A stretch of 64,000 bases of DNA from an uncultured virus (IMG/VR IMGVR_UViG_3300039039_000012). Lineage: Duplodnaviria > Heunggongvirae > Uroviricota > Caudoviricetes > Crassvirales. Numbering within the stretch: position 1 is the stretch's first letter; every line of letters starts with the position of its first letter. The DNA lies in IMG/VR virus record IMGVR_UViG_3300039039_000012; one strand, written 5' to 3'. Position numbers and translations under genes: made by a program. Shown one piece after another: positions 1 through 64,000 of the stretch. The notes beneath the pieces were generated by a model. It saw nothing but the letters and a program-made list of their open reading frames with translations, was not told where the DNA came from and did not search any database.

Positions 1-3000
1 ATTAGCAATACTTTCAAGTTTATTATTAATATTAGATAAAAATAAAGGAAGATTATTAAATCCAGCACTATCTAAATCAAAAAATTCAAGAAGAGCTTTT
101 TCAACTCCTTGTTGTTGAGCATTTTCTTTAAATCTATCAAAAAATACAAAACGATTAAGATTTTTAATAGTACCATTAGAATTTAAATCAATATGTCCAT
201 TGTCATCTAATCCAATACCAAGTTCAGCACAAGTTTTTTCAAAACTATTTCTAATATTAGCTACATAATTATTAAATACTTTATCTTTAAGTTCATTAAG
301 TTCAGTTCGATTAGGAAGATTATCAAGCATTTTCTTCATAATCTGAATAGCAGCTTTATTACTAGCATCAACCATATGTTGAGGAACTTCTTGTTGGCGA
401 TAAAGATAATTATAACTAAATAATTCAGAATTATCAAATACATTATTATCAAATTCTTTAAGAGCTTCATCAGTTAAAACACCATCATTATTCCAAAGTG
501 TCATTCTGTTATGTTGTGCAACTTTAACAGTTTCAACAGTATTAATTTGATGAATACCTCTATTAGTCATTATATTATAAACTTTTTCAAGTTCTGTTCC
601 TTTAATAAGTTTAGGGATAAGAACAAACTCAGCATTCTTTACTTGTCTAGGAACTTCAATACCAACAGTAGTATCATAATATAAATCATAATAGAAATTC
701 TTTTGAATTTGAACTTTATTAGCAAATTTAGTCCAATCAATTTTATCTATTGAAGTATCATCTGTAAGACTTTGAATAAGTCCAGCATATTTATCTAATT
801 CACCAGCAGCAGTAATACGACGAATCCATTCTTCAAGAGTAATATAAGATTGAGCATCATTAGTATTAACACCGCCTTTAAATGGTTCTAGTATTCGTTC
901 TCTATCTTTTTTATCAAGTCCAGCTTTTTTAAGTTGGTCATCAAGTCTATCAATAACAACTTTATCAGAAGCTTTAAAAGTATTATAAATAGTAACACCC
1001 CTAAATTTATCTTGAAGAACTACTTTTTTATGTTTAGTAACACCATTAACAGTATAAGGAACAGTAACAGCATTACCTTTGATAGTTATATCATATAAAT
1101 CAGTAGCTATATCTAAATCATTTTTAGTAAAATCAGTATTACCAAAAGGATTACCACTAGCTTGTACTTCTTTAATACGTTTTAGAATAGCTTGACCATT
1201 CTTATAAAAACTTTGGTCACCACCATACATATCGTACATACTATCTCTAACAAGATAATCATTAACTAGAAATTCAGCTAAAGATTCATTATTAATCCTA
1301 TCATCAATAAATGTACCATATTTATTTTTAAGTTCTTTATAACCATTAGTTATATATTCATTTAACCAATCAGCAACAGCATCTTCAAGAGCAATACGTT
1401 GTTCTGCATTAAGAACTACTTGATTATTAATATAGCTAAGTCCATGTGTAGACCCCCCGTAGAGGATGTCAATAGTCTTACCATACCCAATTAGTTCATT
1501 AAACGCTCCATTACTATTAGGAGTAATTTTACTAACTAAACGTTTAAAACTAAATACTCTACCAGCTAAAACTTTATGTCCATCTTTAGTAGTAAATACA
1601 TTACCTTTTCCATCTTTATGGTATTGATTATAAAAATGTTCAGGTTTATTATTATAAGTATCACTAAATTCAAAATCTCCATTAGTTAAAATAGGATTAC
1701 CATTAGCATTAGTCTTAAACATTACATTAACAGCTTGAGCTATATTAGTAAGTTCTTGAATAACTATATTATAATACTGTTTAAATAATGGATGCTCTCT
1801 ATTTATAATTTTAGAACCATCTTCTAGTTGACTACGTAATCCAGCAAGACTATATCTAGGAGCAGTAATAGTAAAGTTTTTAGGAGCATCACTAGGTATA
1901 GGAAGTAAATAATTAGCAGTAGGAGTTTCAGAATTATTAATATCAGTCATAAATAATCCCATAGCAGTAATTAAATAATCACCGTCACTCATACTACGAT
2001 ATAAATCATTATTGTTATTATCTAATTCGCTAATACCATTAAGAAGAGAAGTTTTAAACATACTACGAGCATATTCGGTAAGTTTAGGAGTTCCATTTCC
2101 AATTCTTCTAAACAATCCATAATTAATTATATTACCATTACTATCTCTATGTTCAAGAAGTAAATTACTATAATCATATTGATGACTAGCAAACTTTTGT
2201 TTAGCATAAGCTTCAACCATAGCGTTTTGCTCTTCAACAGTAGATTTATCATCATTGATTATTTTAGCAATGTTAGTAATAAAACTTCTATTAATAACAT
2301 CAGAACTTAAATTACCTTCAGGATTACGAGAATTAAGTTCAACAGGAATATAAATAATATCTTTAAAGACATCAGCCATTTGATATATAATAGAAGTATC
2401 ACCTCTATTAATAAAACTATCAGGCATTTTAGTTCCTTTATCCTTTTTAAGCGCTTCTACATATTTATTATAGTTTTCAACTGTACGATTAATAACATTG
2501 GCAAAATTAATAAGATTATTAGCCATAGCTACACGACCAATCTTAGCAATAGCTAAATTAAAACTAGCTTGATTAATATCTGGAAATATTTCTTTAAAAG
2601 CATCATATAAATAAAGATTAGCATGAGGAGTATTTTTATATCTATCATATATACGAAACTTTTCACGAGCAGTAGGAACACGATTAGTAATAATATTATT
2701 CTTAACATTATTATAAAAAGTATTTTGTAAAATAGTACGAGAATCAGTATTAGGATTAGTTACACGAGCACGAACATAACTATTACCATTAGAATCAGTT
2801 TGAATATAAGTTTCAATTTTAGATATAATAGGTTTATTAAACACCATCATATACTTATTAGCAAATACTTTATTTTTGCTAAGTAAATCATGTAATTGAA
2901 TTAAACATTCACAATTTGGAATAGTTTCAGATATACGTTTAAGACTAGCTATAAAATTATCTACATTACTAGTATCAGCACTAGCATATAATATTTTAGA

Positions 3001-3933
3001 TAAATAATTAGCATCAGAAAAAGTAACAACTCCTAATTCATTATTAGTATCAAAAGGATAACTTCCATTATCAAGTTGAGAAGCAGCAGTAAGTTTAGGT
3101 AAACTTGCAAGATGATATTTAATAATTTCTTCTACGTGTTTATTAAAATCTTTAACTTCACCAATACTTAAATTCCAAAGTTGAGTCATTAAATCAATAC
3201 CATCATCTATACTATTTTCATCACCTTCAGTAGAAGTTTCATCAAGATAACCGCCTAATTCTTCATAATCAGTAGTTTGATATAATTCATCTCGTTTAAT
3301 AAGTTTAGCTACATTTTTATTATTAAAAAGAGCTTCATTAAATTCAGTATTAGTTAAAGAACGAAGTAATGCACCATAATTAAAATCTTGAGCATTACCA
3401 TATTTACGAAGAAATGCTCCAAGACCATTAATTTTAATAGCAGGATTTGGATTATTAATAAAGCTATTAAGTTCATTATTTCTAGCTTCATTACTTCCAG
3501 CTAATTTCTTAGCACGTTTAAGTCCAGCATTAATAACAGTTTCATTAGTACGTTTTTTAATTTCATTAAAATTTAATGGAGCACCATTATATAGAAAATT
3601 AAAACTAAGTTTATTCATAATATCAGCCATATAAGTAATAGCTGTATCTCTAGCTTTAATTGTACTAAACAAACCACGTTCTTCTTTTTCAGCAACAGAA
3701 GCTATATCATCCATATTACGAAGTTTAATAGCTCTAGCTTCAAGAAGAGCATTATAAGCTTGTCTTCCAGAAGTTTTAACATTAATACCTTTATCAGCTA
3801 CAATCTTCTTAAAGATTGGGTCTTCAACCATAGCTATAAGACTATAATAATCAGCATTATTAGAACCATGTTCTTTAATAATAATGTTATTAAGATTATT
3901 ATATCCTACAAGTTTAATATTTCCACAACTCAT
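1..3933 (-). CDS. Giant virion RNA polymerase-type protein of crAss-like phages, N-terminal 1311 aa (runs off the window start)
   Basis: Not in the ORF track because its stop is outside the window. Translated by hand from ATG at 3933 (MSCGNIKLVGY...); the same frame is open at the points checked, including position 1. It sits downstream of two other large ejected-protein genes, as in Crassvirales. Catalytic DxDxD motif not seen in the window. Confidence 0.7.
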   Translation of the reverse strand, partial: MSCGNIKLVGYNNLNNIIIKEHGSNNADYYSLIAMVEDPIFKKIVADKGINVKTSGRQAYNALLEARAIKLRNMDDIASVAEKEERGLFSTIKARDTAITYMADIMNKLSFNFLYNGAPLNFNEIKKRTNETVINAGLKRAKKLAGSNEARNNELNSFINNPNPAIKINGLGAFLRKYGNAQDFNYGALLRSLTNTEFNEALFNNKNVAKLIKRDELYQTTDYEELGGYLDETSTEGDENSIDDGIDLMTQLWNLSIGEVKDFNKHVEEIIKYHLASLPKLTAASQLDNGSYPFDTNNELGVVTFSDANYLSKILYASADTSNVDNFIASLKRISETIPNCECLIQLHDLLSKNKVFANKYMMVFNKPIISKIETYIQTDSNGNSYVRARVTNPNTDSRTILQNTFYNNVKNNIITNRVPTAREKFRIYDRYKNTPHANLYLYDAFKEIFPDINQASFNLAIAKIGRVAMANNLINFANVINRTVENYNKYVEALKKDKGTKMPDSFINRGDTSIIYQMADVFKDIIYIPVELNSRNPEGNLSSDVINRSFITNIAKIINDDKSTVEEQNAMVEAYAKQKFASHQYDYSNLLLEHRDSNGNIINYGLFRRIGNGTPKLTEYARSMFKTSLLNGISELDNNNNDLYRSMSDGDYLITAMGLFMTDINNSETPTANYLLPIPSDAPKNFTITAPRYSLAGLRSQLEDGSKIINREHPLFKQYYNIVIQELTNIAQAVNVMFKTNANGNPILTNGDFEFSDTYNNKPEHFYNQYHKDGKGNVFTTKDGHKVLAGRVFSFKRLVSKITPNSNGAFNELIGYGKTIDILYGGSTHGLSYINNQVVLNAEQRIALEDAVADWLNEYITNGYKELKNKYGTFIDDRINNESLAEFLVNDYLVRDSMYDMYGGDQSFYKNGQAILKRIKEVQASGNPFGNTDFTKNDLDIATDLYDITIKGNAVTVPYTVNGVTKHKKVVLQDKFRGVTIYNTFKASDKVVIDRLDDQLKKAGLDKKDRERILEPFKGGVNTNDAQSYITLEEWIRRITAAGELDKYAGLIQSLTDDTSIDKIDWTKFANKVQIQKNFYYDLYYDTTVGIEVPRQVKNAEFVLIPKLIKGTELEKVYNIMTNRGIHQINTVETVKVAQHNRMTLWNNDGVLTDEALKEFDNNVFDNSELFSYNYLYRQQEVPQHMVDASNKAAIQIMKKMLDNLPNRTELNELKDKVFNNYVANIRNSFEKTCAELGIGLDDNGHIDLNSNGTIKNLNRFVFFDRFKENAQQQGVEKALLEFFDLDSAGFNNLPLFLSNINNKLESIAN

Positions 3934-3970
3934 AAGTTTATATTTAAGTTTAAATTCATTAATAGTAATA

Positions 3971-4017
3971 CCTCTATGACTAATGTAAAGTAAAATTTTA
4001 TTACATCGTCATAGAGG
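3971..4017. promoter_or_regulatory. Intergenic hairpin between the two largest genes
   Basis: CCTCTATGAC...GTCATAGAGG 10-bp arms with inner ATGTAA/TTACAT arms. Confidence 0.6.
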
Positions 4018-4063
4018 CTGTTTTCTTTCGTTTTAAGCGACTTTTATATTTGCTCGATTAATT

Positions 4064-7000
4064 CTACATACAGCTAAAACTGATGCGCCCTGTGTCAAGC
4101 AAAGTGGCAAATTCGGGCTGTTGGTCTATTGGTAAACAGCTAGTTAATTCAGCCATATTTGACACCACATCATCATCAACACTACTAAACATATCAAGTC
4201 CATCATTAAGATTATCATTATTATAATTATAATCTTGACTGTTATCTTCATTAGGATTTTCAATTTGTTCTGTACTAACAGTTTCTTCTTCAAATTGAAA
4301 AGTTCCTTGAATAGCCTCTTGATTACTTTCTTTAGGCATTTTTTTAATAGCTTTATAAGCATCTCTAGCAGCAGCTAATAAACTATCTTCATTAATCTTA
4401 ATACCTAACATATCAGCAATAACTTCAAGAAGTCTACTAAATAAAGTCTTACGTTTATTAACTTTTCTATTATCATATTTAATTTCATTAAGTGCAGTCA
4501 TAAGAGCATTACTAGTAATACTTTCAACTAGAAATTCTTCAAGAGCTTCACTTGTATTAAAGTTCTCAAACAGATAAGGTTTAAGTCTTTCTTTAGTAGA
4601 ATCATCTTGAGTATCAAGCCAAGCTTTAAATTTATCATAAATAGGTTTAACTAAAGTAAGAGCTTGTTCAGTATTATATTTAGTATAAAGTTGTCTATGT
4701 AAACTTTCATGAAGTATAATATTAACAACTCGATAAACTCTTTGACCAGCAATAGCAGAACTATTAAGTTCAATAGTATCTGTATCACGATGATAAACAG
4801 CATTAACTTTATTACCATTATTATCAGTAATACTATCTACAACTTGAATATTTTTAGGCAATATACCAATCTTTTGAAGAGCATTAATATAATCAATAGC
4901 AGTTTGGTCATTAGCAAAATACTTTTTAAGTCCACGAGTTAAATTCTTAGCAGTTATAGCAGATTCAAAAGCATTAAAATTAATAGCATTAAGAGTATCA
5001 TCTAACATGAACTCTGATAGCTGTTCAGGTATTGCTCCATCCTCCACGGGGGGTCTACCCTCAAGTTCATAAGTAATATCGAGTTTAGAATGAATATCTA
5101 TTTGCCAATTACCAGCAGTTTCATCTGTATTAGTATTAGCTAATTTAGTTCTAACTAAGCCATTACTAATAATAAAATCTTGATAACTATTATAATTATA
5201 AGTTTTACCATCAATATTTATAATAGTTTTACCATTTTCACGATAAATATATTTATTAGTTTTATTATTAGTTTTTGTACTATCATTAATAAAATCTTTA
5301 CTAATAGCAAATTGAGCATAGTTAAACATTTCATCAATAACAGGACGAAGAGCATTATCTAATTCATCAATAGTACTAGCATTAATACCATAACTTTTAC
5401 CTATTTTAAAAGCACTATTAACAACATAAGGAGAATTAATAATAATATTACGTTTATAATTACCAGCATCAGAATTAATAGTAAAAGCATAATCCTTACC
5501 ATTAAAATGTGCACCTTTAACATAAAAGCCTATATTAGTAGGATTAATACTAATTTGAAGTCCAGTATTTCTATCTCCGTTAATAAGTTTATTATTTCCA
5601 AATATATCTCCAAGACTTTGTTTAAGTTCACCAAAACTTATTTTTCCACTAATATAATCTCTACAAAGATTATTAACTTCATTCTTAATAGAATTAGTAA
5701 TACGTTGAGCATCACCTTTAAGTAGATTACTATTTAATGGAACTTGTTTACAAAAAGCATATAGAGAAGTACCATCACTACTTGGAATACTAATAACAGG
5801 CATACCATTAGTAGTAAGATTTTCAATAATAGTAGGTTTACTTTCTCCATTAAGATATACTTGACCTTGTACAACTACACCAAGTTTATTAACATCTTCA
5901 TTATAATTAACTACTGTTTCTTGTACATCATTCCATTCACCATTAGCATCATCAATAGTATTAAGAACTCCATATTTAACATTAACAGCTTTAACTTTAC
6001 CTTTAAAATCACCTTTAACTATTGTAATAGCTTGGTCATAACTATTAAGAAGATTATTAAACCAACGATTAATACTAGCTTCATGACTATTTTCATAAGG
6101 CTGATTAAATATGTATTTAGTAAGATTAACAAGATGCCCAGCTAAATCAAAACTTGCAACAGGAGTAGTAAAGTTTTTAACAATATCAGGATATTTAACT
6201 TCAAATTCTTTAAATAAAGTATCAAGTTCTTTATTTGTAACTTCTTCTTTAACTGCAAGTTCATATAAATGACCAATAAATTCTTCATCAAATCTATCAC
6301 CATCAAGAATACTAATTAAAGCATCTTTAAGCGGAGAAACAACTTGACCATTTTCAGCATGAATATTATATTTCCAACCTTGATTAACCATATCATAATT
6401 ACCAAACTTATCAATATTTGGAACTCCTATATAACCAATAATTGTATCATTAGCAAATATATCAATACGTTTAAGTTTAATATTATATACAGCTTCTAAA
6501 TAATCACCTTGTTTAATACTAGTAAATGCTTTAACATTTTCATTCTCTACTATATATTTAAGATTAACATTATTAGTATGCTCAACTTGAAGTCTTTCAA
6601 GACGTTCTTTAGCAATACCATCTATATATTGAACAAATTGTTTAGCATTAAGTTTCTTAATAGTTGATTCATCAGTAGCACGATATTTACCTTGATTATT
6701 AGTGCTGGCGTAAAGATAGTTTTTTATTTGATTAAACAAGTAATTTTTAATAATTTTATTACCCGTAACACTATCTATATATTCAACTAATTGACCAATA
6801 CTAAGATAGACTTTGCCATTAACAATTTTACCTCTAGTATTACCTTCACTATCAACACTATTAGCAAAATCATCCATAATAGCTTCTATATTGCGTTCAT
6901 TACCTGTAACAGTAGCATAAGTAGCATTAAGTAATAAACGTCTAGTACTATCATCTTGAACAGAACTATATAAACTACCGCCTGTAAGACCGTCAATAAT

Positions 7001-9937
7001 ATTATTAACTATGTCAGTAGCTTCCGTTTGTTCAAATCCAGCTTGATTAAGTTTATCAATAAAAGACTGTCTAGCATTAAGTAAATCACTACTAGTAGAT
7101 TCATGTCCTAAAGAATCTTCTAAATCAGCAATACTTTCATAAACTAAATCAGTACCTATTTGACCGCGTTCAAATTCATCATCTGGAAGAGTATTATTAA
7201 CTTCAGATTTAGGAGTACTAATAGGTTCTTGAGAAATTGGTTGTTCAGTTTGAGATTGAGGTTGTTCAGTATTAGTAGGCTCACTAGGAACCGCTTCGCT
7301 TCGCTCCGCTATACTCCCCGTGGAGGATGGAGATGAGTTAGTATCATCTACATCAGTTTCATTAACTTCATTAACATCAGGATTAACAGGGGCAACTTCT
7401 TCCTCTTTAGGAGCATTATTAACATCGTTTTCAATCTCAGCAATCTCAGCTAATTGCTCTATTGTATTTTTAAGATGTTCATTACCTTTAGAACTTAAAT
7501 CAAGTGCAGCATAAGCATCTCTAATAACTTTATCTATATTAGGTTTATTACCATTATTAGCATCTTTAATAACAGAATTGACATATTCTTTACCATATTG
7601 TTTATAAGCATTACGTAAATCGTCCATAGCTTTATTAACAATCTTTTTACGACTATTATCAAAGAAGTTATTAAGATAAGTTATACGAGATTTAATATTA
7701 TCATCAGATAAATTAAGTTGATTTTTATTAACCTCAACATTAATCTCAGCATTAACAACTTCTGCTAAATCTTTAAATACTTCATTATATTGTTTTTGAA
7801 GTTGAATAGCTGATTGAATATCATTTTTATTTTCAATATCAATAGGAGTATAAAGTTTATTAATAGCATCTAGACGTTCATTTAATTGAGCAATACGTTC
7901 TTGCTTAACAGAATTATTAATTGCTGCATTATCTTGAATAGTTTTAACATCTCTTTGAATACTATTAATAATATGCTGATAAATACCATTCTTATCAGAA
8001 TTAATATCAACATCTTCAATATGATTATTTGTAATATCTTGATTTAAAACATTATTAGCCCAATTAAGAAGATTATTATAATTTTCTTGACGATTACGAG
8101 CATGAACCATTTGGGTAGCTATAATACGACCAACTTCAAATCCGCCACCAAGTCTATTAACTTTATTTAAAGTAGTATTATATTCATTTTTAAGATTATT
8201 AATTTCAGTTTTAAATCTATTAATAAGTTCACTACTTTCTTGTTGTTGTAATCCAAGTTTATTAGTAATACTATCATTAAATTCTTTACTATTAATAGAA
8301 CTTTCAAGAAGTCCTAAATTACCAGCGTTCATAGAATTAATAATAATATTATCCATATATTCTTTTTCAGCTATACTACGAAATTCTTCTTCAGTACCAG
8401 CAATAATATCTGGATTAACTTGATTACCATTTTCATCAGTAATAGTTATAAATGGATTTTTACCATTAGCAATACTATTAAGTCTTTCTTGATATGCTTG
8501 AAAAGTAGCAGTACGACCAAGAATTTCGTTTTCTCTTTGTTTTTCAGCAGAAGTCCAATCTTTATCAAGACGTTTATTAATAAACTCTCCAGCTTTATTC
8601 ATAACACTACTAAAAGTAACACCACCAAGAGCACCCCAAAATGCTTGCTCCCATAACATTGGGTCTTGAAGATAATCTTTAATAGTTTGTTGAGGAATAT
8701 CTTTATCAAATACTTTTTTACCATTATATAAACCATCTTGGCTAGCTATATAATTAATAGCTTCTTCAACCCCTTCTGTCCATTCAGCTCTAACACCATG
8801 AAGAATATCATTACCCACATCTTTTAATGTACTAGTAATAGCTTGTTTAGTAGTTTTATTACTTAAAGCATTAGTAATTGCAGCAGCATCATCAATATTA
8901 CTATTAAATGCAGTATTTAAATTTCTAAGTCTAGAACTAGTTGTATTACCACTTAAAGCATTTTTCCATAAGTTCTTTAAACTATAAACTTGCCATACGT
9001 CAAAAAGAACATTAGCCCAATCTTTAGCAAAAGTAATATCAGCACTATTTTTAGCAATATCTTTAGCTACTTCTTCATCAGACATATCTTTATATTTAGG
9101 ATTATTATTATAAAACTCTTCTCTTTGTTTATCATTCATATTAGCAAGTTGAGTTTTAGAATAATCTTCAATATCATTATAAGTTTGTCTAGCTTCTTGA
9201 TAATTTTCAAGATAACGAGAAGGAACTCCAATAGCAGTAGCTTCTGCTATTCTATTAGTAATTGCTCTACTCTTTTGTGTCATATTAATAGCATTAGCCA
9301 TTTTATTGGCTAATTTATTAAACTTTATACCTTTACCTAATAAAGAAATACCTTTAGCAAGACCGGTACTAGGAACCATAAGAGTTAAAGAACTAGCTAT
9401 ACTAGGAGCATTACTAGCCCACCAAGCAAAATCTCCAATATCAAATGCAGCATTAGGATTTTCTCGATATATAGCTAATCTTTCATTAATAGATTCTTTT
9501 AAAAATTCAAGTCCAGAACTTATTTCAGATTGATAATCATTAGGGGTATCACTAATCATATTATAAAATGCGTCTGCTAAATCAGCAAAACCAATAGCTG
9601 TTCCAACAGTAATTTCATTACCAATTTGTCCAATCATTCTTAATCCTTGTTCCCAATTACTTTGATTAACAGCACGTTCTTTATCAAGTTTTTCAGGGTC
9701 ATCAACAGGATTAACATAAACATCATAAGGAGCATATTTATCTATATCATATTGGTTAAGATTATATGATTGCCCAGCAATGCGACTAAATAAATGACCA
9801 CGACCCTGGTCACTAATAGAAGTGCCAGGGTTGTAATCAACTAAAGTAGGAGGCTGTATAGCCCCCTTTTTAGTTTTAGGATTATATTCAGGATTAGGTG
9901 TTTTGTTACCACCTTGTAGAAACTTTAATACATCCAT
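4064..9937 (-). CDS. Large virion/ejected protein (1957 aa), RNAP-associated, with C-terminal zincin-like domain
   Basis: ILHESLH (HExxH) followed by EEFLVE near the C terminus; glycine-rich hydrophobic N-terminal segments; synteny with crAss RNAP-associated large genes. Confidence 0.65.
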   Translation of the reverse strand: MDVLKFLQGGNKTPNPEYNPKTKKGAIQPPTLVDYNPGTSISDQGRGHLFSRIAGQSYNLNQYDIDKYAPYDVYVNPVDDPEKLDKERAVNQSNWEQGLRMIGQIGNEITVGTAIGFADLADAFYNMISDTPNDYQSEISSGLEFLKESINERLAIYRENPNAAFDIGDFAWWASNAPSIASSLTLMVPSTGLAKGISLLGKGIKFNKLANKMANAINMTQKSRAITNRIAEATAIGVPSRYLENYQEARQTYNDIEDYSKTQLANMNDKQREEFYNNNPKYKDMSDEEVAKDIAKNSADITFAKDWANVLFDVWQVYSLKNLWKNALSGNTTSSRLRNLNTAFNSNIDDAAAITNALSNKTTKQAITSTLKDVGNDILHGVRAEWTEGVEEAINYIASQDGLYNGKKVFDKDIPQQTIKDYLQDPMLWEQAFWGALGGVTFSSVMNKAGEFINKRLDKDWTSAEKQRENEILGRTATFQAYQERLNSIANGKNPFITITDENGNQVNPDIIAGTEEEFRSIAEKEYMDNIIINSMNAGNLGLLESSINSKEFNDSITNKLGLQQQESSELINRFKTEINNLKNEYNTTLNKVNRLGGGFEVGRIIATQMVHARNRQENYNNLLNWANNVLNQDITNNHIEDVDINSDKNGIYQHIINSIQRDVKTIQDNAAINNSVKQERIAQLNERLDAINKLYTPIDIENKNDIQSAIQLQKQYNEVFKDLAEVVNAEINVEVNKNQLNLSDDNIKSRITYLNNFFDNSRKKIVNKAMDDLRNAYKQYGKEYVNSVIKDANNGNKPNIDKVIRDAYAALDLSSKGNEHLKNTIEQLAEIAEIENDVNNAPKEEEVAPVNPDVNEVNETDVDDTNSSPSSTGSIAERSEAVPSEPTNTEQPQSQTEQPISQEPISTPKSEVNNTLPDDEFERGQIGTDLVYESIADLEDSLGHESTSSDLLNARQSFIDKLNQAGFEQTEATDIVNNIIDGLTGGSLYSSVQDDSTRRLLLNATYATVTGNERNIEAIMDDFANSVDSEGNTRGKIVNGKVYLSIGQLVEYIDSVTGNKIIKNYLFNQIKNYLYASTNNQGKYRATDESTIKKLNAKQFVQYIDGIAKERLERLQVEHTNNVNLKYIVENENVKAFTSIKQGDYLEAVYNIKLKRIDIFANDTIIGYIGVPNIDKFGNYDMVNQGWKYNIHAENGQVVSPLKDALISILDGDRFDEEFIGHLYELAVKEEVTNKELDTLFKEFEVKYPDIVKNFTTPVASFDLAGHLVNLTKYIFNQPYENSHEASINRWFNNLLNSYDQAITIVKGDFKGKVKAVNVKYGVLNTIDDANGEWNDVQETVVNYNEDVNKLGVVVQGQVYLNGESKPTIIENLTTNGMPVISIPSSDGTSLYAFCKQVPLNSNLLKGDAQRITNSIKNEVNNLCRDYISGKISFGELKQSLGDIFGNNKLINGDRNTGLQISINPTNIGFYVKGAHFNGKDYAFTINSDAGNYKRNIIINSPYVVNSAFKIGKSYGINASTIDELDNALRPVIDEMFNYAQFAISKDFINDSTKTNNKTNKYIYRENGKTIINIDGKTYNYNSYQDFIISNGLVRTKLANTNTDETAGNWQIDIHSKLDITYELEGRPPVEDGAIPEQLSEFMLDDTLNAINFNAFESAITAKNLTRGLKKYFANDQTAIDYINALQKIGILPKNIQVVDSITDNNGNKVNAVYHRDTDTIELNSSAIAGQRVYRVVNIILHESLHRQLYTKYNTEQALTLVKPIYDKFKAWLDTQDDSTKERLKPYLFENFNTSEALEEFLVESITSNALMTALNEIKYDNRKVNKRKTLFSRLLEVIADMLGIKINEDSLLAAARDAYKAIKKMPKESNQEAIQGTFQFEEETVSTEQIENPNEDNSQDYNYNNDNLNDGLDMFSSVDDDVVSNMAELTSCLPIDQQPEFATLLDTGRISFSCM

Positions 9938-9938
9938 A

Positions 9939-12509
9939 TTAATATAGATTATTAGTTAATTCATCATAGTAATATTGAATAACATAAGGATCTGTACTTC
10001 CACTAAGTTGAGCAAGTTTAGTAGCAACATTTTGTTGAATAGCTTTAACAGCATTTTCATCTACTGCCATACCAGCTTTAACAGCAGTTACAGTTTGTTC
10101 CCATTGAGATAAATTATCTACAATATCAACAGCATTTTCTTTACTTACTAAACCAATAGTTTGATTATTAGTAGAATTAATTAAATTAAAACCTCCACCA
10201 TTAGGCACTAATTTAAATTTATCAATTCCAGTAAATGCAGCATTATTAGTAAGCGAAATAGGTCTATTAGCATTATAATAATTTTCTACTTTACCAGCAG
10301 CTCTCCAAGAAGTATCTTGATTCCAAGATTGAATAACAGCACTATCAATAGCTCCACTACCAACAAGAAGAGTTACAGGTTCTCTTTTAAGTTTACCTTC
10401 TGTATCGTAATAGCCAGCAATATTAATTTGAACACCAACATCTCCAGTTTTTGGATCACGAACTATAGTAGGAATGATTTCGTTTTCTTTAGCACTTCTA
10501 AGATATGCAGTATAAGCTTTTCTATCTTCAGAAGTCATAGATTCAAATATTCCATTTTCACTAGTAATATAAGCTTCACCTTGAGTTAAATCAATACCAC
10601 TACGAATAGCCATCATAGCTTGTTCTTCTTTATTCTTTTTATAAGCTGAAAGTTTACTAGCTTCTTCAGGATTAGCGTTCATCATAAAATTAATTTCAGC
10701 TAATTCTGGAGTTAAAGCACTAATACCAATAGTAGAAGAAGTTATTTGACCACCATCAAGAACAGCATCATTTTTAGATTTAAGAGAATCAACATAATCA
10801 ATTAAACCAATATAAGGTTCTTTATTACCTGTTGGTAATCCAGCATGATGTTCTTCACCATTAGAGTCAACTCGAACAAATTTATCACCGTAACCAAAAA
10901 ATCTAGTCTTAGCAGAATTAAGAAAAGCATTTAAAGGATTTCTAGTATCTTCAGCTTCTTTAACAGCTTTACCAAAACTATAAATAGATTTATGATAATC
11001 TTTAGGTAATTCAGCATATCTATAACCATTACCATCAGAACCAAATCTTACTCCAAGACTAGCAGCTTTTTTCTCTCCTCCAATAGCATTAATAAATGAA
11101 TTATAAACATCATCATTATTAAAGTATTGTCTAATAGCAGAACTATCTCCAAATATTTGATTAACATATTTACTATATGTATCAGAATATTTATTAGAAG
11201 GTAAATCGCTTAAACTAATAATAGAATTATAAGTATCAAATCCATCAATATTATCTTGAGATTTACCAACTTTAAGATTATTAATATATTCTTGATTATC
11301 AATAATATCATTAAGATAGCTAAGTGCATATGCTCTATCAGTAGGATTACTAATATTACTCATAATATTATTTCTAATAACATCTGTATCAGCAGTACTT
11401 AAATCAATATTAATATCAGGATTATATTTAGTAAGAAGTCCAGCTATTGATTGTCTATTAGTAGTAATTTCAGCTTGAGCTTGTGCAGGCATAAAATTAT
11501 CAATACGAACAGGAGTACCTTTATAAGTTAAATTATCAATAGCTTGTTTTCTTTGAGTATTATTAGCAGCAGTTTTCTGAGCTAATGCTAATTGAGCTTT
11601 CCATGCAGCACCATATGTAGTATCACTAGTTTGATTATAAAAAGTAGCAGCATTATAGAAAGGGTCAATACGTTTAGCAAGATATTGTTCAGGAGTAAGA
11701 AGAATACCATTTTTATCTGTTATATCAGGATTACTTCCATTTTGGTCATACTTCCATTTAGCAATCTTATAATCTTGGTCAAGACTAGCTTTAGCACCAG
11801 GAGTATTTTCTATAACAGCTTTAACAGCTTCAGCAAGTTTAGCTTTACTTAATCTTTGCCATTGACCTTTACTATGAGAATAAATTTCTCCTGTAACTGA
11901 TTTAGTAATATCATCAGTAACTTTACCGTTAGCATCAAGCCATCTTGTTTGACTACCACCGCCTTGTTCTTTAGCAGCCCATTGTAATGCTTGATTGAGT
12001 ATTTGATTCATAGGAACTTCAGAAACTTCTCTATCTGTAGGAGTCCATTTAGTTCCACCAACAACATTACCATTCTTATCAGTTATATCTTGATAGTTAT
12101 ATTTATTAACAGCACGATAATAATTCTTATAATCTTCCGATAAATCAGTACGTTTATCAAGATTATCCATATATGCTTTATAATCTTGTTGAGCACGTAA
12201 ACGACCAATCATTCCGGGACTAGAAGTTATATCTCCATAAGTACCAACTATATCATCAAGACTAGAATAAGCATTTCCATATTGCATATTCTCTGTAAGA
12301 GCATTTCGAACTTTATTAAGTTGTTCTTGACGCCAAGCATCTTCAGCTTCATTTAAATCTAATTGAGCAAGTTGAGCATCAATTTGAGATTTAGTTTGAA
12401 TAGCTTGTTGATGTCCTTGTTCAAGAGTATTATAAGTTTTAGCTAAAACATTTAAGTCAATAGGATTAACTTGTTGTCTAAAAGTAGGAGTATAAAAATT
12501 TATAGGCAT
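9939..12509 (-). CDS. Virion cargo/ejection protein (856 aa)
   Basis: Long ORF tightly packed in the cargo cluster between tail genes and RNAP genes. Confidence 0.55.
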   Translation of the reverse strand: MPINFYTPTFRQQVNPIDLNVLAKTYNTLEQGHQQAIQTKSQIDAQLAQLDLNEAEDAWRQEQLNKVRNALTENMQYGNAYSSLDDIVGTYGDITSSPGMIGRLRAQQDYKAYMDNLDKRTDLSEDYKNYYRAVNKYNYQDITDKNGNVVGGTKWTPTDREVSEVPMNQILNQALQWAAKEQGGGSQTRWLDANGKVTDDITKSVTGEIYSHSKGQWQRLSKAKLAEAVKAVIENTPGAKASLDQDYKIAKWKYDQNGSNPDITDKNGILLTPEQYLAKRIDPFYNAATFYNQTSDTTYGAAWKAQLALAQKTAANNTQRKQAIDNLTYKGTPVRIDNFMPAQAQAEITTNRQSIAGLLTKYNPDINIDLSTADTDVIRNNIMSNISNPTDRAYALSYLNDIIDNQEYINNLKVGKSQDNIDGFDTYNSIISLSDLPSNKYSDTYSKYVNQIFGDSSAIRQYFNNDDVYNSFINAIGGEKKAASLGVRFGSDGNGYRYAELPKDYHKSIYSFGKAVKEAEDTRNPLNAFLNSAKTRFFGYGDKFVRVDSNGEEHHAGLPTGNKEPYIGLIDYVDSLKSKNDAVLDGGQITSSTIGISALTPELAEINFMMNANPEEASKLSAYKKNKEEQAMMAIRSGIDLTQGEAYITSENGIFESMTSEDRKAYTAYLRSAKENEIIPTIVRDPKTGDVGVQINIAGYYDTEGKLKREPVTLLVGSGAIDSAVIQSWNQDTSWRAAGKVENYYNANRPISLTNNAAFTGIDKFKLVPNGGGFNLINSTNNQTIGLVSKENAVDIVDNLSQWEQTVTAVKAGMAVDENAVKAIQQNVATKLAQLSGSTDPYVIQYYYDELTNNLY

Positions 12510-12511
12510 AG

Positions 12512-14746
12512 TTATTTTCCTCCAAGTTTTCTACGTTTACGAATTACAAATTCATCATAATCAACTCCAGCATCTCTCATTATTCTATCATCTACATTAG
12601 GAGCAGATGCCCTCATAGCACCAATAGTATTATTTAAAGCTTTACGATTTTCATATCTACTAATCATATCTTGAATACCAGCATTAATTCCAGTAAATAA
12701 ATTATTTACATTAGTAAGTTTAGCTTCTCTAATACCATTATCAAATGCTGTTTTTCTATCTATATATTGATTGTATTGTTGAGCATTAAATTGACGTACA
12801 CTTTGTTGATTACGTCTATCTTGATTAATAAGATTAGTTTCAATATTTTCTTTTTCACCATAAAGTTGATTAACAGCTTGACCAGCAGCATTGCGAACTC
12901 TTTGTTTACGAGCTAAACCTACACGACTACTAGCAGTATTAGAGTCAATATCTCGATAAGCTTCAAATTTATCTTCTCTAATTCTATCAAGTTGAGGATT
13001 AATATTATATTTAGTTTTAAGTTTATTAGCACTAATAAGAGTAGGTCTGCCAGGACCTCTCATTTTATTAATAGCTCGTTTACTTGCAAAATAACTACCT
13101 AATCCTCCAGCAATATTACTACCAAGACCTATCCAATCAGCAGTAGTAATGTTTTTAAATTTACCTTGACCTTTACCATCAGATTGACTAGATTGTTTAA
13201 CAGGAACACTAGTAGAAACAGGTAAAGTAGTAGGAATACTAGCTTCTATAGTAGGAAGATTACGATTATAAGTAGCAGTAGGAGGAGTTTTAGTAGAACT
13301 AGATTGAACTGATTGACTTGACTTATTCCTTCCTCTACGGGGGGTATTCCCTTTAGATTTAGTAGTAGGTAAATTTGGAATATTAGTATTATCAACAGTT
13401 ATATTTTTATTATTACCATGACTCCAACCAGCTTTAACAAGACCACTAGTAATAGCAGGTCCATCATTAAATAAAGGAAGTTCACGTTCTGCATAATATT
13501 GAGGACGACGATTTCCATTATCTACTTTAGAATTTTTAGTAGGATTATCATTAGAAGTATTAGATTTGTTTTTATGCCATCTTCCATTTCTAAATGTATA
13601 TTCAGAACCAGAAACAGTTTCACCTCTAGCAGATCTATCAATAGGATATGGACTTGTTCTAGTAATAGTTCTATCAGTTATCGGAATATAATATCCATTA
13701 TCTTCATCATATTCCCAAGTTCTACCATGACGATTAATACGTTTTCCACCATCTCTAAGTTTGTCGTGCCGACCCCCCGTAGAGGATGGAGAATGAAGTA
13801 ATCCATTCTTAACATTACCACTAATACTAATAATCAATCCATTACTACCTTTCTTTCTAAGTTCAGGATATTTATTATAGACTTTAGCTTTAACATCATT
13901 TCTACCATGTAATCCAGCTAATCTTAAAGCATCAATAGCATCGGCTTTAGTAGGAATAGGATAACTTCTATGTCCTCCAGCAAAATCTTTTTTAGCTACA
14001 CTAGGATAAGGTTTCTTTTTAGAACCATAATCTTTATCTCTACTTAAACCACCCATAGCTTTTATAGTACCGTCATCATTAATTTTATTTCTATCTTTAA
14101 AATCTTCTTGAGCTTTAAATACTTTATTTGGATTAGCTCCACCCATAACTAATTTAGCAGGACTAATTCCATTAATAATTGGTTGAGCAGAATAAACTTT
14201 AAGTTCATCACCATTAGTTTCTACAATTTCACCATCTTCTACTTCAATACCAGTTTTATCACTAGGACCAATATCAATACCACCTTGACTATGTTTTCTT
14301 CCATTCATATAAAAGAAATTATTACCAAGAGGATGAGCAATACCACCATCAACTACATTAGGAACTTTTCCACCAGTAGCATATTGTTTTTGTGGGATAT
14401 TTCTTCCATTAGTTCTAGGAGTTTGAATAATATTAAATGGAAAAGTTGGTCCAAGGTCTTCATCATTAGGAAAAGATTCTTTATTAAAATTCTTAACATA
14501 ATCAACAAGTCTACCGGCAGTATTATCCATTAATTGTTCTCTATCATTTCTAGGTATTAAATTATTAATACCATTATAAAGAAATTCATTACCAAGTCTT
14601 ATTAATCCGGTAGTTTTAGCTACTTTATCATAAACTCCACCAAGTGGAGGAATACCACTTTTAATAAATCTGCCATCTTTAGTAACTGTACCTTTAAATT
14701 CACTAGGCATGTCACTTATATGAATAGTTTTATTTTTTCTAGGCAT
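12512..14746 (-). CDS. Virion cargo protein (744 aa)
   Basis: GRKHSQGGIDI...EVEDGE segment typical of crAss cargo proteins, disordered middle, hydrophobic Gly-rich helix, Q/R-rich C terminus. Confidence 0.55.
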   Translation of the reverse strand: MPRKNKTIHISDMPSEFKGTVTKDGRFIKSGIPPLGGVYDKVAKTTGLIRLGNEFLYNGINNLIPRNDREQLMDNTAGRLVDYVKNFNKESFPNDEDLGPTFPFNIIQTPRTNGRNIPQKQYATGGKVPNVVDGGIAHPLGNNFFYMNGRKHSQGGIDIGPSDKTGIEVEDGEIVETNGDELKVYSAQPIINGISPAKLVMGGANPNKVFKAQEDFKDRNKINDDGTIKAMGGLSRDKDYGSKKKPYPSVAKKDFAGGHRSYPIPTKADAIDALRLAGLHGRNDVKAKVYNKYPELRKKGSNGLIISISGNVKNGLLHSPSSTGGRHDKLRDGGKRINRHGRTWEYDEDNGYYIPITDRTITRTSPYPIDRSARGETVSGSEYTFRNGRWHKNKSNTSNDNPTKNSKVDNGNRRPQYYAERELPLFNDGPAITSGLVKAGWSHGNNKNITVDNTNIPNLPTTKSKGNTPRRGRNKSSQSVQSSSTKTPPTATYNRNLPTIEASIPTTLPVSTSVPVKQSSQSDGKGQGKFKNITTADWIGLGSNIAGGLGSYFASKRAINKMRGPGRPTLISANKLKTKYNINPQLDRIREDKFEAYRDIDSNTASSRVGLARKQRVRNAAGQAVNQLYGEKENIETNLINQDRRNQQSVRQFNAQQYNQYIDRKTAFDNGIREAKLTNVNNLFTGINAGIQDMISRYENRKALNNTIGAMRASAPNVDDRIMRDAGVDYDEFVIRKRRKLGGK

Positions 14747-14790
14747 TGTTATATAATATAATGAGAAATTAATATTTTATTGATTTTAAG

Positions 14791-14861
14791 GCTCTCTGTT
14801 GAACGATAACATATAATTCGATTAATAGTTCATACTTATATGTAATAATCCAACAGAGGGC
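14791..14861. promoter_or_regulatory. Long intergenic hairpin
   Basis: GCTCTCTGTTG/CAACAGAGGGC outer arms and ACATATAA/TTATATGT inner arms. Confidence 0.55.
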
Positions 14862-14867
14862 AAAAGA

Positions 14868-15662
14868 TTAACATCTACGTCCGCCATACCGATATGTTTT
14901 CAGTCTATCTCTGTAAACCGATGGAGGCATAACAGACTGTTGATTAATACCATTAGTAATCCATTCAGGATGCTCAAGACCAGTTTTAGGAGCACTATAA
15001 ACAGATTGGTCATCTTGTTTAACTTGAATAGGTTCTTTACCTTTATTTCCAAGCATACCACCAATTAGACTTCCAGCAGCTCCAATGGCAGCACCAATCC
15101 AAGCTTTTCTACGTCCACCGCATTTATATTTATTAATAAAGCTAGAACGTTGATACATAGTCATTGGATTAGTCATTGCATTAGAAGTAATATTAAGTTG
15201 TTGTTGACCTGATTGAAGTTGCTTACGTTTCTCAGCTTCTTGAGCAATACGTTTATTTTCATTAATTTGTTGATTAGCATTAATGCCTTGCCCTATAGTA
15301 GCACCTAATTTATCAAGTCCTTCTACACCAGTAACAGAACTTGCAAGACTTCCCAAACCAGGAAGAGCTTGAACAAGTTCTGTACCAAAATTAGCTTTAC
15401 GTCTAATTCTTCCACCACATTTAAGGGTAAGTTTATCATTATATTGATTAACATAATCTTGATTAGAATAAGCACTAGTTAAAGCTTGAGCATTTTGTAA
15501 AGCATCTTTATGGTCTTGTGCAGCTTGAGCTTCTGCTTGAGCCTTTTCTTGAGCTTTCTTTTGTTTATTACCTTTAATTATACCACCAGCTATACTAGCA
15601 GCAGCACCAATAATAGCACCAATAAATGCTTTTTGTCTTTGTCTATCTTTGTACTGTATCAT
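14868..15662 (-). CDS. Small cargo/ejection protein with repeated Gly/Ala hydrophobic helices (264 aa)
   Basis: Repeated KA(F/W)IGAxIGAA segments and CGGR motifs. Confidence 0.55.
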   Translation of the reverse strand: MIQYKDRQRQKAFIGAIIGAAASIAGGIIKGNKQKKAQEKAQAEAQAAQDHKDALQNAQALTSAYSNQDYVNQYNDKLTLKCGGRIRRKANFGTELVQALPGLGSLASSVTGVEGLDKLGATIGQGINANQQINENKRIAQEAEKRKQLQSGQQQLNITSNAMTNPMTMYQRSSFINKYKCGGRRKAWIGAAIGAAGSLIGGMLGNKGKEPIQVKQDDQSVYSAPKTGLEHPEWITNGINQQSVMPPSVYRDRLKTYRYGGRRC

Positions 15663-18600
15663 AATTTTCTAAATTGGGTTTGAGCACATTCAAGACTTTC
15701 AAATTCAATGCGCTTATTATCTGTATTATTAAATATGAAACGAACTATAAAATAATTACCATAAACTCTACGAAGTTTATCACTTGGAGAATTAGGATGT
15801 TTATTAATAGTATTACGAAAATAATTAAAGTTATATTGAGTTAGTTCATACCAAGGTTTTTTATAAGCATTAAACTTATTAAGTTTATCAATATTAATAT
15901 CAATATTATCAGTATCATTATCTTCATTAAATATACGAAGTATATCTCCAGCATAAGGATGTTCTCTTAAATCTACAGGATTATTAGTATTATCACTATA
16001 GAAAGGAATATATATTTTGCGTACTTTATATTTAATAAATTCAAGAAACTTAATAAGTTCATAAGATTCATTAATAATAATATCAATATAACTATTATAA
16101 ACAAGTTCTGGTTCTTCGCCAACTTCTTGTCTTGAAATCATATAAAGACTATTACTATCATCTCCCATGTGAGTATTAAATCTACCATAATTATATTCAT
16201 TAGTAAACACATGAAGAGGACAATTAAGTCTATCATTATTATGTTCAGTTTGAAAATAACATTTAGTTTTAGTTGACCAAGCATTATTAAAGTAATAATC
16301 ATGTAAACTAATAAAGCTACCAACTTTATAATTAAAACTTATTACTTCATTATGAGCTTCTTCAATAATAGTTTTACTAACAGGATTTATATTATCATAT
16401 GTATAATCAAACTTAATTAAAATACGATTATTATATTTATCATGAGCAAATCTAACATTATTAGGACGATACTTATCTAACCATAACTTTATATCTTCAT
16501 ACATTAATTTAAGTTGTCCATCATCAAATTGATAAAGAGTATGAAAATCGTCATTATAGAATATATAACCAAATTCTCCAACTATATATGCTAAATCATC
16601 TTGCAATCCACCATATCCTTTATCACTAGTAAAAACTTCTTTATAATCAACTTCAAAAGCATCGGGTTGATAAAGTTGTACATTTTCATCTCTAGTTTTA
16701 AGTGCAGCACTGATATCAAACATAAACATACTATGTTGAGTATGTACTAATAGATAATATCCAATACCAACAAGATTAGTAATTATTCCTTTATTTTCAG
16801 TAATATTTTTATAACCTTCAATAGGAAATACTCTCCAAGCATTAACTTCACTTTCATCTTGAATAATATTACTACGTCTTATAGTTTTATCAAAACGAGT
16901 AATATTAATAATATCATTACGATATTGAGTTAATAACTTAGGAACAAATTGGTCAACATTACCAATAGGGTCTTTAAATAAATCAACACTATTTTTAGGT
17001 TCTACAAACGTACCAAATGCAACACTTTTTGTATCAGTTTCTTCTTTAATACTAAATGCTATTTTACTAGGTTCATTATTAAAACATTTACTTTCAAAGA
17101 ATTTATCACTATAAAGAGGAAATTGAATATATTCAACAAAAGGTTTATCAAACCAACAAGGATGTGTACCATCAATATAATAATAAGGAGTATTATCAGG
17201 TGAATATAATCTATAATCTCCTTCATTCATAATAACTCTATTATCATTATATACTAATACTCCATCATATGTCATTCTACCATTATATCCATGTTCAATA
17301 GAATATGTTCCACTAGAATAACGAACATCATTAAGTCTTATAAGTTCTTTTTCTTTATTAATATAAATGTTTCTAGTACAATTAAGAACAGTAGCAAGAA
17401 ACATAGTTTCAGCATCTAAAGAAAGTTCTTTATAATCATCCATTTCTAATGCTGTACCTTTTCCAGCTCTATCATCTGCGATACTATCAGCTACTACTAA
17501 TTTATAATTATTAATAGGTTTATATACATTTCTACTTATTACTCCTATAACAGGCATATTATAACTATATGGATAAGTAGTATTAACAACCATATCAACA
17601 ACATCAGATTTTTCTCTAAACGGTTCAAATGTACATTTACCATCAATACGAATTATATTAAAATCATATTTAATAGTATCATCAATGTCAAATCTACCAC
17701 TATATAGATAACATTTATCACTAGTATAATTATTAGAAACAAAACCTGGCTTAGCAGCATAATTAGATTCTTGCCATGTAACATTACTAGCTATATTAGC
17801 AAAATCTTTTCTAGTTAATAATCCTGTATATCTAGTAATAGGTTCTACTTTTTCATAACTAACAAACCAACCAACATAACCTAATTCTTTTATTTTATTC
17901 CAAAGATTATTATCAATATTAACATTAATATAGAACTTATTAAAGGTATCATTCATATTATATACAAAACCTCTAGTATGTTCTCCACCAATAGATTCAG
18001 ACTTAAATATTAAATCTGGTATTCTAAATAGTTCATCACCATTAATATTTTCATAATAACCAAATTTAGCTTCATTATCATAATTGCCATAAATAATTTG
18101 ATTACTAGTTGGAGTATAGCTACCACTATTTATAACTTGATAAACATATAAATCATTATATTTATCTTTATCTTGATAGTCTATAAAATAATTAGAAATA
18201 AGAATATATAAATCATCTCTATTAGTTGCTTCTAATTCGCCAGCACTATTAAGTAAAATATTAGTTAAAGGATTATTAATAGGTTCAGCAGTATAAACTA
18301 CAATTTTACTATCAGCAATATATTGTTTAACATTAGAACTAATACTAGATATTGGAATAGTTCCACTAATTACAACCCAATAAGGAATAGTACCAGCAGT
18401 ACCATTAATCCAATCAACAGTTATTATAGTACAATGAGAATTATCATTTATAACATCATTTATATATTTATCTTTATTAGATAATTTATATCCTCTACTA
18501 GCATCACCATACTTATCAACAAAATGAATAAAGAAATTATATACTTCTCCAGGAATAAGAGTATCATTCTTTTTACGTTCATTAAAATCATAAGAAGGAT

Positions 18601-20170
18601 CAATTACACTATGAGTAATTCTCATTTTACAATTATCAATATCAAATTGAGCAGTTCCAAATATTATAACTCCGCTAGTAAATACAGCATCTTCTGTAAA
18701 TCCAACACCATTATAAGTATAACAAACAATTTTAACTTCACTAGGTAAACTATAACTAGATATATTATTTTCATACTTATAACTAGTAGGAATAATAAAA
18801 CAATTACATGCTAAATATTCTTTAATATTAGCTCCGCCTTTAGAACCTACTTTTATTACAGTATTATAATTAACTTTTAAATATTCATGAGCAGCAATAC
18901 CTTGAATAACAGTTTCATTAAGAAGAGTTTTAAAAGTACGAAAAGGATATTGATTATTATTAAATAGTTTAGTATAATCAGCTATTTCATAATCTACAGT
19001 TCCAGTAAATCCAAGACTAGCCATTTTAAAATAAGGTCCTTTTTCACTAACTGCATGTACAACATTATAACTGTTATAATAAGCATTAACAGATTTATTT
19101 CTAAGTTTAATAACAATATCATTAACAGATTCTTCTAATGTTTTACCATCACTCAAAGTTCTATTATCATTATCACTTTTTTCATCATAATTAGCAATAT
19201 ATATTCTATTTTTATAATTAATAATGTTACCAACATTATAATAATTATAATAATCAGTAGTTAAATCTGCTATATTATATTCCACAAGTACATCTCTACT
19301 AAACTTAAAAATATTACTATTTAAATCATCAGTTCTAAAAGCTTGCGTACTATCTTTTTTACATATAATAAGTCCTAATTGATAAAGTCCTGAACGACCA
19401 CCAGTAATACTTACTTCAAAAGTTTGATTACATATATCTTTAGAATCACTAAAAGAATCACTATTTCCATAGCAATATCCATTAGGGTCATCTTTAGGAT
19501 CATAAACAAACTCTTTACGAAAACAAACTTTATTAATAACTTGTGGAATTATAACATCATTAAAAATAGGAAATCCAATACTATACCATTTAGTATAATT
19601 AGTCTTATCTATTTTATATCTAATAAACATAAAATAAAATCCTTTATAAGCAGCTCCACTAACATAATTTAAATTACTAACTGTGGGTAAAGTTACTTGA
19701 GGAATAATAGACATTTCAGTATCAGGACTTCCAGAATCTAAATCAATATTAATAGTTTTAAGAGGAACATCAACAGAAGCATCACTTTCAGCAACAGCAA
19801 TTATAAGATGATTTTTAACATTATATGTATATGTTCCTTTAATCTTACCGCCGTTATATTTCCAATTACTGTTTGCTCTATAACAACTAGAAGATTCTTC
19901 ATTATATCTATAAATATAAGATTCATTATTATCTACATTAATAACAAATAAAATAAGTTCAGTGCTAGTAGGAATAACACCAACTATTTTAAAATTATTA
20001 ATACCATCTTCATGAATACTATTAGCAATTATACTACAATCTTCAAGCCCTTCTTCATTAACAATCATCCTATCGTCATTACTTATCTTAACATTCTTAG
20101 CAGCAACTAAAGAATAAGGAACACAATCTCCAGGATGTTTATTAAGACTAAGTTTCTTTTGTATATTCAT
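15659..20170 (-). CDS. Tail stabilisation/muzzle protein (P22 gp10-like, 1503 aa)
   Basis: Size, N-terminal KKLSLNKHP start, beta-rich composition and position directly after the tail ring genes in crAss synteny. Confidence 0.65.
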   Translation of the reverse strand: MNIQKKLSLNKHPGDCVPYSLVAAKNVKISNDDRMIVNEEGLEDCSIIANSIHEDGINNFKIVGVIPTSTELILFVINVDNNESYIYRYNEESSSCYRANSNWKYNGGKIKGTYTYNVKNHLIIAVAESDASVDVPLKTINIDLDSGSPDTEMSIIPQVTLPTVSNLNYVSGAAYKGFYFMFIRYKIDKTNYTKWYSIGFPIFNDVIIPQVINKVCFRKEFVYDPKDDPNGYCYGNSDSFSDSKDICNQTFEVSITGGRSGLYQLGLIICKKDSTQAFRTDDLNSNIFKFSRDVLVEYNIADLTTDYYNYYNVGNIINYKNRIYIANYDEKSDNDNRTLSDGKTLEESVNDIVIKLRNKSVNAYYNSYNVVHAVSEKGPYFKMASLGFTGTVDYEIADYTKLFNNNQYPFRTFKTLLNETVIQGIAAHEYLKVNYNTVIKVGSKGGANIKEYLACNCFIIPTSYKYENNISSYSLPSEVKIVCYTYNGVGFTEDAVFTSGVIIFGTAQFDIDNCKMRITHSVIDPSYDFNERKKNDTLIPGEVYNFFIHFVDKYGDASRGYKLSNKDKYINDVINDNSHCTIITVDWINGTAGTIPYWVVISGTIPISSISSNVKQYIADSKIVVYTAEPINNPLTNILLNSAGELEATNRDDLYILISNYFIDYQDKDKYNDLYVYQVINSGSYTPTSNQIIYGNYDNEAKFGYYENINGDELFRIPDLIFKSESIGGEHTRGFVYNMNDTFNKFYINVNIDNNLWNKIKELGYVGWFVSYEKVEPITRYTGLLTRKDFANIASNVTWQESNYAAKPGFVSNNYTSDKCYLYSGRFDIDDTIKYDFNIIRIDGKCTFEPFREKSDVVDMVVNTTYPYSYNMPVIGVISRNVYKPINNYKLVVADSIADDRAGKGTALEMDDYKELSLDAETMFLATVLNCTRNIYINKEKELIRLNDVRYSSGTYSIEHGYNGRMTYDGVLVYNDNRVIMNEGDYRLYSPDNTPYYYIDGTHPCWFDKPFVEYIQFPLYSDKFFESKCFNNEPSKIAFSIKEETDTKSVAFGTFVEPKNSVDLFKDPIGNVDQFVPKLLTQYRNDIINITRFDKTIRRSNIIQDESEVNAWRVFPIEGYKNITENKGIITNLVGIGYYLLVHTQHSMFMFDISAALKTRDENVQLYQPDAFEVDYKEVFTSDKGYGGLQDDLAYIVGEFGYIFYNDDFHTLYQFDDGQLKLMYEDIKLWLDKYRPNNVRFAHDKYNNRILIKFDYTYDNINPVSKTIIEEAHNEVISFNYKVGSFISLHDYYFNNAWSTKTKCYFQTEHNNDRLNCPLHVFTNEYNYGRFNTHMGDDSNSLYMISRQEVGEEPELVYNSYIDIIINESYELIKFLEFIKYKVRKIYIPFYSDNTNNPVDLREHPYAGDILRIFNEDNDTDNIDINIDKLNKFNAYKKPWYELTQYNFNYFRNTINKHPNSPSDKLRRVYGNYFIVRFIFNNTDNKRIEFESLECAQTQFRKL

Positions 20171-20172
20171 AA

Positions 20173-21069
20173 TTATTTAGGAAAAGTAAAGTTATAAAAG
20201 AACTCATTCCAACCACTATCATCATCACTTTGTTCATCTAATAAAATACTAGTCTTAATATCTTTTTTCATACTTTCCCACAAATAGAAAGGATTAGTAC
20301 CATATTGACTAGCAGAAAGATTAAATACAGGATGTTTATATCCCCTCATAAGCATACGAGCCATACAATAATAAGCAAGACCTTGAATTAATTTACCATT
20401 AGCAGGTATCACAGGAACTTCACAATGATAATTATCACTATATTGAGTTTCAATATCTTTATAAACAATAGTTATACAAGTATCATTAAAATTAAGTTCG
20501 ATAGTATTACCATCTACTAGAACATAATTATGACTTGACTTATCATATCCTCCACGGGGGATATAACAATGAGAATGAACTTCATGCTGACATCTTGGAC
20601 ATTCAGTATTGTTATGAAGAGAATAAACTACAGGATTACATCCTACTTTGCCAGTATCAATAACTTCTCTAGTTCTAGAACCGTTTGGGCAACAATCAGC
20701 AGGCATACCAAGATAATCTTTATTAGTAGCACGTTCCGGACTTTCGTCCTCCACTCCACCCCCCGTAGAGGATGGAATTGAATTATTATCACTACAATTA
20801 TATCTACTATTATCAGCTCTAGGTACTTCACAACCGTTACTATCATAAACTTTAAGACCGTCATCAATAAGACAACATTTACTTTTAGCTATCTTATTAG
20901 TGACGGTTAATTTAATTTTCTTATCTACTTTACGAAGAACTTTAAGTTCATTCATAGCATCAACACACCAAGCAGCAACTCTAGGAATCCAATCACTATT
21001 ACTAGGATTGAAATCGTTGTCTATTTTTGCTATTATGTGCTCCACGTTTATACTTTTGTTGTTCGACAT
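20173..21069 (-). CDS. Tail tubular/ring protein (P22 gp4-like)
   Basis: Likely start MSNNKS at 21069; IIAKIDNDF...WCVDAM N terminus; immediately upstream of the muzzle gene. Confidence 0.55.
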   Translation of the reverse strand: MSNNKSINVEHIIAKIDNDFNPSNSDWIPRVAAWCVDAMNELKVLRKVDKKIKLTVTNKIAKSKCCLIDDGLKVYDSNGCEVPRADNSRYNCSDNNSIPSSTGGGVEDESPERATNKDYLGMPADCCPNGSRTREVIDTGKVGCNPVVYSLHNNTECPRCQHEVHSHCYIPRGGYDKSSHNYVLVDGNTIELNFNDTCITIVYKDIETQYSDNYHCEVPVIPANGKLIQGLAYYCMARMLMRGYKHPVFNLSASQYGTNPFYLWESMKKDIKTSILLDEQSDDDSGWNEFFYNFTFPK

Positions 21070-21964
21070 TTCTAATATATTTAAATGTAGCACTAGGGTC
21101 ACGTTCAAGATAAACAAGAAGTTTACTTCTTAGTCCTAGTTTAAGTTTAAAAATATCATCTACTGTTTTACATTCAGAATTAAGTTGTTTAGCATCTTTA
21201 CCTCTAAGTTCTATATTAATATAATTAGCATATTTAAATTTAATAGCACTATAACTATGAGTTCCATTATTAATTAATTGTATTTCATAAAATTCTTTAT
21301 TAGTTTTATAAACTACATAAGGAATACCATCATATTTAATACCACGAATTTTATATATTTCTGCTTCTTCTTTATTATAAGGTTTAAGACCAGCATCAAT
21401 AATTTCTTGTTTCTTAATTCTAGTAGCATTCCAATCAACATAAGTATCTCTAGGTTTATCTCTATATCTCCAGAAATTAATAGTTAAATCACCAATTTCA
21501 TATTTAAAATGATAAGCATAACCTTCAAGAACACATTTATGAACACCATAATTATAGTATGTATGAATATACTTTCTATAATCAGAATAACTTAATTCAG
21601 AACGTCTTGTAGCAAGTTTAAGAGCAGTAATATAATCTTTCGCTTTTTTAGCTAAATCACAATAACGCAAAAGTTGGAGAAGAACAATTCGTCTTTCTCC
21701 AACTGTATAACTAAGAGCATTATTAACTACTCGTTCTAATTTATCAATAAGTTCTATATCATCAATAAGAAATTGAAATCCGTAATCATTAAGATTAATA
21801 TTTAAATCATCTTTAATAACTTGATTCTTACTTTTTATATAAGTTCTACAATCTTCTTTCATCTTATTTGTAAGTTCAAGTTCTTTATTATATTTTGCTA
21901 TATCGTCATTAGAAGCTTCAATAAACTTTTTATAATAATGACTAATATCTATATCTTTAATCAT
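21002..21964 (-). CDS. Conserved crAss basic protein, possibly IHF/HU-like (320 aa)
   Basis: VLEGYAYHFKYEIGDLTI...VDWNAT resembles the crAss IHF-like family; synteny. Confidence 0.45.
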   Translation of the reverse strand: MIKDIDISHYYKKFIEASNDDIAKYNKELELTNKMKEDCRTYIKSKNQVIKDDLNINLNDYGFQFLIDDIELIDKLERVVNNALSYTVGERRIVLLQLLRYCDLAKKAKDYITALKLATRRSELSYSDYRKYIHTYYNYGVHKCVLEGYAYHFKYEIGDLTINFWRYRDKPRDTYVDWNATRIKKQEIIDAGLKPYNKEEAEIYKIRGIKYDGIPYVVYKTNKEFYEIQLINNGTHSYSAIKFKYANYINIELRGKDAKQLNSECKTVDDIFKLKLGLRSKLLVYLERDPSATFKYIRNVEQQKYKRGAHNSKNRQRFQS

Positions 21965-21967
21965 ATT

Positions 21968-22672
21968 TTATCTAGTTACAAGATTATCAATAGGGGTTTC
22001 ATTTGTTTGACGAGGAACTTCGACAAGATTACGTTTAAATACAATTTCTTTAAGAGGACCAATCATATCTTCTGGAATAAGAAATTCATCTTCATCATAT
22101 TTAGCTTCATCATCAATAGGGTCATAATCTACATCTTTAGCTTTTTCTACAACTTCTGTAGGAACTAAATAAGGAATTTCAAAAGGAGATTCAATAATAA
22201 TCGCTCCTAGATTTTGAAACCAATCTTTATTATTAGAAAAGAAATAAATATAACCATTAATATAATCATAAACAGGAAGATTACACATACCTGCAAGATA
22301 ATGATAAAACTTAGCACTAGCTTCTTTAGCAAAAGGTATTTCTATTCCAGCACGTCCAGTCGTCCTAACTGATTGGAAAGGTAAGTTATCAGTAAGTCTA
22401 ACTGGCTTTGGAACTTCTTGTTTAGTACGTTTAATCGCAGGAAGCCCAAGACTTTGACTATTATATAAATCACCATCAGGAACATTAATAATAGAAAGAC
22501 GAACACGTTGTTGAAGACCTTTATCAATATATTTATGATTCTCATAACTTCTACGAATTAGTTCATTACGTCCATGAAGAATAGCATATCTAAGATTACG
22601 TCTAAGAGGAATACTATTAGGATTGCCAACAGCATGAGCAAATTCACTAACTAATTGATTAAGACTAGCCAT
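21968..22672 (-). CDS. Tail ring/neck protein (234 aa)
   Basis: MASLNQLVSE start and C-terminal EFLIPEDMI pattern typical of crAss ring proteins. Confidence 0.55.
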   Translation of the reverse strand: MASLNQLVSEFAHAVGNPNSIPLRRNLRYAILHGRNELIRRSYENHKYIDKGLQQRVRLSIINVPDGDLYNSQSLGLPAIKRTKQEVPKPVRLTDNLPFQSVRTTGRAGIEIPFAKEASAKFYHYLAGMCNLPVYDYINGYIYFFSNNKDWFQNLGAIIIESPFEIPYLVPTEVVEKAKDVDYDPIDDEAKYDEDEFLIPEDMIGPLKEIVFKRNLVEVPRQTNETPIDNLVTR

Positions 22673-22673
22673 A

Positions 22674-22955
22674 TTAAGATTGACTTGAATTTTCTAATGC
22701 TTGCACTCTAGTTTCAAGATTATCTACCTTATCAGAATAAGTTTGTAATTTAGTTTCAAGTTCTTCAACAGTTTCAACTAGTTCATTATGTTTTTGTTGA
22801 AGTTGAGTAACTTTTTGTTCTAATTCTGTATTATTAGTATAATCTACAATAGAATTTAATAAATTAATTAATTTATTTCTATCATAATTACTAATATCAG
22901 AATTTAAATCAAGTATTGTTTTGGTAATATCTTTTTTAATTTGTTCTTTAGTCAT
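22674..22955 (-). CDS. Small coiled-coil protein (93 aa)
   Basis: Heptad pattern ending RVQALE. Confidence 0.55.
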   Translation of the reverse strand: MTKEQIKKDITKTILDLNSDISNYDRNKLINLLNSIVDYTNNTELEQKVTQLQQKHNELVETVEELETKLQTYSDKVDNLETRVQALENSSQS

Positions 22956-22961
22956 AACATT

Positions 22962-23801
22962 TCATGTTTGAGATTTAACTTTTTCTTTTCTACATTTAGT
23001 ATAAATACGCCAGTCATATCTAGTAATTTTAAAATTAATAGGAAAATGATTAAGTTTATGTATAGAATAAAATAAAGTTTTATCCATACTATCAGCATAA
23101 TAGGCTTTACCATTTCTAATAAAATTAATTCTAAAATACTTAGAATAATTAATAACTTGAACTATTCTAACGTATTTACCATAATATTTAACAATATTAG
23201 TTCTTTTACCATTCCAATTAGAATATCTAACACCTGTAAGACTTTGAATCTTATGAAGAAGATTTTTAGTATCAGCATGTTTAAGCCAACCATAATAAGC
23301 ACACATTCTAACTTTAAATTCTCTTTTATCTATTTCTTTATTTAAATAGCTATTAACTAATTTAATAATTTTATGTTTAATAGATTTTCTAATAAGAGTA
23401 TGAGTATGGTAAAATACATAACCAACAAAATTAATTCCTCTACTATCAACAGGATATATTTGATAATTATCTTTAACTTTTAATCCAATAGTCTTAACAT
23501 ATAATTTTATATAAATAAGAACTTTATGAAGAAAATCTTTATCATTACTTAATATAACTATATCATCAGCATAACGATAATAGAATTTACATTTAAGTTC
23601 TTCTTTACATAAATGGTCAAGTTCACTAAGATATAAATTAGCAAAGTATTGAGATAAATAATTACCAATAGGAACTCCAACTCCTTTCTTTAAAGGAATA
23701 TTATTATCAGAAACATTATCAGTAGAATCAATAATTTCATCAAGAATGACTAGAAAATCTTTATCTTTAATCTTCTTTCTAATATTTATTAGTTTTAGGA
23801 A
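22962..23801 (-). pseudogene. DGR reverse transcriptase, 5'-truncated
   Basis: Open frame 23801->22962 (279 codons plus stop) contains GVPIGNYLSQYFANLYL (DGR-type motif), YYRYADD, GINFVGY and YYGWLKH. It is bounded upstream by an in-frame TAA at 23804-23802, has no ATG before 23306, and lacks the N-terminal RT domains. Confidence 0.9.
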
Positions 23802-23808
23802 TTATATA

Positions 23809-23913
23809 AAAGAAGCCGACATTAGCATTAGAATCTGACTGAACTCAATTAGAATTAAAGTTACTAGAGCTAGCTTTAGAACTGTTATTAGCGTTACTGC
23901 TAAGCAGAAGCAC
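23809..23913 (-). repeat. DGR template repeat (TR), 105 bp
   Basis: Ungapped match to 24075-24179 with 21 mismatches, all at TR adenines (minus strand); rich in AAC/AAT codons. Confidence 0.95.
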
Positions 23914-23967
23914 TGTATCTAAATGTCAATCATTTTAAGAAATATAACCTTTAATATTATTATAATA

Positions 23968-24050
23968 AACTGTTGTAGGAGTAGTATCGAGAAATGCAAA
24001 AACAGAAAACAAATTAACCAACTACTCCTAGCAACAGTTCCACGTGGACT
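23968..24050. promoter_or_regulatory. Inverted repeat downstream of VR (candidate DGR homing hairpin or TR-RNA structure)
   Basis: AACTGTTG-TAGGAGTAGT (23968-23985) pairs with ACTACTCCTAGCAACAGTT (24021-24039); adjacent TCCACGTGGA palindrome just past the target stop codon. Confidence 0.6.
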
Positions 24051-24053
24051 TAT

Positions 24054-25514
24054 TTAATCAAGCTTAACTGTGGTAAAGAAGCCGACACGAGCACTAGAAT
24101 CCGACCGAACCCAAGTAGAAACAAAGTAACCAGAGCCAGCCTGAGAACCGTTAGAAGCGCGACCGCCAAGCAGAAGCACACGAATAGCTTTATCTGTATC
24201 TTGTCCATTACTACCTTTTATCCAATTATAGTCAGCTTTTTTATTAGTTCCAACTTTATTAGGAACAAAATAAGGACCAAATCTAAAATCAAATTCAGTA
24301 ATAAAATTATTAGTATTAGCTTGGTCACCTATAAAATAACATTTATCTTGAATATTATCTTTTGTAATATCAGAATGATTAACTCCTTTTTTAAGAAGAT
24401 AAACACTATTATAATTTGCATTACGATTTATAATAGCTATATCTCTAACAAATGTCCATATATCACCAAAGAAATTTAGAATACCACGATAAACAGCAGG
24501 ATAAGTATTTAAATTACTTCCATCTGCATTATAATTTCCTAGTTCATAATGGTCACCATTTGTACTACCATTACCAATATTATGTTCAGCAGTCCAATAA
24601 GTTTGTACAATAGGATTATTACCATTAAAAGCTGTCCATCTATCCCAATTTAAATTAGTAACACCAGCACCAAGACCACCTTGTTTAAATCCATCACTAG
24701 TTAAATTAGTATTTAATGCAGCTTGATTATCAAAATTAGCATACTCAATATAACAAAGAGCTTGTAAAGCACAATATTCAAGATAATCAATCATTGTAAT
24801 CCAATCGCCACGATTAGCACAAAATTCATTAGCTTTATCATAACTAATTCCAGTTCTAGGTCTACCTTGTAATTTAGTAGCAACAACAGAAGAACTTTTA
24901 TTTCCACCTAAATATCTAGTATCATCATGTTTAATACAAGCACTAAATACTTCTTCTTTACCATCTTCTCTAGTTCTAGTCATAGTTTTAGTATGACTTA
25001 TAATAAAAGGATGAACTCTAGTAAATGTTCCATCAATATTAAAATCACTTATCCAAAGTTGATATTTAGTACCAGTATCTTTAACACATATATAAAATTC
25101 TGGAACTCTTACCCCAACATCGCCATCGCTTCCATCAAGAGGAGGAACAAGACCATTTTCAAGAGGTTTAGCCCAACCCGTAGGATTAAGGAAATAACTG
25201 ATTTTCTTTTCATTATAGACACAACCTTTAAGTCTATTTTGAATAGGAAGTTCTCTATGAAATTTAGCATTACCAATTCTAATTATATCATTGTCATCTT
25301 TAGTCCATTCAATACCATAAGCAGCATTTTCAAAAGTAGGAATAAATGCAGCAGAACCCCAAGCAGGATTGCCTTGTTCATTAATAATTAAACTATCTCC
25401 TTTAGATACTCCATCTAAATTAGGTAAATGTTTAAGTCCTTCTGCAAGTTCATTTAGTATATGCTTGTTGAATCTTAACAAGCCATTATACATTTCTACT
25501 AAGTTAAAATTCAT
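24054..25514 (-). CDS. DGR target protein, putative receptor-binding tail fibre with C-type-lectin-like C terminus (486 aa)
   Basis: C terminus VLLLGGRASNGSQAGSGYFVSTWVRSDSSARVGFF is the VR; YRGILNFFGDIWTFV motif typical of DGR targets. Confidence 0.85.
   Translation of the reverse strand: MNFNLVEMYNGLLRFNKHILNELAEGLKHLPNLDGVSKGDSLIINEQGNPAWGSAAFIPTFENAAYGIEWTKDDNDIIRIGNAKFHRELPIQNRLKGCVYNEKKISYFLNPTGWAKPLENGLVPPLDGSDGDVGVRVPEFYICVKDTGTKYQLWISDFNIDGTFTRVHPFIISHTKTMTRTREDGKEEVFSACIKHDDTRYLGGNKSSSVVATKLQGRPRTGISYDKANEFCANRGDWITMIDYLEYCALQALCYIEYANFDNQAALNTNLTSDGFKQGGLGAGVTNLNWDRWTAFNGNNPIVQTYWTAEHNIGNGSTNGDHYELGNYNADGSNLNTYPAVYRGILNFFGDIWTFVRDIAIINRNANYNSVYLLKKGVNHSDITKDNIQDKCYFIGDQANTNNFITEFDFRFGPYFVPNKVGTNKKADYNWIKGSNGQDTDKAIRVLLLGGRASNGSQAGSGYFVSTWVRSDSSARVGFFTTVKLD
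24075..24179 (-). repeat. DGR variable region (VR)
   Basis: Adenine-specific divergence from TR; lies at the 3' end of the target gene. Confidence 0.95.
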
Positions 25515-25515
25515 A

Positions 25516-26031
25516 TTAAGCTTGTTCTAGAGCATCAACTCGACCATTAAGAGAATTAATATTACTAGTATTTCGATTAACTTGAGTTACAAGTCCTTGA
25601 AGAGCAGTAATTATAGCATCGTTTTTAGTATCATTACTAGCTTTCATAGCATTAATCGCAGCAACTATATCTGTATTTGCTTTATTAATAGTAGAATTAA
25701 CAGTATCAAGTTTATTACCAATAGTAGTTTTCATACTATCAACAGCAGCTTTAATACTATCTAATTTAGCATCAACTTTATCAAAACGACTATTAAGAAG
25801 AGTTTGAGTTTCATCTGATTCACTTTTATGTTGATTTTCAAACTCATCAAATTCAGCTTTAACCATTTCATGTAATTCAGTAATCTTTTGACTAATCTCA
25901 TCAAGATTAACTATAACATTATTTTCTCCAAGCTCATCATGTTCTTTATTACCAGAAATACTAAGTTTAAGATTATTAATAAGTTTACTAATTGCATCTA
26001 ACTTATAATTAACTCTTTTATCATCTTCCAT
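25516..26031 (-). CDS. Coiled-coil protein (171 aa), possible fibre component
   Basis: Heptad repeats ending GRVDALE. Confidence 0.55.
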   Translation of the reverse strand: MEDDKRVNYKLDAISKLINNLKLSISGNKEHDELGENNVIVNLDEISQKITELHEMVKAEFDEFENQHKSESDETQTLLNSRFDKVDAKLDSIKAAVDSMKTTIGNKLDTVNSTINKANTDIVAAINAMKASNDTKNDAIITALQGLVTQVNRNTSNINSLNGRVDALEQA

Positions 26032-26053
26032 ATCTTTAAAATTTAGTTTGTTA

Positions 26054-26061
26054 CAAATATA
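26054..26061 (-). promoter_or_regulatory. Bacteroidota-type -7 promoter element TATATTTG
   Basis: Matches TAnnTTTG about 23 bp upstream of the ORF start at 26031; flanks resemble the site at 48884. Confidence 0.5.
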
Positions 26062-26112
26062 AATTATATTATTAATAATAAGCGATTTACCTATATTATT
26101 AACATTTTTTAA

Positions 26113-26454
26113 TTAAGCACTCTTAGAAGTATTAATACTTAGATATTTAGTCCAACTATAATGTTTACGATTATCTATATAATCAATGTTATCATCATTA
26201 TTATGTGCTTCTTCTTCAAAACTTATATCTTTATAAGCATCGTGTTGTTTAACATGAAAACATCTTATAATAAGATATTCTATTCCATACCATAAATAGA
26301 AGAATATGTATAACATCTCTTTCATTTGTTCTGTATGAATAGCTTCATGATTAAGTTCTTTTTTACTTAATTCTCCTTTAGTAAATACAATACCAAAAAT
26401 ATTAATAGCTTTATATCCACCAAAAGGAAAATGTTTAGTCTTAATAACTCTCAT
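26113..26454 (-). CDS. Small HExxH (zincin-like) protein
   Basis: LNHEAIHTEQ and ISFEEEAH motifs; likely start MRVIK. Confidence 0.6.
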   Translation of the reverse strand: MRVIKTKHFPFGGYKAINIFGIVFTKGELSKKELNHEAIHTEQMKEMLYIFFYLWYGIEYLIIRCFHVKQHDAYKDISFEEEAHNNDDNIDYIDNRKHYSWTKYLSINTSKSA

Positions 26455-26662
26455 AGCTTTATTATTTATAGATTTCACATTGTAAATATTTATGTACAGT
26501 CATAGAGGCTATTTCTAGCCTCATAGACAGACTTTTATCAAACCGTGTATAGTTAATCATCTAGGCTCACAAACAGCTAAATTCGATAAGCTATACTCCC
26601 CGTAGAGGATGTGATAGGCTAGAATCAGCTTTGTAATCTAGCTAATAACTACTCACATTATA

Positions 26663-26992
26663 TTAACCAATAGTATTATCTATATCTTTATATCCAACAC
26701 CAAACTTCTTTAGAATAGGACTAACAACCCAACTCCAAAACACAGGAGCAAGTATAGCACTATTAACAAGCATAATAGTATTATCATATCCAGATGCAAT
26801 ATAAATCATAGCCATAGTAAAAATACTTATAATTAATATACATCTTTTCTGCCAAGTAGGAACTTTATTATCACCATTAAAGTAATCAATAACTTTAATA
26901 ATAATATAAGTTAGAACATTAACAATAAACATAAATCCAAAATCAAAATTACTAAGGATTCCATCTACAATTACATCAATAAATTTGTCCAT
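26663..26992 (-). CDS. Holin-like membrane protein (109 aa)
   Basis: Three hydrophobic segments and a charged C terminus. Confidence 0.55.
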   Translation of the reverse strand: MDKFIDVIVDGILSNFDFGFMFIVNVLTYIIIKVIDYFNGDNKVPTWQKRCILIISIFTMAMIYIASGYDNTIMLVNSAILAPVFWSWVVSPILKKFGVGYKDIDNTIG

Positions 26993-27010
26993 ACTAAAAT
27001 TTAGATAAAT

Positions 27011-27044
27011 AAAAAAGGGAACTATCCGAAGATAATTCCCTTTT
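27011..27044. terminator. Intrinsic terminator, possibly bidirectional
   Basis: AAAAAAGGGAACTATC-CGAA-GATAATTCCCTTTT stem flanked by A and T tracts. Confidence 0.7.
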
Positions 27045-27062
27045 ACAGTTTTACAATAATGA

Positions 27063-27638
27063 TTAGTTATTCATGTGAAAATATTCCCACACTTTGTCAC
27101 CATCAAAATCTACATCTTTAAACCAAAATGTAATAGCACTTTCAAACACTTTATTATCTATATTACCACCAAACCATTCTTCAAATAGTTTAGCATAATC
27201 ATGATATTGAGCATTAATTGCAACATAAACATCACAAGGTTCAACATCATTAGGTAATACTTCTTTATAGCGTTCACAAATCTCATGAGCTTTATTCATA
27301 TCATATTTTTCACCAATATATTTCTTATTGTCTTTAACATGATACATTTGTTCTACAACTTCTTTAGCTTCATACTCATTAAAATGATAGCTATCGTCAT
27401 TATATCCACCGCCCATAAGCATAGTTAAAATCTTTTCTTCTCGGTCATTTTTATTAGTAGAGCGACCATAAGTATCGTAAGTATCATAACCAATACGATT
27501 TCTCATACCACCTCTACCACCACGACCACCTCGTCCTCCACGTGCATCAAGAAATTCACGAAATTCATCAAGAATATTTTGATTACCGCCACGACGATTA
27601 CCAATATGGTAAGGTTGAATGTAAGGCATTTCTCTCAT
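27063..27638 (-). CDS. Hypothetical protein with RGG box (191 aa)
   Basis: RGGRGGRGGRGG tract; C-terminal WFKDVDFDGDKVWEYF. Confidence 0.6.
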   Translation of the reverse strand: MREMPYIQPYHIGNRRGGNQNILDEFREFLDARGGRGGRGGRGGMRNRIGYDTYDTYGRSTNKNDREEKILTMLMGGGYNDDSYHFNEYEAKEVVEQMYHVKDNKKYIGEKYDMNKAHEICERYKEVLPNDVEPCDVYVAINAQYHDYAKLFEEWFGGNIDNKVFESAITFWFKDVDFDGDKVWEYFHMNN

Positions 27639-27642
27639 AATA

Positions 27643-28029
27643 TTACTTTGTTTTTAAACTGATTAATGATTCTTTTAAAACTTCTAAATCAGTTTGATTA
27701 AGAGCAACAATTTTATTCACATAAGGAACTTCAAGAGATATAATACCTTTAGAAATATTACCGCCACCAATAAAAGGTATATCAAAATTAAAATTATCAA
27801 TATTATTAATAACTTCCATTTCTTCATCAAATATACCTTCAATATCAATCATACCATCTTTATCTGCAATAGGCTTTAAGAATTTGTCAAAACTATCAAT
27901 ATTATTCATAATAGCTCTCTTAGCTAAAGGAGTTAAAAGTCTTATAGCAGGAGAACTCTCACCCATAGATATTAATTGTTTAACAATATAATCTTTAATA
28001 ACCTCTTTTACATTACCAATTTCAACCAT
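27643..28029 (-). CDS. Hypothetical protein (128 aa)
   Basis: ORF in the operon, 4-bp gaps to both neighbours. Confidence 0.55.
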   Translation of the reverse strand: MVEIGNVKEVIKDYIVKQLISMGESSPAIRLLTPLAKRAIMNNIDSFDKFLKPIADKDGMIDIEGIFDEEMEVINNIDNFNFDIPFIGGGNISKGIISLEVPYVNKIVALNQTDLEVLKESLISLKTK

Positions 28030-28033
28030 AATA

Positions 28034-28549
28034 TTACTTCTTTAAAAATTCTTCATAAGTTAAATTAGGATTAGTTTTACTAGCTTCTTTAAAAGCTTTA
28101 AACAATTCCATTTCTTTGTTAGTAACTTCAACAATTTTACTTTTAAGTAACTTAACAAGTTTAAGTTGTTCTTCAAGTAAATGTTTACCATCTTCACTAG
28201 CTTCGATTTTTCCTCTAACTAAATTAAGAACTTCTGCTTGAACCATACTTTGTAAAGCATTATAGTTATTTACATAGTCTTGATTATTAAGAAGCATATT
28301 TTGTTGTTCTTGTGTAAGTGGTGCAATTTCAGCATCAATAGCATCCCAAATTCCTTGAGTTGGAACTTGCTGATTTTGAGTTGTACCATTATTTGCATTA
28401 GGAATAGCATTACGACGATAAGCTTCATTAATTGCTTGTTTTTGACTTTGAAGAAAAGCAATTTGTTCATCAATGCTATTAGTCATTTTTTCACTAGGAT
28501 ATAGCAAAGGGTCACTACTACCTAGTATGAATTGATTAACAGGTATCAT
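28034..28549 (-). CDS. Hypothetical protein (171 aa)
   Basis: ORF in the operon, Q/N-rich. Confidence 0.55.
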   Translation of the reverse strand: MIPVNQFILGSSDPLLYPSEKMTNSIDEQIAFLQSQKQAINEAYRRNAIPNANNGTTQNQQVPTQGIWDAIDAEIAPLTQEQQNMLLNNQDYVNNYNALQSMVQAEVLNLVRGKIEASEDGKHLLEEQLKLVKLLKSKIVEVTNKEMELFKAFKEASKTNPNLTYEEFLKK

Positions 28550-28589
28550 ATCTCTTTCAATTTTATGTTCTTAATCAAACTTAGTAATA

Positions 28590-29360
28590 TTACTGAGCAG
28601 GAGTTCCACTAGCAGGTTGAGTAAAACCACATGGTAAGCATCCATAAGCATTACGTCCAACTAGACCTGTAACAGTAGGTTCATTCGGAAGAGTTACTAC
28701 ACCATAGATAACATTACAAGTTTTTCTATCAGTATAGTTGATACCAGCCGTAAACATCTTTTCCATTTCGCATTGGATAAGTTTATCTTGATAAGGACGA
28801 ATAGCTTTAGTAACAGCCAATTCAGCTTTCAAATCAGATAACTCTTTACGGATATCATCATCAGCATCACGAGTATATTTGTAAAGATTAAAATGGTCAG
28901 TGTTATTTTTCTCAATAAGAGCATCAGTACGATTACGCCCATCAATGTAAACACCAAACAATTCACTATTCAATCGTTCTCTATCTTCAAAACGTTGATT
29001 CTGTTGAGTCAAAGCCCATTGATAAAGACCACCTTGAAGAGCTAAAGTATCTTCACAAGATTTTTCCCATGCTTGAAAAGCAGTAGGAGCACCGCTTCCA
29101 CTACCAGCAGTAGCACCAAGTACGTTAATATTAGTAGAGCCATCACCTAACATTCCACCACCAGCGCCACCTAAAATACTAGCACCAGCAGAACGACGAT
29201 TACCAAACAAAGCCCAAGCACCAAGTGCAGTACCGATAATACCAAGAGTTAAACCTGCATTAGCCTTACCGTTTACATCACGACGATTACCACCGTCATA
29301 ATTCATTCCAGCACCATTATAACCCTCTGGAACAACTTTCACTTTTTCAATTACTTGCAT
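28590..29360 (-). CDS. Hypothetical protein with N-terminal TM helix and coiled coil (256 aa)
   Basis: AGLTLGIIGTALGAWALFG hydrophobic helix. Confidence 0.55.
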   Translation of the reverse strand: MQVIEKVKVVPEGYNGAGMNYDGGNRRDVNGKANAGLTLGIIGTALGAWALFGNRRSAGASILGGAGGGMLGDGSTNINVLGATAGSGSGAPTAFQAWEKSCEDTLALQGGLYQWALTQQNQRFEDRERLNSELFGVYIDGRNRTDALIEKNNTDHFNLYKYTRDADDDIRKELSDLKAELAVTKAIRPYQDKLIQCEMEKMFTAGINYTDRKTCNVIYGVVTLPNEPTVTGLVGRNAYGCLPCGFTQPASGTPAQ

Positions 29361-29464
29361 AATAAATTAAGGTTTAAGTTAAAAAAATAGATTAATACTT
29401 GTAGTTTGAACTACATAATCTATAACACTTAAACCGTTATCTTTGTTTGGTAATTAACATTAAT

Positions 29465-30568
29465 TTAACTTTCAATAGGACTATATATTGTCAATTCACC
29501 AATTTTATTAAGTTTAGTATATTTTATTTCACCTATTGAAGTCTTACCATCATCAGCTTTGCCACCTTGTGTACCAACATAACATTGAATAGTTTGTTGT
29601 CCTCTAAATTCAGAATTACCTGCAACAAAACCAAATCTAAATTTATAGTTATCAGTATAATTATCATTATAAACAGTATTATCTTCATTTAATAAAACTG
29701 TATGATATTCATAACTATAATTATCATCACTAGTTATATTAAGAGTTGGTTTATCAAGAGTTAAAGGAGTACCAGTTGTATTGACTTGATTATTCCAAAC
29801 TTTATATTTATCATTAGGCTTATTTTCATACCAGCAATAACCATCGCCATGAATAAATCCACCTCCACTACGAATTACTTTAATATTATCAAGACCAATA
29901 ACTTTATCATTAACTGAATTAACTCTAAAGTACTTTACTTCATTATTAGATTTAGCAACTCTTTTAACAACTTCACCATACCAACATTCTTTATAGCCAC
30001 CATGTCCATCAGGCATATTAATAGTTCCATCAGCCAAAGGAAAAATAAACGTTCCTCTATTATCAACATCAATTTCATTATTTTTTAATTGCCAAGCATG
30101 AACAATAACACCACCTTTATAAGCAGTACATTCAACAGTAACATGACCTCTACTCAAACTTCCAAACCAATTAGCACAAAGATTCATCTTCATTATATCA
30201 GGCATTTTATCTTCAAGGTCAATCATAGATTCAATATTAAACATAACACATTCAGCACCTGAGTTAGTATTATCACCACCCCAATATAGGTAAGGAATTT
30301 GACTTAAATTCCAAGACCAACCAACAGCCATATAATTTAAACTATTAATAGGAGAATTAACATAATATGATTTAGTATCCAAATCTTGACCATCATCACT
30401 ACCCCAAATATATCTAAGTTGGACACTAGTAAAATCACTAAAATGAATAACAGAAGTAGGCCAAATATGATTAGCACCATCATAAACATGAGCAATATTA
30501 ATTTGACCTACTGTTCGTTTCTTAAGAGATTGAGCAATTCCTCCTTGACGTCCAAGAGTTAAACTCAT
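29465..30568 (-). CDS. Putative tail fibre tip/accessory protein (367 aa)
   Basis: N-terminal IAHVYDGANHIWP motif similar to the start of the BACON-like protein; beta-rich. Confidence 0.5.
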   Translation of the reverse strand: MSLTLGRQGGIAQSLKKRTVGQINIAHVYDGANHIWPTSVIHFSDFTSVQLRYIWGSDDGQDLDTKSYYVNSPINSLNYMAVGWSWNLSQIPYLYWGGDNTNSGAECVMFNIESMIDLEDKMPDIMKMNLCANWFGSLSRGHVTVECTAYKGGVIVHAWQLKNNEIDVDNRGTFIFPLADGTINMPDGHGGYKECWYGEVVKRVAKSNNEVKYFRVNSVNDKVIGLDNIKVIRSGGGFIHGDGYCWYENKPNDKYKVWNNQVNTTGTPLTLDKPTLNITSDDNYSYEYHTVLLNEDNTVYNDNYTDNYKFRFGFVAGNSEFRGQQTIQCYVGTQGGKADDGKTSIGEIKYTKLNKIGELTIYSPIES

Positions 30569-32253
30569 TATTCATCAATAATATTATAAGTCATTCCAGC
30601 AACTGGGGTAATAGTTGCATATTGGGTAGCAGTTCCTGTCCAAATTGGAAGACTAAGTTTATTACTATTTGCACTAGGCATAGTCATATTAACTCCACAT
30701 CCATCGTTAATAGCTTTTTGAATCTTGTCAAGATTAACACTATTAGTAATAGTTTGATTTATTTCTTCTTTAAAGTTATTAAATGTATCATTAGTAACAT
30801 ACCCATTAAGTAAATTATTAACTTCTTCTTTATTATAAGTTTCAGATTTAGTATAATAATTTTTAAGTAAGTTATTAATTTCTTGTTTAGTATAACTATC
30901 AAATGAAGAAGTATCTCCCATTACTCTCCATTCAGTACCATTCCAATAACAAATCTTTCCATTACGATATTCAATCTGACCTTTAGCCCAATTACTACAA
31001 GTTACATTAGGAAGATATTCAGACTCTTCACCAACCATACCTGTAAGTTTACATTTATTTAAATTAATAGTACCATTCTCAATAATACCACCTTCAAATA
31101 CAAGTTCACAACCAACAGGCATTGTAATAGTTTTACCACTTAAATCAAAAGCGTAACGAATAATATAACGAGTATTTTCTTCGTTAATCATATCTTGAGT
31201 AAGAACAGCTTTATAATTAAGATAAATATTATTCTTAACTTGAACTAGATTTTCTTCATTAAAATAATATTTAATATTATCTACTGAATTAACATATATA
31301 ATACCAAGTCTTGGACGTTCATCAGAAAGACAAGTATTATAAATATTATAATCTTCACTATTTCCATAAACAGGAGTGTTGACCCCCCGTAGAGGATGAA
31401 CTCTATCAGTAGGTTCTACAATAGTCCATCTAGTATAATAATTATAAAAACCAACTCCATCATGAATAGTCTTAACTCTAAGAACAAATAATTTATGATA
31501 TGTATCATAATAAATACCAGCAGTATTACCTAAATCTGTTCTAATAACTTCATATTTATCAGTATTAAGAATTATTTGACCATATTGTTCACAATAAGTA
31601 TCATCAAGAAAACCATCAAATAAAAGCTGTTCTGCATTACTTGCATCATCCTCCACGGGGAGTAAAACCTTGCGAACTATTTTATATCCTTTACCACTTT
31701 TATATTCAGGCTCATAAGGTCTATCTTTAAGACTAAGACGATTAACATTACAACAACCCGGACTTAATCTTATAGTAATATCTTCTTCATCGGGATAATT
31801 AATAATATTAACTTTACCATTTCCTGCAATCATTTGTTTAAGAGCTTCATTAAGCATATTCCAATCAATAGTTCCATCAGCAATTGGAATTTTAGCTCCA
31901 CTTTCTTCAAGATACTTCTCACTAAGAATTTTTGTCCAATTATCATCAGAAACCCAACTAGCTTCAACACCAGCTTGCATATTACTACCTATATAACTTT
32001 CAGTTACAGATATATTATGTTCTGCGTCATAATAACTAATAGTAAGACTATTACGTCTAAATATAGCAGGTACAGCTTTACGAGTGTTAACTCTAGTTCC
32101 TTGATATGGAATCCATAGATGATTAAATCTAGAAAGAACAACAGTTAAATTATTGTTTGTATCTTTGTCAAGAATATTTTGAAGATAAGTAATAGGAAAT
32201 ACTTTATCATAACTATTCTGACCTAGTTTTTCATATAGTTGTTTATTGTTCAT
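30568..32253 (-). CDS. Putative tail fibre/structural protein (561 aa)
   Basis: Shares modules with the 871-aa ORF (DEED..., LTQDMINE) and the 696-aa ORF (N terminus); YTKxE repeats. Confidence 0.6.
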   Translation of the reverse strand: MNNKQLYEKLGQNSYDKVFPITYLQNILDKDTNNNLTVVLSRFNHLWIPYQGTRVNTRKAVPAIFRRNSLTISYYDAEHNISVTESYIGSNMQAGVEASWVSDDNWTKILSEKYLEESGAKIPIADGTIDWNMLNEALKQMIAGNGKVNIINYPDEEDITIRLSPGCCNVNRLSLKDRPYEPEYKSGKGYKIVRKVLLPVEDDASNAEQLLFDGFLDDTYCEQYGQIILNTDKYEVIRTDLGNTAGIYYDTYHKLFVLRVKTIHDGVGFYNYYTRWTIVEPTDRVHPLRGVNTPVYGNSEDYNIYNTCLSDERPRLGIIYVNSVDNIKYYFNEENLVQVKNNIYLNYKAVLTQDMINEENTRYIIRYAFDLSGKTITMPVGCELVFEGGIIENGTINLNKCKLTGMVGEESEYLPNVTCSNWAKGQIEYRNGKICYWNGTEWRVMGDTSSFDSYTKQEINNLLKNYYTKSETYNKEEVNNLLNGYVTNDTFNNFKEEINQTITNSVNLDKIQKAINDGCGVNMTMPSANSNKLSLPIWTGTATQYATITPVAGMTYNIIDE

Positions 32254-32339
32254 AATTATGTGATTAATTTAAATAACTTTAATGAGTAAACAATATAAGC
32301 ATTAGCAATATTGTTATATTAAATAGTATTCTTATCATA

Positions 32340-35300
32340 TTAATTACCAGTACCTTTAGCTATAAATACTCTAAAATTTAGTTCAGCATATTTAAATGTA
32401 ACTTTACATAGATTAATAGGCAATGTTTGAATATAACTTGTTACAAATGTTCTTATAACAGTTTTATCTTCTTCAAGACCAACACTAGTTTTAGTATGTG
32501 TATTTATATCAGTAAAACCAGTTAATTTACAAGCATCATTAGGATTATTATTTCTTATTAATTTTACAGTTATACTTCTACTAGTCATCATATTTGATGT
32601 ACTAAATAGATATAAATATTGTTCACCATTACCAGCGCAACCTTCAGTTATAGTATTATTATTATATAATTTTGTTCTAGTAACATTATTAACATTAACA
32701 ATAAAAGGTTGGTCTTTTTGTTCAAGAATTTCATTACACCATATTTGCCAATATAATCTAGGACGTCTAACATATAAAGTAATAATTATATTATTATTAG
32801 TTTTATATGTAGCAGAAAATTCTTCAGCATCAGCATTATTTCTTCCAACTAAATAAATACCGCCATACCATTTATGTTCAGTAGTATCTTCTAATAAGTC
32901 AGTATATCCAGCAAATGAATTATTTTTATTATGTTGAATAGAACCATAATATTCAGAAGAAATAGTATTACCTACACCATTCCATTTATAACTTTCAGTA
33001 ATAATAACTTTAAAAGCAATATTTATTCTAAATTCACCATTATTAATTTCATTCCAATCTTTAGCATTATTAATATATACAGTATTATTAATAGCTTCAG
33101 TATAATTATCAAAATTATAATCAAAATCTTTATAACTATATCCAAATAACACTCTTGTATTAGAAGTTATATTTGTTTTAGCACCAGCAGATTGCGTAAT
33201 ATTAACAGATTTACTAACTCCACTATAAGTTGCAGTAACAGTTGTACTTCTACTTGTTGTAGTAGTTCTATTACTATAAATAAGTTTACTACCGCTAGTA
33301 GTACCACTTAATGTACCATCTCCAGATTTACTTAAAGTCGGACTACCATTTTCAGTTTCAGTATAAGTAGTACCCACTCCATTCCAAGTATAATTTCTAG
33401 TACGAGAAGCATGACAAAGAATTGTAGAACTACCACCACTAGCAGCAATATTCATAGGACTAGCAGATATAGTTACTTGCCAAGATGTCCAACTTCCAGT
33501 AACTTTATTACCGCCATATTGCATAACATCACAATAATCAGTAACTCCATTATAATTAGCAGTAACTCTAGTTGTTCTAGCATCAGGAGATGTGTTATTA
33601 CTAAAAGTTAAAGTATTACCACTTAAAACTCCAACACCACTTGTAACAGAAATAGTAGGAGTAGCACTATCAGACTCAGTGCCACCAGAACCTGCAACAC
33701 CATTCCAAGTCCATGTTCTATTTCTTGAAGCACTACTATAAATAGTTACTGAATCACCTCCTGCCCAAACTTTATAGCTACTAGCACTACAACTTACAGA
33801 CCAACTAGACCAACTTCCATAAATTTTAGCTCCTGCTGATTGATTAATAGTAATATCTTTAGTAGCACTATCTATAGTAGCTCTAAATACCGAACTACGA
33901 GAATTAGTAGAAGTATTATTACCATAATTAACAGTTTTACTATTTAATGTTGCAGCTCCACTAACTTTACTTAATGTAGGAGTACCACTATCTTGTTCTG
34001 TATAAGTTGTTCCTGTACCATTCCATTGCCAAGTACGACTTCTAGTAGCAGAAGTAGATAATGTAGCATTTCCACCAGCAGCAGCGATAGTTGTTACATT
34101 AGCACTTAAACTAATAGACCATGCTCCCCAACTACTATAAGTTTTAGAACCAGCATTTTGAGTTACAGTAGTATCTTTAGTTACAGAATCCATTGTAGCT
34201 CTAATAACTGTACTTCTAGCACTTGTAGAAGTATTATTATCATAAGTTACTTTATTACTAGCAAATGAACCAGCACCACTAACTTTACTAAGAGTAGGTG
34301 TCCCAGTTCCTGTTTCAGTTCCACCACTTCCATTAACTCCGTTCCATGTCCAAGTTCTTGTCCTACTTGCAGAAGTAGTTATATTTGAACTACCTCCACT
34401 AGCAGCAACATTTCCACTATTAGAAATATTAACTGTCCATGCAGACCAAGCACTATATTGTTTAGCTCCAGCAGATTGACTAATGGTTATATCTTTAGTA
34501 GTTGAATCAATAGTAGCACGAATAACAGTTGATTTACCACTTGTACTAGTATTATTTCCATAAGTAACTTTAGGACTATTCCAATTACCATCTCCACTCA
34601 CTTTACTTAATGTTGGAGTACCGTTTCCAGTTTCTGTACCACCAGAACCGGCAACACCATTCCATGTATAACTTCTAGTTCTACTAGCACTAGTTGATAT
34701 AGTAGCTGTTCCACCTGTTGCACCAATACTAGTTTTATCAGCACTAATATTAACAGTCCAAGCAGACCAATTACCATAAACTTTAGCTCCAGCTGATTGT
34801 GTTATAGTAATAGATTTAGAAACACTATTGCTAGTAGCAGTAATAGTTATACTACGACTATTTGTTGTAGTATTGTTACTAGCAGTAACAGTTTTACCAC
34901 TTAAAGTAAATCCACCAGCACTACCACTAAGTGTAGGTGTAGCAGTTTCTGTATCAGTATGTGTAGTACCAACTCCATTCCAAGTCCAAGTACGAGAACG
35001 ACTAGCATTAGTAGTTATCGTAGATGAACCACCACTTGCAGCTATCGTTTGCGTGCTTGCCGAGATAGAAACAGTCCAAGCAGACCACGCTGAATACACT
35101 TTTGCGCCTGCCTGCTGCGTTATCGTAACCGTTTTGGACAATCCTACATAACTAGCTGTAAGTGTCGCTGAACGGGCTGAAACGCTTTCGTTTGATGTAA
35201 ATTTTATTTGATTTCCACTAAGACTAGCACTACCACTAATACTAAGAGTAGGAGTAGCAGTTTCACTATAAACAGTACCAGTGTTATTCCATTTATAAGT

Positions 35301-36245
35301 TCTACGAGCAATATTAGCTGTAATAGTTCTAGTACCGCCTTTAGCTTCAACACTAGTTCCATCAGTTTGTAAATCTAATACCCAATTAGTATAAACTTTA
35401 GCTCCAGCAGCTTGATTTAAAGCAGCACTAACTTCTTTAGTTTGTTTATTTTCTAAAGTAAATATAACAGTTAAAGTTCCACTTTTAGTATTAGTAGATT
35501 CATTATTAGGTATAGTTAGTACATTATTACTTATAGAACCTAAAGTAGTAGAACTAGTAAAACTAGCAGTAAGATTAACAACAGTTTCAATCCAAGTTCC
35601 AGCATAAGTAGAACCCTTGGTTATACTCCCCGTGGAGGATGCATAGTCAGTTCTCTTATATCCACTTTTAACAGAACTAGTAGGAAGTTTTAAATCATAA
35701 CTTCCACCTGTATTTGCAATAGCACTATCAACTACTGTTAATGTACTAGTATCATATATACTAGCTTTACTACCTTTAAACGTAACAGTATAACTATCTT
35801 TAGCTTCTGTATCATCAATTAATACAACTAACTTACCATTAGTTATAACTCCTTTTTCTACTCCATCAAATAAAACTTTAACTCCATCTGTAGGAAAAGT
35901 TACAGTATAAGATACATATTCTGTATTCCATACTAGTTCTACATTATGAGTTATAGGTAAATAACCACTATTACCTGTAACAGTTTGTGACTGATAATGG
36001 TCAGCTTCAATAATAGCAGTATAATTAGTTTTAACAGGAATAGTAAATACAAATTTAGTATTGTTTTCACTTATAACAGGAGTATAACCATCAATAGTAA
36101 CAGTTCCGGAAACATTCAATTTAAAAGTAATAGTAATTTCAGTATTCTCTGGATAAACAAGTTTAGAACCTTGATATATTTCAAATACATTTATACTACC
36201 AAGTTTAATATCATGTATTCCAATATCTCCTTGATATATAGCCAT
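32340..36245 (-). CDS. Tail fibre with tandem BACON-like Ig repeats (1301 aa)
   Basis: About 7-8 T/S-rich repeats of roughly 105 aa with AxGG, RTWTWNG, NNTST..RS and ITQSAGAK signatures; BACON arrays are known in crAss phages. Confidence 0.8.
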   Translation of the reverse strand: MAIYQGDIGIHDIKLGSINVFEIYQGSKLVYPENTEITITFKLNVSGTVTIDGYTPVISENNTKFVFTIPVKTNYTAIIEADHYQSQTVTGNSGYLPITHNVELVWNTEYVSYTVTFPTDGVKVLFDGVEKGVITNGKLVVLIDDTEAKDSYTVTFKGSKASIYDTSTLTVVDSAIANTGGSYDLKLPTSSVKSGYKRTDYASSTGSITKGSTYAGTWIETVVNLTASFTSSTTLGSISNNVLTIPNNESTNTKSGTLTVIFTLENKQTKEVSAALNQAAGAKVYTNWVLDLQTDGTSVEAKGGTRTITANIARRTYKWNNTGTVYSETATPTLSISGSASLSGNQIKFTSNESVSARSATLTASYVGLSKTVTITQQAGAKVYSAWSAWTVSISASTQTIAASGGSSTITTNASRSRTWTWNGVGTTHTDTETATPTLSGSAGGFTLSGKTVTASNNTTTNSRSITITATSNSVSKSITITQSAGAKVYGNWSAWTVNISADKTSIGATGGTATISTSASRTRSYTWNGVAGSGGTETGNGTPTLSKVSGDGNWNSPKVTYGNNTSTSGKSTVIRATIDSTTKDITISQSAGAKQYSAWSAWTVNISNSGNVAASGGSSNITTSASRTRTWTWNGVNGSGGTETGTGTPTLSKVSGAGSFASNKVTYDNNTSTSARSTVIRATMDSVTKDTTVTQNAGSKTYSSWGAWSISLSANVTTIAAAGGNATLSTSATRSRTWQWNGTGTTYTEQDSGTPTLSKVSGAATLNSKTVNYGNNTSTNSRSSVFRATIDSATKDITINQSAGAKIYGSWSSWSVSCSASSYKVWAGGDSVTIYSSASRNRTWTWNGVAGSGGTESDSATPTISVTSGVGVLSGNTLTFSNNTSPDARTTRVTANYNGVTDYCDVMQYGGNKVTGSWTSWQVTISASPMNIAASGGSSTILCHASRTRNYTWNGVGTTYTETENGSPTLSKSGDGTLSGTTSGSKLIYSNRTTTTSRSTTVTATYSGVSKSVNITQSAGAKTNITSNTRVLFGYSYKDFDYNFDNYTEAINNTVYINNAKDWNEINNGEFRINIAFKVIITESYKWNGVGNTISSEYYGSIQHNKNNSFAGYTDLLEDTTEHKWYGGIYLVGRNNADAEEFSATYKTNNNIIITLYVRRPRLYWQIWCNEILEQKDQPFIVNVNNVTRTKLYNNNTITEGCAGNGEQYLYLFSTSNMMTSRSITVKLIRNNNPNDACKLTGFTDINTHTKTSVGLEEDKTVIRTFVTSYIQTLPINLCKVTFKYAELNFRVFIAKGTGN

Positions 36246-36248
36246 AAT

Positions 36249-37043
36249 TTAAGCATCTGATTTAACTATATAAGTAGTATTGTTATCTTTTTGTGCAATA
36301 GCCGCATATTGAACAGCAGTACCAATCCATATTTTAGGATTAACTATTGGCTCAACAGTAAGAGCAGATAATCTATAAAGAGTTTGGTCAATTACTTGAA
36401 TAGTATTATAAGTATAAGCTCCTGTATTATCAATAGTAACATGCCCTATATACGTATCTGCATCCCATACTATTACAATTACACTACCACTAACTCTAAC
36501 ACTATATTTTCCATTATCATCATAAAATATAGAATTAGGTTTATTAATGGCAGAAGTAAATCCATTAAAATTAGTAAATATAGAATTTATAGCAGTTAAT
36601 ACTTCTCCTTCAGTAGCACTATTAAGTATTTTAGTAATTATAACTCCAATATTATAATTATTAACAAGAGAAAGACTACCTATAGCTACAAAAGTATTAA
36701 TACTTTTTGTTTCTTCACCACCAACTCTAGCTATACCTTTATCCCAACTTAAATCAATTTTATTAATTCCACCAGCAGAAAAATAAGTAATTGTAGCACT
36801 AATATCGTTACTACCTACAACAATTCTGTCAAAATTAATTCTATTATTATTGTTATCGATAGCAATAATACTTCCACCTTTTAACAGTATTTCTTTTACT
36901 TCATCAAAAGTTTTATCGCAAGTAAATTCTTTTTGTCCATTAGTATATATTCCAGTAGGAACAGTTATAACTACACCATAAACAGGAATAAATCCTTCAG
37001 GTGTATTTTTTCTTTCATATAATTGTTGATTAATATCTTGCAT
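36249..37043 (-). CDS. Putative fibre adaptor protein
   Basis: Likely start MQDIN; C-terminal IWIGTAVQYAAI...TTYIV motif. Confidence 0.5.
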   Translation of the reverse strand: MQDINQQLYERKNTPEGFIPVYGVVITVPTGIYTNGQKEFTCDKTFDEVKEILLKGGSIIAIDNNNNRINFDRIVVGSNDISATITYFSAGGINKIDLSWDKGIARVGGEETKSINTFVAIGSLSLVNNYNIGVIITKILNSATEGEVLTAINSIFTNFNGFTSAINKPNSIFYDDNGKYSVRVSGSVIVIVWDADTYIGHVTIDNTGAYTYNTIQVIDQTLYRLSALTVEPIVNPKIWIGTAVQYAAIAQKDNNTTYIVKSDA

Positions 37044-37095
37044 AACTTTATAAACTTTAAATGGTGGCACTTATTCAGTACCACCATGATTAATA

Positions 37096-39177
37096 TTAAG
37101 TTGTTTTCTTTTTAATAACAAATTCATAACCAGCAGGAATTAAAGCTTTAATAGCATCAGCAATAGCTTTATCAACTTCGGCTTTAGTATAAGTATTTTC
37201 TACTGTTGGAACATCATTAAACTTATTATTAATTTCTTCTTTAGTATAAGTATTATTAGCAAGTTCAGTAATCTGATTAGGTAAAGTTTCATCAAGTTTA
37301 ACTTTATCAGCAGCAGACATACTACCATTAGCAGTTTTACTAGCATTATTTAAAATAAGACCAACAGGAGATGGAGTATTATATAGATTTGTATCATTAT
37401 TTTTAATAGATTTACTATATATAATTTTAAGTCCTTCTGCTGTTTGTTCAACTCTATCTAGTCTACTAACAAGTTCATTAGATAAACTATTGACAATATC
37501 AGTAGTTTTCTTACCTTTACCGCCATCGTAAGCAGTACCTGTAACTTCACCTAAAGCTAAAGTTTCAGATATAACTGAATATTTAGTTCCAGACCAACGA
37601 TAAGTCTTACCACTATATTCAGTATCTTCACTTATATCAACATAAATTTTACCTTTTTCAGGAGTATAATATACAGGAGCATCTTCTATATACTTTTCAG
37701 CAAAATGAGTTTCGTCAACATAATATCCTTCAAGAACATCATCAACATAACTAGGTAATTGACTTGCTGGAACTTTACCATCGCCATCAAGACTAGCAAT
37801 ACCATTTGCTACACCACGTTTAGCTTCAATAGCTTCATTACAGAATTGAATAATCTTCTCTTTAATAATAGGATAATTATCTATATTACTAAGGATATGT
37901 TCAACTGTAGATTCAACCTTATTCTCAATAACAACTTTAAGGTTAGGATGATTATCAATATTATCAAAGATATTTTCTATATTACCTTTAATAACATTAA
38001 GTAGTTCAGTAAAGTTATTAATATGTTCAAATATATAAGTAACTCTAGCTTCTACTTTAGTTTCAATAAGATTCTTAAGAATAGGAAATCTATCAATATT
38101 ATTGAAAATATAATCAACTCTACTATTTACAGCATTATTAATACAAGTAACAAGAGCTGGATAATTATTAATATTAGCAAATATATTCTTAACACAATTA
38201 CAAACTAAATCAGAAAGAATACCAATAAGTTCAGGATAATTATTAATATTATTAAATATATAATCTACTCGTTCATTAACATTATTTTGAATAGCTTCTT
38301 GTAATTCTGGATATTGACCTATATTCTTAAATATATCAACTACTTTATCAACAGTATTATTAATAATAAGATTCTTAATATTAGGATAACTATCAATATT
38401 ATCAAATATATTATTAATAGTAGTTTCTACATGAGAATTAATAGCATTAGTAATAAATTGACTAAGAGCAGGATAAGAAGAAATATTATTAAAGATAGAT
38501 TCAGTCCATTGTTTAATATATTGATTAAATATCTCTTTAAGCTCAGGATATTCATTAATATTATTAAATATATCTCTAATAATAATAGGCAAACTTTCAA
38601 CTGTACTATTCTTAATAATTTCAACTAGTTTAGGATAATTATTAATATTATTAAATACATTTATAACAAACTCGTTAATAAAACTAGTAATAACATCAAG
38701 AAAATCTTTATAATCACCTATATTAGTAAATATTTCTTCAAGAGCTTCAGACAAATCTTTAATAACAGTATCAAAAGACCATCCTTCCCAATTGTCAGGA
38801 TTAGTCCAAGCTTCATCACTAATATCATCACTATTATATCGTTGAGTCCAATTAACATTAGTTTCATCACGATATGTTATAATATATCCTTTACGACGAT
38901 AAATTTTATCAAGTTTATTAACAGTATCGGCAAAAGTACCTTCCCAAGTTAAATAAATACTATTACAAGCGGCAAGTATTCTATCTAATCTTGTTCCAGT
39001 TACACCATCAAAAATAGCTTGAATAACAGTCAAAGGATAAATATTATATCTAGTATCAGTTTCTTCACAATACTTATCTAGTATATGAATCGGCATATTG
39101 CCTTCTTTATCACATTGAACTTTACTAGGATCAAAAGATTGGCAATTAGTACCAACAAAAACATTCTCTTCTAACAT
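37096..39177 (-). CDS. Structural/fibre protein with 12 helical repeats
   Basis: IFNNINNYPxL-type repeats; GIASLDGDGKVPASQLPSYVDDVLE fibre motif. Confidence 0.65.
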   Translation of the reverse strand: MLEENVFVGTNCQSFDPSKVQCDKEGNMPIHILDKYCEETDTRYNIYPLTVIQAIFDGVTGTRLDRILAACNSIYLTWEGTFADTVNKLDKIYRRKGYIITYRDETNVNWTQRYNSDDISDEAWTNPDNWEGWSFDTVIKDLSEALEEIFTNIGDYKDFLDVITSFINEFVINVFNNINNYPKLVEIIKNSTVESLPIIIRDIFNNINEYPELKEIFNQYIKQWTESIFNNISSYPALSQFITNAINSHVETTINNIFDNIDSYPNIKNLIINNTVDKVVDIFKNIGQYPELQEAIQNNVNERVDYIFNNINNYPELIGILSDLVCNCVKNIFANINNYPALVTCINNAVNSRVDYIFNNIDRFPILKNLIETKVEARVTYIFEHINNFTELLNVIKGNIENIFDNIDNHPNLKVVIENKVESTVEHILSNIDNYPIIKEKIIQFCNEAIEAKRGVANGIASLDGDGKVPASQLPSYVDDVLEGYYVDETHFAEKYIEDAPVYYTPEKGKIYVDISEDTEYSGKTYRWSGTKYSVISETLALGEVTGTAYDGGKGKKTTDIVNSLSNELVSRLDRVEQTAEGLKIIYSKSIKNNDTNLYNTPSPVGLILNNASKTANGSMSAADKVKLDETLPNQITELANNTYTKEEINNKFNDVPTVENTYTKAEVDKAIADAIKALIPAGYEFVIKKKTT

Positions 39178-39179
39178 AA

Positions 39180-41795
39180 TTACCAAGGATTAGAAACACG
39201 TTTAATATAATGTAAAGCAACAGTAGGTAATAGTTTATTAATAGCAAGATAATTTCCTGTCCAATTATCTGTACTAATTTGTGCCCACACCATTTCACCA
39301 TTTCTACTAATATTAGGTCCAGTCATATACCAATTGGTATTTTTATTAATATTTAAATCCCAATAATTAGTTTTAGTAGTACCATAAGGATAAGTATTTT
39401 TACAATCTTGATCCAAAGATCTACCATGATCATTTGCTCGCCAGTTACTAGGAACTACAACATGATGATTACCATCACCACATTTACCAGAACTAGCGGC
39501 AATTGCATGTTGATGTAATGGTAAATCAGTACCACCAATATAAAAACCGTAAGCTCCAATATTTAAACCAGGAGTAGCAGGGTCATAAGTATCACCTACA
39601 TTTTTAAGAACAGTACTCCAATCAAGAGTATTTTGTTTAGGATTATTATAAATATTAATACCACCACCTATATGACCCATAACAAATCGTCCTTGAGCAG
39701 CAGTATATATTTCCCAACCTGTTGGAGGTGTAGTAGTATCCCAAAGCATAATAGAACCAATAGGCATAACAGCAGCAATCCAAGTTTGTACTTGAGTAGC
39801 AGTTACTCCACCTGTTGTTCCTCCTCCACCACCTGAGCCAAATCCATCATTTACTAATTTATTTTTAATATCTGTATAAAGAGTATTAAAATCAACATCA
39901 AGTCTACTAGGTTTAGTTTCACTATCAGCAAATTTACTCATAGTAAGATATTTACCTGTTCTAGCTTCACCGAGTTGAGTAGTAGACATAACATTATGAG
40001 TGCCATCTCCACCACTTCCTCCACCGCCTTCAATACCAGCAATGATATCATTAATTTCAGACTTAGTATAATAATTATTAAGCATAGAATTAACAATATC
40101 TCTTACTTCTTGTTCGGTTAATCCACCGCCGCCAGAACCACCACCTGTAGCATTAATAGTAATAGTACCATCAGAGTTTTCAACAAAAGTAATATTAGTA
40201 CCAGCTTTAATCATGTTCTTAAACATAGAAACATAATTATCTTCAAAATATTGTTTATACTCATTACTTATGTTACCACCACTTTGGTCTATCTTATTAA
40301 GAATCTCTTCAATCTTATTATTAATATATTGTTCTAGATTATTAATACTACCTTCTACACTACTATTTAAATCTCCAATCTTATTATAAATATCAGTAAA
40401 TTTAGCGTTATATTCAGTAATAAGATTATCTATTCTAGTATTAATATTAGAAACTTCTTGTTGAAGATTACTTATCTGTTGGTCATGAAGTTCAAGATGT
40501 TCATTAATCTTTCTAAGTTCTTCAAGAAGCCAAGCATAGAACTTTTCCATTTCTTCTCTTAACTTCTCTAAGAAAGCTTCAAATTCAGCACGAGTAAGAT
40601 AAACAGATAAATCAAAACCCATACTTACCCATTTTTCTCCATCCCAAAACCAATAAAAATCATTGGTATAAGAACCACCCCAACCTGTAATTTCAACTTG
40701 TTTATTATCTTCGCCTAAATCAAGAGGATGATAAAGTATTTGACCTTTAGCCCAATCACCATCTAAAGATATAGTTTCTTTATCAAACATATCTTCCTGA
40801 CGATAATTACTAAGAAGTCTACATTTATTTAGTTTAACAGCTCCATCATATAATCTACCACCTCTCCAAAGAATTATACTATCATCTGGAAGTTCAATAG
40901 TTTGTCCAGCTAAACAATAATCATATTGAAGTATATAAATAGTATTAGGCTCGTTAATCATATCTTGAGTAAGAGTATTAACACCACTAATCATATTTTT
41001 ACGAAGATATTTACGAGCCTTTCCACTATAATCATTTACATTATAGTCTTTATCTGCAAATTTAAGTAGATTATCAACAACAGTTAAATCTTCTTCATCA
41101 GCAGCGTTAGTAATCTGAGAAGCAGTAAACATTTGTTTAACAGATTCACTAAGCATATCAGGAGTAATCTGACCTTCAAGTATTTGAACAGCATTATCTT
41201 CAAAATACTGTTTAAGTACTTGTGTCATATAATTAACTACTACGTTACGACGAAGATAATTATCTTGTATATTAATACCAAATTCATCAGCAACAGCACG
41301 TTCTGCAATTGCTCTTGGAAACATACCACTAAAAGATTCTACAAATTTAGAACCAATTTCAGAATCAGCCTCAAGATGCCATTTCTTAGCATTATTAACA
41401 GGAGTTATTTCATCAAGTATATAACTCTTTTTAGTTTCAATAACATAAACTTCACAACCTACTCCAATTTGTTCCCAAGTAAGAGCATCTCTATCTTCCA
41501 TTGTAGATACTACAATTCTAGCAGCTTTAAGCCCTCTTTGAACAACAGCAATAAGTTCAAGTATTTCTTTCTTAAAGGTTTCATAATCAATAACTAAATC
41601 TTCTCGAAGTTTAGCAATAGGTTGCCAATATTCTTCATTAGGTAATGGAATACCAGCAGGAGTAGCTTTACGAGAAATATAGCTAGCATAGAAACCATCA
41701 TGAACTATACATAGTCTATCGTAAGGTCTATCAGGACTCCATTGACCATTACAAGTAAGACTAACTTTACCAAGTTCTTTTTCTATTGTTTCCAT
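39180..41795 (-). CDS. Tail fibre with coiled coil and tail-collar-like domain (871 aa)
   Basis: MPIGSIMLWDTTTPPTGW...GRFVMG collar motif, Gly linkers, HQH motif. Confidence 0.75.
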   Translation of the reverse strand: METIEKELGKVSLTCNGQWSPDRPYDRLCIVHDGFYASYISRKATPAGIPLPNEEYWQPIAKLREDLVIDYETFKKEILELIAVVQRGLKAARIVVSTMEDRDALTWEQIGVGCEVYVIETKKSYILDEITPVNNAKKWHLEADSEIGSKFVESFSGMFPRAIAERAVADEFGINIQDNYLRRNVVVNYMTQVLKQYFEDNAVQILEGQITPDMLSESVKQMFTASQITNAADEEDLTVVDNLLKFADKDYNVNDYSGKARKYLRKNMISGVNTLTQDMINEPNTIYILQYDYCLAGQTIELPDDSIILWRGGRLYDGAVKLNKCRLLSNYRQEDMFDKETISLDGDWAKGQILYHPLDLGEDNKQVEITGWGGSYTNDFYWFWDGEKWVSMGFDLSVYLTRAEFEAFLEKLREEMEKFYAWLLEELRKINEHLELHDQQISNLQQEVSNINTRIDNLITEYNAKFTDIYNKIGDLNSSVEGSINNLEQYINNKIEEILNKIDQSGGNISNEYKQYFEDNYVSMFKNMIKAGTNITFVENSDGTITINATGGGSGGGGLTEQEVRDIVNSMLNNYYTKSEINDIIAGIEGGGGSGGDGTHNVMSTTQLGEARTGKYLTMSKFADSETKPSRLDVDFNTLYTDIKNKLVNDGFGSGGGGGTTGGVTATQVQTWIAAVMPIGSIMLWDTTTPPTGWEIYTAAQGRFVMGHIGGGINIYNNPKQNTLDWSTVLKNVGDTYDPATPGLNIGAYGFYIGGTDLPLHQHAIAASSGKCGDGNHHVVVPSNWRANDHGRSLDQDCKNTYPYGTTKTNYWDLNINKNTNWYMTGPNISRNGEMVWAQISTDNWTGNYLAINKLLPTVALHYIKRVSNPW

Positions 41796-41858
41796 ATATT
41801 CTTTAAGTTTACTAAATTCTTAGTGTAGACTCCCCGTAGAGGATGGAATACATTCATG

Positions 41859-42386
41859 TTATTCATTATTATAATCAACATTACTAAGACTATAAGTTTC
41901 ATTATATTCTTTACCTTCTTCTCTTTGTTCCCAAAGTTTACCAGTTTCAGGGTCAACATAAAACTTAGGAGCATCTCCACAACTAACTATAGCATGAATT
42001 TTTCCTTCTTCATCAACAGGAAGAGTAATAGAACCACTATACTGAACTTGTTCACTACCTTCATAAATAATATTAAGTTGTCCTTTAATATATTTAAGAA
42101 GTGTTTCAGCAAGTTTATTTTGACCAAGTTGATATGCAGCCATTGCAGATTGGAACATATTCCAACAAGTAATAATATTTTTATTATTACCTTTACAAGT
42201 AGCAGAACAATCATTAAGCATATCAACTCCATATTGTGCCATAAGAACTAATAGTTTGTGATAAGTACAAACAAATTTACTTGGAACTGTCATATAAACA
42301 TATTGAGGAGTAATCTCAACTTGTTCAGTTCCACTAGCTTTTACATAGACACCATTAACATAATTATCATCTATTTGTTCACTCAT
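41859..42386 (-). CDS. Conserved crAss tail hub-type protein (175 aa)
   Basis: Synteny; Cys-containing helical domain. Confidence 0.45.
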   Translation of the reverse strand: MSEQIDDNYVNGVYVKASGTEQVEITPQYVYMTVPSKFVCTYHKLLVLMAQYGVDMLNDCSATCKGNNKNIITCWNMFQSAMAAYQLGQNKLAETLLKYIKGQLNIIYEGSEQVQYSGSITLPVDEEGKIHAIVSCGDAPKFYVDPETGKLWEQREEGKEYNETYSLSNVDYNNE

Positions 42387-42622
42387 TCTACCATCAAGTT
42401 ATTATATGAATTAATAATTGATTTTTGTTCTTCGTCAGAAAGCAATTCTAAGGCTTCTAGAGCTTGAATTAAAATTTGTCCTTGTGTTAACTTGCACCAA
42501 TTTTTTTCGTCCAATGGAAAGCCTAATTCTGCTATTCTCGCTTGTTTTTCAGCCATAGCTGCAATACGCAATTGCATCTCTTTAGATAGCTGTTTTGGAT
42601 TATTAATATAACCACCTATCAT
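42383..42622 (-). CDS. Hypothetical protein (79 aa)
   Basis: Stop overlaps the start of the next gene. Confidence 0.5.
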   Translation of the reverse strand: MIGGYINNPKQLSKEMQLRIAAMAEKQARIAELGFPLDEKNWCKLTQGQILIQALEALELLSDEEQKSIINSYNNLMVE

Positions 42623-42631
42623 AATATCATC

Positions 42632-43165
42632 TTATTTAAAAGCCTTATTAATAATATATGCAGTATAATCATTAACTCTAATATCAATACGTTTATTAAA
42701 TGCTAATATACGTTGATTAGAATCAAGATGTTTATTATATATTATATTAATAATATCACCATAAACATCTTCTTTCCATTCATCTTTCATATAATGACTA
42801 AGATAATCTTCATCTCCACGATACATATTTAATTTAGAATAAGCATCATAATAAACACTATTAACTAAGTGTCTAGCATTATATTCAATTTGGTCACGAT
42901 TAGCATCAACGTTATTTGTAATGATAGTAGAAGCAACAAACTTTGCACATTCAGAAGCAGCATTAACCATAGCAATAGATATGACAGCTTTAGATTTCTC
43001 TCTATCTTTATCTATAATATCTTTGGTAACTATATTAAGAAGTTTAGCAATATCAGCTAAAGGATCTTTCTTTTTACTATCTATTATCTTATTAACTATA
43101 AGATAAATTACAACAACAATGCCTGGAACAAGACCTTGTTCAAAAGCATTTTGTATTAACTCCAT
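42632..43165 (-). CDS. Membrane-anchored protein
   Basis: Likely start MELIQ; single N-terminal TM segment (GLVPGIVVVIYLIV). Confidence 0.55.
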   Translation of the reverse strand: MELIQNAFEQGLVPGIVVVIYLIVNKIIDSKKKDPLADIAKLLNIVTKDIIDKDREKSKAVISIAMVNAASECAKFVASTIITNNVDANRDQIEYNARHLVNSVYYDAYSKLNMYRGDEDYLSHYMKDEWKEDVYGDIINIIYNKHLDSNQRILAFNKRIDIRVNDYTAYIINKAFK

Positions 43166-43171
43166 CTTTAT

Positions 43172-43230
43172 AAAATAAAAAATAGGGACTATCAGTATTA
43201 ACAGTAATGCCAATACCAATAGCCCCTATT
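43172..43230 (-). terminator. Intrinsic terminator after the capsid operon
   Basis: AATAGGGACTA...TAGCCCCTATT stem followed by a T tract on the minus strand. Confidence 0.6.
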
Positions 43231-43276
43231 TGATTAATATTACCTAAATATTTACCTAATCAAGTCGGGTAACAGG

Positions 43277-44140
43277 TTATGCTTTTTCTTCAGTGGCAAT
43301 AGCTTTAAGGATAGTTTCAACAGTTGTAATAGCAGCAGCTCCAGTTGGGAATGCTATTTGTACAATCTGATGAACAACTTCATCTCTAGTTTTCATTTCA
43401 CGTGGAACAGCAAAACGAAGAGTAAAGATAGTATATCCAGCATCTGCACTATCAGGTTGTTTCAAAGGATTAAGCGGATATGTAGGATACAGTTCAGTAT
43501 AAGTATCTCGATAAGTATATTCGATACCAGCATCGGCAGCAGCTTTATTAGCCAAATCAGTAATATAAGCCGCATCTCCATATGCAGGAAAACCAGTAGC
43601 TGTAACTGTAACACTAATACCAACTAATTCATCAGCTCCAAGAATTTTATAATCAATACCTTTAGACTCAGCAGTTAAAGTAATTTTAGCATCAGCAACT
43701 GTTGCTTTAATACCATGACCAATAGTATTGTTATTAATCTGATTAGCTAATTTCTGCGCTACATCATTTGCAGTCGGATTAAGACCTGTATGAATAGTAG
43801 CTGTCCAGCGATTACGTTCATTGAACTTTAATCCTTTCTTCACAATCATTATAGAATAATCAGAATAAGCATTAACATCGCCAATAGTAAGATTAGCAGA
43901 GAAAGTAGTAGCAACCTGATAAACACCTTTAACAAAAGTAAGATGTTTCTTATAAGCAGGAAGAACTACAGGACCATTTGCTTCACGACCAAGATTAATG
44001 TAAAATTTGTCAGTAATCTTAGTACCGTCAGCGTCAATTGTTTCCTTGCCATTAGCAAGATAAGTAAAAGCAACCGCTCCAGCAGCAAGAGGTAAATTTG
44101 CTCCATAAGCGACATTGCCCGCTAACAAAAACTGTCGCAT
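43277..44140 (-). CDS. Auxiliary capsid-type structural protein (287 aa)
   Basis: Third conserved gene downstream of the MCP in crAss synteny; A/T/G-rich. Confidence 0.55.
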   Translation of the reverse strand: MRQFLLAGNVAYGANLPLAAGAVAFTYLANGKETIDADGTKITDKFYINLGREANGPVVLPAYKKHLTFVKGVYQVATTFSANLTIGDVNAYSDYSIMIVKKGLKFNERNRWTATIHTGLNPTANDVAQKLANQINNNTIGHGIKATVADAKITLTAESKGIDYKILGADELVGISVTVTATGFPAYGDAAYITDLANKAAADAGIEYTYRDTYTELYPTYPLNPLKQPDSADAGYTIFTLRFAVPREMKTRDEVVHQIVQIAFPTGAAAITTVETILKAIATEEKA

Positions 44141-44159
44141 AACTAATTTAATTTAGAGT

Positions 44160-44858
44160 TTAACTTTGTTTATCAGCTCCACTAGAAGTAGCACCAATAC
44201 TGGCAAGATAAATCTGTACTGCACGCATAACTATTTCACTATGTAAATATGGAGGTAAATCACAATTAACCCAATTACTTTCATTATCTTCATCAAATAG
44301 AACTTTAGCAGGTTCCTTAATATAAAGATATTTAACTAATTCAGGTTTAACTGTATTATTACGTCCAGTGTATATATTAGCTTCAATAGCAGATTCATCT
44401 CCAAATACAGTAACTATCGGAGCATCTTTCGCAGCACGATTACAAAAATCTCTTAGCGTCTGACCTAAATCTTCAGCCTCAATAATTCTGCAATCATAAA
44501 TTGTCTTATTATTATAACTAACTTGAAAGCCTGTATATAGCATAATACCGTCGCTAGGAATAGTAATTTTATAAGGGTCAACTTCTGTTCCATTACCTGT
44601 AATTTGTCCGCCGTTAACAGTACCCGCTGTATATAAAGTTCTAAGAGCATTTACAGGACTAATAGAAGCATTTTGTCGAGCAACCTTATCATTATAAGGA
44701 ACTGGTCCAACGTTTTCTACTATCACATTTCTAGCTTTCTCAATTATAGCAGTATTAAGACAAATATCTATATCTTCCATGAGAATAGCACGGACGGTCT
44801 GCATACCCATCTGCTGTGCTAGTTCTCTGAACGTCACGTGCATCTCCCCAATGTTCAT
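44160..44858 (-). CDS. Neck/ring protein
   Basis: MHVTFRELAQQMGMQ start; CDLPPYLHSEIVMRAV ring-protein motif. Confidence 0.6.
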   Translation of the reverse strand: MNIGEMHVTFRELAQQMGMQTVRAILMEDIDICLNTAIIEKARNVIVENVGPVPYNDKVARQNASISPVNALRTLYTAGTVNGGQITGNGTEVDPYKITIPSDGIMLYTGFQVSYNNKTIYDCRIIEAEDLGQTLRDFCNRAAKDAPIVTVFGDESAIEANIYTGRNNTVKPELVKYLYIKEPAKVLFDEDNESNWVNCDLPPYLHSEIVMRAVQIYLASIGATSSGADKQS

Positions 44859-44860
44859 AA

Positions 44861-46018
44861 TCAAATGTTTTTAAGTTTGTTTTTATAAGCACTAACAAGA
44901 GCACTATTAGCAGGATTCTTAAACCATACAACAGCTTCCTTAACATTAGCACCGATAAATTCACCATCAGGAGTAGTAATATTCTGATTATGAATTGCTC
45001 TGATAAATTCTCCACGAGAAACAAGAACCTCAATTAAAGACTTAATAGTAATATCTTTATCATTACAAAGTTTATTAAACTTAACAGGTTCGTTTGTACT
45101 AAATTTATCAAGATGCGATTGCTTATCAACCATATCCATAGACATGCCATTAGGAATATTAATATTGTTAGCAACACAGTATTGAATAAATACAGCATCA
45201 AACAAATCACTATTCGTGAGAAGTTTAACGTAGTTACTCTTAGCAGCATTAATTTCCTGACGATGTTTAGCAAGACGCTCAGCTTCTCTTTGGTCATCTT
45301 TAAAATAGAATCTAATAGATGGATCAGAATTAATAAGAGCAATATCTTTAGCTACATCTTTATACAATAAACAATGGCGATAAATTAGATAATCATCAAG
45401 AACAACAGGATAACCATATTTATATTTTTCACTTTCAAGAAGATTAAGTTTAGTAATCTTAGACTCAAGAGCTTCTCGAAGTTCTTTAACTCCTTTACGG
45501 TCACTATTTAAATAGGCAGTTTCAATAGCTTCTTCTTCAGCTCTAAAACGAAGATAATCTCGTTTACGATTCCAAAAGAAAGAAATATCAAAAGTCTTAC
45601 CTAATTCATCAACAGCAACACTAATGTTATTAAGATAAGCCTTAACCCTTGAAATAAAGTTTTCGTTATTAGGAGCAAGACCAATCAAAGCAGGAAAATA
45701 AGATTCAATCTCGCCTTTATTAGAAGAAAGAGTACGAGAACTACGAACACAACTACCAATTTTATCCATTCGTTTAGGTAATGTTTTATCATTAGCTCTA
45801 CGATATAATGAATAATTAGTAACTAAATTAATAGTAATAGTTCGTTTTTCAGTATAAGGTTCATCAAGACTTTCATCTCTAAATCCTACTGTATTGTTAG
45901 GTCTATTATCATCTCCATCCTCTACGGGGGGTATAACCTGTTTAACTGTATTTTCATTAGAAGCAGCAGGAGCATTTTCTCCTGCTTTATTAGCTTCGCC
46001 TACTTTATTAAAATCCAT
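44861..46018 (-). CDS. Conserved crAss head-module protein (385 aa)
   Basis: Directly downstream of the MCP; IGANVKEAVVWF C-terminal motif. Confidence 0.55.
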   Translation of the reverse strand: MDFNKVGEANKAGENAPAASNENTVKQVIPPVEDGDDNRPNNTVGFRDESLDEPYTEKRTITINLVTNYSLYRRANDKTLPKRMDKIGSCVRSSRTLSSNKGEIESYFPALIGLAPNNENFISRVKAYLNNISVAVDELGKTFDISFFWNRKRDYLRFRAEEEAIETAYLNSDRKGVKELREALESKITKLNLLESEKYKYGYPVVLDDYLIYRHCLLYKDVAKDIALINSDPSIRFYFKDDQREAERLAKHRQEINAAKSNYVKLLTNSDLFDAVFIQYCVANNINIPNGMSMDMVDKQSHLDKFSTNEPVKFNKLCNDKDITIKSLIEVLVSRGEFIRAIHNQNITTPDGEFIGANVKEAVVWFKNPANSALVSAYKNKLKNI

Positions 46019-46043
46019 ATCTTAAATAGTTTCTTTTAAATGA

Positions 46044-47516
46044 TTATAATACACATTTTAACAAGAACATCTTAGTAGTATTATCTACTTGCAAACCAAT
46101 AGAACCTTTAACTTCATAACGAGCCATATCAATTTCGGTAGCTGCATGATTAGTATTAGGCAATCCCCAGCAAGCAGGAATATCGGTCATACCTTCAATA
46201 ACTTTAGCTTTATAAGCCTGTCCTTTTTGACGTACAATACGAACATTCTGATTACCTTTATAATTACTCATATCAATTAAAGCAGCTTGATGAGAAGTAA
46301 TAGGCAAACCAGTAGTAGGATGAATCATACCATTTTGCTTAGCAGCTTCAGCATCAGTACCCTTATCGAAATAAGCATTATGTACAACTGTAATGATATA
46401 ACCATCTGGAGTTTTATACTTATTAAAGTAACGTCCATAAGAAAGACCTTCTCCATTATCTTGAATCATCTTTTCACCAAGAGGAGTGATAAATCCGTTT
46501 TCTTTAGCATCAGTTCTAATAGCCATTTCAAAGTCACGAATAAATCCTTTACCACCCATAAGAACAACTTTCTTATCACCATCTTGAGTATCACGGTCAA
46601 GAACATCACCAATTGTACGTTCAAGTTTATTAAGTGTTAGAACTTCACCATAAGTATCATAGTTAGATTCACGACAAATTTCTAACATACCAGCAGTACG
46701 ATAAATAGGTTTACCATTATCATGGTCTTTCAAAGGAATTGTACCATCAGGTAAACGATTATATTCAGCTTTCCACAACCGCTCTTCGTTCATTACTCTC
46801 ATGTGCAAGTTGAACTGGCGCATTTCTTCGTTAATCCAAAGATTAGAAGTACCGCCATTATCATTTTGGAATTGATATTGAGTAATAACATTAGCAAGAT
46901 TACCAGCTATTTCTTTAGAGTAACGATAAAACTCAAGTTGAGAAGTCATACCAGCAGGGCCCATAGTATTACTTCTGTTACCTTTAGAATAAGATTCAGA
47001 AACAGTAGGAGCACTTATAGCCCAATACATACCTTTAGTCAACCATTGAGGGTCAACATAAGCATCAGGATTAGGAGAAGTAAGTTTCAAAAGATAACCA
47101 TAACCATAAGCAGATTCTCCTAAATCTTTCTGAATACGAACTTGAGTAATACCATCAGGAGCAGTAAGACCATGTTGTTCAATAAACCAGTGAGTAGAGA
47201 AATGAACTTCAAATTCAGAACCATTAAGACCAGGTTTAGTAACAGCAGTATTAAAATAAGTTACAAAGTCAGTAAACTTCATACGACCCATAGTCTTCCA
47301 AGTCCACTGTACAGTAGCAATATCTTTAATACCTCGGCTACCTTGCCCTTCAGTAATAAAACTTAAAGGAAAACGGTCGCTATCCATACCATAATTATAA
47401 GTCAGAAAACTATTAATTTCTTCCGGCTTCTGTAATTGAAGATAAGCAATTGATTCTTCATTAGAATAACCTCTATCTTCATAACGAGTTTGTCCAATAA
47501 CACGTAATGTTTTCAT
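46044..47516 (-). CDS. Major capsid protein (490 aa)
   Basis: DRGYSNEE...YGMDSDRFPLSFITEGQG resembles the crAssphage MCP; position in the terminase-portal-scaffold-MCP order. Confidence 0.85.
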   Translation of the reverse strand: MKTLRVIGQTRYEDRGYSNEESIAYLQLQKPEEINSFLTYNYGMDSDRFPLSFITEGQGSRGIKDIATVQWTWKTMGRMKFTDFVTYFNTAVTKPGLNGSEFEVHFSTHWFIEQHGLTAPDGITQVRIQKDLGESAYGYGYLLKLTSPNPDAYVDPQWLTKGMYWAISAPTVSESYSKGNRSNTMGPAGMTSQLEFYRYSKEIAGNLANVITQYQFQNDNGGTSNLWINEEMRQFNLHMRVMNEERLWKAEYNRLPDGTIPLKDHDNGKPIYRTAGMLEICRESNYDTYGEVLTLNKLERTIGDVLDRDTQDGDKKVVLMGGKGFIRDFEMAIRTDAKENGFITPLGEKMIQDNGEGLSYGRYFNKYKTPDGYIITVVHNAYFDKGTDAEAAKQNGMIHPTTGLPITSHQAALIDMSNYKGNQNVRIVRQKGQAYKAKVIEGMTDIPACWGLPNTNHAATEIDMARYEVKGSIGLQVDNTTKMFLLKCVL

Positions 47517-47535
47517 CTACAAATTTACTATTAAA

Positions 47536-48852
47536 TTAATAACCAAAACGTTCATCTTTTAGAACGTCATTTTTACTATCAGGTTTAGTTATTTTAATAG
47601 CTCCTCTTGTAGATTTACGTTGACTTGCAGTAAGTTTCAACTTTTTAGCTTCTTTATCAGAAACAGCCATTTCTATCAAACTATCATAACCTTTACCTGT
47701 ATATTTAAGCCAAGCTTTAAGCAGTTCTTCATCGCGTCTTTCAGCAGGAGATAACTTCATTAAATCATTTTCATAACGAGAAAGTCCTTTATCATCAACT
47801 TGATAAACATAATTAAAGAAATCTTCTGGAGTTGTAGAAATTTGTTTTCCATTACGTTCAATAATAACAGTTTCAGGAATACGATAACCGGCAATTTGTC
47901 GTTTATCAATACATTCTTTAACACCATTCCAAAATTCTACAAGTTGTTTTTCTTCTTCTGCTTTAACTCGTAAAGCCTCTTTAGCATTAGCTTCACGTAC
48001 ATCGTTATCAGCTTTCTGAAGAGCTTCAAGTTCTTCTTTAGCAACATTGAAAAGTTCATTACTATCTTTCAAATATTGAATATACTTATCAACATTACCA
48101 CGACGATTAAATTCCTTAAACGCTTCACGAACAATAGCTTCTTGTTGGCTCACATTATTTTCATCGACTTCAATACCGCTTCTATCTCTAAGTTCACCAA
48201 AGCCTTCAAATGAATTACCATTTGCAACATAATAATTAAGAAAATCACTAACAACAGGATAATCTTCAAATAATTTATTAACTCCAGCTTTAGCAAATTC
48301 ATCACGTTTTAAATCAAGAACGGATTGAACATAACTTGCAACTCCTTGAGGAGTATTATCAAAAGTAACTGGTTTGCCATCTTCTGAAGTAACAGAAATA
48401 CCTACAAGTTCTTGAATTGATTTAACATCAATTTTATCTTCATTACTAGTATCTTCTACTTCAAATTCTTTAAGATAAGCAGCAACTTCATTTTTAGCTT
48501 TAAAGATATTACCTTTATCGTCAATAAGATTACCGTCTTTATCAACAGTATATTTATTATCTCCATCTTCAATAATAGTACCTTCTTCTAAATCATGCTC
48601 ATTAGCAGTAGCATCATCAGGATTTTTAGTATCCTTGGTTTGACCCCCCGTAGAGGATGAAGTTTGTTTATCTTTATTAGCATCACCATTATTGCCATCT
48701 CCATTACCATTTCCGGTAATATCATCAACAGCATTACCATTAGCATCTAACTGTCCTGTTTTACCTGTATCAAGGTCAGTAACGTCGTCAGTAGGTTTTA
48801 CATCAACATTAGATGTTTCACCGTTAAAACCAAAACTATCAAAACTAGGCAT
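47536..48852 (-). CDS. Acidic scaffold-like head assembly protein (438 aa)
   Basis: D/E-rich disordered N terminus; lies between portal and MCP. Confidence 0.6.
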   Translation of the reverse strand: MPSFDSFGFNGETSNVDVKPTDDVTDLDTGKTGQLDANGNAVDDITGNGNGDGNNGDANKDKQTSSSTGGQTKDTKNPDDATANEHDLEEGTIIEDGDNKYTVDKDGNLIDDKGNIFKAKNEVAAYLKEFEVEDTSNEDKIDVKSIQELVGISVTSEDGKPVTFDNTPQGVASYVQSVLDLKRDEFAKAGVNKLFEDYPVVSDFLNYYVANGNSFEGFGELRDRSGIEVDENNVSQQEAIVREAFKEFNRRGNVDKYIQYLKDSNELFNVAKEELEALQKADNDVREANAKEALRVKAEEEKQLVEFWNGVKECIDKRQIAGYRIPETVIIERNGKQISTTPEDFFNYVYQVDDKGLSRYENDLMKLSPAERRDEELLKAWLKYTGKGYDSLIEMAVSDKEAKKLKLTASQRKSTRGAIKITKPDSKNDVLKDERFGY

Positions 48853-48883
48853 AATTCTTTATTTTTAATTAATTACTATATCA

Positions 48884-48891
48884 CAAATATA
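48884..48891 (-). promoter_or_regulatory. Bacteroidota-type -7 promoter element TATATTTG for the capsid operon
   Basis: TAnnTTTG about 32 bp upstream of the scaffold start. Confidence 0.55.
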
Positions 48892-49114
48892 AATCTTATT
48901 AATAATATGAGTTTTACTTATATTGTTAAAATGTGTTCACCATTAAGATGATTTCTAATGTATTTTACTATTGCTAATCGTACCTATTTAGGTCTAATAA
49001 ATACTGCTGTCGCTTTCAGACAAGCCCTACAATAATCAAATTTTATTGAGATGATTAATCTATCACGGAATAGATAAAATGCTTAGAATGAGCTAGAAAT
49101 CGTTTATATGATGT

Positions 49115-49168
49115 AAATAAAAAAGAAAATGGGCTGAACCTACTTTCACAAGCAAGTCCAGCCCTATT
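49115..49168 (-). terminator. Probable intrinsic terminator after portal
   Basis: GGGCTG/CAGCCC stem followed by a T-rich tract on the minus strand. Confidence 0.5.
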
Positions 49169-49195
49169 ATGAACAAAATTTAGAATTACAGTCAA

Positions 49196-51607
49196 CTATT
49201 TACCTTTAACATCATAACGATTTTTATTCGTCTTTGCAATCTTTACTTTATCATTACTTTCTTTGACTTTTACAGCTAATTCTTTTTCTTTAAGACTAGC
49301 TTCAACAGCAGTCTTTTGAGCATCTAATCCAAGTTTAGTACGTTCAATATTAAGTCTAGCATTTTCCATACGTTCTTCGGCTTGATTCTTTTCAGATTCA
49401 CTAAGACCATTATCAAAACTCATGATATTAGCGTTAGCTTTCATAGCTTCTATTTGTCCATCAAGATACTTTTCAATTCTAATAGTTTCTCTATCTTGTT
49501 CAGCTTTTCTATCAATTTTAGCAAGTTCAAATTGTTGACGAAGTTGTTCTGTTTGTTGAGAAACACGTTCAATATCGAGCTCATGCTCTCTTTGAATATT
49601 TTGATATTTATCAATAAGTTTACTAATTTGAGCAACATTATCTCCACGTATAGCAGCATTAGCCATATCCATATTACCGTTTTGAGCAGCACTAAATGCA
49701 AATTGTTTATATTGTTCAAGTTTCTCACGTTCTTTAACAGAAGTTTTACAAGTAACAATATAATTAGCAAAAATATGATTATTAACATCAAGATTTAAAT
49801 ATCTAATATCACCATCTTTAGTTTTATAAGAAGTATTAAGACCATCAATCCAAGCAAGTTTAGTATAATCCATTTCAGCTTGATAATCTCGTTCTCTCAT
49901 TTTATCAAATATAAATTCGATAATAACAGAACCCATACTTCCACGAATAACAGCTTCATCTGTTACTCCTTTACCAGCACTATTAGCAATCTCTCCATAA
50001 CGTTGAGGAGTCATATCGCATTCCATCTTAGCAGTCTGTTCAATCTCTTGAATAAGTTGTCCAAGTTCAGTAATATAATTATTCATACGACTTTCAAGAT
50101 ATCGAACATTTTGTGCTTTAACAATACTAGAATCATCTTCATCATCAATGTAAAGAACTCCATCAGCTGCCATACGATATATGGTATCAGCAGGTTTCTT
50201 ACCAAGAAGAGATTTAGCAATCATAAGTACATTCATCTTATTTTTAGCAATTGCCATTTCTCTATGATAAGCAACTATATTACGAAATACTTGATAAGGA
50301 AGAACTGTATCTACAATACTAAATCTTCCAAAACCTGGAAGAAGTTCTGCAATACCATTATAAGGAAGTTTGCCATTTCTATTATAAGCAATAGGACGAG
50401 CCTTATAAGGATATATGCTTGTAGCACGAGAACCAATCCTAACGCTTTCATAGACTTGAGGTCGCCACACCCATTCAATACTAATATCACCACCAGCAGG
50501 GTTAAGCTGATAAGTTTCATCAACAATTCTTGTTGTAACAAATGCTCCATCATTATAAGTAAGTATTCCTTCTTTTATTTCACCTCTCCAAACAGCATGC
50601 CATACTTCAAATAGACCGTTATTTGCATCACGAGCCATTATATTAGTATTCTTAATATGTTGTAAATCGTCTTTATTAAATTTAGCACATACATCACCAA
50701 AGTAGTGCATATATTTATCCCAATTTAGAAGAGCTTTATCGCTAGAACTAGTAGTGCTATATTGATAATAAGTATCAAGTGCTTCTCGTTCCTTTTCAGA
50801 AAGATATTCATAAAACTCATCTATAATTTGTTGTCTAGTAAGCATACGACGCTCAGCAAACATATCATAATCCTCAGCAAACATACTATCATTATGAACT
50901 GGAAAAGCATCTCTAACACTAACAACTCGTTTAATTAATTGACTTCCTACAACATCTCTATAAGTATAACAAGCTCCAAAAGTAACAAATTCAAAATAAG
51001 CTCTAGCATATATAGTAAATGCATCAGTAAGGTCATCAATAACATTAATTAAATCTTGACCTTGTGCACTTATATCATCAATAAAGTTTTCATTAAATTC
51101 TTTAATAAAAGCCTCAATATCTATAGCTTGTTCAGCATTAAATTCCTCAGGATTATTACCTTCATTAACAAACTGTATATAACTTTCTTGTATTCTTTTA
51201 GCTACAGCTTGTTCAGCAAGTAACATAATTTGTCTACCAAGTTCTGCATCTCTAGCAAATACAACTTCAGGATTATTAGCACCAACAATAAAATCATGTG
51301 GATTCTTAATATATTCACCAATATATCTACGAATAATGCCTTTCATCATATCGTAATTGCGCATAGTAGCAGGAAAACGAGTTAGATTTTCATCTTTCTC
51401 ATTATAAGGATTAAGAGTTTTCTTATAATATATTCTTGGAATATTACCAAGAAGAATATTAAATTTCTCTTCTACATCAAAATCTGCTTTACAAGCAATA
51501 CCAGCTTCTATAACATAATCACAGCATTTAGCATACCATTCAACTTTTTGTTTTTCAGTATAGCTAACATGTTGATTAGGAAAATCAACTCTACCAAAAT
51601 TATACAT
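49196..51607 (-). CDS. Portal protein (803 aa)
   Basis: Follows the terminase; size, MTPQRYGEI motif and C-terminal coiled coil typical of crAss portals. Confidence 0.85.
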   Translation of the reverse strand: MYNFGRVDFPNQHVSYTEKQKVEWYAKCCDYVIEAGIACKADFDVEEKFNILLGNIPRIYYKKTLNPYNEKDENLTRFPATMRNYDMMKGIIRRYIGEYIKNPHDFIVGANNPEVVFARDAELGRQIMLLAEQAVAKRIQESYIQFVNEGNNPEEFNAEQAIDIEAFIKEFNENFIDDISAQGQDLINVIDDLTDAFTIYARAYFEFVTFGACYTYRDVVGSQLIKRVVSVRDAFPVHNDSMFAEDYDMFAERRMLTRQQIIDEFYEYLSEKEREALDTYYQYSTTSSSDKALLNWDKYMHYFGDVCAKFNKDDLQHIKNTNIMARDANNGLFEVWHAVWRGEIKEGILTYNDGAFVTTRIVDETYQLNPAGGDISIEWVWRPQVYESVRIGSRATSIYPYKARPIAYNRNGKLPYNGIAELLPGFGRFSIVDTVLPYQVFRNIVAYHREMAIAKNKMNVLMIAKSLLGKKPADTIYRMAADGVLYIDDEDDSSIVKAQNVRYLESRMNNYITELGQLIQEIEQTAKMECDMTPQRYGEIANSAGKGVTDEAVIRGSMGSVIIEFIFDKMRERDYQAEMDYTKLAWIDGLNTSYKTKDGDIRYLNLDVNNHIFANYIVTCKTSVKEREKLEQYKQFAFSAAQNGNMDMANAAIRGDNVAQISKLIDKYQNIQREHELDIERVSQQTEQLRQQFELAKIDRKAEQDRETIRIEKYLDGQIEAMKANANIMSFDNGLSESEKNQAEERMENARLNIERTKLGLDAQKTAVEASLKEKELAVKVKESNDKVKIAKTNKNRYDVKGK

Positions 51608-51625
51608 ATATTTACTTATTTAATT

Positions 51626-53881
51626 TCAAAACCAATTTCTATTAAAAATATCTGTTTTATCATTATCTTCAGTAACTTTTTTACGATTAGCAAGTTCTCT
51701 CTTACCTTTAATATCTATTGACTTCCAATATATACCTAAAAGTATAAGACTAGATATACGGTCAAAGTTACCATCTGCATTAAACTTTTTAAGTTCAAGA
51801 ATAGTTTGATAATCAAGAAATCTTTCAAAAACATATATATCTTCTCCAAATTCATTCTTACCAATAACTTCATATAAGAACTCTTTAAGAAGTCTAAGAC
51901 CATCAAGTTTTTTAGGACCATTACCAATACTATAACCATAACTAGTACTAACTTTTTCTTTAATAGTAGCATCCCAAACAAATAAAGGTTCATGACCTAA
52001 ATATTTAGTAGCTTTCCATTTACGAAAATTAGAAACAGTTTCACCACGATTTATTTCTACTAAACCAGTACCAATACAATTATACCATTTACATAATCTA
52101 TAAAACTTTTCATCAGCTTCTTCAAGTCTTTCAGTACGTCCGTAATATGCAGCACATAATTTAGGTTTAAATCCATTACGTTCTCTAGGCATTTCAACAA
52201 CAAACATACTATTATGAGAATGTCTATCAGTAATTTCTTTCTTATCTTTATCAATACCAACAGGGTCATAAACTGCAACATAAGTTCCAGGAAGAATAGC
52301 TCTTACAAGTCTATCATCAATATAAGTTTCTTCATATTCAGGAGCAAACCAAACTCTTATACAACCATGAGGATCTTCATTACCGCGTCTAGGAACACCT
52401 TGAATATAATCATAAATTTTAGCATCAGGATTTTCAATTTTTATACGAGCATTAGATTTAAAATAAATTTTCTTAAGACCATCTTCAAATAATTCTCCGT
52501 CAGTATAAAATTTATAACTATTATCTACTCTAAGTTTATCTTCAAACTTATTTAGAGCTTCACTACTAAATATATTTTCACTAGCACTACTAAATGATTC
52601 AGCAGGAAATAAAGCACGTTGACCAAGATAATTAAGATATTCTGAAAAAGTTTTAGCAGTTTCTTTCTTTTTAATTCTTTCTCGTGCAGCAAGTTTAAGA
52701 CCTATTCTTAAATTACTATTTCCATCTTCATCAAATCCTTTAACTCCGTCTATTTCACCTTCAAGTCCCCAAGCATAAGATTTAAAGAATCCACAAACTT
52801 CATTACGAGCATCATTATCCCAAACATTTTCAAATGGCATAAAATTAAATGCTCTAGGATTATAAAAGTTTTGTTCAAATATTTGCATATTAGCAGCAGT
52901 AGCAGTTCCCCAAGCCATAAGAGTACCAGTAGTACGAGTACCAACAGTCATTGTAGGTTCAGTTACATTCATAAAGTCATCAAAGTTCTGCATTGTAGAT
53001 AACTCTTCAACTTTAATAGTAACAGCATCTTTACCAATAGCACAGTCTGGATTATTATTAGCACTAACACTTAAAAGAGAACTAGACCAACTATCATCAG
53101 CTTCAACTCCGTTTTTCATACGATAACCAAGTTTAAAACTATCAGCGGTTGGACTAAATATACCTCTTTTAAATGGAGTTTTTTCTTCATAGAACTTTAA
53201 GTTATTAACAGCAAAATCACTTAAACCTCCTTGTTTAGTTAAATATTTATTATCGGCTGCAACATGAATAACAACTTTATGTTTAGATAGATTAACTTCG
53301 TTAGAACTATCAGAAGCCATAATATAAGAAAAACCTCCACGTCTAGTTTTATCAATAATAAGATGTAAACCATTACGTCTACAAAATTCTATAATTTGAA
53401 AAGTCCAAAACTGAGCATCAATAAAACTAGGAAAACTATAAATCTTTTTAGCAGTAGCTCCATGATTAGTAATAATAACAGACGATTCATCTGTACGCTC
53501 CATTCGAGTATAATTAAGAAAATTATAATGAGCACCTGTTATCCAAATATCTTCAATACTTCCATCTGGATTTTGCCAACAAGGAGCACTAAATCCATTA
53601 CGTCTTCTATCACATTCTCTACGTCTAAATTGTCTATGAGGAATACTATCAACTTTAAATTGAGTATATTTACCTGTGGCTTGATATGTTCTAGCAGGTT
53701 CATTAAATAATTCAGTATTAATAAACTTACCAGGTCTAATATTTAAAAGAAAGCCACCACTATCTCCAATTAGAAAATTATTATGAGGGTCATACCATCC
53801 ACAATCACTAGCTTTTTTATAATTTTTCTCTTTATCAGGTTCTTCAATATATTCTAAAAATGGATATTTACCATCAGCCAT
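51626..53881 (-). CDS. terL: Terminase large subunit (751 aa)
   Basis: Walker A-like KTRRGGFSY, Walker B IKVEE, nuclease motifs VYDPVG and NFDRIS. Confidence 0.9.
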   Translation of the reverse strand: MADGKYPFLEYIEEPDKEKNYKKASDCGWYDPHNNFLIGDSGGFLLNIRPGKFINTELFNEPARTYQATGKYTQFKVDSIPHRQFRRRECDRRRNGFSAPCWQNPDGSIEDIWITGAHYNFLNYTRMERTDESSVIITNHGATAKKIYSFPSFIDAQFWTFQIIEFCRRNGLHLIIDKTRRGGFSYIMASDSSNEVNLSKHKVVIHVAADNKYLTKQGGLSDFAVNNLKFYEEKTPFKRGIFSPTADSFKLGYRMKNGVEADDSWSSSLLSVSANNNPDCAIGKDAVTIKVEELSTMQNFDDFMNVTEPTMTVGTRTTGTLMAWGTATAANMQIFEQNFYNPRAFNFMPFENVWDNDARNEVCGFFKSYAWGLEGEIDGVKGFDEDGNSNLRIGLKLAARERIKKKETAKTFSEYLNYLGQRALFPAESFSSASENIFSSEALNKFEDKLRVDNSYKFYTDGELFEDGLKKIYFKSNARIKIENPDAKIYDYIQGVPRRGNEDPHGCIRVWFAPEYEETYIDDRLVRAILPGTYVAVYDPVGIDKDKKEITDRHSHNSMFVVEMPRERNGFKPKLCAAYYGRTERLEEADEKFYRLCKWYNCIGTGLVEINRGETVSNFRKWKATKYLGHEPLFVWDATIKEKVSTSYGYSIGNGPKKLDGLRLLKEFLYEVIGKNEFGEDIYVFERFLDYQTILELKKFNADGNFDRISSLILLGIYWKSIDIKGKRELANRKKVTEDNDKTDIFNRNWF

Positions 53882-53887
53882 AATATT

Positions 53888-54310
53888 TTATTTAACAAGT
53901 AAACAAACAACAAAAGCGATAGCGCATACAGCACCACCGCCTACCAAATATCTATTATTACGTTTAATACGTTCAATAGATTTATTTAAATTATCATTAA
54001 CTTTATTAGTATTATCAAGATTATATTGAAGAATTTTAATCTCATTATTGATAGTATTATATTTAAGTTTTTGAAGACTAATAATACTATCTTGTTCTTC
54101 AATTATATCTTTATAAAGTTTACTTTTAATAATTTTAGCATTAGCAACTTTAATCATACTAATAGGAACAGAAACAACTGTGTCAGTAGTATTGACTCCC
54201 CGTGGAGGATGCACTACATTATTAATCTCACTCTGACACCAACTTCTTGAATAACTCCCAAGAAGCACTATCACTAAGACTAATAACTTTATCATCAATA
54301 TCTTTTTCAT
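53888..54310 (-). CDS. Membrane/coiled-coil protein, possible spanin component
   Basis: Signal-like N terminus, coiled coil, C-terminal TM; next to the endolysin. Confidence 0.45.
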   Translation of the reverse strand: MKKILMIKLLVLVIVLLGSYSRSWCQSEINNVVHPPRGVNTTDTVVSVPISMIKVANAKIIKSKLYKDIIEEQDSIISLQKLKYNTINNEIKILQYNLDNTNKVNDNLNKSIERIKRNNRYLVGGGAVCAIAFVVCLLVK

Positions 54311-54506
54311 GTTCTTTAAGTTTATAAACTACACTTTCTCTTTCAATTATAACTAACTGTATAGAATCAATCCGAGTACGATTAATAGCAGTGTCACTTC
54401 TGTTATATGAATTGGCTTCTACACTAAAACGACTTATTGATAAATATAAAGTTGCACATAAATTAATAATCACTATTACTAATATTGCTATTAATATCTT
54501 CTTCAT
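54228..54506 (-). CDS. Membrane-anchored protein, possible i-spanin (92 aa)
   Basis: N-terminal TM; overlaps the downstream gene; lysis cluster. Confidence 0.45.
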   Translation of the reverse strand: MKKILIAILVIVIINLCATLYLSISRFSVEANSYNRSDTAINRTRIDSIQLVIIERESVVYKLKEHEKDIDDKVISLSDSASWELFKKLVSE

Positions 54507-54525
54507 GATTCTATACAGTATTAAG

Positions 54526-54954
54526 TTAATCTTTTATTTCAATAAGTTTGTTAAGTAAATCAAGCGTCCATCTACCTGTTTCTTTAAGACCTAAAACTCT
54601 TTGAGCCATCTTAATAGTAGCAGTTTGACCACAATTTACATTTGTATCGAATAATTGTTCTGCAACTCTTTGACTATTAAAATCATCAAGTTCAAATACA
54701 TCCCAATAACCAATTTTATATTTAGACCAAACAAGTTTTTGAAGTTGAATATCATTATCAAGTTTAGACTTAAATTCTTTACTACCAACAGTATAATGTT
54801 TCTTATATTGGTCAATCATATTCCAACCTTGCCAAGTAGGATTATATTTACGACTTATACCTCTATAAGTTTCTCCACCAGCATCATCTTTATCATTTAC
54901 ATATCCACCTTCTTTAATAGAAAGTTTTTTAAAAGCATCTCCAAAATTAGCCAT
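54526..54954 (-). CDS. Endolysin, glycoside hydrolase family 108 (142 aa)
   Basis: EGGYVNDKDDAGGETYRGIS and LFDTNVNCG motifs. Confidence 0.9.
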   Translation of the reverse strand: MANFGDAFKKLSIKEGGYVNDKDDAGGETYRGISRKYNPTWQGWNMIDQYKKHYTVGSKEFKSKLDNDIQLQKLVWSKYKIGYWDVFELDDFNSQRVAEQLFDTNVNCGQTATIKMAQRVLGLKETGRWTLDLLNKLIEIKD

Positions 54955-54957
54955 AAT

Positions 54958-55155
54958 TTAATATTTATAAGGATTAGTACAATAACGAAAACAATCACAA
55001 GCATCGGCATAATCGTCTTCATTAAAACTTTTAATAGTAGCCCAAAATAATAGAACTTTAATTTGTACTTTATAATTTATAAAACTAATTTCTCTATTAT
55101 TTTTACGACAGTTAGCAACTAATCTAATATTACCTTCATGTTTAATTATATACAT
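54958..55155 (-). CDS. Hypothetical protein (65 aa)
   Basis: Fills the gap in the operon. Confidence 0.5.
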   Translation of the reverse strand: MYIIKHEGNIRLVANCRKNNREISFINYKVQIKVLLFWATIKSFNEDDYADACDCFRYCTNPYKY

Positions 55156-55161
55156 AGCTTA

Positions 55162-55512
55162 TTATTCATTAAGAACTCTATTAATCCAACCTCTAAGAAA
55201 TTTAATATTATTTCCTTTACTAGCAATATCATTATAATATCTGATACGTTCAAGCTTATATTTAGCAATAAAATAATCAGCACTAATAGTAGTATCAGAC
55301 TTATAAGAATTAAGAGAATCTTGAGTTCTACGAAGTAACTCTTTAGTAAGAACTAATTCATTAACAGCAGTAGAATCAGTAACAGGAACATAACGAATTT
55401 CAAGAACTGGAGTAATACGTTTAGCACATCCACTAGATAAACAAATAGCAAATATAACTAAAACAATAAAACCAATAATTACTCCAATTAAATTGTCTTT
55501 ATTTAATTTCAT
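55162..55512 (-). CDS. Lipoprotein, possible o-spanin (116 aa)
   Basis: Hydrophobic signal with lipobox-like LSSGC. Confidence 0.55.
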   Translation of the reverse strand: MKLNKDNLIGVIIGFIVLVIFAICLSSGCAKRITPVLEIRYVPVTDSTAVNELVLTKELLRRTQDSLNSYKSDTTISADYFIAKYKLERIRYYNDIASKGNNIKFLRGWINRVLNE

Positions 55513-56516
55513 ATAGCAAGTTTAAATTGAGTTTGAACACCACTAGCTTTAATTTGTAATTCTCTATCTTTAAGAACTTTATTAATATCATCACGTAGAT
55601 AATTCATAGTAAAGAATTTAGTAGTTTCAATAGGATTTTCTTTAATATGATAAAGACCATCAGAAAATCTTTTTGGCATACCATATTCATTAAGTTCAAA
55701 ATCACTATCAATATGACATAGCCAAATACCTTTAATAGTTAAACCAAGTATATATTCAACAGCAAAAGCATACATACTAAGTTGAAGATTATATATAGCA
55801 CCATTACAATTAGGAAGATGATTAAGAGGAGCTAAAAGTCGTTCATCTTTATCAACCCAAATATTAGTTTGTTGTGCAGGTTTAACTGTCTTATCTTTTT
55901 TATAATAACCACTACTAAATTTTAATCCACCACGATTAGTTTTCCAATCTCCTACAATAGCACAATTAGTATCCTCATTAACAAGAAGAATATCAATAGT
56001 ACCACTGATTAACCAATCTATAAGAAACATACCAATTTCACTATAAATCTTATAGCCTTTTTCAGTGTACATTTTAAAAGCATCATATATAAGAGGATAT
56101 CTATTACCTGTAATTTCAATAAAATCATTAAGATTAAGAAGTTTATAACTAGCACCAAAATTAGGAATATCAGCAATAGTAACCATTACACCATTTTCTC
56201 TTTTATCAAGATAATTAATAGCTTGTTGAAACATAGATGCACCTTTAACTCCATCTTCAAGACCGTTATGAGTATTAGTTCCACGTTCACATGCTTCTTT
56301 AGTAATAGTAGACCATTGTTCCTCTAGTTTCTTCTCACTTATTCCTAACTCTTTAGACTTCTTTCTTAACCAATAGTTCTTATCGAATTTAGGTTGATAT
56401 TGGTGGAGTATTTGAGTTGTACTAATATAACTATTATTTAAAGTATCTGCATAACTATGTTCGGCTTCATTAAAAATAAGTCTTATATCATTATATCTTT
56501 TATCTCTAAGTTCCAT
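55509..56516 (-). CDS. PD-(D/E)XK nuclease
   Basis: RGTNTH, SE, SGTIDIL, GDWKT and YNLQLSMYA motifs; likely start MELRD. Confidence 0.85.
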   Translation of the reverse strand: MELRDKRYNDIRLIFNEAEHSYADTLNNSYISTTQILHQYQPKFDKNYWLRKKSKELGISEKKLEEQWSTITKEACERGTNTHNGLEDGVKGASMFQQAINYLDKRENGVMVTIADIPNFGASYKLLNLNDFIEITGNRYPLIYDAFKMYTEKGYKIYSEIGMFLIDWLISGTIDILLVNEDTNCAIVGDWKTNRGGLKFSSGYYKKDKTVKPAQQTNIWVDKDERLLAPLNHLPNCNGAIYNLQLSMYAFAVEYILGLTIKGIWLCHIDSDFELNEYGMPKRFSDGLYHIKENPIETTKFFTMNYLRDDINKVLKDRELQIKASGVQTQFKLAI

Positions 56517-56612
56517 ATTAATATTATTAAGTTCAACACTAGCTTGGGTACGCTTCGGCACTGCGTGCCTACGCTATACTCCCCGTAGAGGATGGAGTGA
56601 ATCAGCATTAGC

Positions 56613-57212
56613 TTATTCTTCAATCATACTAGAAATAACTTCTGTACCTCCTCTACCAACAGCATTCTCTTGTTCATATAGAAGATTTTCCTCAGCAATA
56701 TTAAGAGCTTTAATCGTGTTTGGAAATTGATTAGCTAAGTCATTAATCTGTTTCATATATCCAATAACAGCAGGAACATCTTCAAGACTTGCACCATCAG
56801 ATAATTTATCATTCAATAACTCATTTAGTTTGTTAGCAGCTAAAGCAACATTATGAATACCACGTTTAATGTTAAGAACAGCTTCCATACCAGCTCCAGC
56901 TTTTTGATTATAATATCTTTTAATTAATTTCCAAACAAGAATATCAGGTTGATAATTCTTAGGTAAATCAAAGTTTTCAATAGCCTTTTTAAGAGCTTCT
57001 TTTTCACTAAGACCTTCTTGTAAACAAGGACCTTTAGGGTCGCCAAGATAATAAATAACACCAACTTCTTTAATATACATATCTTTATTAGGAGATTTAT
57101 CTCTAGTATAAAGAAGACTAACATCTCTATCAAGAAGTTGTTTAAGTGTAGGAGCTTTTGGCATACCAGTTTCATCTATGGTCAGCATCCAATCCAATTC
57201 CAAACCGTTCAT
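56613..57212 (-). CDS. Conserved crAss protein (199 aa)
   Basis: ORF in the operon; function not recognisable. Confidence 0.55.
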   Translation of the reverse strand: MNGLELDWMLTIDETGMPKAPTLKQLLDRDVSLLYTRDKSPNKDMYIKEVGVIYYLGDPKGPCLQEGLSEKEALKKAIENFDLPKNYQPDILVWKLIKRYYNQKAGAGMEAVLNIKRGIHNVALAANKLNELLNDKLSDGASLEDVPAVIGYMKQINDLANQFPNTIKALNIAEENLLYEQENAVGRGGTEVISSMIEE

Positions 57213-57738
57213 ATATTTCTTCTACTTCTTCATCAAATTCAATAATTTCAAGTTTACTCATAGCATATACCCAAAGATTAGCATAAGCAATACCGTGTTT
57301 TTTACTTAGTTTAATCCATTTAGGAAGAAGTTTCTTTTTAAACTTACGTTCATTAGTAATCTTTTCTTCTTCTTCATAATGTTTTTGCTTTTCTTCTTCC
57401 ATAACTTTCGCAGTATATTCTTTATACTCTTCTCTAGTCATAGTTTTTCTAGCTTCTTTAAAATCTTTATAATGACTAATAAGTTTGGAACGATACCAAT
57501 TCTTTTGAATAGTACCAATATGAGGAATAGCAACACATTTATCTTTTCGTATATTAATACTAGCTTCTTTTTCAAGATTCTCAATAATAGATTCACAAAG
57601 TATTCTTTCATCTCCTTGTAAACCAATATCATCTAGAATATTATTCATATCTTTATAGATAAGAATATAATTATCATCAAATTCTTCGTGTGAACTAGTA
57701 TTAGCTATATTAAAATTAGAATTAGTTTTAAAATCCAT
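57172..57738 (-). CDS. IHF/HU-like protein (188 aa)
   Basis: KCVAIPHIGTIQ resembles the HU VxLxGFGTF motif, preceded by two predicted helices. Confidence 0.45.
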   Translation of the reverse strand: MDFKTNSNFNIANTSSHEEFDDNYILIYKDMNNILDDIGLQGDERILCESIIENLEKEASINIRKDKCVAIPHIGTIQKNWYRSKLISHYKDFKEARKTMTREEYKEYTAKVMEEEKQKHYEEEEKITNERKFKKKLLPKWIKLSKKHGIAYANLWVYAMSKLEIIEFDEEVEEIYERFGIGLDADHR

Positions 57739-57752
57739 AGTTGAAAGTTTAA

Positions 57753-57838
57753 GAACTCCTTTTAGTTTACTACTATAAACAAGAACACAAGTACCTAATA
57801 ATTTAAGTTATACAATGAGTAGTTCTAAAAGGAGTTCG
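57753..57838. promoter_or_regulatory. Long inverted repeat in the leader of the IHF-like gene
   Basis: GAACTCCTTTTAG / CTAAAAGGAGTTC, 13-bp perfect arms. Confidence 0.6.
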
Positions 57839-57865
57839 ATATTTAGAATTTAATATGGCAGCTAA

Positions 57866-58396
57866 TTAATCTTTAGTAGAATAAATAAAAGGATTAGAAT
57901 TACCAGATTCAGAATTAATAGCAGCTTTTAAATCATTAATAGCAATAACTTTAAATTCTAAGAACCAAACTTTCTGTCCTTTATTATATCCTTGTTTTTG
58001 CCCAAAAGTACCAACAGTAATAGAACGAGTTAATTCAGTATCATTAGTAATAAACTTATTAATAAATTGAGGACTAAGAACATTATGTTTAAGATAAAGA
58101 TGATAACCACGTTCAAGAGTAGAACGGTCAATTATAATCTTATCCATTTTGTTCATACCAATAAGTTTAGAATCTTCATCACTAATCTTAGCAATAATTG
58201 GTATAACCTCAACAGTAGATACTTTATTATTAATAACACCAAATAAACTTTCATTTTGGCAAAGAGCTACAATACAATAATGTTTAGCAACTACTACATT
58301 ACTAAGAACAGCTTCAAGTGCTTCACTTGTTATTTCACTTAATTCAGTAGGTATATTAATACCAAAATCTTTAAATTTACTTTCAACTTTAATCAT
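57866..58396 (-). CDS. Hypothetical protein (176 aa)
   Basis: ORF near the start of the minus-strand block. Confidence 0.6.
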   Translation of the reverse strand: MIKVESKFKDFGINIPTELSEITSEALEAVLSNVVVAKHYCIVALCQNESLFGVINNKVSTVEVIPIIAKISDEDSKLIGMNKMDKIIIDRSTLERGYHLYLKHNVLSPQFINKFITNDTELTRSITVGTFGQKQGYNKGQKVWFLEFKVIAINDLKAAINSESGNSNPFIYSTKD

Positions 58397-58405
58397 AATA
58401 CTAAT

Positions 58406-58546
58406 TTATCTAGTTTTAATAATACAATCAAGACCTGTACTTCCAAGTTTAAGTTTACTTTGAATCTTAATTTCTTTTTTATTCCTATCTTCACTATGAA
58501 ATTCTCTAGTGTATTTAGGCTTAGTTTCACTTTTATCTTTTCCCAT
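58406..58546 (-). CDS. Small basic protein (46 aa, MGKDKSETKPKY...)
   Basis: Found by hand; stops 9 bp before the next start; more protein-like than the overlapping 76-aa ORF. Confidence 0.4.
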   Translation of the reverse strand: MGKDKSETKPKYTREFHSEDRNKKEIKIQSKLKLGSTGLDCIIKTR

Positions 58547-59062
58547 AACTTAATTGTTTTCAGCAAATGTAATAGTTTAAATGAATCTACCAAGAGAAAA
58601 ACTAATTTTAACATTTGTGTCATAGAGGATTATATGATTATAAATATGCAAGTCATACTCCCCGTGGAGGATGGAGATGAGTTAGACTTAATCATATTAG
58701 TATTAATGATATTAATAGAGATAATAATAATGATAGTATTGATTAACTTGATGTGATTGATACTGATTATATCCATCCTCCACGGGGAGTTTAGCGGAGG
58801 ACGAAAGTCCGGAGCGGGTCACAGCGAATCTATATAATATATCTATATATAATATATCTTTATAGTAATTATAATACATTGATTATCAATAAGTTATAAT
58901 ACATATTATGTATCATGCTGAATACCTAATTCTCCATCAGTATGCAAATTAAGTGGCAAAAATGACTACCTTTGTGCACGAAAGTTGTTCCATCTATGGA
59001 ATACATTTCGCTAATTTCCTAGAGTAATATATTTTTATGTTAAACTTAATAATATTATTGTT

Positions 59063-59818
59063 ATGACTTTTAAAGAAGATTTTAAACCTAGTCGAGTTTA
59101 TAATAAACTTGTTATTGATGCTATTAATAAAGATATAGCTAATGATAGAAGTATTATTATACCTAATACTTTTGATATTGATGTTAAAAATAATAATAAA
59201 AAATATCTATGTGGTACTGGACGTATGGAATGTTTTGATACAGGTAAAATTATTAAAAGATATTATTCTAATGTTGGTATTAATGCTTGGAGAGAAATAG
59301 TTGAATTAAGAAGTATAATTCTTCATGAACTTTTTTATTTTATTAATTATACTATTTGTTTTAATTCTAATGTTGTTAAAATTAGTAAGGATTTATTTGA
59401 TGCTGTTTGTAGAAATGGAATTAGAAGTGGATGTAATAAACGAGATTTTGCTAATGCTATTGTTACATTAGAAAAACTTAATATTATTCGTAGAACAGAT
59501 AAACGTAGTATGTTTGAAGTTAATCCTAGAGTTATATTTAAAGGTGATATTAATAAATTTCATGAAATTATTACTAAAGGTAAACTTGATGATTCTAAAA
59601 TAAAACTTGATAATAATGTTAATTATATAGATAGAATAGGATTAGTTAAAGATGATAATTGTATTATAATTAAAAATAAACAAGTATATAAAAGTGAACT
59701 TGATTATTTATATGATAATAATGAGAATAATGTAGATAAAGCAAATAATGAAAATAATGAAACTGAAATAATTGAAGCAGAAGAAGTTGATACTGGTAAA
59801 ATTGATTGGGATTGGTAA
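59063..59818 (+). CDS. RepL-like replication initiator / winged-helix protein (251 aa)
   Basis: AIVTLEKLNIIRR...FEVNPRVIFKG resembles the RepL wHTH; first gene after the strand switch; TACCTTTG (-7-like) at 58967. Confidence 0.6.
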   Translation: MTFKEDFKPSRVYNKLVIDAINKDIANDRSIIIPNTFDIDVKNNNKKYLCGTGRMECFDTGKIIKRYYSNVGINAWREIVELRSIILHELFYFINYTICFNSNVVKISKDLFDAVCRNGIRSGCNKRDFANAIVTLEKLNIIRRTDKRSMFEVNPRVIFKGDINKFHEIITKGKLDDSKIKLDNNVNYIDRIGLVKDDNCIIIKNKQVYKSELDYLYDNNENNVDKANNENNETEIIEAEEVDTGKIDWDW

Positions 59819-60134
59819 TGATGAAAGTAAAAGAATTAATAATGATGATAAAGATGAAAATGATAGTATTGAAAAAGAAGGTTATAAATATAATGAAGAT
59901 AAATGTAATAATAAGGATAATGACGATGATGATAGTGATAATGATGATGATTGAAAAATTGAATGTATTGATGTGATAGTGAGGCTAGTGAGTATAAGGG
60001 GTGGGTCATTAAATTGGACTTGACTACCCCCGTCAAGTTCTAGGAGAAAGTAAAGTTCTTGCTGCTCATTATCAACATTAAATATTTTGAGATTATTCAT
60101 CTCATTACATTACTAACTATTAATACAAACAATT

Positions 60135-60290
60135 ATGAAAACAAACAAAATGTTATTACTATTAGCTATCATATTGATGATTCCATCTATAATATTAGTA
60201 TTGAAAGTAGAGCCAACAGATGGTGAAATGTTTACTGCCATTGTATTTAGTGTACTATCGGCTATTGTTAGTTATCTTAGTAGAGATTAA
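60135..60290 (+). CDS. Small two-TM membrane protein (51 aa)
   Basis: Found by hand: MKTNKMLLLLAIILMIPSIILVLKVEPTDGEMFTAIVFSVLSAIVSYLSRD. Confidence 0.6.
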   Translation: MKTNKMLLLLAIILMIPSIILVLKVEPTDGEMFTAIVFSVLSAIVSYLSRD

Positions 60291-60393
60291 TCTCTACTAG
60301 TTAATGCTGCTCATTATCAACATTAAATACTTTGCAGTTGAAGAACAATTGCCAGTAATGCTACTGATTAGCGTAATTAAATACTTAATAGTC

Positions 60394-61149
60394 ATGCCAG
60401 ACGTTAAAGATTTTGCACAAGCTGCACAAGGTGGTGCTGCGGCTGCTCCTGAGAATGTTAATGTAGTTAATCCAACTGCTAGTGTTAACCAACCTGTTCA
60501 ACCTACTGTTGATACAGATAACCAAAATTCTGCGCAAGTGGAAACCATTGATGATGTTGTTAAACGCATCTGTACTGATGGTCATAGTTATGTAATGACT
60601 ACTGTCATTACTAATATTGATTGTCAAGAACGTACAGGTCGTAATGGCAATTCTTATCTCAATGCGTTTGTTACTATTGCTAGTCCTGTCAAAGGTGCTC
60701 AAAGTATGCCTGATGGTACACATCGAATGGGTATGCTTGGTGCTATTCAGATGCCATTCAATCAGATACTGCTTGTAATGCGCAAAGACAAGTTCTACGG
60801 TAGATTTGTCAACTATGTTGGCGAGGCTGCTGAAGCTGGCTTTGCTAGTATGTATCTGACTGGTGTTGCTGTCAAAGTTCTTTGCCAGTTTGTACCTGCT
60901 GGTGTACAAGACCGTAATCCATTTACTCGTAAAGATAATCTTTACAATGTTGTGGATTATGATAGATATGTATATCATATTGTAGGTATCGAACAGCCTG
61001 CTGACCCTGTTCTTGTTGGTGCATATAATGTACTTATCAAGCAGATTATGGACGATGCTCGTGCTGCCATTGCTGCCAAGCGCGAGGCTAAAGCTAAAGC
61101 AGCTAGTTTTGTTGCTACTGCAATGAATGATGACGACATGCCATTCTAA
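60394..61149 (+). CDS. ssb: Single-stranded DNA-binding protein (251 aa)
   Basis: C-terminal acidic tip DDDMPF; likely start MPDVK; position near the strand switch as in crAssphage. Confidence 0.7.
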   Translation: MPDVKDFAQAAQGGAAAAPENVNVVNPTASVNQPVQPTVDTDNQNSAQVETIDDVVKRICTDGHSYVMTTVITNIDCQERTGRNGNSYLNAFVTIASPVKGAQSMPDGTHRMGMLGAIQMPFNQILLVMRKDKFYGRFVNYVGEAAEAGFASMYLTGVAVKVLCQFVPAGVQDRNPFTRKDNLYNVVDYDRYVYHIVGIEQPADPVLVGAYNVLIKQIMDDARAAIAAKREAKAKAASFVATAMNDDDMPF

Positions 61150-61157
61150 TGAACATG

Positions 61158-61187
61158 ACGCTACTGACCTTCGGGTTGGTAGCGTTT
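61158..61187 (+). terminator. Hairpin with UUCG loop after ssb
   Basis: ACGCTACTGACC-TTCG-GGTTGGTAGCGT followed by TT. Confidence 0.7.
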
Positions 61188-61353
61188 GTGTTATCAACAA
61201 TAGTTTTGCTGATGCTGTTGCTAGTGTTCAACATGGAAATGCTCATTATCAACATTAAATATATTGCAGCAAACGAACCTAACAGTCTGATAAGACTTGT
61301 CAATCATGAACTAGCTGCAAGTTCTGATAAGGCTTATCCTAATATTAAACATC

Positions 61354-61668
61354 ATGAAAGTACATCGTATTATTACTACTATTACTACTATTGAAGTTGA
61401 GAATGATAATTCTATTACTTCTGTTGAACTTACTAAACTTTATCCTACTAATGCTGATATTCCTCTTGCTGTTACCAATATAACCATTAATGGTAATGCT
61501 GATGATATCAAACAAGTATATGATGTTATTAGCGAATGTCGATTAGGTATTGCTGGTAAATTAAAAAGTATCGCTAACATTGTTAATGCTGGTTTTGATA
61601 ATTATAAATGGGATACTATAACTGATGATAATTCTACTAATGAAATTAATGATGATTTACTCCTATAA
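61354..61668 (+). CDS. Hypothetical protein (104 aa)
   Basis: Downstream of the third promoter-like repeat. Confidence 0.55.
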   Translation: MKVHRIITTITTIEVENDNSITSVELTKLYPTNADIPLAVTNITINGNADDIKQVYDVISECRLGIAGKLKSIANIVNAGFDNYKWDTITDDNSTNEINDDLLL

Positions 61669-62539
61669 CATTTTGTTATACTGATATTGGTCATGGAGAT
61701 TTACTCTCATAACAAAAAGTTATAGAGGTGAAATTAGAGGTGACTAGAGGTATTGAATGTGGAGAAAGAGTATGTGGAGATGAAAGTGATGAATGTGGAG
61801 TTCGTGGAGAATGAGATGGTGGAGTTGGATGTGGTTCAAATAGGGTTAAATTGAGGTTGAATGTGGAGTTGGGAGTGATTGTGGTAGTGGTGAATGTGGA
61901 GATGGGTGTGGAGATGGTCATGCTAAAGAGACTAGTCCTGCTGGTATTCCTCTTCCTCCTCTTCATCATTCTCTTAATCCTCTTCCTAATCAATCTAAAC
62001 CTATTGTTCCAACTCCCTCTCTTTCTCTCCTATAACTTCTCGTTATAACTCCATAACTTTTCATTATAACCACTATAACTATTAGTTATACTATCATCTT
62101 CTCAGTCTCATTCATTATAACCTTTGGTTATACCATCATCATCAACATTAGTTCTGACATCAGCTTTAGCTCTAGTTTCGTCATAAACTTTATCGTTAAG
62201 CCCAGTATTAAGACTAGTCCTAACAGTATTATCAAGTCTAATAAGACTTCTAGTCATAATGACCAATAGCATTAGTTCTAGTTAATAATAGCACTATTAA
62301 TATTATCAGTATTATAATGACTATTAATACTAGTCATGCTAATATTGCTGGTGGTATTACTAATGATATTCTTAATATTCTTGATATTACTGATTCTCTT
62401 TATACTAATGATACTCTTGATACTATTGATATTTATTATACTCGTAGTAAGTTAATTCCTATTGCTATAACTATTTTAATTATTTTAACATAGCTATTGA
62501 TTATTAGTTAGAATTATAGTATAAATAAATTATAATATA

Positions 62540-62570
62540 TTTGGAGTATTATATTTAATTATTATATTTG
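62540..62570 (+). promoter_or_regulatory. Canonical Bacteroidota sigma promoter
   Basis: TTTG-N19-TATATTTG upstream of the ORF at 62635. Confidence 0.65.
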
Positions 62571-62634
62571 TCGTGTTGTTCAGTAGAGTAATATTGCTAC
62601 TGATAATAATATTAATCTTAAACTTATAAGTGTT

Positions 62635-63252
62635 ATGGTAAATTTTGATAATGTTACTAGTAATGTTCAATCTAAGCCTAGAAAGAAAACTATGGCTGAA
62701 AGTTTAGAAGAAGCTAAACAAGAGGGTAAACTTGTTGTTCCTGAAGAAGATACACAAGTTAATGCTGTTGTTAGTAGTGAAACTGTTCAACCTAAGAATA
62801 AAGCTAGGAAGAAGAAACAAAGTAAAGTTCGTAAACAGGAAGAACAAACTACTGTTGTTAGTCAATCTAATGAAGATAATGATTTTAAAGATGCTAAGAC
62901 TGATAAGCGTGGTGTTCCTGTTGGAATTAATGTTCCTCAGCATATTCTTGATGTAGTTTGTATTGTTAAGTTTAATGCTGCTTTTAGACGTCATACTTCT
63001 CTTAATATTCTTCATACTTTAGAAGACGATGGTAGGATTAATAACTCTAAAGGTGCTTATGTTGATTTTCTATGGAATAAGTTTAGAGTTACTGCTGATG
63101 GTGGTCTTCGTAGAGAATATAGATATATAGAAGATTTATTTATTGATGCTCTTGTTAAAGCTCATGCTGATGTAGCTACTGATAATCAAAAGGTTATTAA
63201 TAGTATGATTGATACAGAAGCTGAACTTAATAAAGCTAAATCTCCTGATTAA
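62635..63252 (+). CDS. Hypothetical protein (205 aa)
   Basis: Preceded by a host-type promoter; charged disordered N terminus. Confidence 0.65.
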   Translation: MVNFDNVTSNVQSKPRKKTMAESLEEAKQEGKLVVPEEDTQVNAVVSSETVQPKNKARKKKQSKVRKQEEQTTVVSQSNEDNDFKDAKTDKRGVPVGINVPQHILDVVCIVKFNAAFRRHTSLNILHTLEDDGRINNSKGAYVDFLWNKFRVTADGGLRREYRYIEDLFIDALVKAHADVATDNQKVINSMIDTEAELNKAKSPD

Positions 63253-63432
63253 CTAAGTTTGTAGTATAGACTCCCCGTGGAGGATGATAGTGTTGTTGAA
63301 TTAGTTAAAGCTAGTCTTCATTTGCTATTCATTTTTATCCATTTTGTTACAGGGTTTTATATTTGTTTGTTTAGAGTTAAATACATTGATGATAATCATC
63401 CTCTACTCGGAGTTTATTTTAAATATATTATT

Positions 63433-63612
63433 ATGGAAAGAACTGATATTTATTTTGTTGAAGATGATACAAGTTTCAATAATAATGTTGAAGGTGTTGA
63501 AATTCATGCAGAATGTCTAAGTCAAGATTATGATGACATTGCTTGGGAACCAACAATTGATGATACTCCTGCTGTTGATCCTGAAAATGATATTTTTGGT
63601 TATTACGATTAA
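63433..63612 (+). CDS. Small acidic protein (59 aa, MERTDIYF...)
   Basis: Likely start at 63433; strongly D/E-rich. Confidence 0.5.
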   Translation: MERTDIYFVEDDTSFNNNVEGVEIHAECLSQDYDDIAWEPTIDDTPAVDPENDIFGYYD

Positions 63613-63627
63613 TTAAATGTTTGTATT

Positions 63628-64000
63628 ATGAATTATAATGAAATTTTTGCAAGTTGTATTATGTCTGAATTACATAACGAAGCCGATTTATCAAAAAGTT
63701 GTGAATATTGTAAAGAATTAGCTGATTTTAGTGAAGCTATTAAAGGTAAAGGTTTATCTAGTAAAGAATATGCTCTAGCTATTAATTTATTTAGTTTTGT
63801 TTATAGAGAAAAACATCATGTTGAATCTTTTGGTAATACTAGAGAAAGTGTTATTGAATATGCTCTTGATAATTTTCAAATAGATTGGTTAGTAAGACGT
63901 TGGGATAACGTAATTAAATCTAAGGATGAACTTAAAAATGTTATTGCTGTTCTTCCTCAAAGTTTTAAAAATATTATTGTTGATATTGTTGATACGCAAT
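63628..64000 (+). CDS. Hypothetical protein, partial (MNYNEIFASC...)
   Basis: Open to the window end. Confidence 0.55.
   Translation, partial: MNYNEIFASCIMSELHNEADLSKSCEYCKELADFSEAIKGKGLSSKEYALAINLFSFVYREKHHVESFGNTRESVIEYALDNFQIDWLVRRWDNVIKSKDELKNVIAVLPQSFKNIIVDIVDTQ

What the first reader, a model, noticed from the sequence alone, without database searches (positions are those of the whole stretch)
1452..54211. Plus-strand copies of the 17-bp motif are almost evenly spaced (about 4-7 kb)
Seen: successive gaps between plus-strand copies are 5861, 6459, 6986, 5837, 4787, 4243, 6204, 6814 and 5552 bp, tightening to 2383 and 2079 near the strand switch. Minus-strand gaps are 8291, 7217, 11101, 14269 and 12858. 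Random placement would give far more variable gaps. Inference: selection for regular polar landmarks, for example re-priming or helicase-reloading sites, stepwise genome entry, or packaging/translocation signals analogous to KOPS or Chi. This favours function over selfish spread.
Basis: partly seen in the sequence, partly recalled or inferred. Interest (0 to 1): 0.8.

Follow-up and report, generated by a model that had tools for sequence, protein, structure and literature searches.

The report
Evenly spaced strand-specific crAssphage DNA word
The prototype human-gut crAssphage keeps about 33 copies of one GC-rich DNA word, written even through its genes and spaced evenly along each strand, which looks like an undescribed signal for phage DNA-handling machinery whose reader is still unknown.

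Summary
The window is p-crAssphage (Carjivirus communis). The word ACYCCCCGTRGAGGATG (extended form about 27 nt) occurs 20 times in the window, 13 on plus and 7 on minus, against 0.02 expected. Three complete genomes each carry 33 orthologous copies. Plus-strand spacing is far more regular than chance (n=18, CV 0.31 vs 0.93, P about 2.5e-6). Strand labels matter (P=5.6e-4).

It is a DNA-level signal. 21 of 33 copies lie in genes, in all frames and both orientations. The word varies three-fold less than its flanks. Four other Intestiviridae genera carry their own spellings, partly at the same codons, and the amino acids follow the spelling.

Three cautions apply:
- Orientation bias is weak (18:14).
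- Much of the regularity is same-strand exclusion. A hard-core null still leaves P=0.0018 for plus but 0.25 for minus.
- Opposite-strand copies pair up closely, notably upstream of both RepL genes.

My best mechanism (about 0.35) is strand-specific start sites for DNA synthesis (priming or primosome loading). Nick sites, Chi/USS-like tags, a repeat with exclusion, transcription signals and architectural sites remain open.

My searches found no printed description. Earlier notes of this scan record the same phenomenon in other crAss-like genomes.

The parts
1452..1468 (+). word copy, perfect; inside the RNAP gene (gp44 homologue), antisense to it
   Evidence: Orthologous word present in cr3_1, jaberico and cr107_1.
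5038..5054 (-). word copy, perfect; inside the gp45 homologue, sense
7287..7329 (+). long form: GC-rich CGCT-box module (7287-7312) followed by the word (7313-7329); inside the gp45 homologue
13329..13345 (-). word copy, 1 mismatch; inside the gp47 homologue. Forms a divergent pair with 13772.
13772..13788 (+). word copy, perfect; inside the gp47 homologue
   Evidence: Orthologous word in cr3_1.
20546..20562 (-). word copy, 2 mismatches; inside the gp50 homologue. Forms a divergent pair with 20758.
20729..20774 (+). long form: GC-rich module with a GGAC-TTTC-GTCC hairpin (20729-20757) followed by the word (20758-20774); inside the gp50 homologue
26595..26611 (+). word copy, perfect; intergenic
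31382..31398 (+). word copy, perfect; inside the gp63 tail gene. Forms a convergent pair with 31647.
31647..31663 (-). word copy, perfect; inside the gp63 tail gene
35625..35641 (+). word copy, perfect; inside the BACON-domain gene (gp64 homologue)
41829..41845 (+). word copy, perfect; intergenic
45916..45932 (-). word copy, perfect; inside the gp73 homologue
48643..48659 (+). word copy, perfect; inside the gp75 homologue
54195..54211 (+). word copy, perfect; at the start of the gp78 homologue
56546..56594 (+). long form: GC-rich module with a GGCAC-TGC-GTGCC hairpin (56546-56577) followed by the word (56578-56594); intergenic
58657..58673 (+). word copy, perfect; left arm of the convergent inverted pair in the divergent-gene junction upstream of RepL
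   Evidence: I6: 22-nt arms, 95% complementary, 90 nt apart
58774..58822 (-). word copy (58774-58790) with its GC-rich hairpin module (58791-58822); right arm of the pair upstream of RepL
59063..59818 (+). RepL-family replication initiator gene (gp88 homologue), context of the pair
   Evidence: ORF; the reference homologue matches PF05732, E=6.9e-5.
63270..63286 (+). word copy, perfect; intergenic. Forms a convergent pair with 63397.
63397..63413 (-). degenerate word copy (2 mismatches), kept at this place in all genomes compared

Best explanation
The copies are a conserved, cis-acting word of crAssphage DNA that is read in one orientation. The core is ACYCCCCGTRGAGGATG. Weaker conservation extends it to about 27 nt, roughly TAGGNTAK-core-GA. 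The signal is kept at the level of DNA, not protein, on both strands. Same-strand copies never lie close together, and the plus-strand copies cover the genome at about 5.4 kb.

That this is a functional, strand-specific DNA signal I hold at about 0.8.

The mechanism I think most likely (about 0.35, inferred and not shown) is that each word marks where synthesis of a DNA strand is started or restarted. In this reading it is a recognition or loading site for the phage primase or primosome on single-stranded or unwound DNA. A word on a given strand would then serve forks moving one way. The two lattices would serve forks moving either way. The close opposite-strand pairs upstream of the two RepL genes would serve as bidirectional start points.
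For: Shown:
- Over-representation: 20 copies in the window against 0.02 expected.
- 33 of 33 copies are orthologous in three genomes.
- 21 of 33 copies lie inside CDS, in three frames and two orientations.
- Word positions are three-fold less polymorphic than the flanks (P=1e-5).
- Per-strand regularity: plus CV 0.31, P about 2.5e-6, and still P=0.0018 under a hard-core null.
- Strand labels are non-random given the positions (P=5.6e-4). This argues for a reader that tracks or sees one strand, not a symmetric duplex binder.
- Lineage spellings in four further Intestiviridae genera also show per-strand regularity.
- Words sit at the same codon across subfamilies, with the amino acids following the spelling. 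At the SNF2 site these are PVEE, PVKE, PVEE and PIKE.
- Close inverted pairs lie in intergenic DNA at the gene-arm junctions in 6 of 6 genomes examined. In Carjivirus they lie upstream of both RepL genes. One of these places is where Schmidtke et al. predict an origin (sections 10-11 read).
- 7 of 32 copies carry an adjacent GC-rich module. Four of these modules have a clear 4-7 bp hairpin whose stem sequence differs between copies and, at one site, between strains. A structure of that kind matters only in single-stranded nucleic acid.
- The phage encodes a primase: phrog_12622, E=2e-167. Atlas look-alikes carry Toprim_2 and Zn_ribbon_DnaG, which is a lead only.

Inferred or recalled:
- A primer reading AC(Y)CC from the word's first base would resemble the T7 primers pppACCC and pppACAC (recalled).
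- Hairpin-plus-sequence single-strand initiation signals on opposite strands are known from RSF1010 (recalled).
Against: - No direct evidence of priming. Only assembled contigs were available, so no molecule ends could be read.
- Known lagging-strand primases read 3-5 nt, not 17-27 nt (recalled).
- Most copies (25 of 32) have no adjacent hairpin.
- Orientation is nearly balanced (18:14), so a simple 'lagging strand of one origin' picture does not suffice.
- The minus lattice of this phage, and 6 of 11 strand sets overall, are no more regular than same-strand exclusion alone gives. Two strand sets in relatives have a 22-26 kb hole.
- The primase fold could not be obtained (pLDDT 35.5).
- The association with origins rests on RepL neighbourhood and on another group's prediction, not on mapped origins.
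Confidence: 0.35

Rival explanations
1. The words are sites of sequence-specific single-strand nicks, as in T5 and the phiKMV-like phages. The nicks would be made by a phage nickase. They might also supply 3'-OH ends for strand-displacement synthesis.
For: - The consensus is long, asymmetric and strand-specific.
- It lies partly in coding DNA.
- Strand labels matter.
- The resemblance to the roughly 20-nt nick consensus of phiKMV-like phages is recalled, not tested.
- Earlier scan notes also list this as closest known.
Against: - Copies lie on both strands, whereas T5 and phiKMV nicks lie on one strand (recalled).
- Opposite-strand copies only 26-120 bp apart would give staggered double-strand breaks.
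- A preprint reports nanopore reads of about 100 kb from encapsidated C. communis DNA, and 102-kb end-to-end reads for crAss001, made with the LSK109 ligation kit (passages read). That is hard to reconcile with 15-18 standing nicks per strand, unless the library preparation repaired them. Such a repair step is recalled and is not stated in the passages I read.
- No nickase was recognised among the 24 left-arm proteins scanned.
Confidence: 0.12
2. The word is a self-recognition tag read by a tracking recombination or nuclease machine. That would make it Chi-like protection or a recombination hotspot. Alternatively it spread by biased transmission, as DNA uptake sequences do, with even spacing because one tag per stretch suffices.
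For: The anatomy matches USS/DUS point for point:
- both strands carry copies about equally;
- copies run through genes in all frames;
- close inverted pairs lie between genes;
- there are lineage 'dialects';
- spacing is even.

That USS/DUS themselves have these properties is recalled.

The phage encodes RecT, a Gam-like protein, a PD-(D/E)XK nuclease and an SF1 helicase (annotation; Pfam).
Against: - Ends of long identical tracts between strains are not enriched near words: 10%, 8% and 5% lie within 100 bp against about 6.5% expected, P=0.27, 0.37 and 0.73. Power was low, with only 20-40 ends per pair.
- 17-27 nt is far longer than the 5-8 nt of Chi (recalled).
- The word is not a host-genome signal in what I could search. 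Multi-copy hits in the genome collection are crAss-like contigs of about 90-98 kb.
Confidence: 0.15
3. The word is a short repeat with no function of its own, selfish or neutral. Its regular look comes from selection against close direct repeats, which invite deletions. Inverted copies may sit close because they do not.
For: - In all 11 strand sets examined, no two same-strand copies lie closer than 1.2-3.5 kb, while opposite-strand copies lie 26-480 bp apart.
- With a hard-core null, 6 of 11 strand sets are no longer significantly regular.
- Some words sit in lineage-specific insertions. The DNAP word lies in 10 residues that are absent from three genera.
- Some copies share longer flanks. 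Copies 7313 and 58657 share 29 nt.
Against: - No copy-number or position differences among strains: 33 of 33.
- No terminal repeats or target duplications were seen in the flanks.
- There is purifying constraint on the word.
- Words are retained at orthologous codons across subfamilies, with amino acids bent to the spelling.
- The largest gap on the plus strand is too small even under exclusion (P=0.003).
- 5 of 11 strand sets are still too regular.
Confidence: 0.12
4. The word is a transcription or RNA signal. It could be a promoter or pause site for the phage's giant RNA polymerase, which prefers single-stranded templates. Or paired copies could form RNA hairpins acting as terminators or processing sites.
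For: - Copies are 5.8-fold enriched between genes: 12 of 33 against a 6.3% non-coding fraction, P=4e-7.
- Intergenic inverted pairs would fold into 17-22 bp stems (I6).
- The length resembles single-subunit phage RNAP promoters (recalled).
- The crAss-like virion RNAP transcribes single-stranded DNA well (Drobysheva et al. preprint, passages read).
Against: - 21 of 33 copies lie inside genes and in both orientations relative to them.
- The same preprint found no common motif upstream of transcripts made by the virion RNAP. It found host-type promoters for middle and late genes.
- Isolated copies have no partner to pair with.
- No Rfam family matched at gathering thresholds.
Confidence: 0.1
5. 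The word is a binding site for an architectural duplex-DNA protein that organises the genome for packaging, ejection or plasmid-like maintenance. The two IHF/HU-like proteins of the structural module are candidates.
For: - Sites are dispersed and evenly spread.
- IHF-like genes are conserved in the structural block (annotation).
- A phage-plasmid lifestyle has been proposed (Schmidtke et al.).
Against: - A duplex binder should not care on which strand the word is written. Yet regularity is per strand: all 33 together give CV 0.70, each strand gives 0.31 and 0.55, and the label shuffle gives P=5.6e-4.
- Close opposite-strand pairs would be redundant.
- The adjacent hairpin modules make no sense for duplex binding.
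Confidence: 0.07

Closest known systems
DNA uptake sequences (USS of Pasteurellaceae, DUS of Neisseriaceae)
   Same: - A short word over-represented by orders of magnitude.
- Present on both strands about equally.
- Written through genes in all frames at tolerant sites.
- Close inverted pairs between genes.
- Lineage-specific dialects.
- Spacing more even than chance.

The properties of USS/DUS are recalled.
   Different: - This is a phage genome, not a competent bacterium, and no uptake receptor is involved.
- The word is longer: 17 nt core, about 27 nt extended.
- Same-strand copies strictly avoid each other.
- In what I could search, the word was not found as a multi-copy feature of bacterial genomes apart from binned crAss contigs.
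Single-strand initiation signals and primase or primosome sites. Examples are ssiA/ssiB of RSF1010 read by RepB', the G4 and phiX174 complementary-strand origins, and T7 primase sites 5'-GGGTC-3' giving pppACCC. All are recalled.
   Same: - Strand-specific.
- Some copies are preceded by a small hairpin.
- Opposite-strand pairs lie beside replication-initiator genes.
- The word begins AC(Y)CC, like T7 primers.
   Different: - The known signals occur once or twice per replicon at the origin, or are 3-5 nt and abundant.
- Here a long word is repeated 15-18 times per strand across the whole genome.
- Priming at the word is not shown.
Nick-site motifs of T5 and phiKMV-like phages (recalled)
   Same: A long asymmetric consensus in a phage genome, strand-specific, with function unknown even in the model phages.
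   Different: - Those lie on one strand only and number 3-5 major sites. Here both strands carry 15-18 copies.
- Reads of about 100 kb from capsid DNA argue against standing nicks.
Chi sites and KOPS/SRS polar words (recalled)
   Same: Orientation-dependent words read by a tracking enzyme. Chi in E. coli has a density of about one per 5 kb per strand.
   Different: - Those words are 5-8 nt, strongly skewed with replication direction, and not evenly spaced.
- Here the word is 17-27 nt, nearly unskewed (18:14) and evenly spaced.

Membership tests
DNA uptake sequences (USS/DUS) | Short word, hundreds-fold over-represented, on both strands, inside genes in all frames | tested here: met
   20 copies against 0.02 expected. 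18 plus and 15 minus. 21 of 33 in CDS, in three frames and both orientations.
DNA uptake sequences (USS/DUS) | The word belongs to the genome of a naturally competent bacterium and is read by its uptake machinery | tested here: not met
   The carrier is a phage. 0 of 60 other genomes of G001's family have the word.
Single-strand initiation / primase recognition signals | Acts in one orientation only (strand-specific) | tested here: met
   Per-strand regularity exceeds label shuffles given the positions, P=5.6e-4.
Single-strand initiation / primase recognition signals | Hairpin or other single-strand structure forms part of the signal | tested here: inconclusive
   7 of 32 Carjivirus copies and 7 of 30 cr107_1 copies have a GC-rich module 5' of the word. 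Of the Carjivirus modules, four have a clear 4-7 bp hairpin with differing stems. There are none in cr271_1 or jaberico.
Single-strand initiation / primase recognition signals | A primer is made at the site | not testable with these tools
   Only Logan contigs were on hand, with no molecule ends.
Phage nick sites (T5, phiKMV-like) | All sites on one strand | tested here: not met
   18 plus and 15 minus copies.
Phage nick sites (T5, phiKMV-like) | Physical interruption of the strand in virion DNA | not testable with these tools
   No raw reads. Passages in a preprint report nanopore reads of about 100 kb from capsid DNA, which argues against nicks but may follow nick repair.
Chi / KOPS-type polar words | 5-8 nt word with strong skew along the replication or transcription direction | tested here: not met
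   17-nt core, about 27 nt extended. Orientation is 18:14 relative to gene direction, and 15:15 to 18:13 in the relatives.
Selfish miniature element (MITE / RPE-like) | Terminal repeats or target duplications, conserved flanks, and copy-number or position differences between strains | tested here: not met
   Flanks are unrelated apart from the optional GC module. 33 of 33 positions are shared by three genomes.
Phage RNA-polymerase promoter (T7-type) | Upstream of genes and co-oriented with them | tested here: not met
   21 of 33 copies lie inside CDS. Both orientations occur.

The most novel reading that the evidence does not exclude
Crassvirales replicate with a highly sequence-specific priming or primosome-loading system. 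The genome must therefore carry a lattice of start words on each strand, about one per 5-8 kb, written through genes. Paired words beside RepL genes act as origins. This would be a mode of replication control not known from any other phage or cell.
Probability: 0.3. Interest if true: 0.9.

Novelty: new variant of a known kind. Interest (0 to 1): 0.75.

Why it matters
crAssphage is the most abundant known virus of the human gut, and how it replicates and persists is still debated. A conserved lattice of strand-specific words that overrides protein coding points to an unknown piece of its DNA machinery. That piece can now be tested directly in cultured relatives that carry their own spelling. 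The word also shows that phage genomes can carry genome-wide 'architecture' signals of the kind known from bacterial chromosomes. In practice, it is a compact lineage marker for Crassvirales contigs, and it flags crAss contigs mis-binned into bacterial MAGs.

Tried and rejected
- Whole-genome request. No genome is held for the window. I used the public record BK010471 and two near-identical contigs instead.
- Rfam at gathering thresholds and tRNA scan: nothing.
- Reads test for nicks or transcript ends. All 24 runs offered were assembled contigs. Four RNA-library runs laid on window 41000-60999 gave long contigs (one piece spanning about 14 kb) and no start or end pile-ups (table 6: none). The 'loose ends' at word edges are local matches of contigs from other copies, not junctions. 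No verdict on transcription or nicks.
- Recombination-hotspot test. Ends of identical tracts of 300 bp or more between the three genome pairs are not enriched within 100 bp of words (P=0.27, 0.37, 0.73; 20-40 ends per pair). Power was low.
- Hairpin within the word. The Y and R positions do not covary as a pair; all four combinations occur (one search list).
- Protein-motif reading, rejected. Five different peptides arise from one DNA word.
- Host-signal reading. G001 belongs to a family of genomes of about 1 Mb and is evidently a mis-binned carrier, so says nothing about Bacteroidales hosts.
- Primase fold. The single-sequence model failed (pLDDT 35.5), there was no PDB sequence match and no Pfam hit. 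Only PHROG and Atlas leads remain.
- Maximal-order Markov word search was uninformative.
- Candidate words in crAss001 and cr10_1 are weaker leads. crAss001 has CTCCAGAAG, 29 copies against 0.4 expected, plus-strand CV 0.46, P=5e-4. cr10_1 has TACTCYRGA, 31 copies against 2.7 expected, P=0.04 and 0.27.
- Literature. Searches found no description of the word. Supplements were not read.

Full report
**What the window is.** The window has 29.5% G+C. It is 92-94% identical over 20 kb to published crAssphage genomes, including Carjivirus communis BK010471. Long genes run on the minus strand up to about 58.4 kb and on the plus strand after that. By the reference annotation these are the giant RNA polymerase, tail, capsid, portal and terminase genes, then a RepL gene and early genes. 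No whole genome is held for the window. I therefore used three stand-ins:
- BK010471 (97,065 bp);
- contig G001:C1 (97,134 bp);
- contig G002:C1 (91,329 bp).

**The observation.** The finding does not spell out its motif. A k-mer count recovers it as ACYCCCCGTRGAGGATG. At up to three mismatches the window has 20 copies, against 0.02 expected from shuffles.
- 7 minus copies. Two are slightly degenerate (13329 and 20546).

No plus copy was missed. Against uniform placement, the window's plus gaps give CV 0.30 (P=7e-5) and its minus gaps give CV 0.34 (P=0.014).

**The whole genome.** Each of the three complete genomes has 33 copies, 18 plus and 15 minus, in the same order. For the reference:

| Set | n | CV | P |
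|---|---|---|---|
| Plus | 18 | 0.313 (null 0.93) | 0 of 200,000 simulations; 2.5e-6 by Dirichlet sampling |
| Minus | 15 | 0.547 | 0.012 |
| All copies | 33 | 0.70 | 0.02 |

The largest plus gap, 8430 bp, has P about 1e-5. The smallest plus gap, 2078 bp, has P=2.5e-4.

Holding the 33 positions fixed and shuffling the strand labels gives the observed per-strand regularity in 0.056% of shuffles. The lattice is therefore a property of each strand, not of the sites as a whole. Opposite-strand copies also attract each other. 7 of 15 minus copies have a plus copy within 500 bp, against 2.8 expected (P=0.007).

**How much is mere exclusion?** Suppose same-strand copies are only forbidden to lie closer than the observed minimum. 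Then the plus strand is still too regular (CV P=0.0018, largest gap P=0.003), but the minus strand is not (P=0.25). I examined 11 strand sets from six genomes:
- 5 remain significant under this generous null.
- 4 do not.
- 2 (cr107_1 plus and jaberico plus) have one hole of 22-26 kb.
- In none of the 11 sets do two same-strand copies lie closer than 1.2 kb, whereas opposite-strand copies lie 26-480 bp apart.

The robust rule is strict same-strand avoidance. A coverage constraint comes on top of that and is clear on some strands only.

**It is a DNA-level word.**
- In the reference, 21 of 33 copies lie inside annotated genes. They use all three frames and both orientations and encode PSSTGG, ILYGGS, HPLRGV, PPVEDG or TPRGG.
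- Copies are nevertheless 5.8-fold enriched between genes: 12 of 33, where 6.3% of the genome is non-coding (P=4e-7).
- Conservation extends weakly to about 27 nt, from T-A-G-G-n-T-A-K before the core to G-A after it.
- Among the three genomes, which differ at 5-8% of aligned sites, the 15 fixed word positions vary in 11 of 495 cells. The flanks vary in 241 of 3480 cells (odds ratio 0.31, P=1e-5).
- The Y and R positions occur in all four combinations. The word is therefore not itself a hairpin.

**Orientation.** Relative to local gene direction, 18 copies are antisense and 14 sense in Carjivirus. In five relatives the counts are 18:13, 10:6, 15:15, 15:13 and 14:15. In Carjivirus the antisense copies are better kept: the minus-gene arm has 11 perfect plus copies against 4 perfect minus copies. 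Both strands are tiled throughout.

**Relatives.** Other genera of Intestiviridae carry their own spelling of the same word:

| Phage (genus or group) | Spelling | Copies |
|---|---|---|
| cr3_1 (Diorhovirus) | TCCCCCGTARAGGAA | 31 |
| cr271_1 (Obtuvirinae) | CCCCCGTAGAAG | 16 |
| cr107_1 (Churivirinae) | CCCCCRTARAGG | 30 |
| 'Rudgehvirus jaberico' (cultured) | CCCYGTARAGGA | 28 |

Expected counts are 0.04-0.3. Per-strand CVs are 0.36-0.42 on six of their eight strands. The exceptions are the two strands with a large hole and the five-copy strand of cr271_1. crAss001 (CTCCAGAAG, 29 copies against 0.4 expected) and cr10_1 (TACTCYRGA, 31 against 2.7) have weaker candidate words.

The answer is mixed. 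Among Carjivirus in-gene copies that could be aligned, a relative's word sits at the same codon in 7 of 13 (cr3_1), 4 of 11 (jaberico), 1 of 11 (cr271_1) and 3 of 12 (cr107_1). So there is both deep retention and turnover. At the SNF2 site the word is present in all four relatives, and the protein reads PVEE, PVKE, PVEE and PIKE according to the local spelling. The DNA word dictates the amino acids there, not the reverse. The DNA-polymerase word lies in a ten-residue insertion that is missing from three genera, so some copies arrive with small insertions.

**Pairs and long forms.**
- Close inverted pairs lie in intergenic DNA at the junctions where gene direction changes, in all six genomes examined.
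- In Carjivirus they lie upstream of both RepL genes: at 28074/28170 before gp43, and at 95742/95862 before gp88. The latter is window 58657/58774, with 22-nt arms, 95% complementary, 90 nt apart.
- Schmidtke et al. predict an origin directly upstream of that second RepL gene. They do not mention the word (term search and sections 10-11 read).
- 7 of 32 Carjivirus copies, four of them in the window, are preceded by a GC-rich module of CGCT boxes. In four of the seven it has a clear 4-7 bp hairpin whose stem differs from copy to copy.
- At the 58774 copy the window has GGAC-TTTC-GTCC where the reference has GAGC-TTC-GCTC.
- cr107_1 has 7 such modules among 30 copies. jaberico and cr271_1 have none.

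**Mechanism.** Shown: this is a conserved, orientation-sensitive DNA signal that tolerates opposite-strand neighbours but not same-strand ones, is optionally joined to a small hairpin, and is paired beside replication-initiator genes. The rest is inferred.

A reader that distinguishes strands and needs one site per few kilobases on each strand fits a process that runs along single strands. My first choice is initiation or re-initiation of DNA synthesis by the phage primase or primosome.
- The phage has a primase: phrog_12622, E=2e-167.
- Atlas look-alikes carry Toprim and DnaG zinc-ribbon domains. This is a lead only.
- Its fold could not be modelled.
- The orientation of the RepL-side pairs would send two syntheses through each other and outwards, co-directional with the genes of each arm.
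- The better-kept orientation in each arm is the one expected for lagging-strand starts of such forks.
- The first letters AC(Y)CC recall T7 primers (recalled).

None of this is direct evidence, and a 17-27 nt primase site would be unprecedented.

Evidence bearing on the rivals:
- Nick sites. They are weakened by reads of about 100 kb from capsid DNA (passages read; a nick-repair step in the kit is recalled and not stated) and by opposite-strand copies 26 bp apart.
- Recombination hotspot. It found no support in tract-end positions (low power).
- Described crAss promoters. These are host-type, and transcripts of the virion polymerase showed no common motif (Drobysheva et al. preprint, passages read).
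- Duplex architectural site. It does not explain the strand dependence.
- Functionless repeat under deletion avoidance. It explains the exclusion, but not the constraint on the word, the retention at orthologous codons, or the small largest gap.

**What could not be done.** All sequencing runs offered were assembled contigs. Laying four of them showed no molecule ends, so nicks, primers and transcript ends remain untested. I could not address Bacteroidales host genomes by name. The family of G001 consists of genomes of about 1 Mb, and G001 is evidently a mis-binned carrier of the phage contig.

**Novelty.** Searches by topic and by the word's own letters found no description. Supplements were not read. 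My tests agree with them. They add:
- the prototype phage's full lattice;
- the hard-core null;
- the strand-label test;
- the spelling-driven amino-acid changes;
- the RepL-side pairs;
- the hairpin modules.

The closest known kinds are uptake sequences, by anatomy, and single-strand initiation signals, by my preferred mechanism. It is a member of neither.

Noticed in passing
window 60054-60089, 60299-60334, 61231-61266: A 36-nt direct repeat occurs three times (78-92% identical) in the early region downstream of RepL. It ends in TAAATAYTTTG-like letters, which resemble the Bacteroidetes -7 promoter element (TAnnTTTG, recalled). These are candidate early promoters.
   Followed up: partly
window 7313-7341 and 58657-58685: These two plus copies share 29 identical letters, the word plus 12 downstream bases. 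That is longer than any other pair and suggests gene conversion or a recent copy event between a site inside gp45 and the RepL-side site.
   Followed up: no
G001:C1 (L003-L007); loci L046-L125: Complete or fragmentary crAssphage contigs are binned into unrelated assemblies. By their record titles these are MAGs labelled Clostridia, Mycoplasma and Saccharibacteria, and an isolate assembly of Chitinophaga silvisoli. The word flags them at once as mis-binning or contamination.
   Followed up: partly
L014 9108-12473 (cr3_1, NC_055874.1 59108-62473): By the record's annotation, the family-B DNA polymerase gene is split into two CDS by a homing-endonuclease gene. The Carjivirus dUTPase gene likewise carries an annotated intron with an HNH endonuclease (L001 24167-25851).
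   Followed up: no
window 1452-58657 versus BK010471 39089-95742: Over this span the window is about 550 bp longer than the reference: the offset is 37637 at the first copy and 37085 at the RepL-side copy. So the strains differ by indels in the structural arm, while all word copies stay in place.
   Followed up: no
L035-L040 (crAss001) 102365-102424 and L041-L045 (cr10_1): crAss001 has CTCCAGAAG 29 times on both strands, including a convergent pair 51 bp apart near the record's end. cr10_1 has TACTCYRGA 31 times. Both share ACTCC with the Carjivirus word and may be distant spellings of the same signal.
   Followed up: partly

Follow-up and report, generated by a model that had tools for sequence, protein, structure and literature searches.

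A family-private DNA word dispersed over both strands of crAss-like phage genomes

Copies of the word in a prototypical crAssphage

The window – the whole stretch of 64,000 nucleotides analysed here – comes from a strain of the prototypical crAssphage (~93% identity to Carjivirus communis) and has a GC content of 25–33% per 4-kb bin. Scattered through it is the word ACYCCCCGTRGAGGATG. With up to two mismatches allowed there are 20 matches (17 exact, 1 with one mismatch and 2 with two), about 13–14 on the + strand and 6–7 on the – strand. Thirteen lie within long ORFs, in five reading frames, and seven are intergenic, including the copy at 63397, which falls only in a mechanical GTG ORF and is intergenic in the annotated relative. 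The copies and their neighbours are listed below; module A is a GC-rich (CGCTN)n pentamer run, and all ORFs named are on the – strand.

1452..1468, +: exact copy, antisense in the RNAP-subunit gene (ORF 1–3933), DILYGGS; syntenic with BK010471 39089
5038..5054, –: exact copy, sense in ORF 4064–9937, RPPVEDG; in 7/7 strains
7291..7312, +: module A, directly 5′ of copy 7313
7313..7329, +: exact copy, long form, antisense in ORF 4064–9937, PSSTGS
13329..13345, –: copy with 1 mismatch, sense in ORF 12512–14746, TPRRGR
13772..13788, +: exact copy, antisense in ORF 12512–14746, PSSTGG; orthologues of other genera have a 5-residue gap here
20546..20562, –: copy with 2 mismatches, sense in ORF 20173–21117, IPRGGY; SPVED in orthologues at the same site
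20732..20757, +: module A, including a GGAC-TTTC-GTCC hairpin; on the 5′ side of copy 20758
20758..20774, +: exact copy, long form, antisense in ORF 20173–21117, PSSTGG; position kept in 4 other genomes
26595..26611, +: exact copy, intergenic
31382..31398, +: exact copy, antisense in ORF 30568–32253, HPLRGV; missing from 2/7 strains (9-nt shorter diverged patch)
31647..31663, –: exact copy, sense in ORF 30568–32253, LLPVEDD
35625..35641, +: exact copy, antisense in ORF 32340–36245 (BACON-domain protein), ASSTGS
41829..41845, +: exact copy, intergenic
45916..45932, –: exact copy, sense in ORF 44861–46018, IPPVEDG; gap in other genera's orthologues
48643..48659, +: exact copy, antisense in ORF 47536–48852, SSSTGG
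54195..54211, +: exact copy, antisense in ORF 53888–54310, HPPRGV; position kept in 4 other genomes
56546..56577, +: module A, including a GGCAC-TGC-GTGCC hairpin; on the 5′ side of copy 56578
56578..56594, +: exact copy, long form, intergenic
58657..58790: inverted (+,–) pair of exact copies (58657–58673, +; 58774–58790, –) separated by 100 nt of AT-rich DNA, with the RepL-like gene ~270 nt downstream
58791..58826, –: module A, including a GGAC-GAAA-GTCC hairpin; on the 5′ side of the – copy 58774–58790
59063..59818, +: RepL-like gene, orthologue of KP06_gp88 (from annotation; E 4e-8 in BLASTP against gp43, a Pfam-RepL protein)
63270..63413: second (+,–) pair, an exact copy (63270–63286, +) and a degenerate one (63397–63413, –, 2 mismatches)

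Module A of the type at 7291..7312 also adjoins word copies in crAss002, and that at 58791..58826 reads AGC-GAA-GCT at the same place in other strains, a compensatory change. The pair at 58657..58790 sits at a switch of gene direction and GC skew and gave a weak hairpin-like Rfam hit; a Pfam search of the RepL-like protein encoded at 59063..59818 found no family.

Our motif scan recovered the same 20 copies, 17 exact and 3 with 1–2 mismatches, that a first-pass annotation had listed, and reproduced its division into 13 genic copies in five frames and 7 intergenic ones together with their translations: SSTG[GS] at 7313, 13772, 20758, 35625 and 48643, HP[LP]RGV at 31382 and 54195, ILYGGS at 1452, [PL]PVED at 5038, 31647 and 45916, and [TI]PR[RG]G at 13329 and 20546. 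Its figure of about 20 holds for the window but is too low genome-wide: the nearest annotated relative has 33 copies in its complete genome. A sixth frame was used by none of 127 in-gene copies (8 genomes), because the word's TAG/TAA is a stop there.

Dinucleotide-preserving shuffles of the window (n=100) gave a mean of 0.00 matches to ACYCCCCGTRGAGGATG and a maximum of 0. The claim that protein constraint is insufficient was borne out by a codon-aware null model, in which synonymous codons were shuffled within each ORF so as to preserve protein and codon usage: 13 coding copies were observed in the window, whereas 300 shuffles averaged 0.63 and never gave more than 3. Promoter or operator behaviour, which had been denied to the word, was not seen.

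Conservation at the DNA level and lineage dialects

Among seven p-crAss strains, in nearly all of which the word sites are syntenic, 44 of 2310 cells at the word's 15 fixed positions differ (1.9%), against 7–10% in the flanks (440/6160 = 7.1%; 495/6132 = 8.1%). The word is thus conserved some four-fold more strongly than its surroundings, and does not diverge freely in close relatives. The reading frame varies: at the orthologous site in primase gp21 the translation is SILYGG, NPLRGV, YPLQG or TFYGG depending on the genome, and in gp50 it is TPRGG or SPVED.

Every one of the 12 Intestiviridae genomes examined has its own spelling of the word. In general a C-run is followed by G/A-TA and a purine run, and flanks particular to each lineage extend the word to ~28 nt at most; what all dialects have in common is the C-run at the 5′ end and (G/A)TA in the middle. 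Genome-specific patterns find 13–35 copies in ten of these genomes, while a 12-mer core with at most one mismatch finds 28 in cr110_1 and 30 in cr3_1. Orthologous sites carry the genome's own dialect, in SNF2 gp17 in 8/8 genomes and in primase gp21 in 7/8. The copies of one genome evolve in concert, which implies a trans-acting, co-evolving reader. Dialects also differ between phages of a single host genus – crAss002 (B. xylanisolvens) and Rudgehvirus (B. cellulosilyticus) – and this argues that the reader is encoded by the phage and not by the host.

The exact 17-mer was enriched in no cellular genome: its 133 loci comprise 53 crAss contigs and 80 single hits, the latter mostly in GC-rich DNA. 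The word thus does not behave as a repeat enriched in cellular genomes would. Our search found no published description of the word. These comparisons indicate that the word, of which ACYCCCCGTRGAGGATG is the local spelling, is a signal confined to one phage family, Intestiviridae.

Variation within the word consists almost solely of transitions. This raises the possibility of an RNA element, in which a pyrimidine run, UAC and a G-run on the complementary strand would fold into a small hairpin in transcripts that serves their stability or processing: every variable position and dialect change is a transition compatible with G-C, A-U or G-U pairing in that hairpin, module A hairpins show compensatory changes, and close intergenic inverted pairs would form long hairpins. 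A DNA site predicts the same transitions equally well, however; there was no match to an Rfam family; and genes contain the word both in sense (76 copies) and in antisense (101; n=177, p=0.07). We regard an RNA element as very improbable.

Spacing, orientation and comparison with known systems

Word copies are more regularly placed than chance would have them, most clearly strand by strand. The coefficient of variation (CV) of gaps between site clusters is 0.43–0.62 against 0.81–0.84 in the null (P<0.05 in 9/10 genomes); per strand it is 0.31–0.64 (P<0.05 in 16/20 strand sets), although these P values are not independent since the compared genomes are kin. The four of 20 strand sets in which spacing was not more even than chance may reflect incomplete dialect patterns. 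In the window the 13 copies on the + strand have a gap CV of 0.30 against a null of 0.90, none of 5000 random draws being as even, and the 7 on the – strand a CV of 0.34 (P=0.017). Orientation switches between adjacent copies in 184 of 272 cases. The density is one word per 3–4 kb, or ~30 copies over both strands of a 97-kb genome.

Strain conservation, frame changes, dialects and even spacing together uphold the first-pass proposal of a cis-acting, DNA-level system overlaid on coding sequence: judged from the sequences, the word is a DNA-level signal kept by selection within and between genes, on both strands.

The alternative put forward alongside it, a tiny selfish repeat, is disfavoured by the regular spacing and the absence of a clean insertion. 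Under such a reading the word would be maintained by drive and have no phage function, as a tiny insertion element (RPE/GC-cluster-like) or through USS-like recombination drive. It would account for the preference for linkers and spacers (95/272 copies are non-coding, in ~12% of the DNA) and, among in-gene copies, for the two mildest frames; for lineage-specific copies that match gaps of 5–8 residues in orthologues; for one site that varies in presence among strains; and for module A, which resembles an insertion adjoining some copies. Yet at 31382 the alleles with and without the copy are set apart by 9 nt and a diverged patch, and no target duplication is present; a site in the Whopevirus ligase arose with no change in length, and ancient sites are kept across subfamilies. 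Nor would random insertion be expected to give evenness per strand or copy numbers that hardly vary between genera. A selfish origin seems to us quite unlikely.

One formal likeness is to the uptake words of competent bacteria. USS (Pasteurellaceae) and DUS (Neisseriaceae) occur on both strands, in several frames at tolerant places in genes and as inverted intergenic pairs, are spaced more evenly than chance, and have lineage dialects at orthologous positions. The crAss word resembles them in over-representation, in its use of both strands and multiple frames, and in its intergenic inverted pairs, dialects and even spacing. USS and DUS, however, are read by an uptake receptor, whereas the crAss word is private to phages, with no uptake process, and is longer, at 12–17 conserved bases and up to 28 with flanks.

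Chi, an orientation-dependent word of 5–8 bases that the host enzyme dictates and that is over-represented in the host's own genome, offers a second comparison. A Chi-like signal would halt degradation by a host or phage helicase-nuclease; because this enzyme enters from DNA ends, both orientations would be needed at regular intervals. The crAss word is orientation-dependent, recurs every few kb, evenly and on both strands, and the phage has a Gam-like nuclease inhibitor, RecT and a RecD/Dda-like helicase. But its conserved 12–17 nt far exceed known Chi words, the exact 17-mer lacks enrichment in cellular genomes, and phages of one host genus use different dialects. Strain identity breakpoints are not enriched at the copies (p=0.84), nor is AGCGG enriched (30 observed, 31.5 expected). 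A Chi-like role is accordingly a poor candidate.

The nick motifs of T5, phiKMV-like phages and tf are long, non-palindromic, strand-specific and phage-encoded, and the crAss word is like them in length, non-palindromy and strand specificity. A phage nickase might cut one strand at each copy, leaving virion DNA regularly nicked on both strands. Such an enzyme would suit the evenness per strand and the phage-encoded reader implied by the dialects, and the phage nucleases include an annotated PD-(D/E)XK nuclease. Known phages with localised nicks, though, have few of them, mostly on one strand, and nicking leaves the pairs beside repL genes unexplained; we think it unlikely.

Intrastrand triplex repeats (BoxC/PIT/TM_ECO; PMC4666352) are short and GC-rich and may lie near or in genes, as the crAss word does. 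Their consensus comprises a 9-nt C-block and two 9-nt G-blocks, CCCTCNCCC N3-6 GGGNGAGGG N3 GGGNGAGGG (PMC4666352). In the crAss word a single C-run is combined with a mixed purine run to which it is not complementary, and the word does not behave as a repeat of this type.

RepL-like genes, inverted pairs and putative starts of DNA synthesis

A (+,–) pair lies upstream of each of the three RepL-like genes seen in p-crAss strains. From pair midpoint to estimated gene start the distance is ~345 nt for gp88 and 593 nt for gp43. The third gene belongs to a strain-specific cassette of ~970 bp that brings its own word pair, the nearer copy ~250 nt from the start codon. The gp88-type pair is present in 3/4 other Crudevirinae genomes; that of G003 is not beside its repL gene. 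The phage also encodes its own primase (PHROG 12622, E 1.8e-167), whose predicted fold (model mean pLDDT 54.7) matched T4, T7 and DnaG primases only, all weakly and none reaching E 0.001. Among the readers suggested by the first-pass annotation, RepL-like proteins and primase gain indirect support from the repL-associated pairs and the phage's own primase; IHF-like proteins, virion RNAP and terminase gain none.

One reading of these pairs is that the copies are duplex-DNA sites for a phage protein, RepL-like or other, acting in genome organisation, segregation, condensation or packaging, much as dispersed parS, NBS and matS sites or baculovirus hr elements do. The pairs upstream of all three genes, one of them contained in its cassette, the dialects, the even spacing and the dominance of transitions speak for a duplex binder. 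Such a protein gives no reason, however, for evenness per strand or for the excess of orientation switches, and the word is non-palindromic. Moreover, tblastn detected RepL-like genes only in Crudevirinae, and none in the word-bearing crAss002, Rudgehvirus, cr8_1 and cr271_1. We hold a duplex-binding role to be improbable.

Our analysis leads us to favour, tentatively (a probability of roughly 35–40%), strand-specific start signals for phage DNA synthesis – putative primase or origin sites – read by the phage replication machinery. In this model a primase would recognise, or be loaded at, individual copies on the template strand. If T7/T4-type sites are a guide, the template's GTA centre and the C-run after it would yield a G-rich primer, which could remain annealed in a genome of 29% GC. 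The (+,–) pairs around AT-rich spacers by repL genes would be origins firing outwards, and the GC hairpin module, which accompanies some copies but not others, might serve as an additional landmark on single-stranded DNA.

The sites of T7/T4-type primases are strand-specific, lie on the template strand and have at their centre a trinucleotide, after which come the bases that the primer copies; known sites are very frequent, and T7/T4/DnaG-type primases are known to read only 3–5 bases. Known ssi signals (RSF1010 ssiA/ssiB, phage G4) are long and specific, form pairs on the two opposite strands of an origin, and are hairpin-structured, with one or two per replicon. The crAss word differs from both: ~30 long copies tile a 97-kb genome, and folding is unexceptional, single-strand DNA folds of the long forms being no more stable than shuffles (z –1.6 to +0.65). 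No shift in base skew was seen across copies (n=205; p=0.82 and 0.93), and the conserved purine run and the length of 17–28 nt, which the primer model leaves without explanation, count against it.

CrAssphage is the most abundant phage of the human gut, and the word is common to its whole family, recurring about every 5–8 kb on each strand, within genes as well. It has the look of a so far undescribed signal that some machine acting on DNA would read, most likely that of the phage's own replication.

The word in and between crAssphage genes

By megablast, window 30000-50000 belongs to the prototypical crAssphage (p-crAss) group: eight near-full-length records, among them Carjivirus communis BK010471 (Crassvirales, Intestiviridae, Crudevirinae), matched it with at least 80% query coverage and ~92-94% identity. 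The BK010471 coordinate equals the window coordinate plus ~37,637, and the window therefore comprises the giant RNA-polymerase genes, the tail and head genes and then, at its end, a divergent region that includes a RepL-like gene, as well as the first of the early genes. For comparison we used BK010471, five IMG/VR strains and genomes of other genera. No known virus of the human gut is more abundant than crAssphage; we know of essentially no account of its mode of replication. The five to six tandem repeats in the gene for a BACON-domain protein (window 33376-35140; 318-321 nt, 60-83% identical) are ordinary repeated domains.

The 17-bp GC-rich motif – hereafter the word – was recovered at all 20 places reported by the first-pass annotation, and dinucleotide-preserving shuffles of the window gave no match. 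Thirteen copies lie within genes, in the same five reading frames that had been listed, and seven are intergenic. Chance under coding constraint does not produce this number: 300 synonymous shuffles, which preserved every protein along with the codon usage of each ORF, contained a mean of 0.63 and a maximum of three copies, against the 13 observed. The sixth frame is never used (0/127 in-gene copies in eight genomes), because the TAG or TAA of the word would there be read as a stop. BK010471 holds 33 copies at up to three mismatches, matching the window positions, and the extended consensus is roughly aGGKTAK-ACYCCCCGTRGAGGATG-GAr; 12-17 bases of the word are conserved. Seven copies per genome are long forms that carry a 5′ GC-rich module of CGCTN pentamers (module A), often with a small hairpin; the same module adjoins copies in crAss002, a member of a different subfamily. 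Two hairpins of module A have undergone compensatory change between strains (GAGTGC-TAC-GCACTC versus GAGTAC-TTC-GTACTC, and AGC-GAA-GCT versus GAC-GAAA-GTC).

Selection on the word is evident among seven p-crAss strains of 92-95% overall identity, in which nearly every site is syntenic. Where sites are defined from BK010471 alone, 44 of 2310 cells differ at the 15 fixed positions (1.9%), as against 7.1-10% in the flanks, while the two degenerate positions vary by transitions only: the Y position in 8/154 cells (5%) and the R position (position 10) in 31/154 (20%), making the latter a hypervariable site at which A and G flip among strains. The rate of change at R is two to three times that of the flanks, and the positions adjoining it are nearly fixed; in one hairpin pair (BK010471 22898/22925) the R states of the two arms are swapped between strains. 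On the word's own strand the share of purines 10-40 nt 3′ of the word is 0.36-0.44 (205 copies, eight genomes). The purine share thus falls just after the purine run, and the asymmetry of the word reaches past its conserved core.

Placement, spacing and dialects

The entity under selection is not a promoter or operator, as had been argued at the outset. In a set of ten genomes, which are related to each other, 95 of 272 copies fall in the ~12% of DNA that is non-coding, but 177 (65%) are in genes, 76 of them in sense and 101 in antisense orientation (p=0.07), and orientation has no tie to the direction of transcription; in-gene copies in both orientations do not fit a signal that precedes genes and shares their direction. 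In the accessible part of one transcriptional account of a crAss-like phage, the early transcripts have no motif in common and the middle promoters are of a sigma70-like kind (10.1101/2020.03.07.982082). In-gene copies favour the two mildest frames (45 of PPVE type, 43 of SSTGG type), and the capsid, portal and terminase genes of BK010471 contain no copy.

Copies are also spaced more evenly than chance would have them. The coefficient of variation (CV) of gaps between site clusters is 0.43-0.62 compared with 0.81-0.84 under a hard-core null (P<0.05 in nine of ten genomes), and for each strand separately it is 0.31-0.64 (P<0.05 in 16 of 20 strand sets); kinship makes these tests non-independent, though their direction is identical in all. 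Within the window the 13 copies of the + strand stand 4.2-7.0 kb apart through the whole late region (CV 0.30; none of 5000 random draws was equally even), and the seven of the - strand have a CV of 0.34 (P=0.017). Neighbouring copies switch orientation at 184 of 272. Outside the word the half-site CCCCGT is not depleted under a second-order Markov null. Under the same model CCGTR stands at ~50-70% of expectation (27/54 in BK010471, 52/94 and 87/123 in two other Crudevirinae genomes, G003 and G005), which possibly reflects avoidance of spurious sites or an artefact of the model.

Even spacing is at odds with a repeat that persists by drive or for its own sake and settles wherever it is tolerated, and we think it improbable that the word is maintained in this way. 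Selfish in-frame repeats such as RPE-like and MITE-like elements and GC clusters insert a unit of constant length and sharp ends into a site that is otherwise intact, and the word does not fit this: what separates the filled from the empty allele is 9 nt together with a diverged patch. The ligase site of Whopevirus has the word and yet is as long as in orthologues that lack it, so that substitution can be a source of copies.

Many IMG/VR crAss contigs contain exact 17-mers. Five genomes of different Crudevirinae genera have 31-35 core copies each, five further contigs have 17-25 at up to two mismatches, and de novo k-mer counts returned a related top word in every Intestiviridae genome examined. 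These genus- or genome-specific spellings, or dialects, share one skeleton: a C-run, G or A, TA and a purine run.

Table. Dialects of the word and their copy numbers
cr110_1 and cr3_1: same core as p-crAss; 28 and 30 copies
cr271_1: AGCTCCCCCGTAGAAG
cr8_1: AGCCSCCCCGTAAAAGGTATGTA; 26 copies
crAss002: TTCCCCC[GA]TA[AG]AGGAG; 26 copies
Rudgehvirus: CCCTGTARAGG; 23 copies
Whopevirus: CTGGCCCGTAAAGG; 13-18 copies

At up to one mismatch the word is absent from Steigviridae (crAss001, IAS virus) and from one Suoliviridae genome. crAss001 (NC_049977.1) has an enriched 9-mer of its own, CTCCAGAAG, with 29 copies (18 +, 11 -); 10 of its 13 sense copies share one frame, and either a peptide effect or a signal of another kind may lie behind it.

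Across genera, at ~69% nucleotide identity where alignable, about one in three of the 31 sites of BK010471 has a copy at the orthologous place and in the same orientation, including those in the DNA polymerase, SNF2 ATPase, primase, ligase, gp50 (twice) and gp78 genes. The primase site is read SILYGG, NPLRGV, YPLQG, TFYGG or HPLYGG, depending on genus, and the gp50 site TPRGG or SPVED. Several orthologous sites thus differ in reading frame between genera, and protein constraint, already dismissed from the window alone, cannot be the cause. At two of these sites the spelling was followed across genomes: the SNF2 site is in the genome's own dialect in 8/8 genomes and the primase site in 7/8. Gene conversion is a hard route to concerted change of ~25-30 dispersed short sites, because these lack flanking homology; the pattern points instead to a trans-acting reader that would drift and pull its sites along. 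Since crAss002 and Rudgehvirus use different dialects on one host genus, that reader is more likely to be phage-encoded. Taken together, our data argue for a selected, strand-aware and family-private DNA word with a co-evolving reader, a reading to which we assign a probability near 0.85.

RepL-like genes and inverted word pairs

Some copies form (+,-) pairs, that is, two inverted words around an AT-rich spacer, and these are associated with RepL-like genes.

58657 (+) and 58774 (-): exact pair with a 100-nt AT-rich spacer; the RepL-like gene 59063-59818 follows ~270 nt downstream
L203:13317-14200 (G008; same in G012): strain-specific cassette, matching window ~21030-21110

Gene direction and GC skew both switch at the 58657/58774 pair. 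A second pair in BK010471 lies upstream of gp43, a Pfam-RepL gene. The cassette is an insertion of ~970 bp at the gp50/gp51 junction of two strains, and it brings one more RepL-like gene (185 aa; 33% identity with gp43, E 1e-18) together with its own inverted pair, module A and a small GC hairpin. All three repL-like genes of p-crAss strains accordingly have an upstream pair: the distance from pair midpoint to estimated gene start is 345 nt for the RepL-like gp88 and 593 nt for gp43, and in the cassette ~250 nt separate the start codon from the nearer copy. A pair of the gp88 type also occurs in three other Crudevirinae genomes (G005, G006 and G007); in G003 the pair is away from the gene. At the gp50/gp51 junction, the window and two further strains (G009, G010) share a version 72 nt shorter than that of BK010471. 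Inversion of the segment between paired copies was rejected, as spacers are colinear in every strain compared.

RepL was rejected as a universal reader: a tblastn search of crAss002, Rudgehvirus, cr8_1 and cr271_1, all of which bear the word, detected no RepL-like gene, and RepL is therefore insufficient as the reader of all copies.

Known systems and a possible role in starting DNA synthesis

Uptake signal sequences (USS/DUS) are words over-represented in the genomes of competent cells, whose uptake machinery reads them. Occurrence on both strands and in several frames, dialects and even spacing are features of these and of our word alike; the word differs in that its carrier is a phage. The exact 17-mer has 133 loci in the 596 Gb of cellular sequence scanned: 53 are crAss contigs and 80 are single matches, mostly in GC-rich DNA. 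There is thus no enrichment in the cellular genomes scanned, a set outside which the true host genomes lie; the 20 relatives of G001 are kin to a bin in which a crAss contig happens to lie, and so do not represent the true host. Records labelled Mycoplasma, Clostridia, Chitinophaga silvisoli and Atlantibacter subterraneus are among the crAss-like loci, probably through mis-binning or contamination.

Chi sites are words of 5-8 nt, set by the host RecBCD or AddAB and enriched in the host genome. The word has 12-17 conserved bases, and its dialects differ between phages on one host genus; a Chi-like control signal is for us an improbable alternative. An indirect test also tells against it, since shifts in identity between strains have breakpoints no more often at copies than elsewhere (173 site-strain pairs versus 9868 background positions, p=0.84), and with mean identity shifts of 0.053 at copies and 0.066 elsewhere a recombination hotspot was rejected. 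The Chi-like AGCGG within module A shows no genome-wide enrichment.

A hairpin acting in RNA is the alternative to which we give least credence. No Rfam family corresponds to the word, and the inverted pair yielded a miRNA-precursor match of 31.8 bits, weak against a gathering threshold of 171. Contigs from RNA libraries traverse in-gene copies without deletion, but these contigs may be DNA. The 23 public read runs were kept as contigs, and loose contig ends at copies mark places where assembly broke at a repeat. Elsewhere, an Rfam Vault match at window 55266-55359 (-) (23.8 bits, gathering 34, E 0.92) is most likely chance. The BoxC/PIT/TM_ECO triplex repeat, whose consensus in the accessible part of PMC4666352 runs C-block, loop, complementary G-block, loop and mirror G-block, was rejected, as the word has no complementary 9-nt blocks.

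A further comparison is with priming. Sites for T7/T4-type primases consist of a template trinucleotide followed by bases that are copied into the primer. (G/A)TA with a 5′ C-run is common to all dialects, and the word may thus look in part like such a site, with its trinucleotide (here GTA) and adjacent C-run; it also has a conserved purine run and a total length for which such primases have no need. The phage encodes a candidate enzyme in gp21, a primase by PHROG (E 1.8e-167) with invariant Cys/His and Glu...DxD residues; its best fold matches are the T4, T7 and DnaG primases, all weak (E 0.004-0.03), and come from a poor predicted model (pLDDT 54.7).

By this analogy we tentatively suggest, at somewhat under even odds, that the word marks starts of DNA synthesis. 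The regular intervals, kept along each strand by itself, fit a signal needed for initiation of the lagging or complementary strand. GTA in the template, followed by the copied bases, would be primed by ACGGGG-type sequences, and these should stay annealed in a genome of 29% GC; (+,-) pairs would fire outwards from the AT-rich spacer beside an initiator gene, as an origin needs. More specifically, and with greater doubt, the primase or replisome may start only at a long word of ~12-17 nt, a punctuation code every 5-8 kb per strand that would be Intestiviridae-wide, with co-evolving dialects and with the repL pairs as portable origins.

Tests of folding, skew and recombination were all negative or neutral for synthesis starts. 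Four long forms, folded as single strands in both orientations, gave z of -1.6 to +0.65 relative to shuffles; single-strand initiation (ssi) signals form stable hairpins in single-stranded DNA, and the hairpins of module A do show the compensatory changes noted above. Exceptional single-strand DNA structure was rejected as no better than shuffles, and there is no discontinuity in base skew at copies. Rivals to this reading are a protein that binds the word as duplex and organises the genome, and nicking of virion DNA at the word; we hold both to be unlikely, and about equally so.

Neither the exact word in either orientation nor such a motif in crAss-like phages was found in the openly accessible main texts of the literature, and, like the first-pass annotation, which knew of no described function, the same texts offer none for it; the accessible parts of PMC7886860 and PMC8375218 make no mention of such a word.

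A family-wide signal, tiled along each strand, that takes precedence over codon choice in essential genes would offer a first handle on the DNA metabolism of crAssphage – origins, priming, nicking or genome organisation – and would account for odd conserved linker peptides such as PPVED and SSTGG. It would serve as a simple sequence marker, with dialect typing, for Intestiviridae, and the cultured relatives crAss002 and Rudgehvirus allow a direct test. The word would also be a viral addition to the few known words, such as Chi, USS/DUS and KOPS, that machines acting on DNA read throughout a genome.
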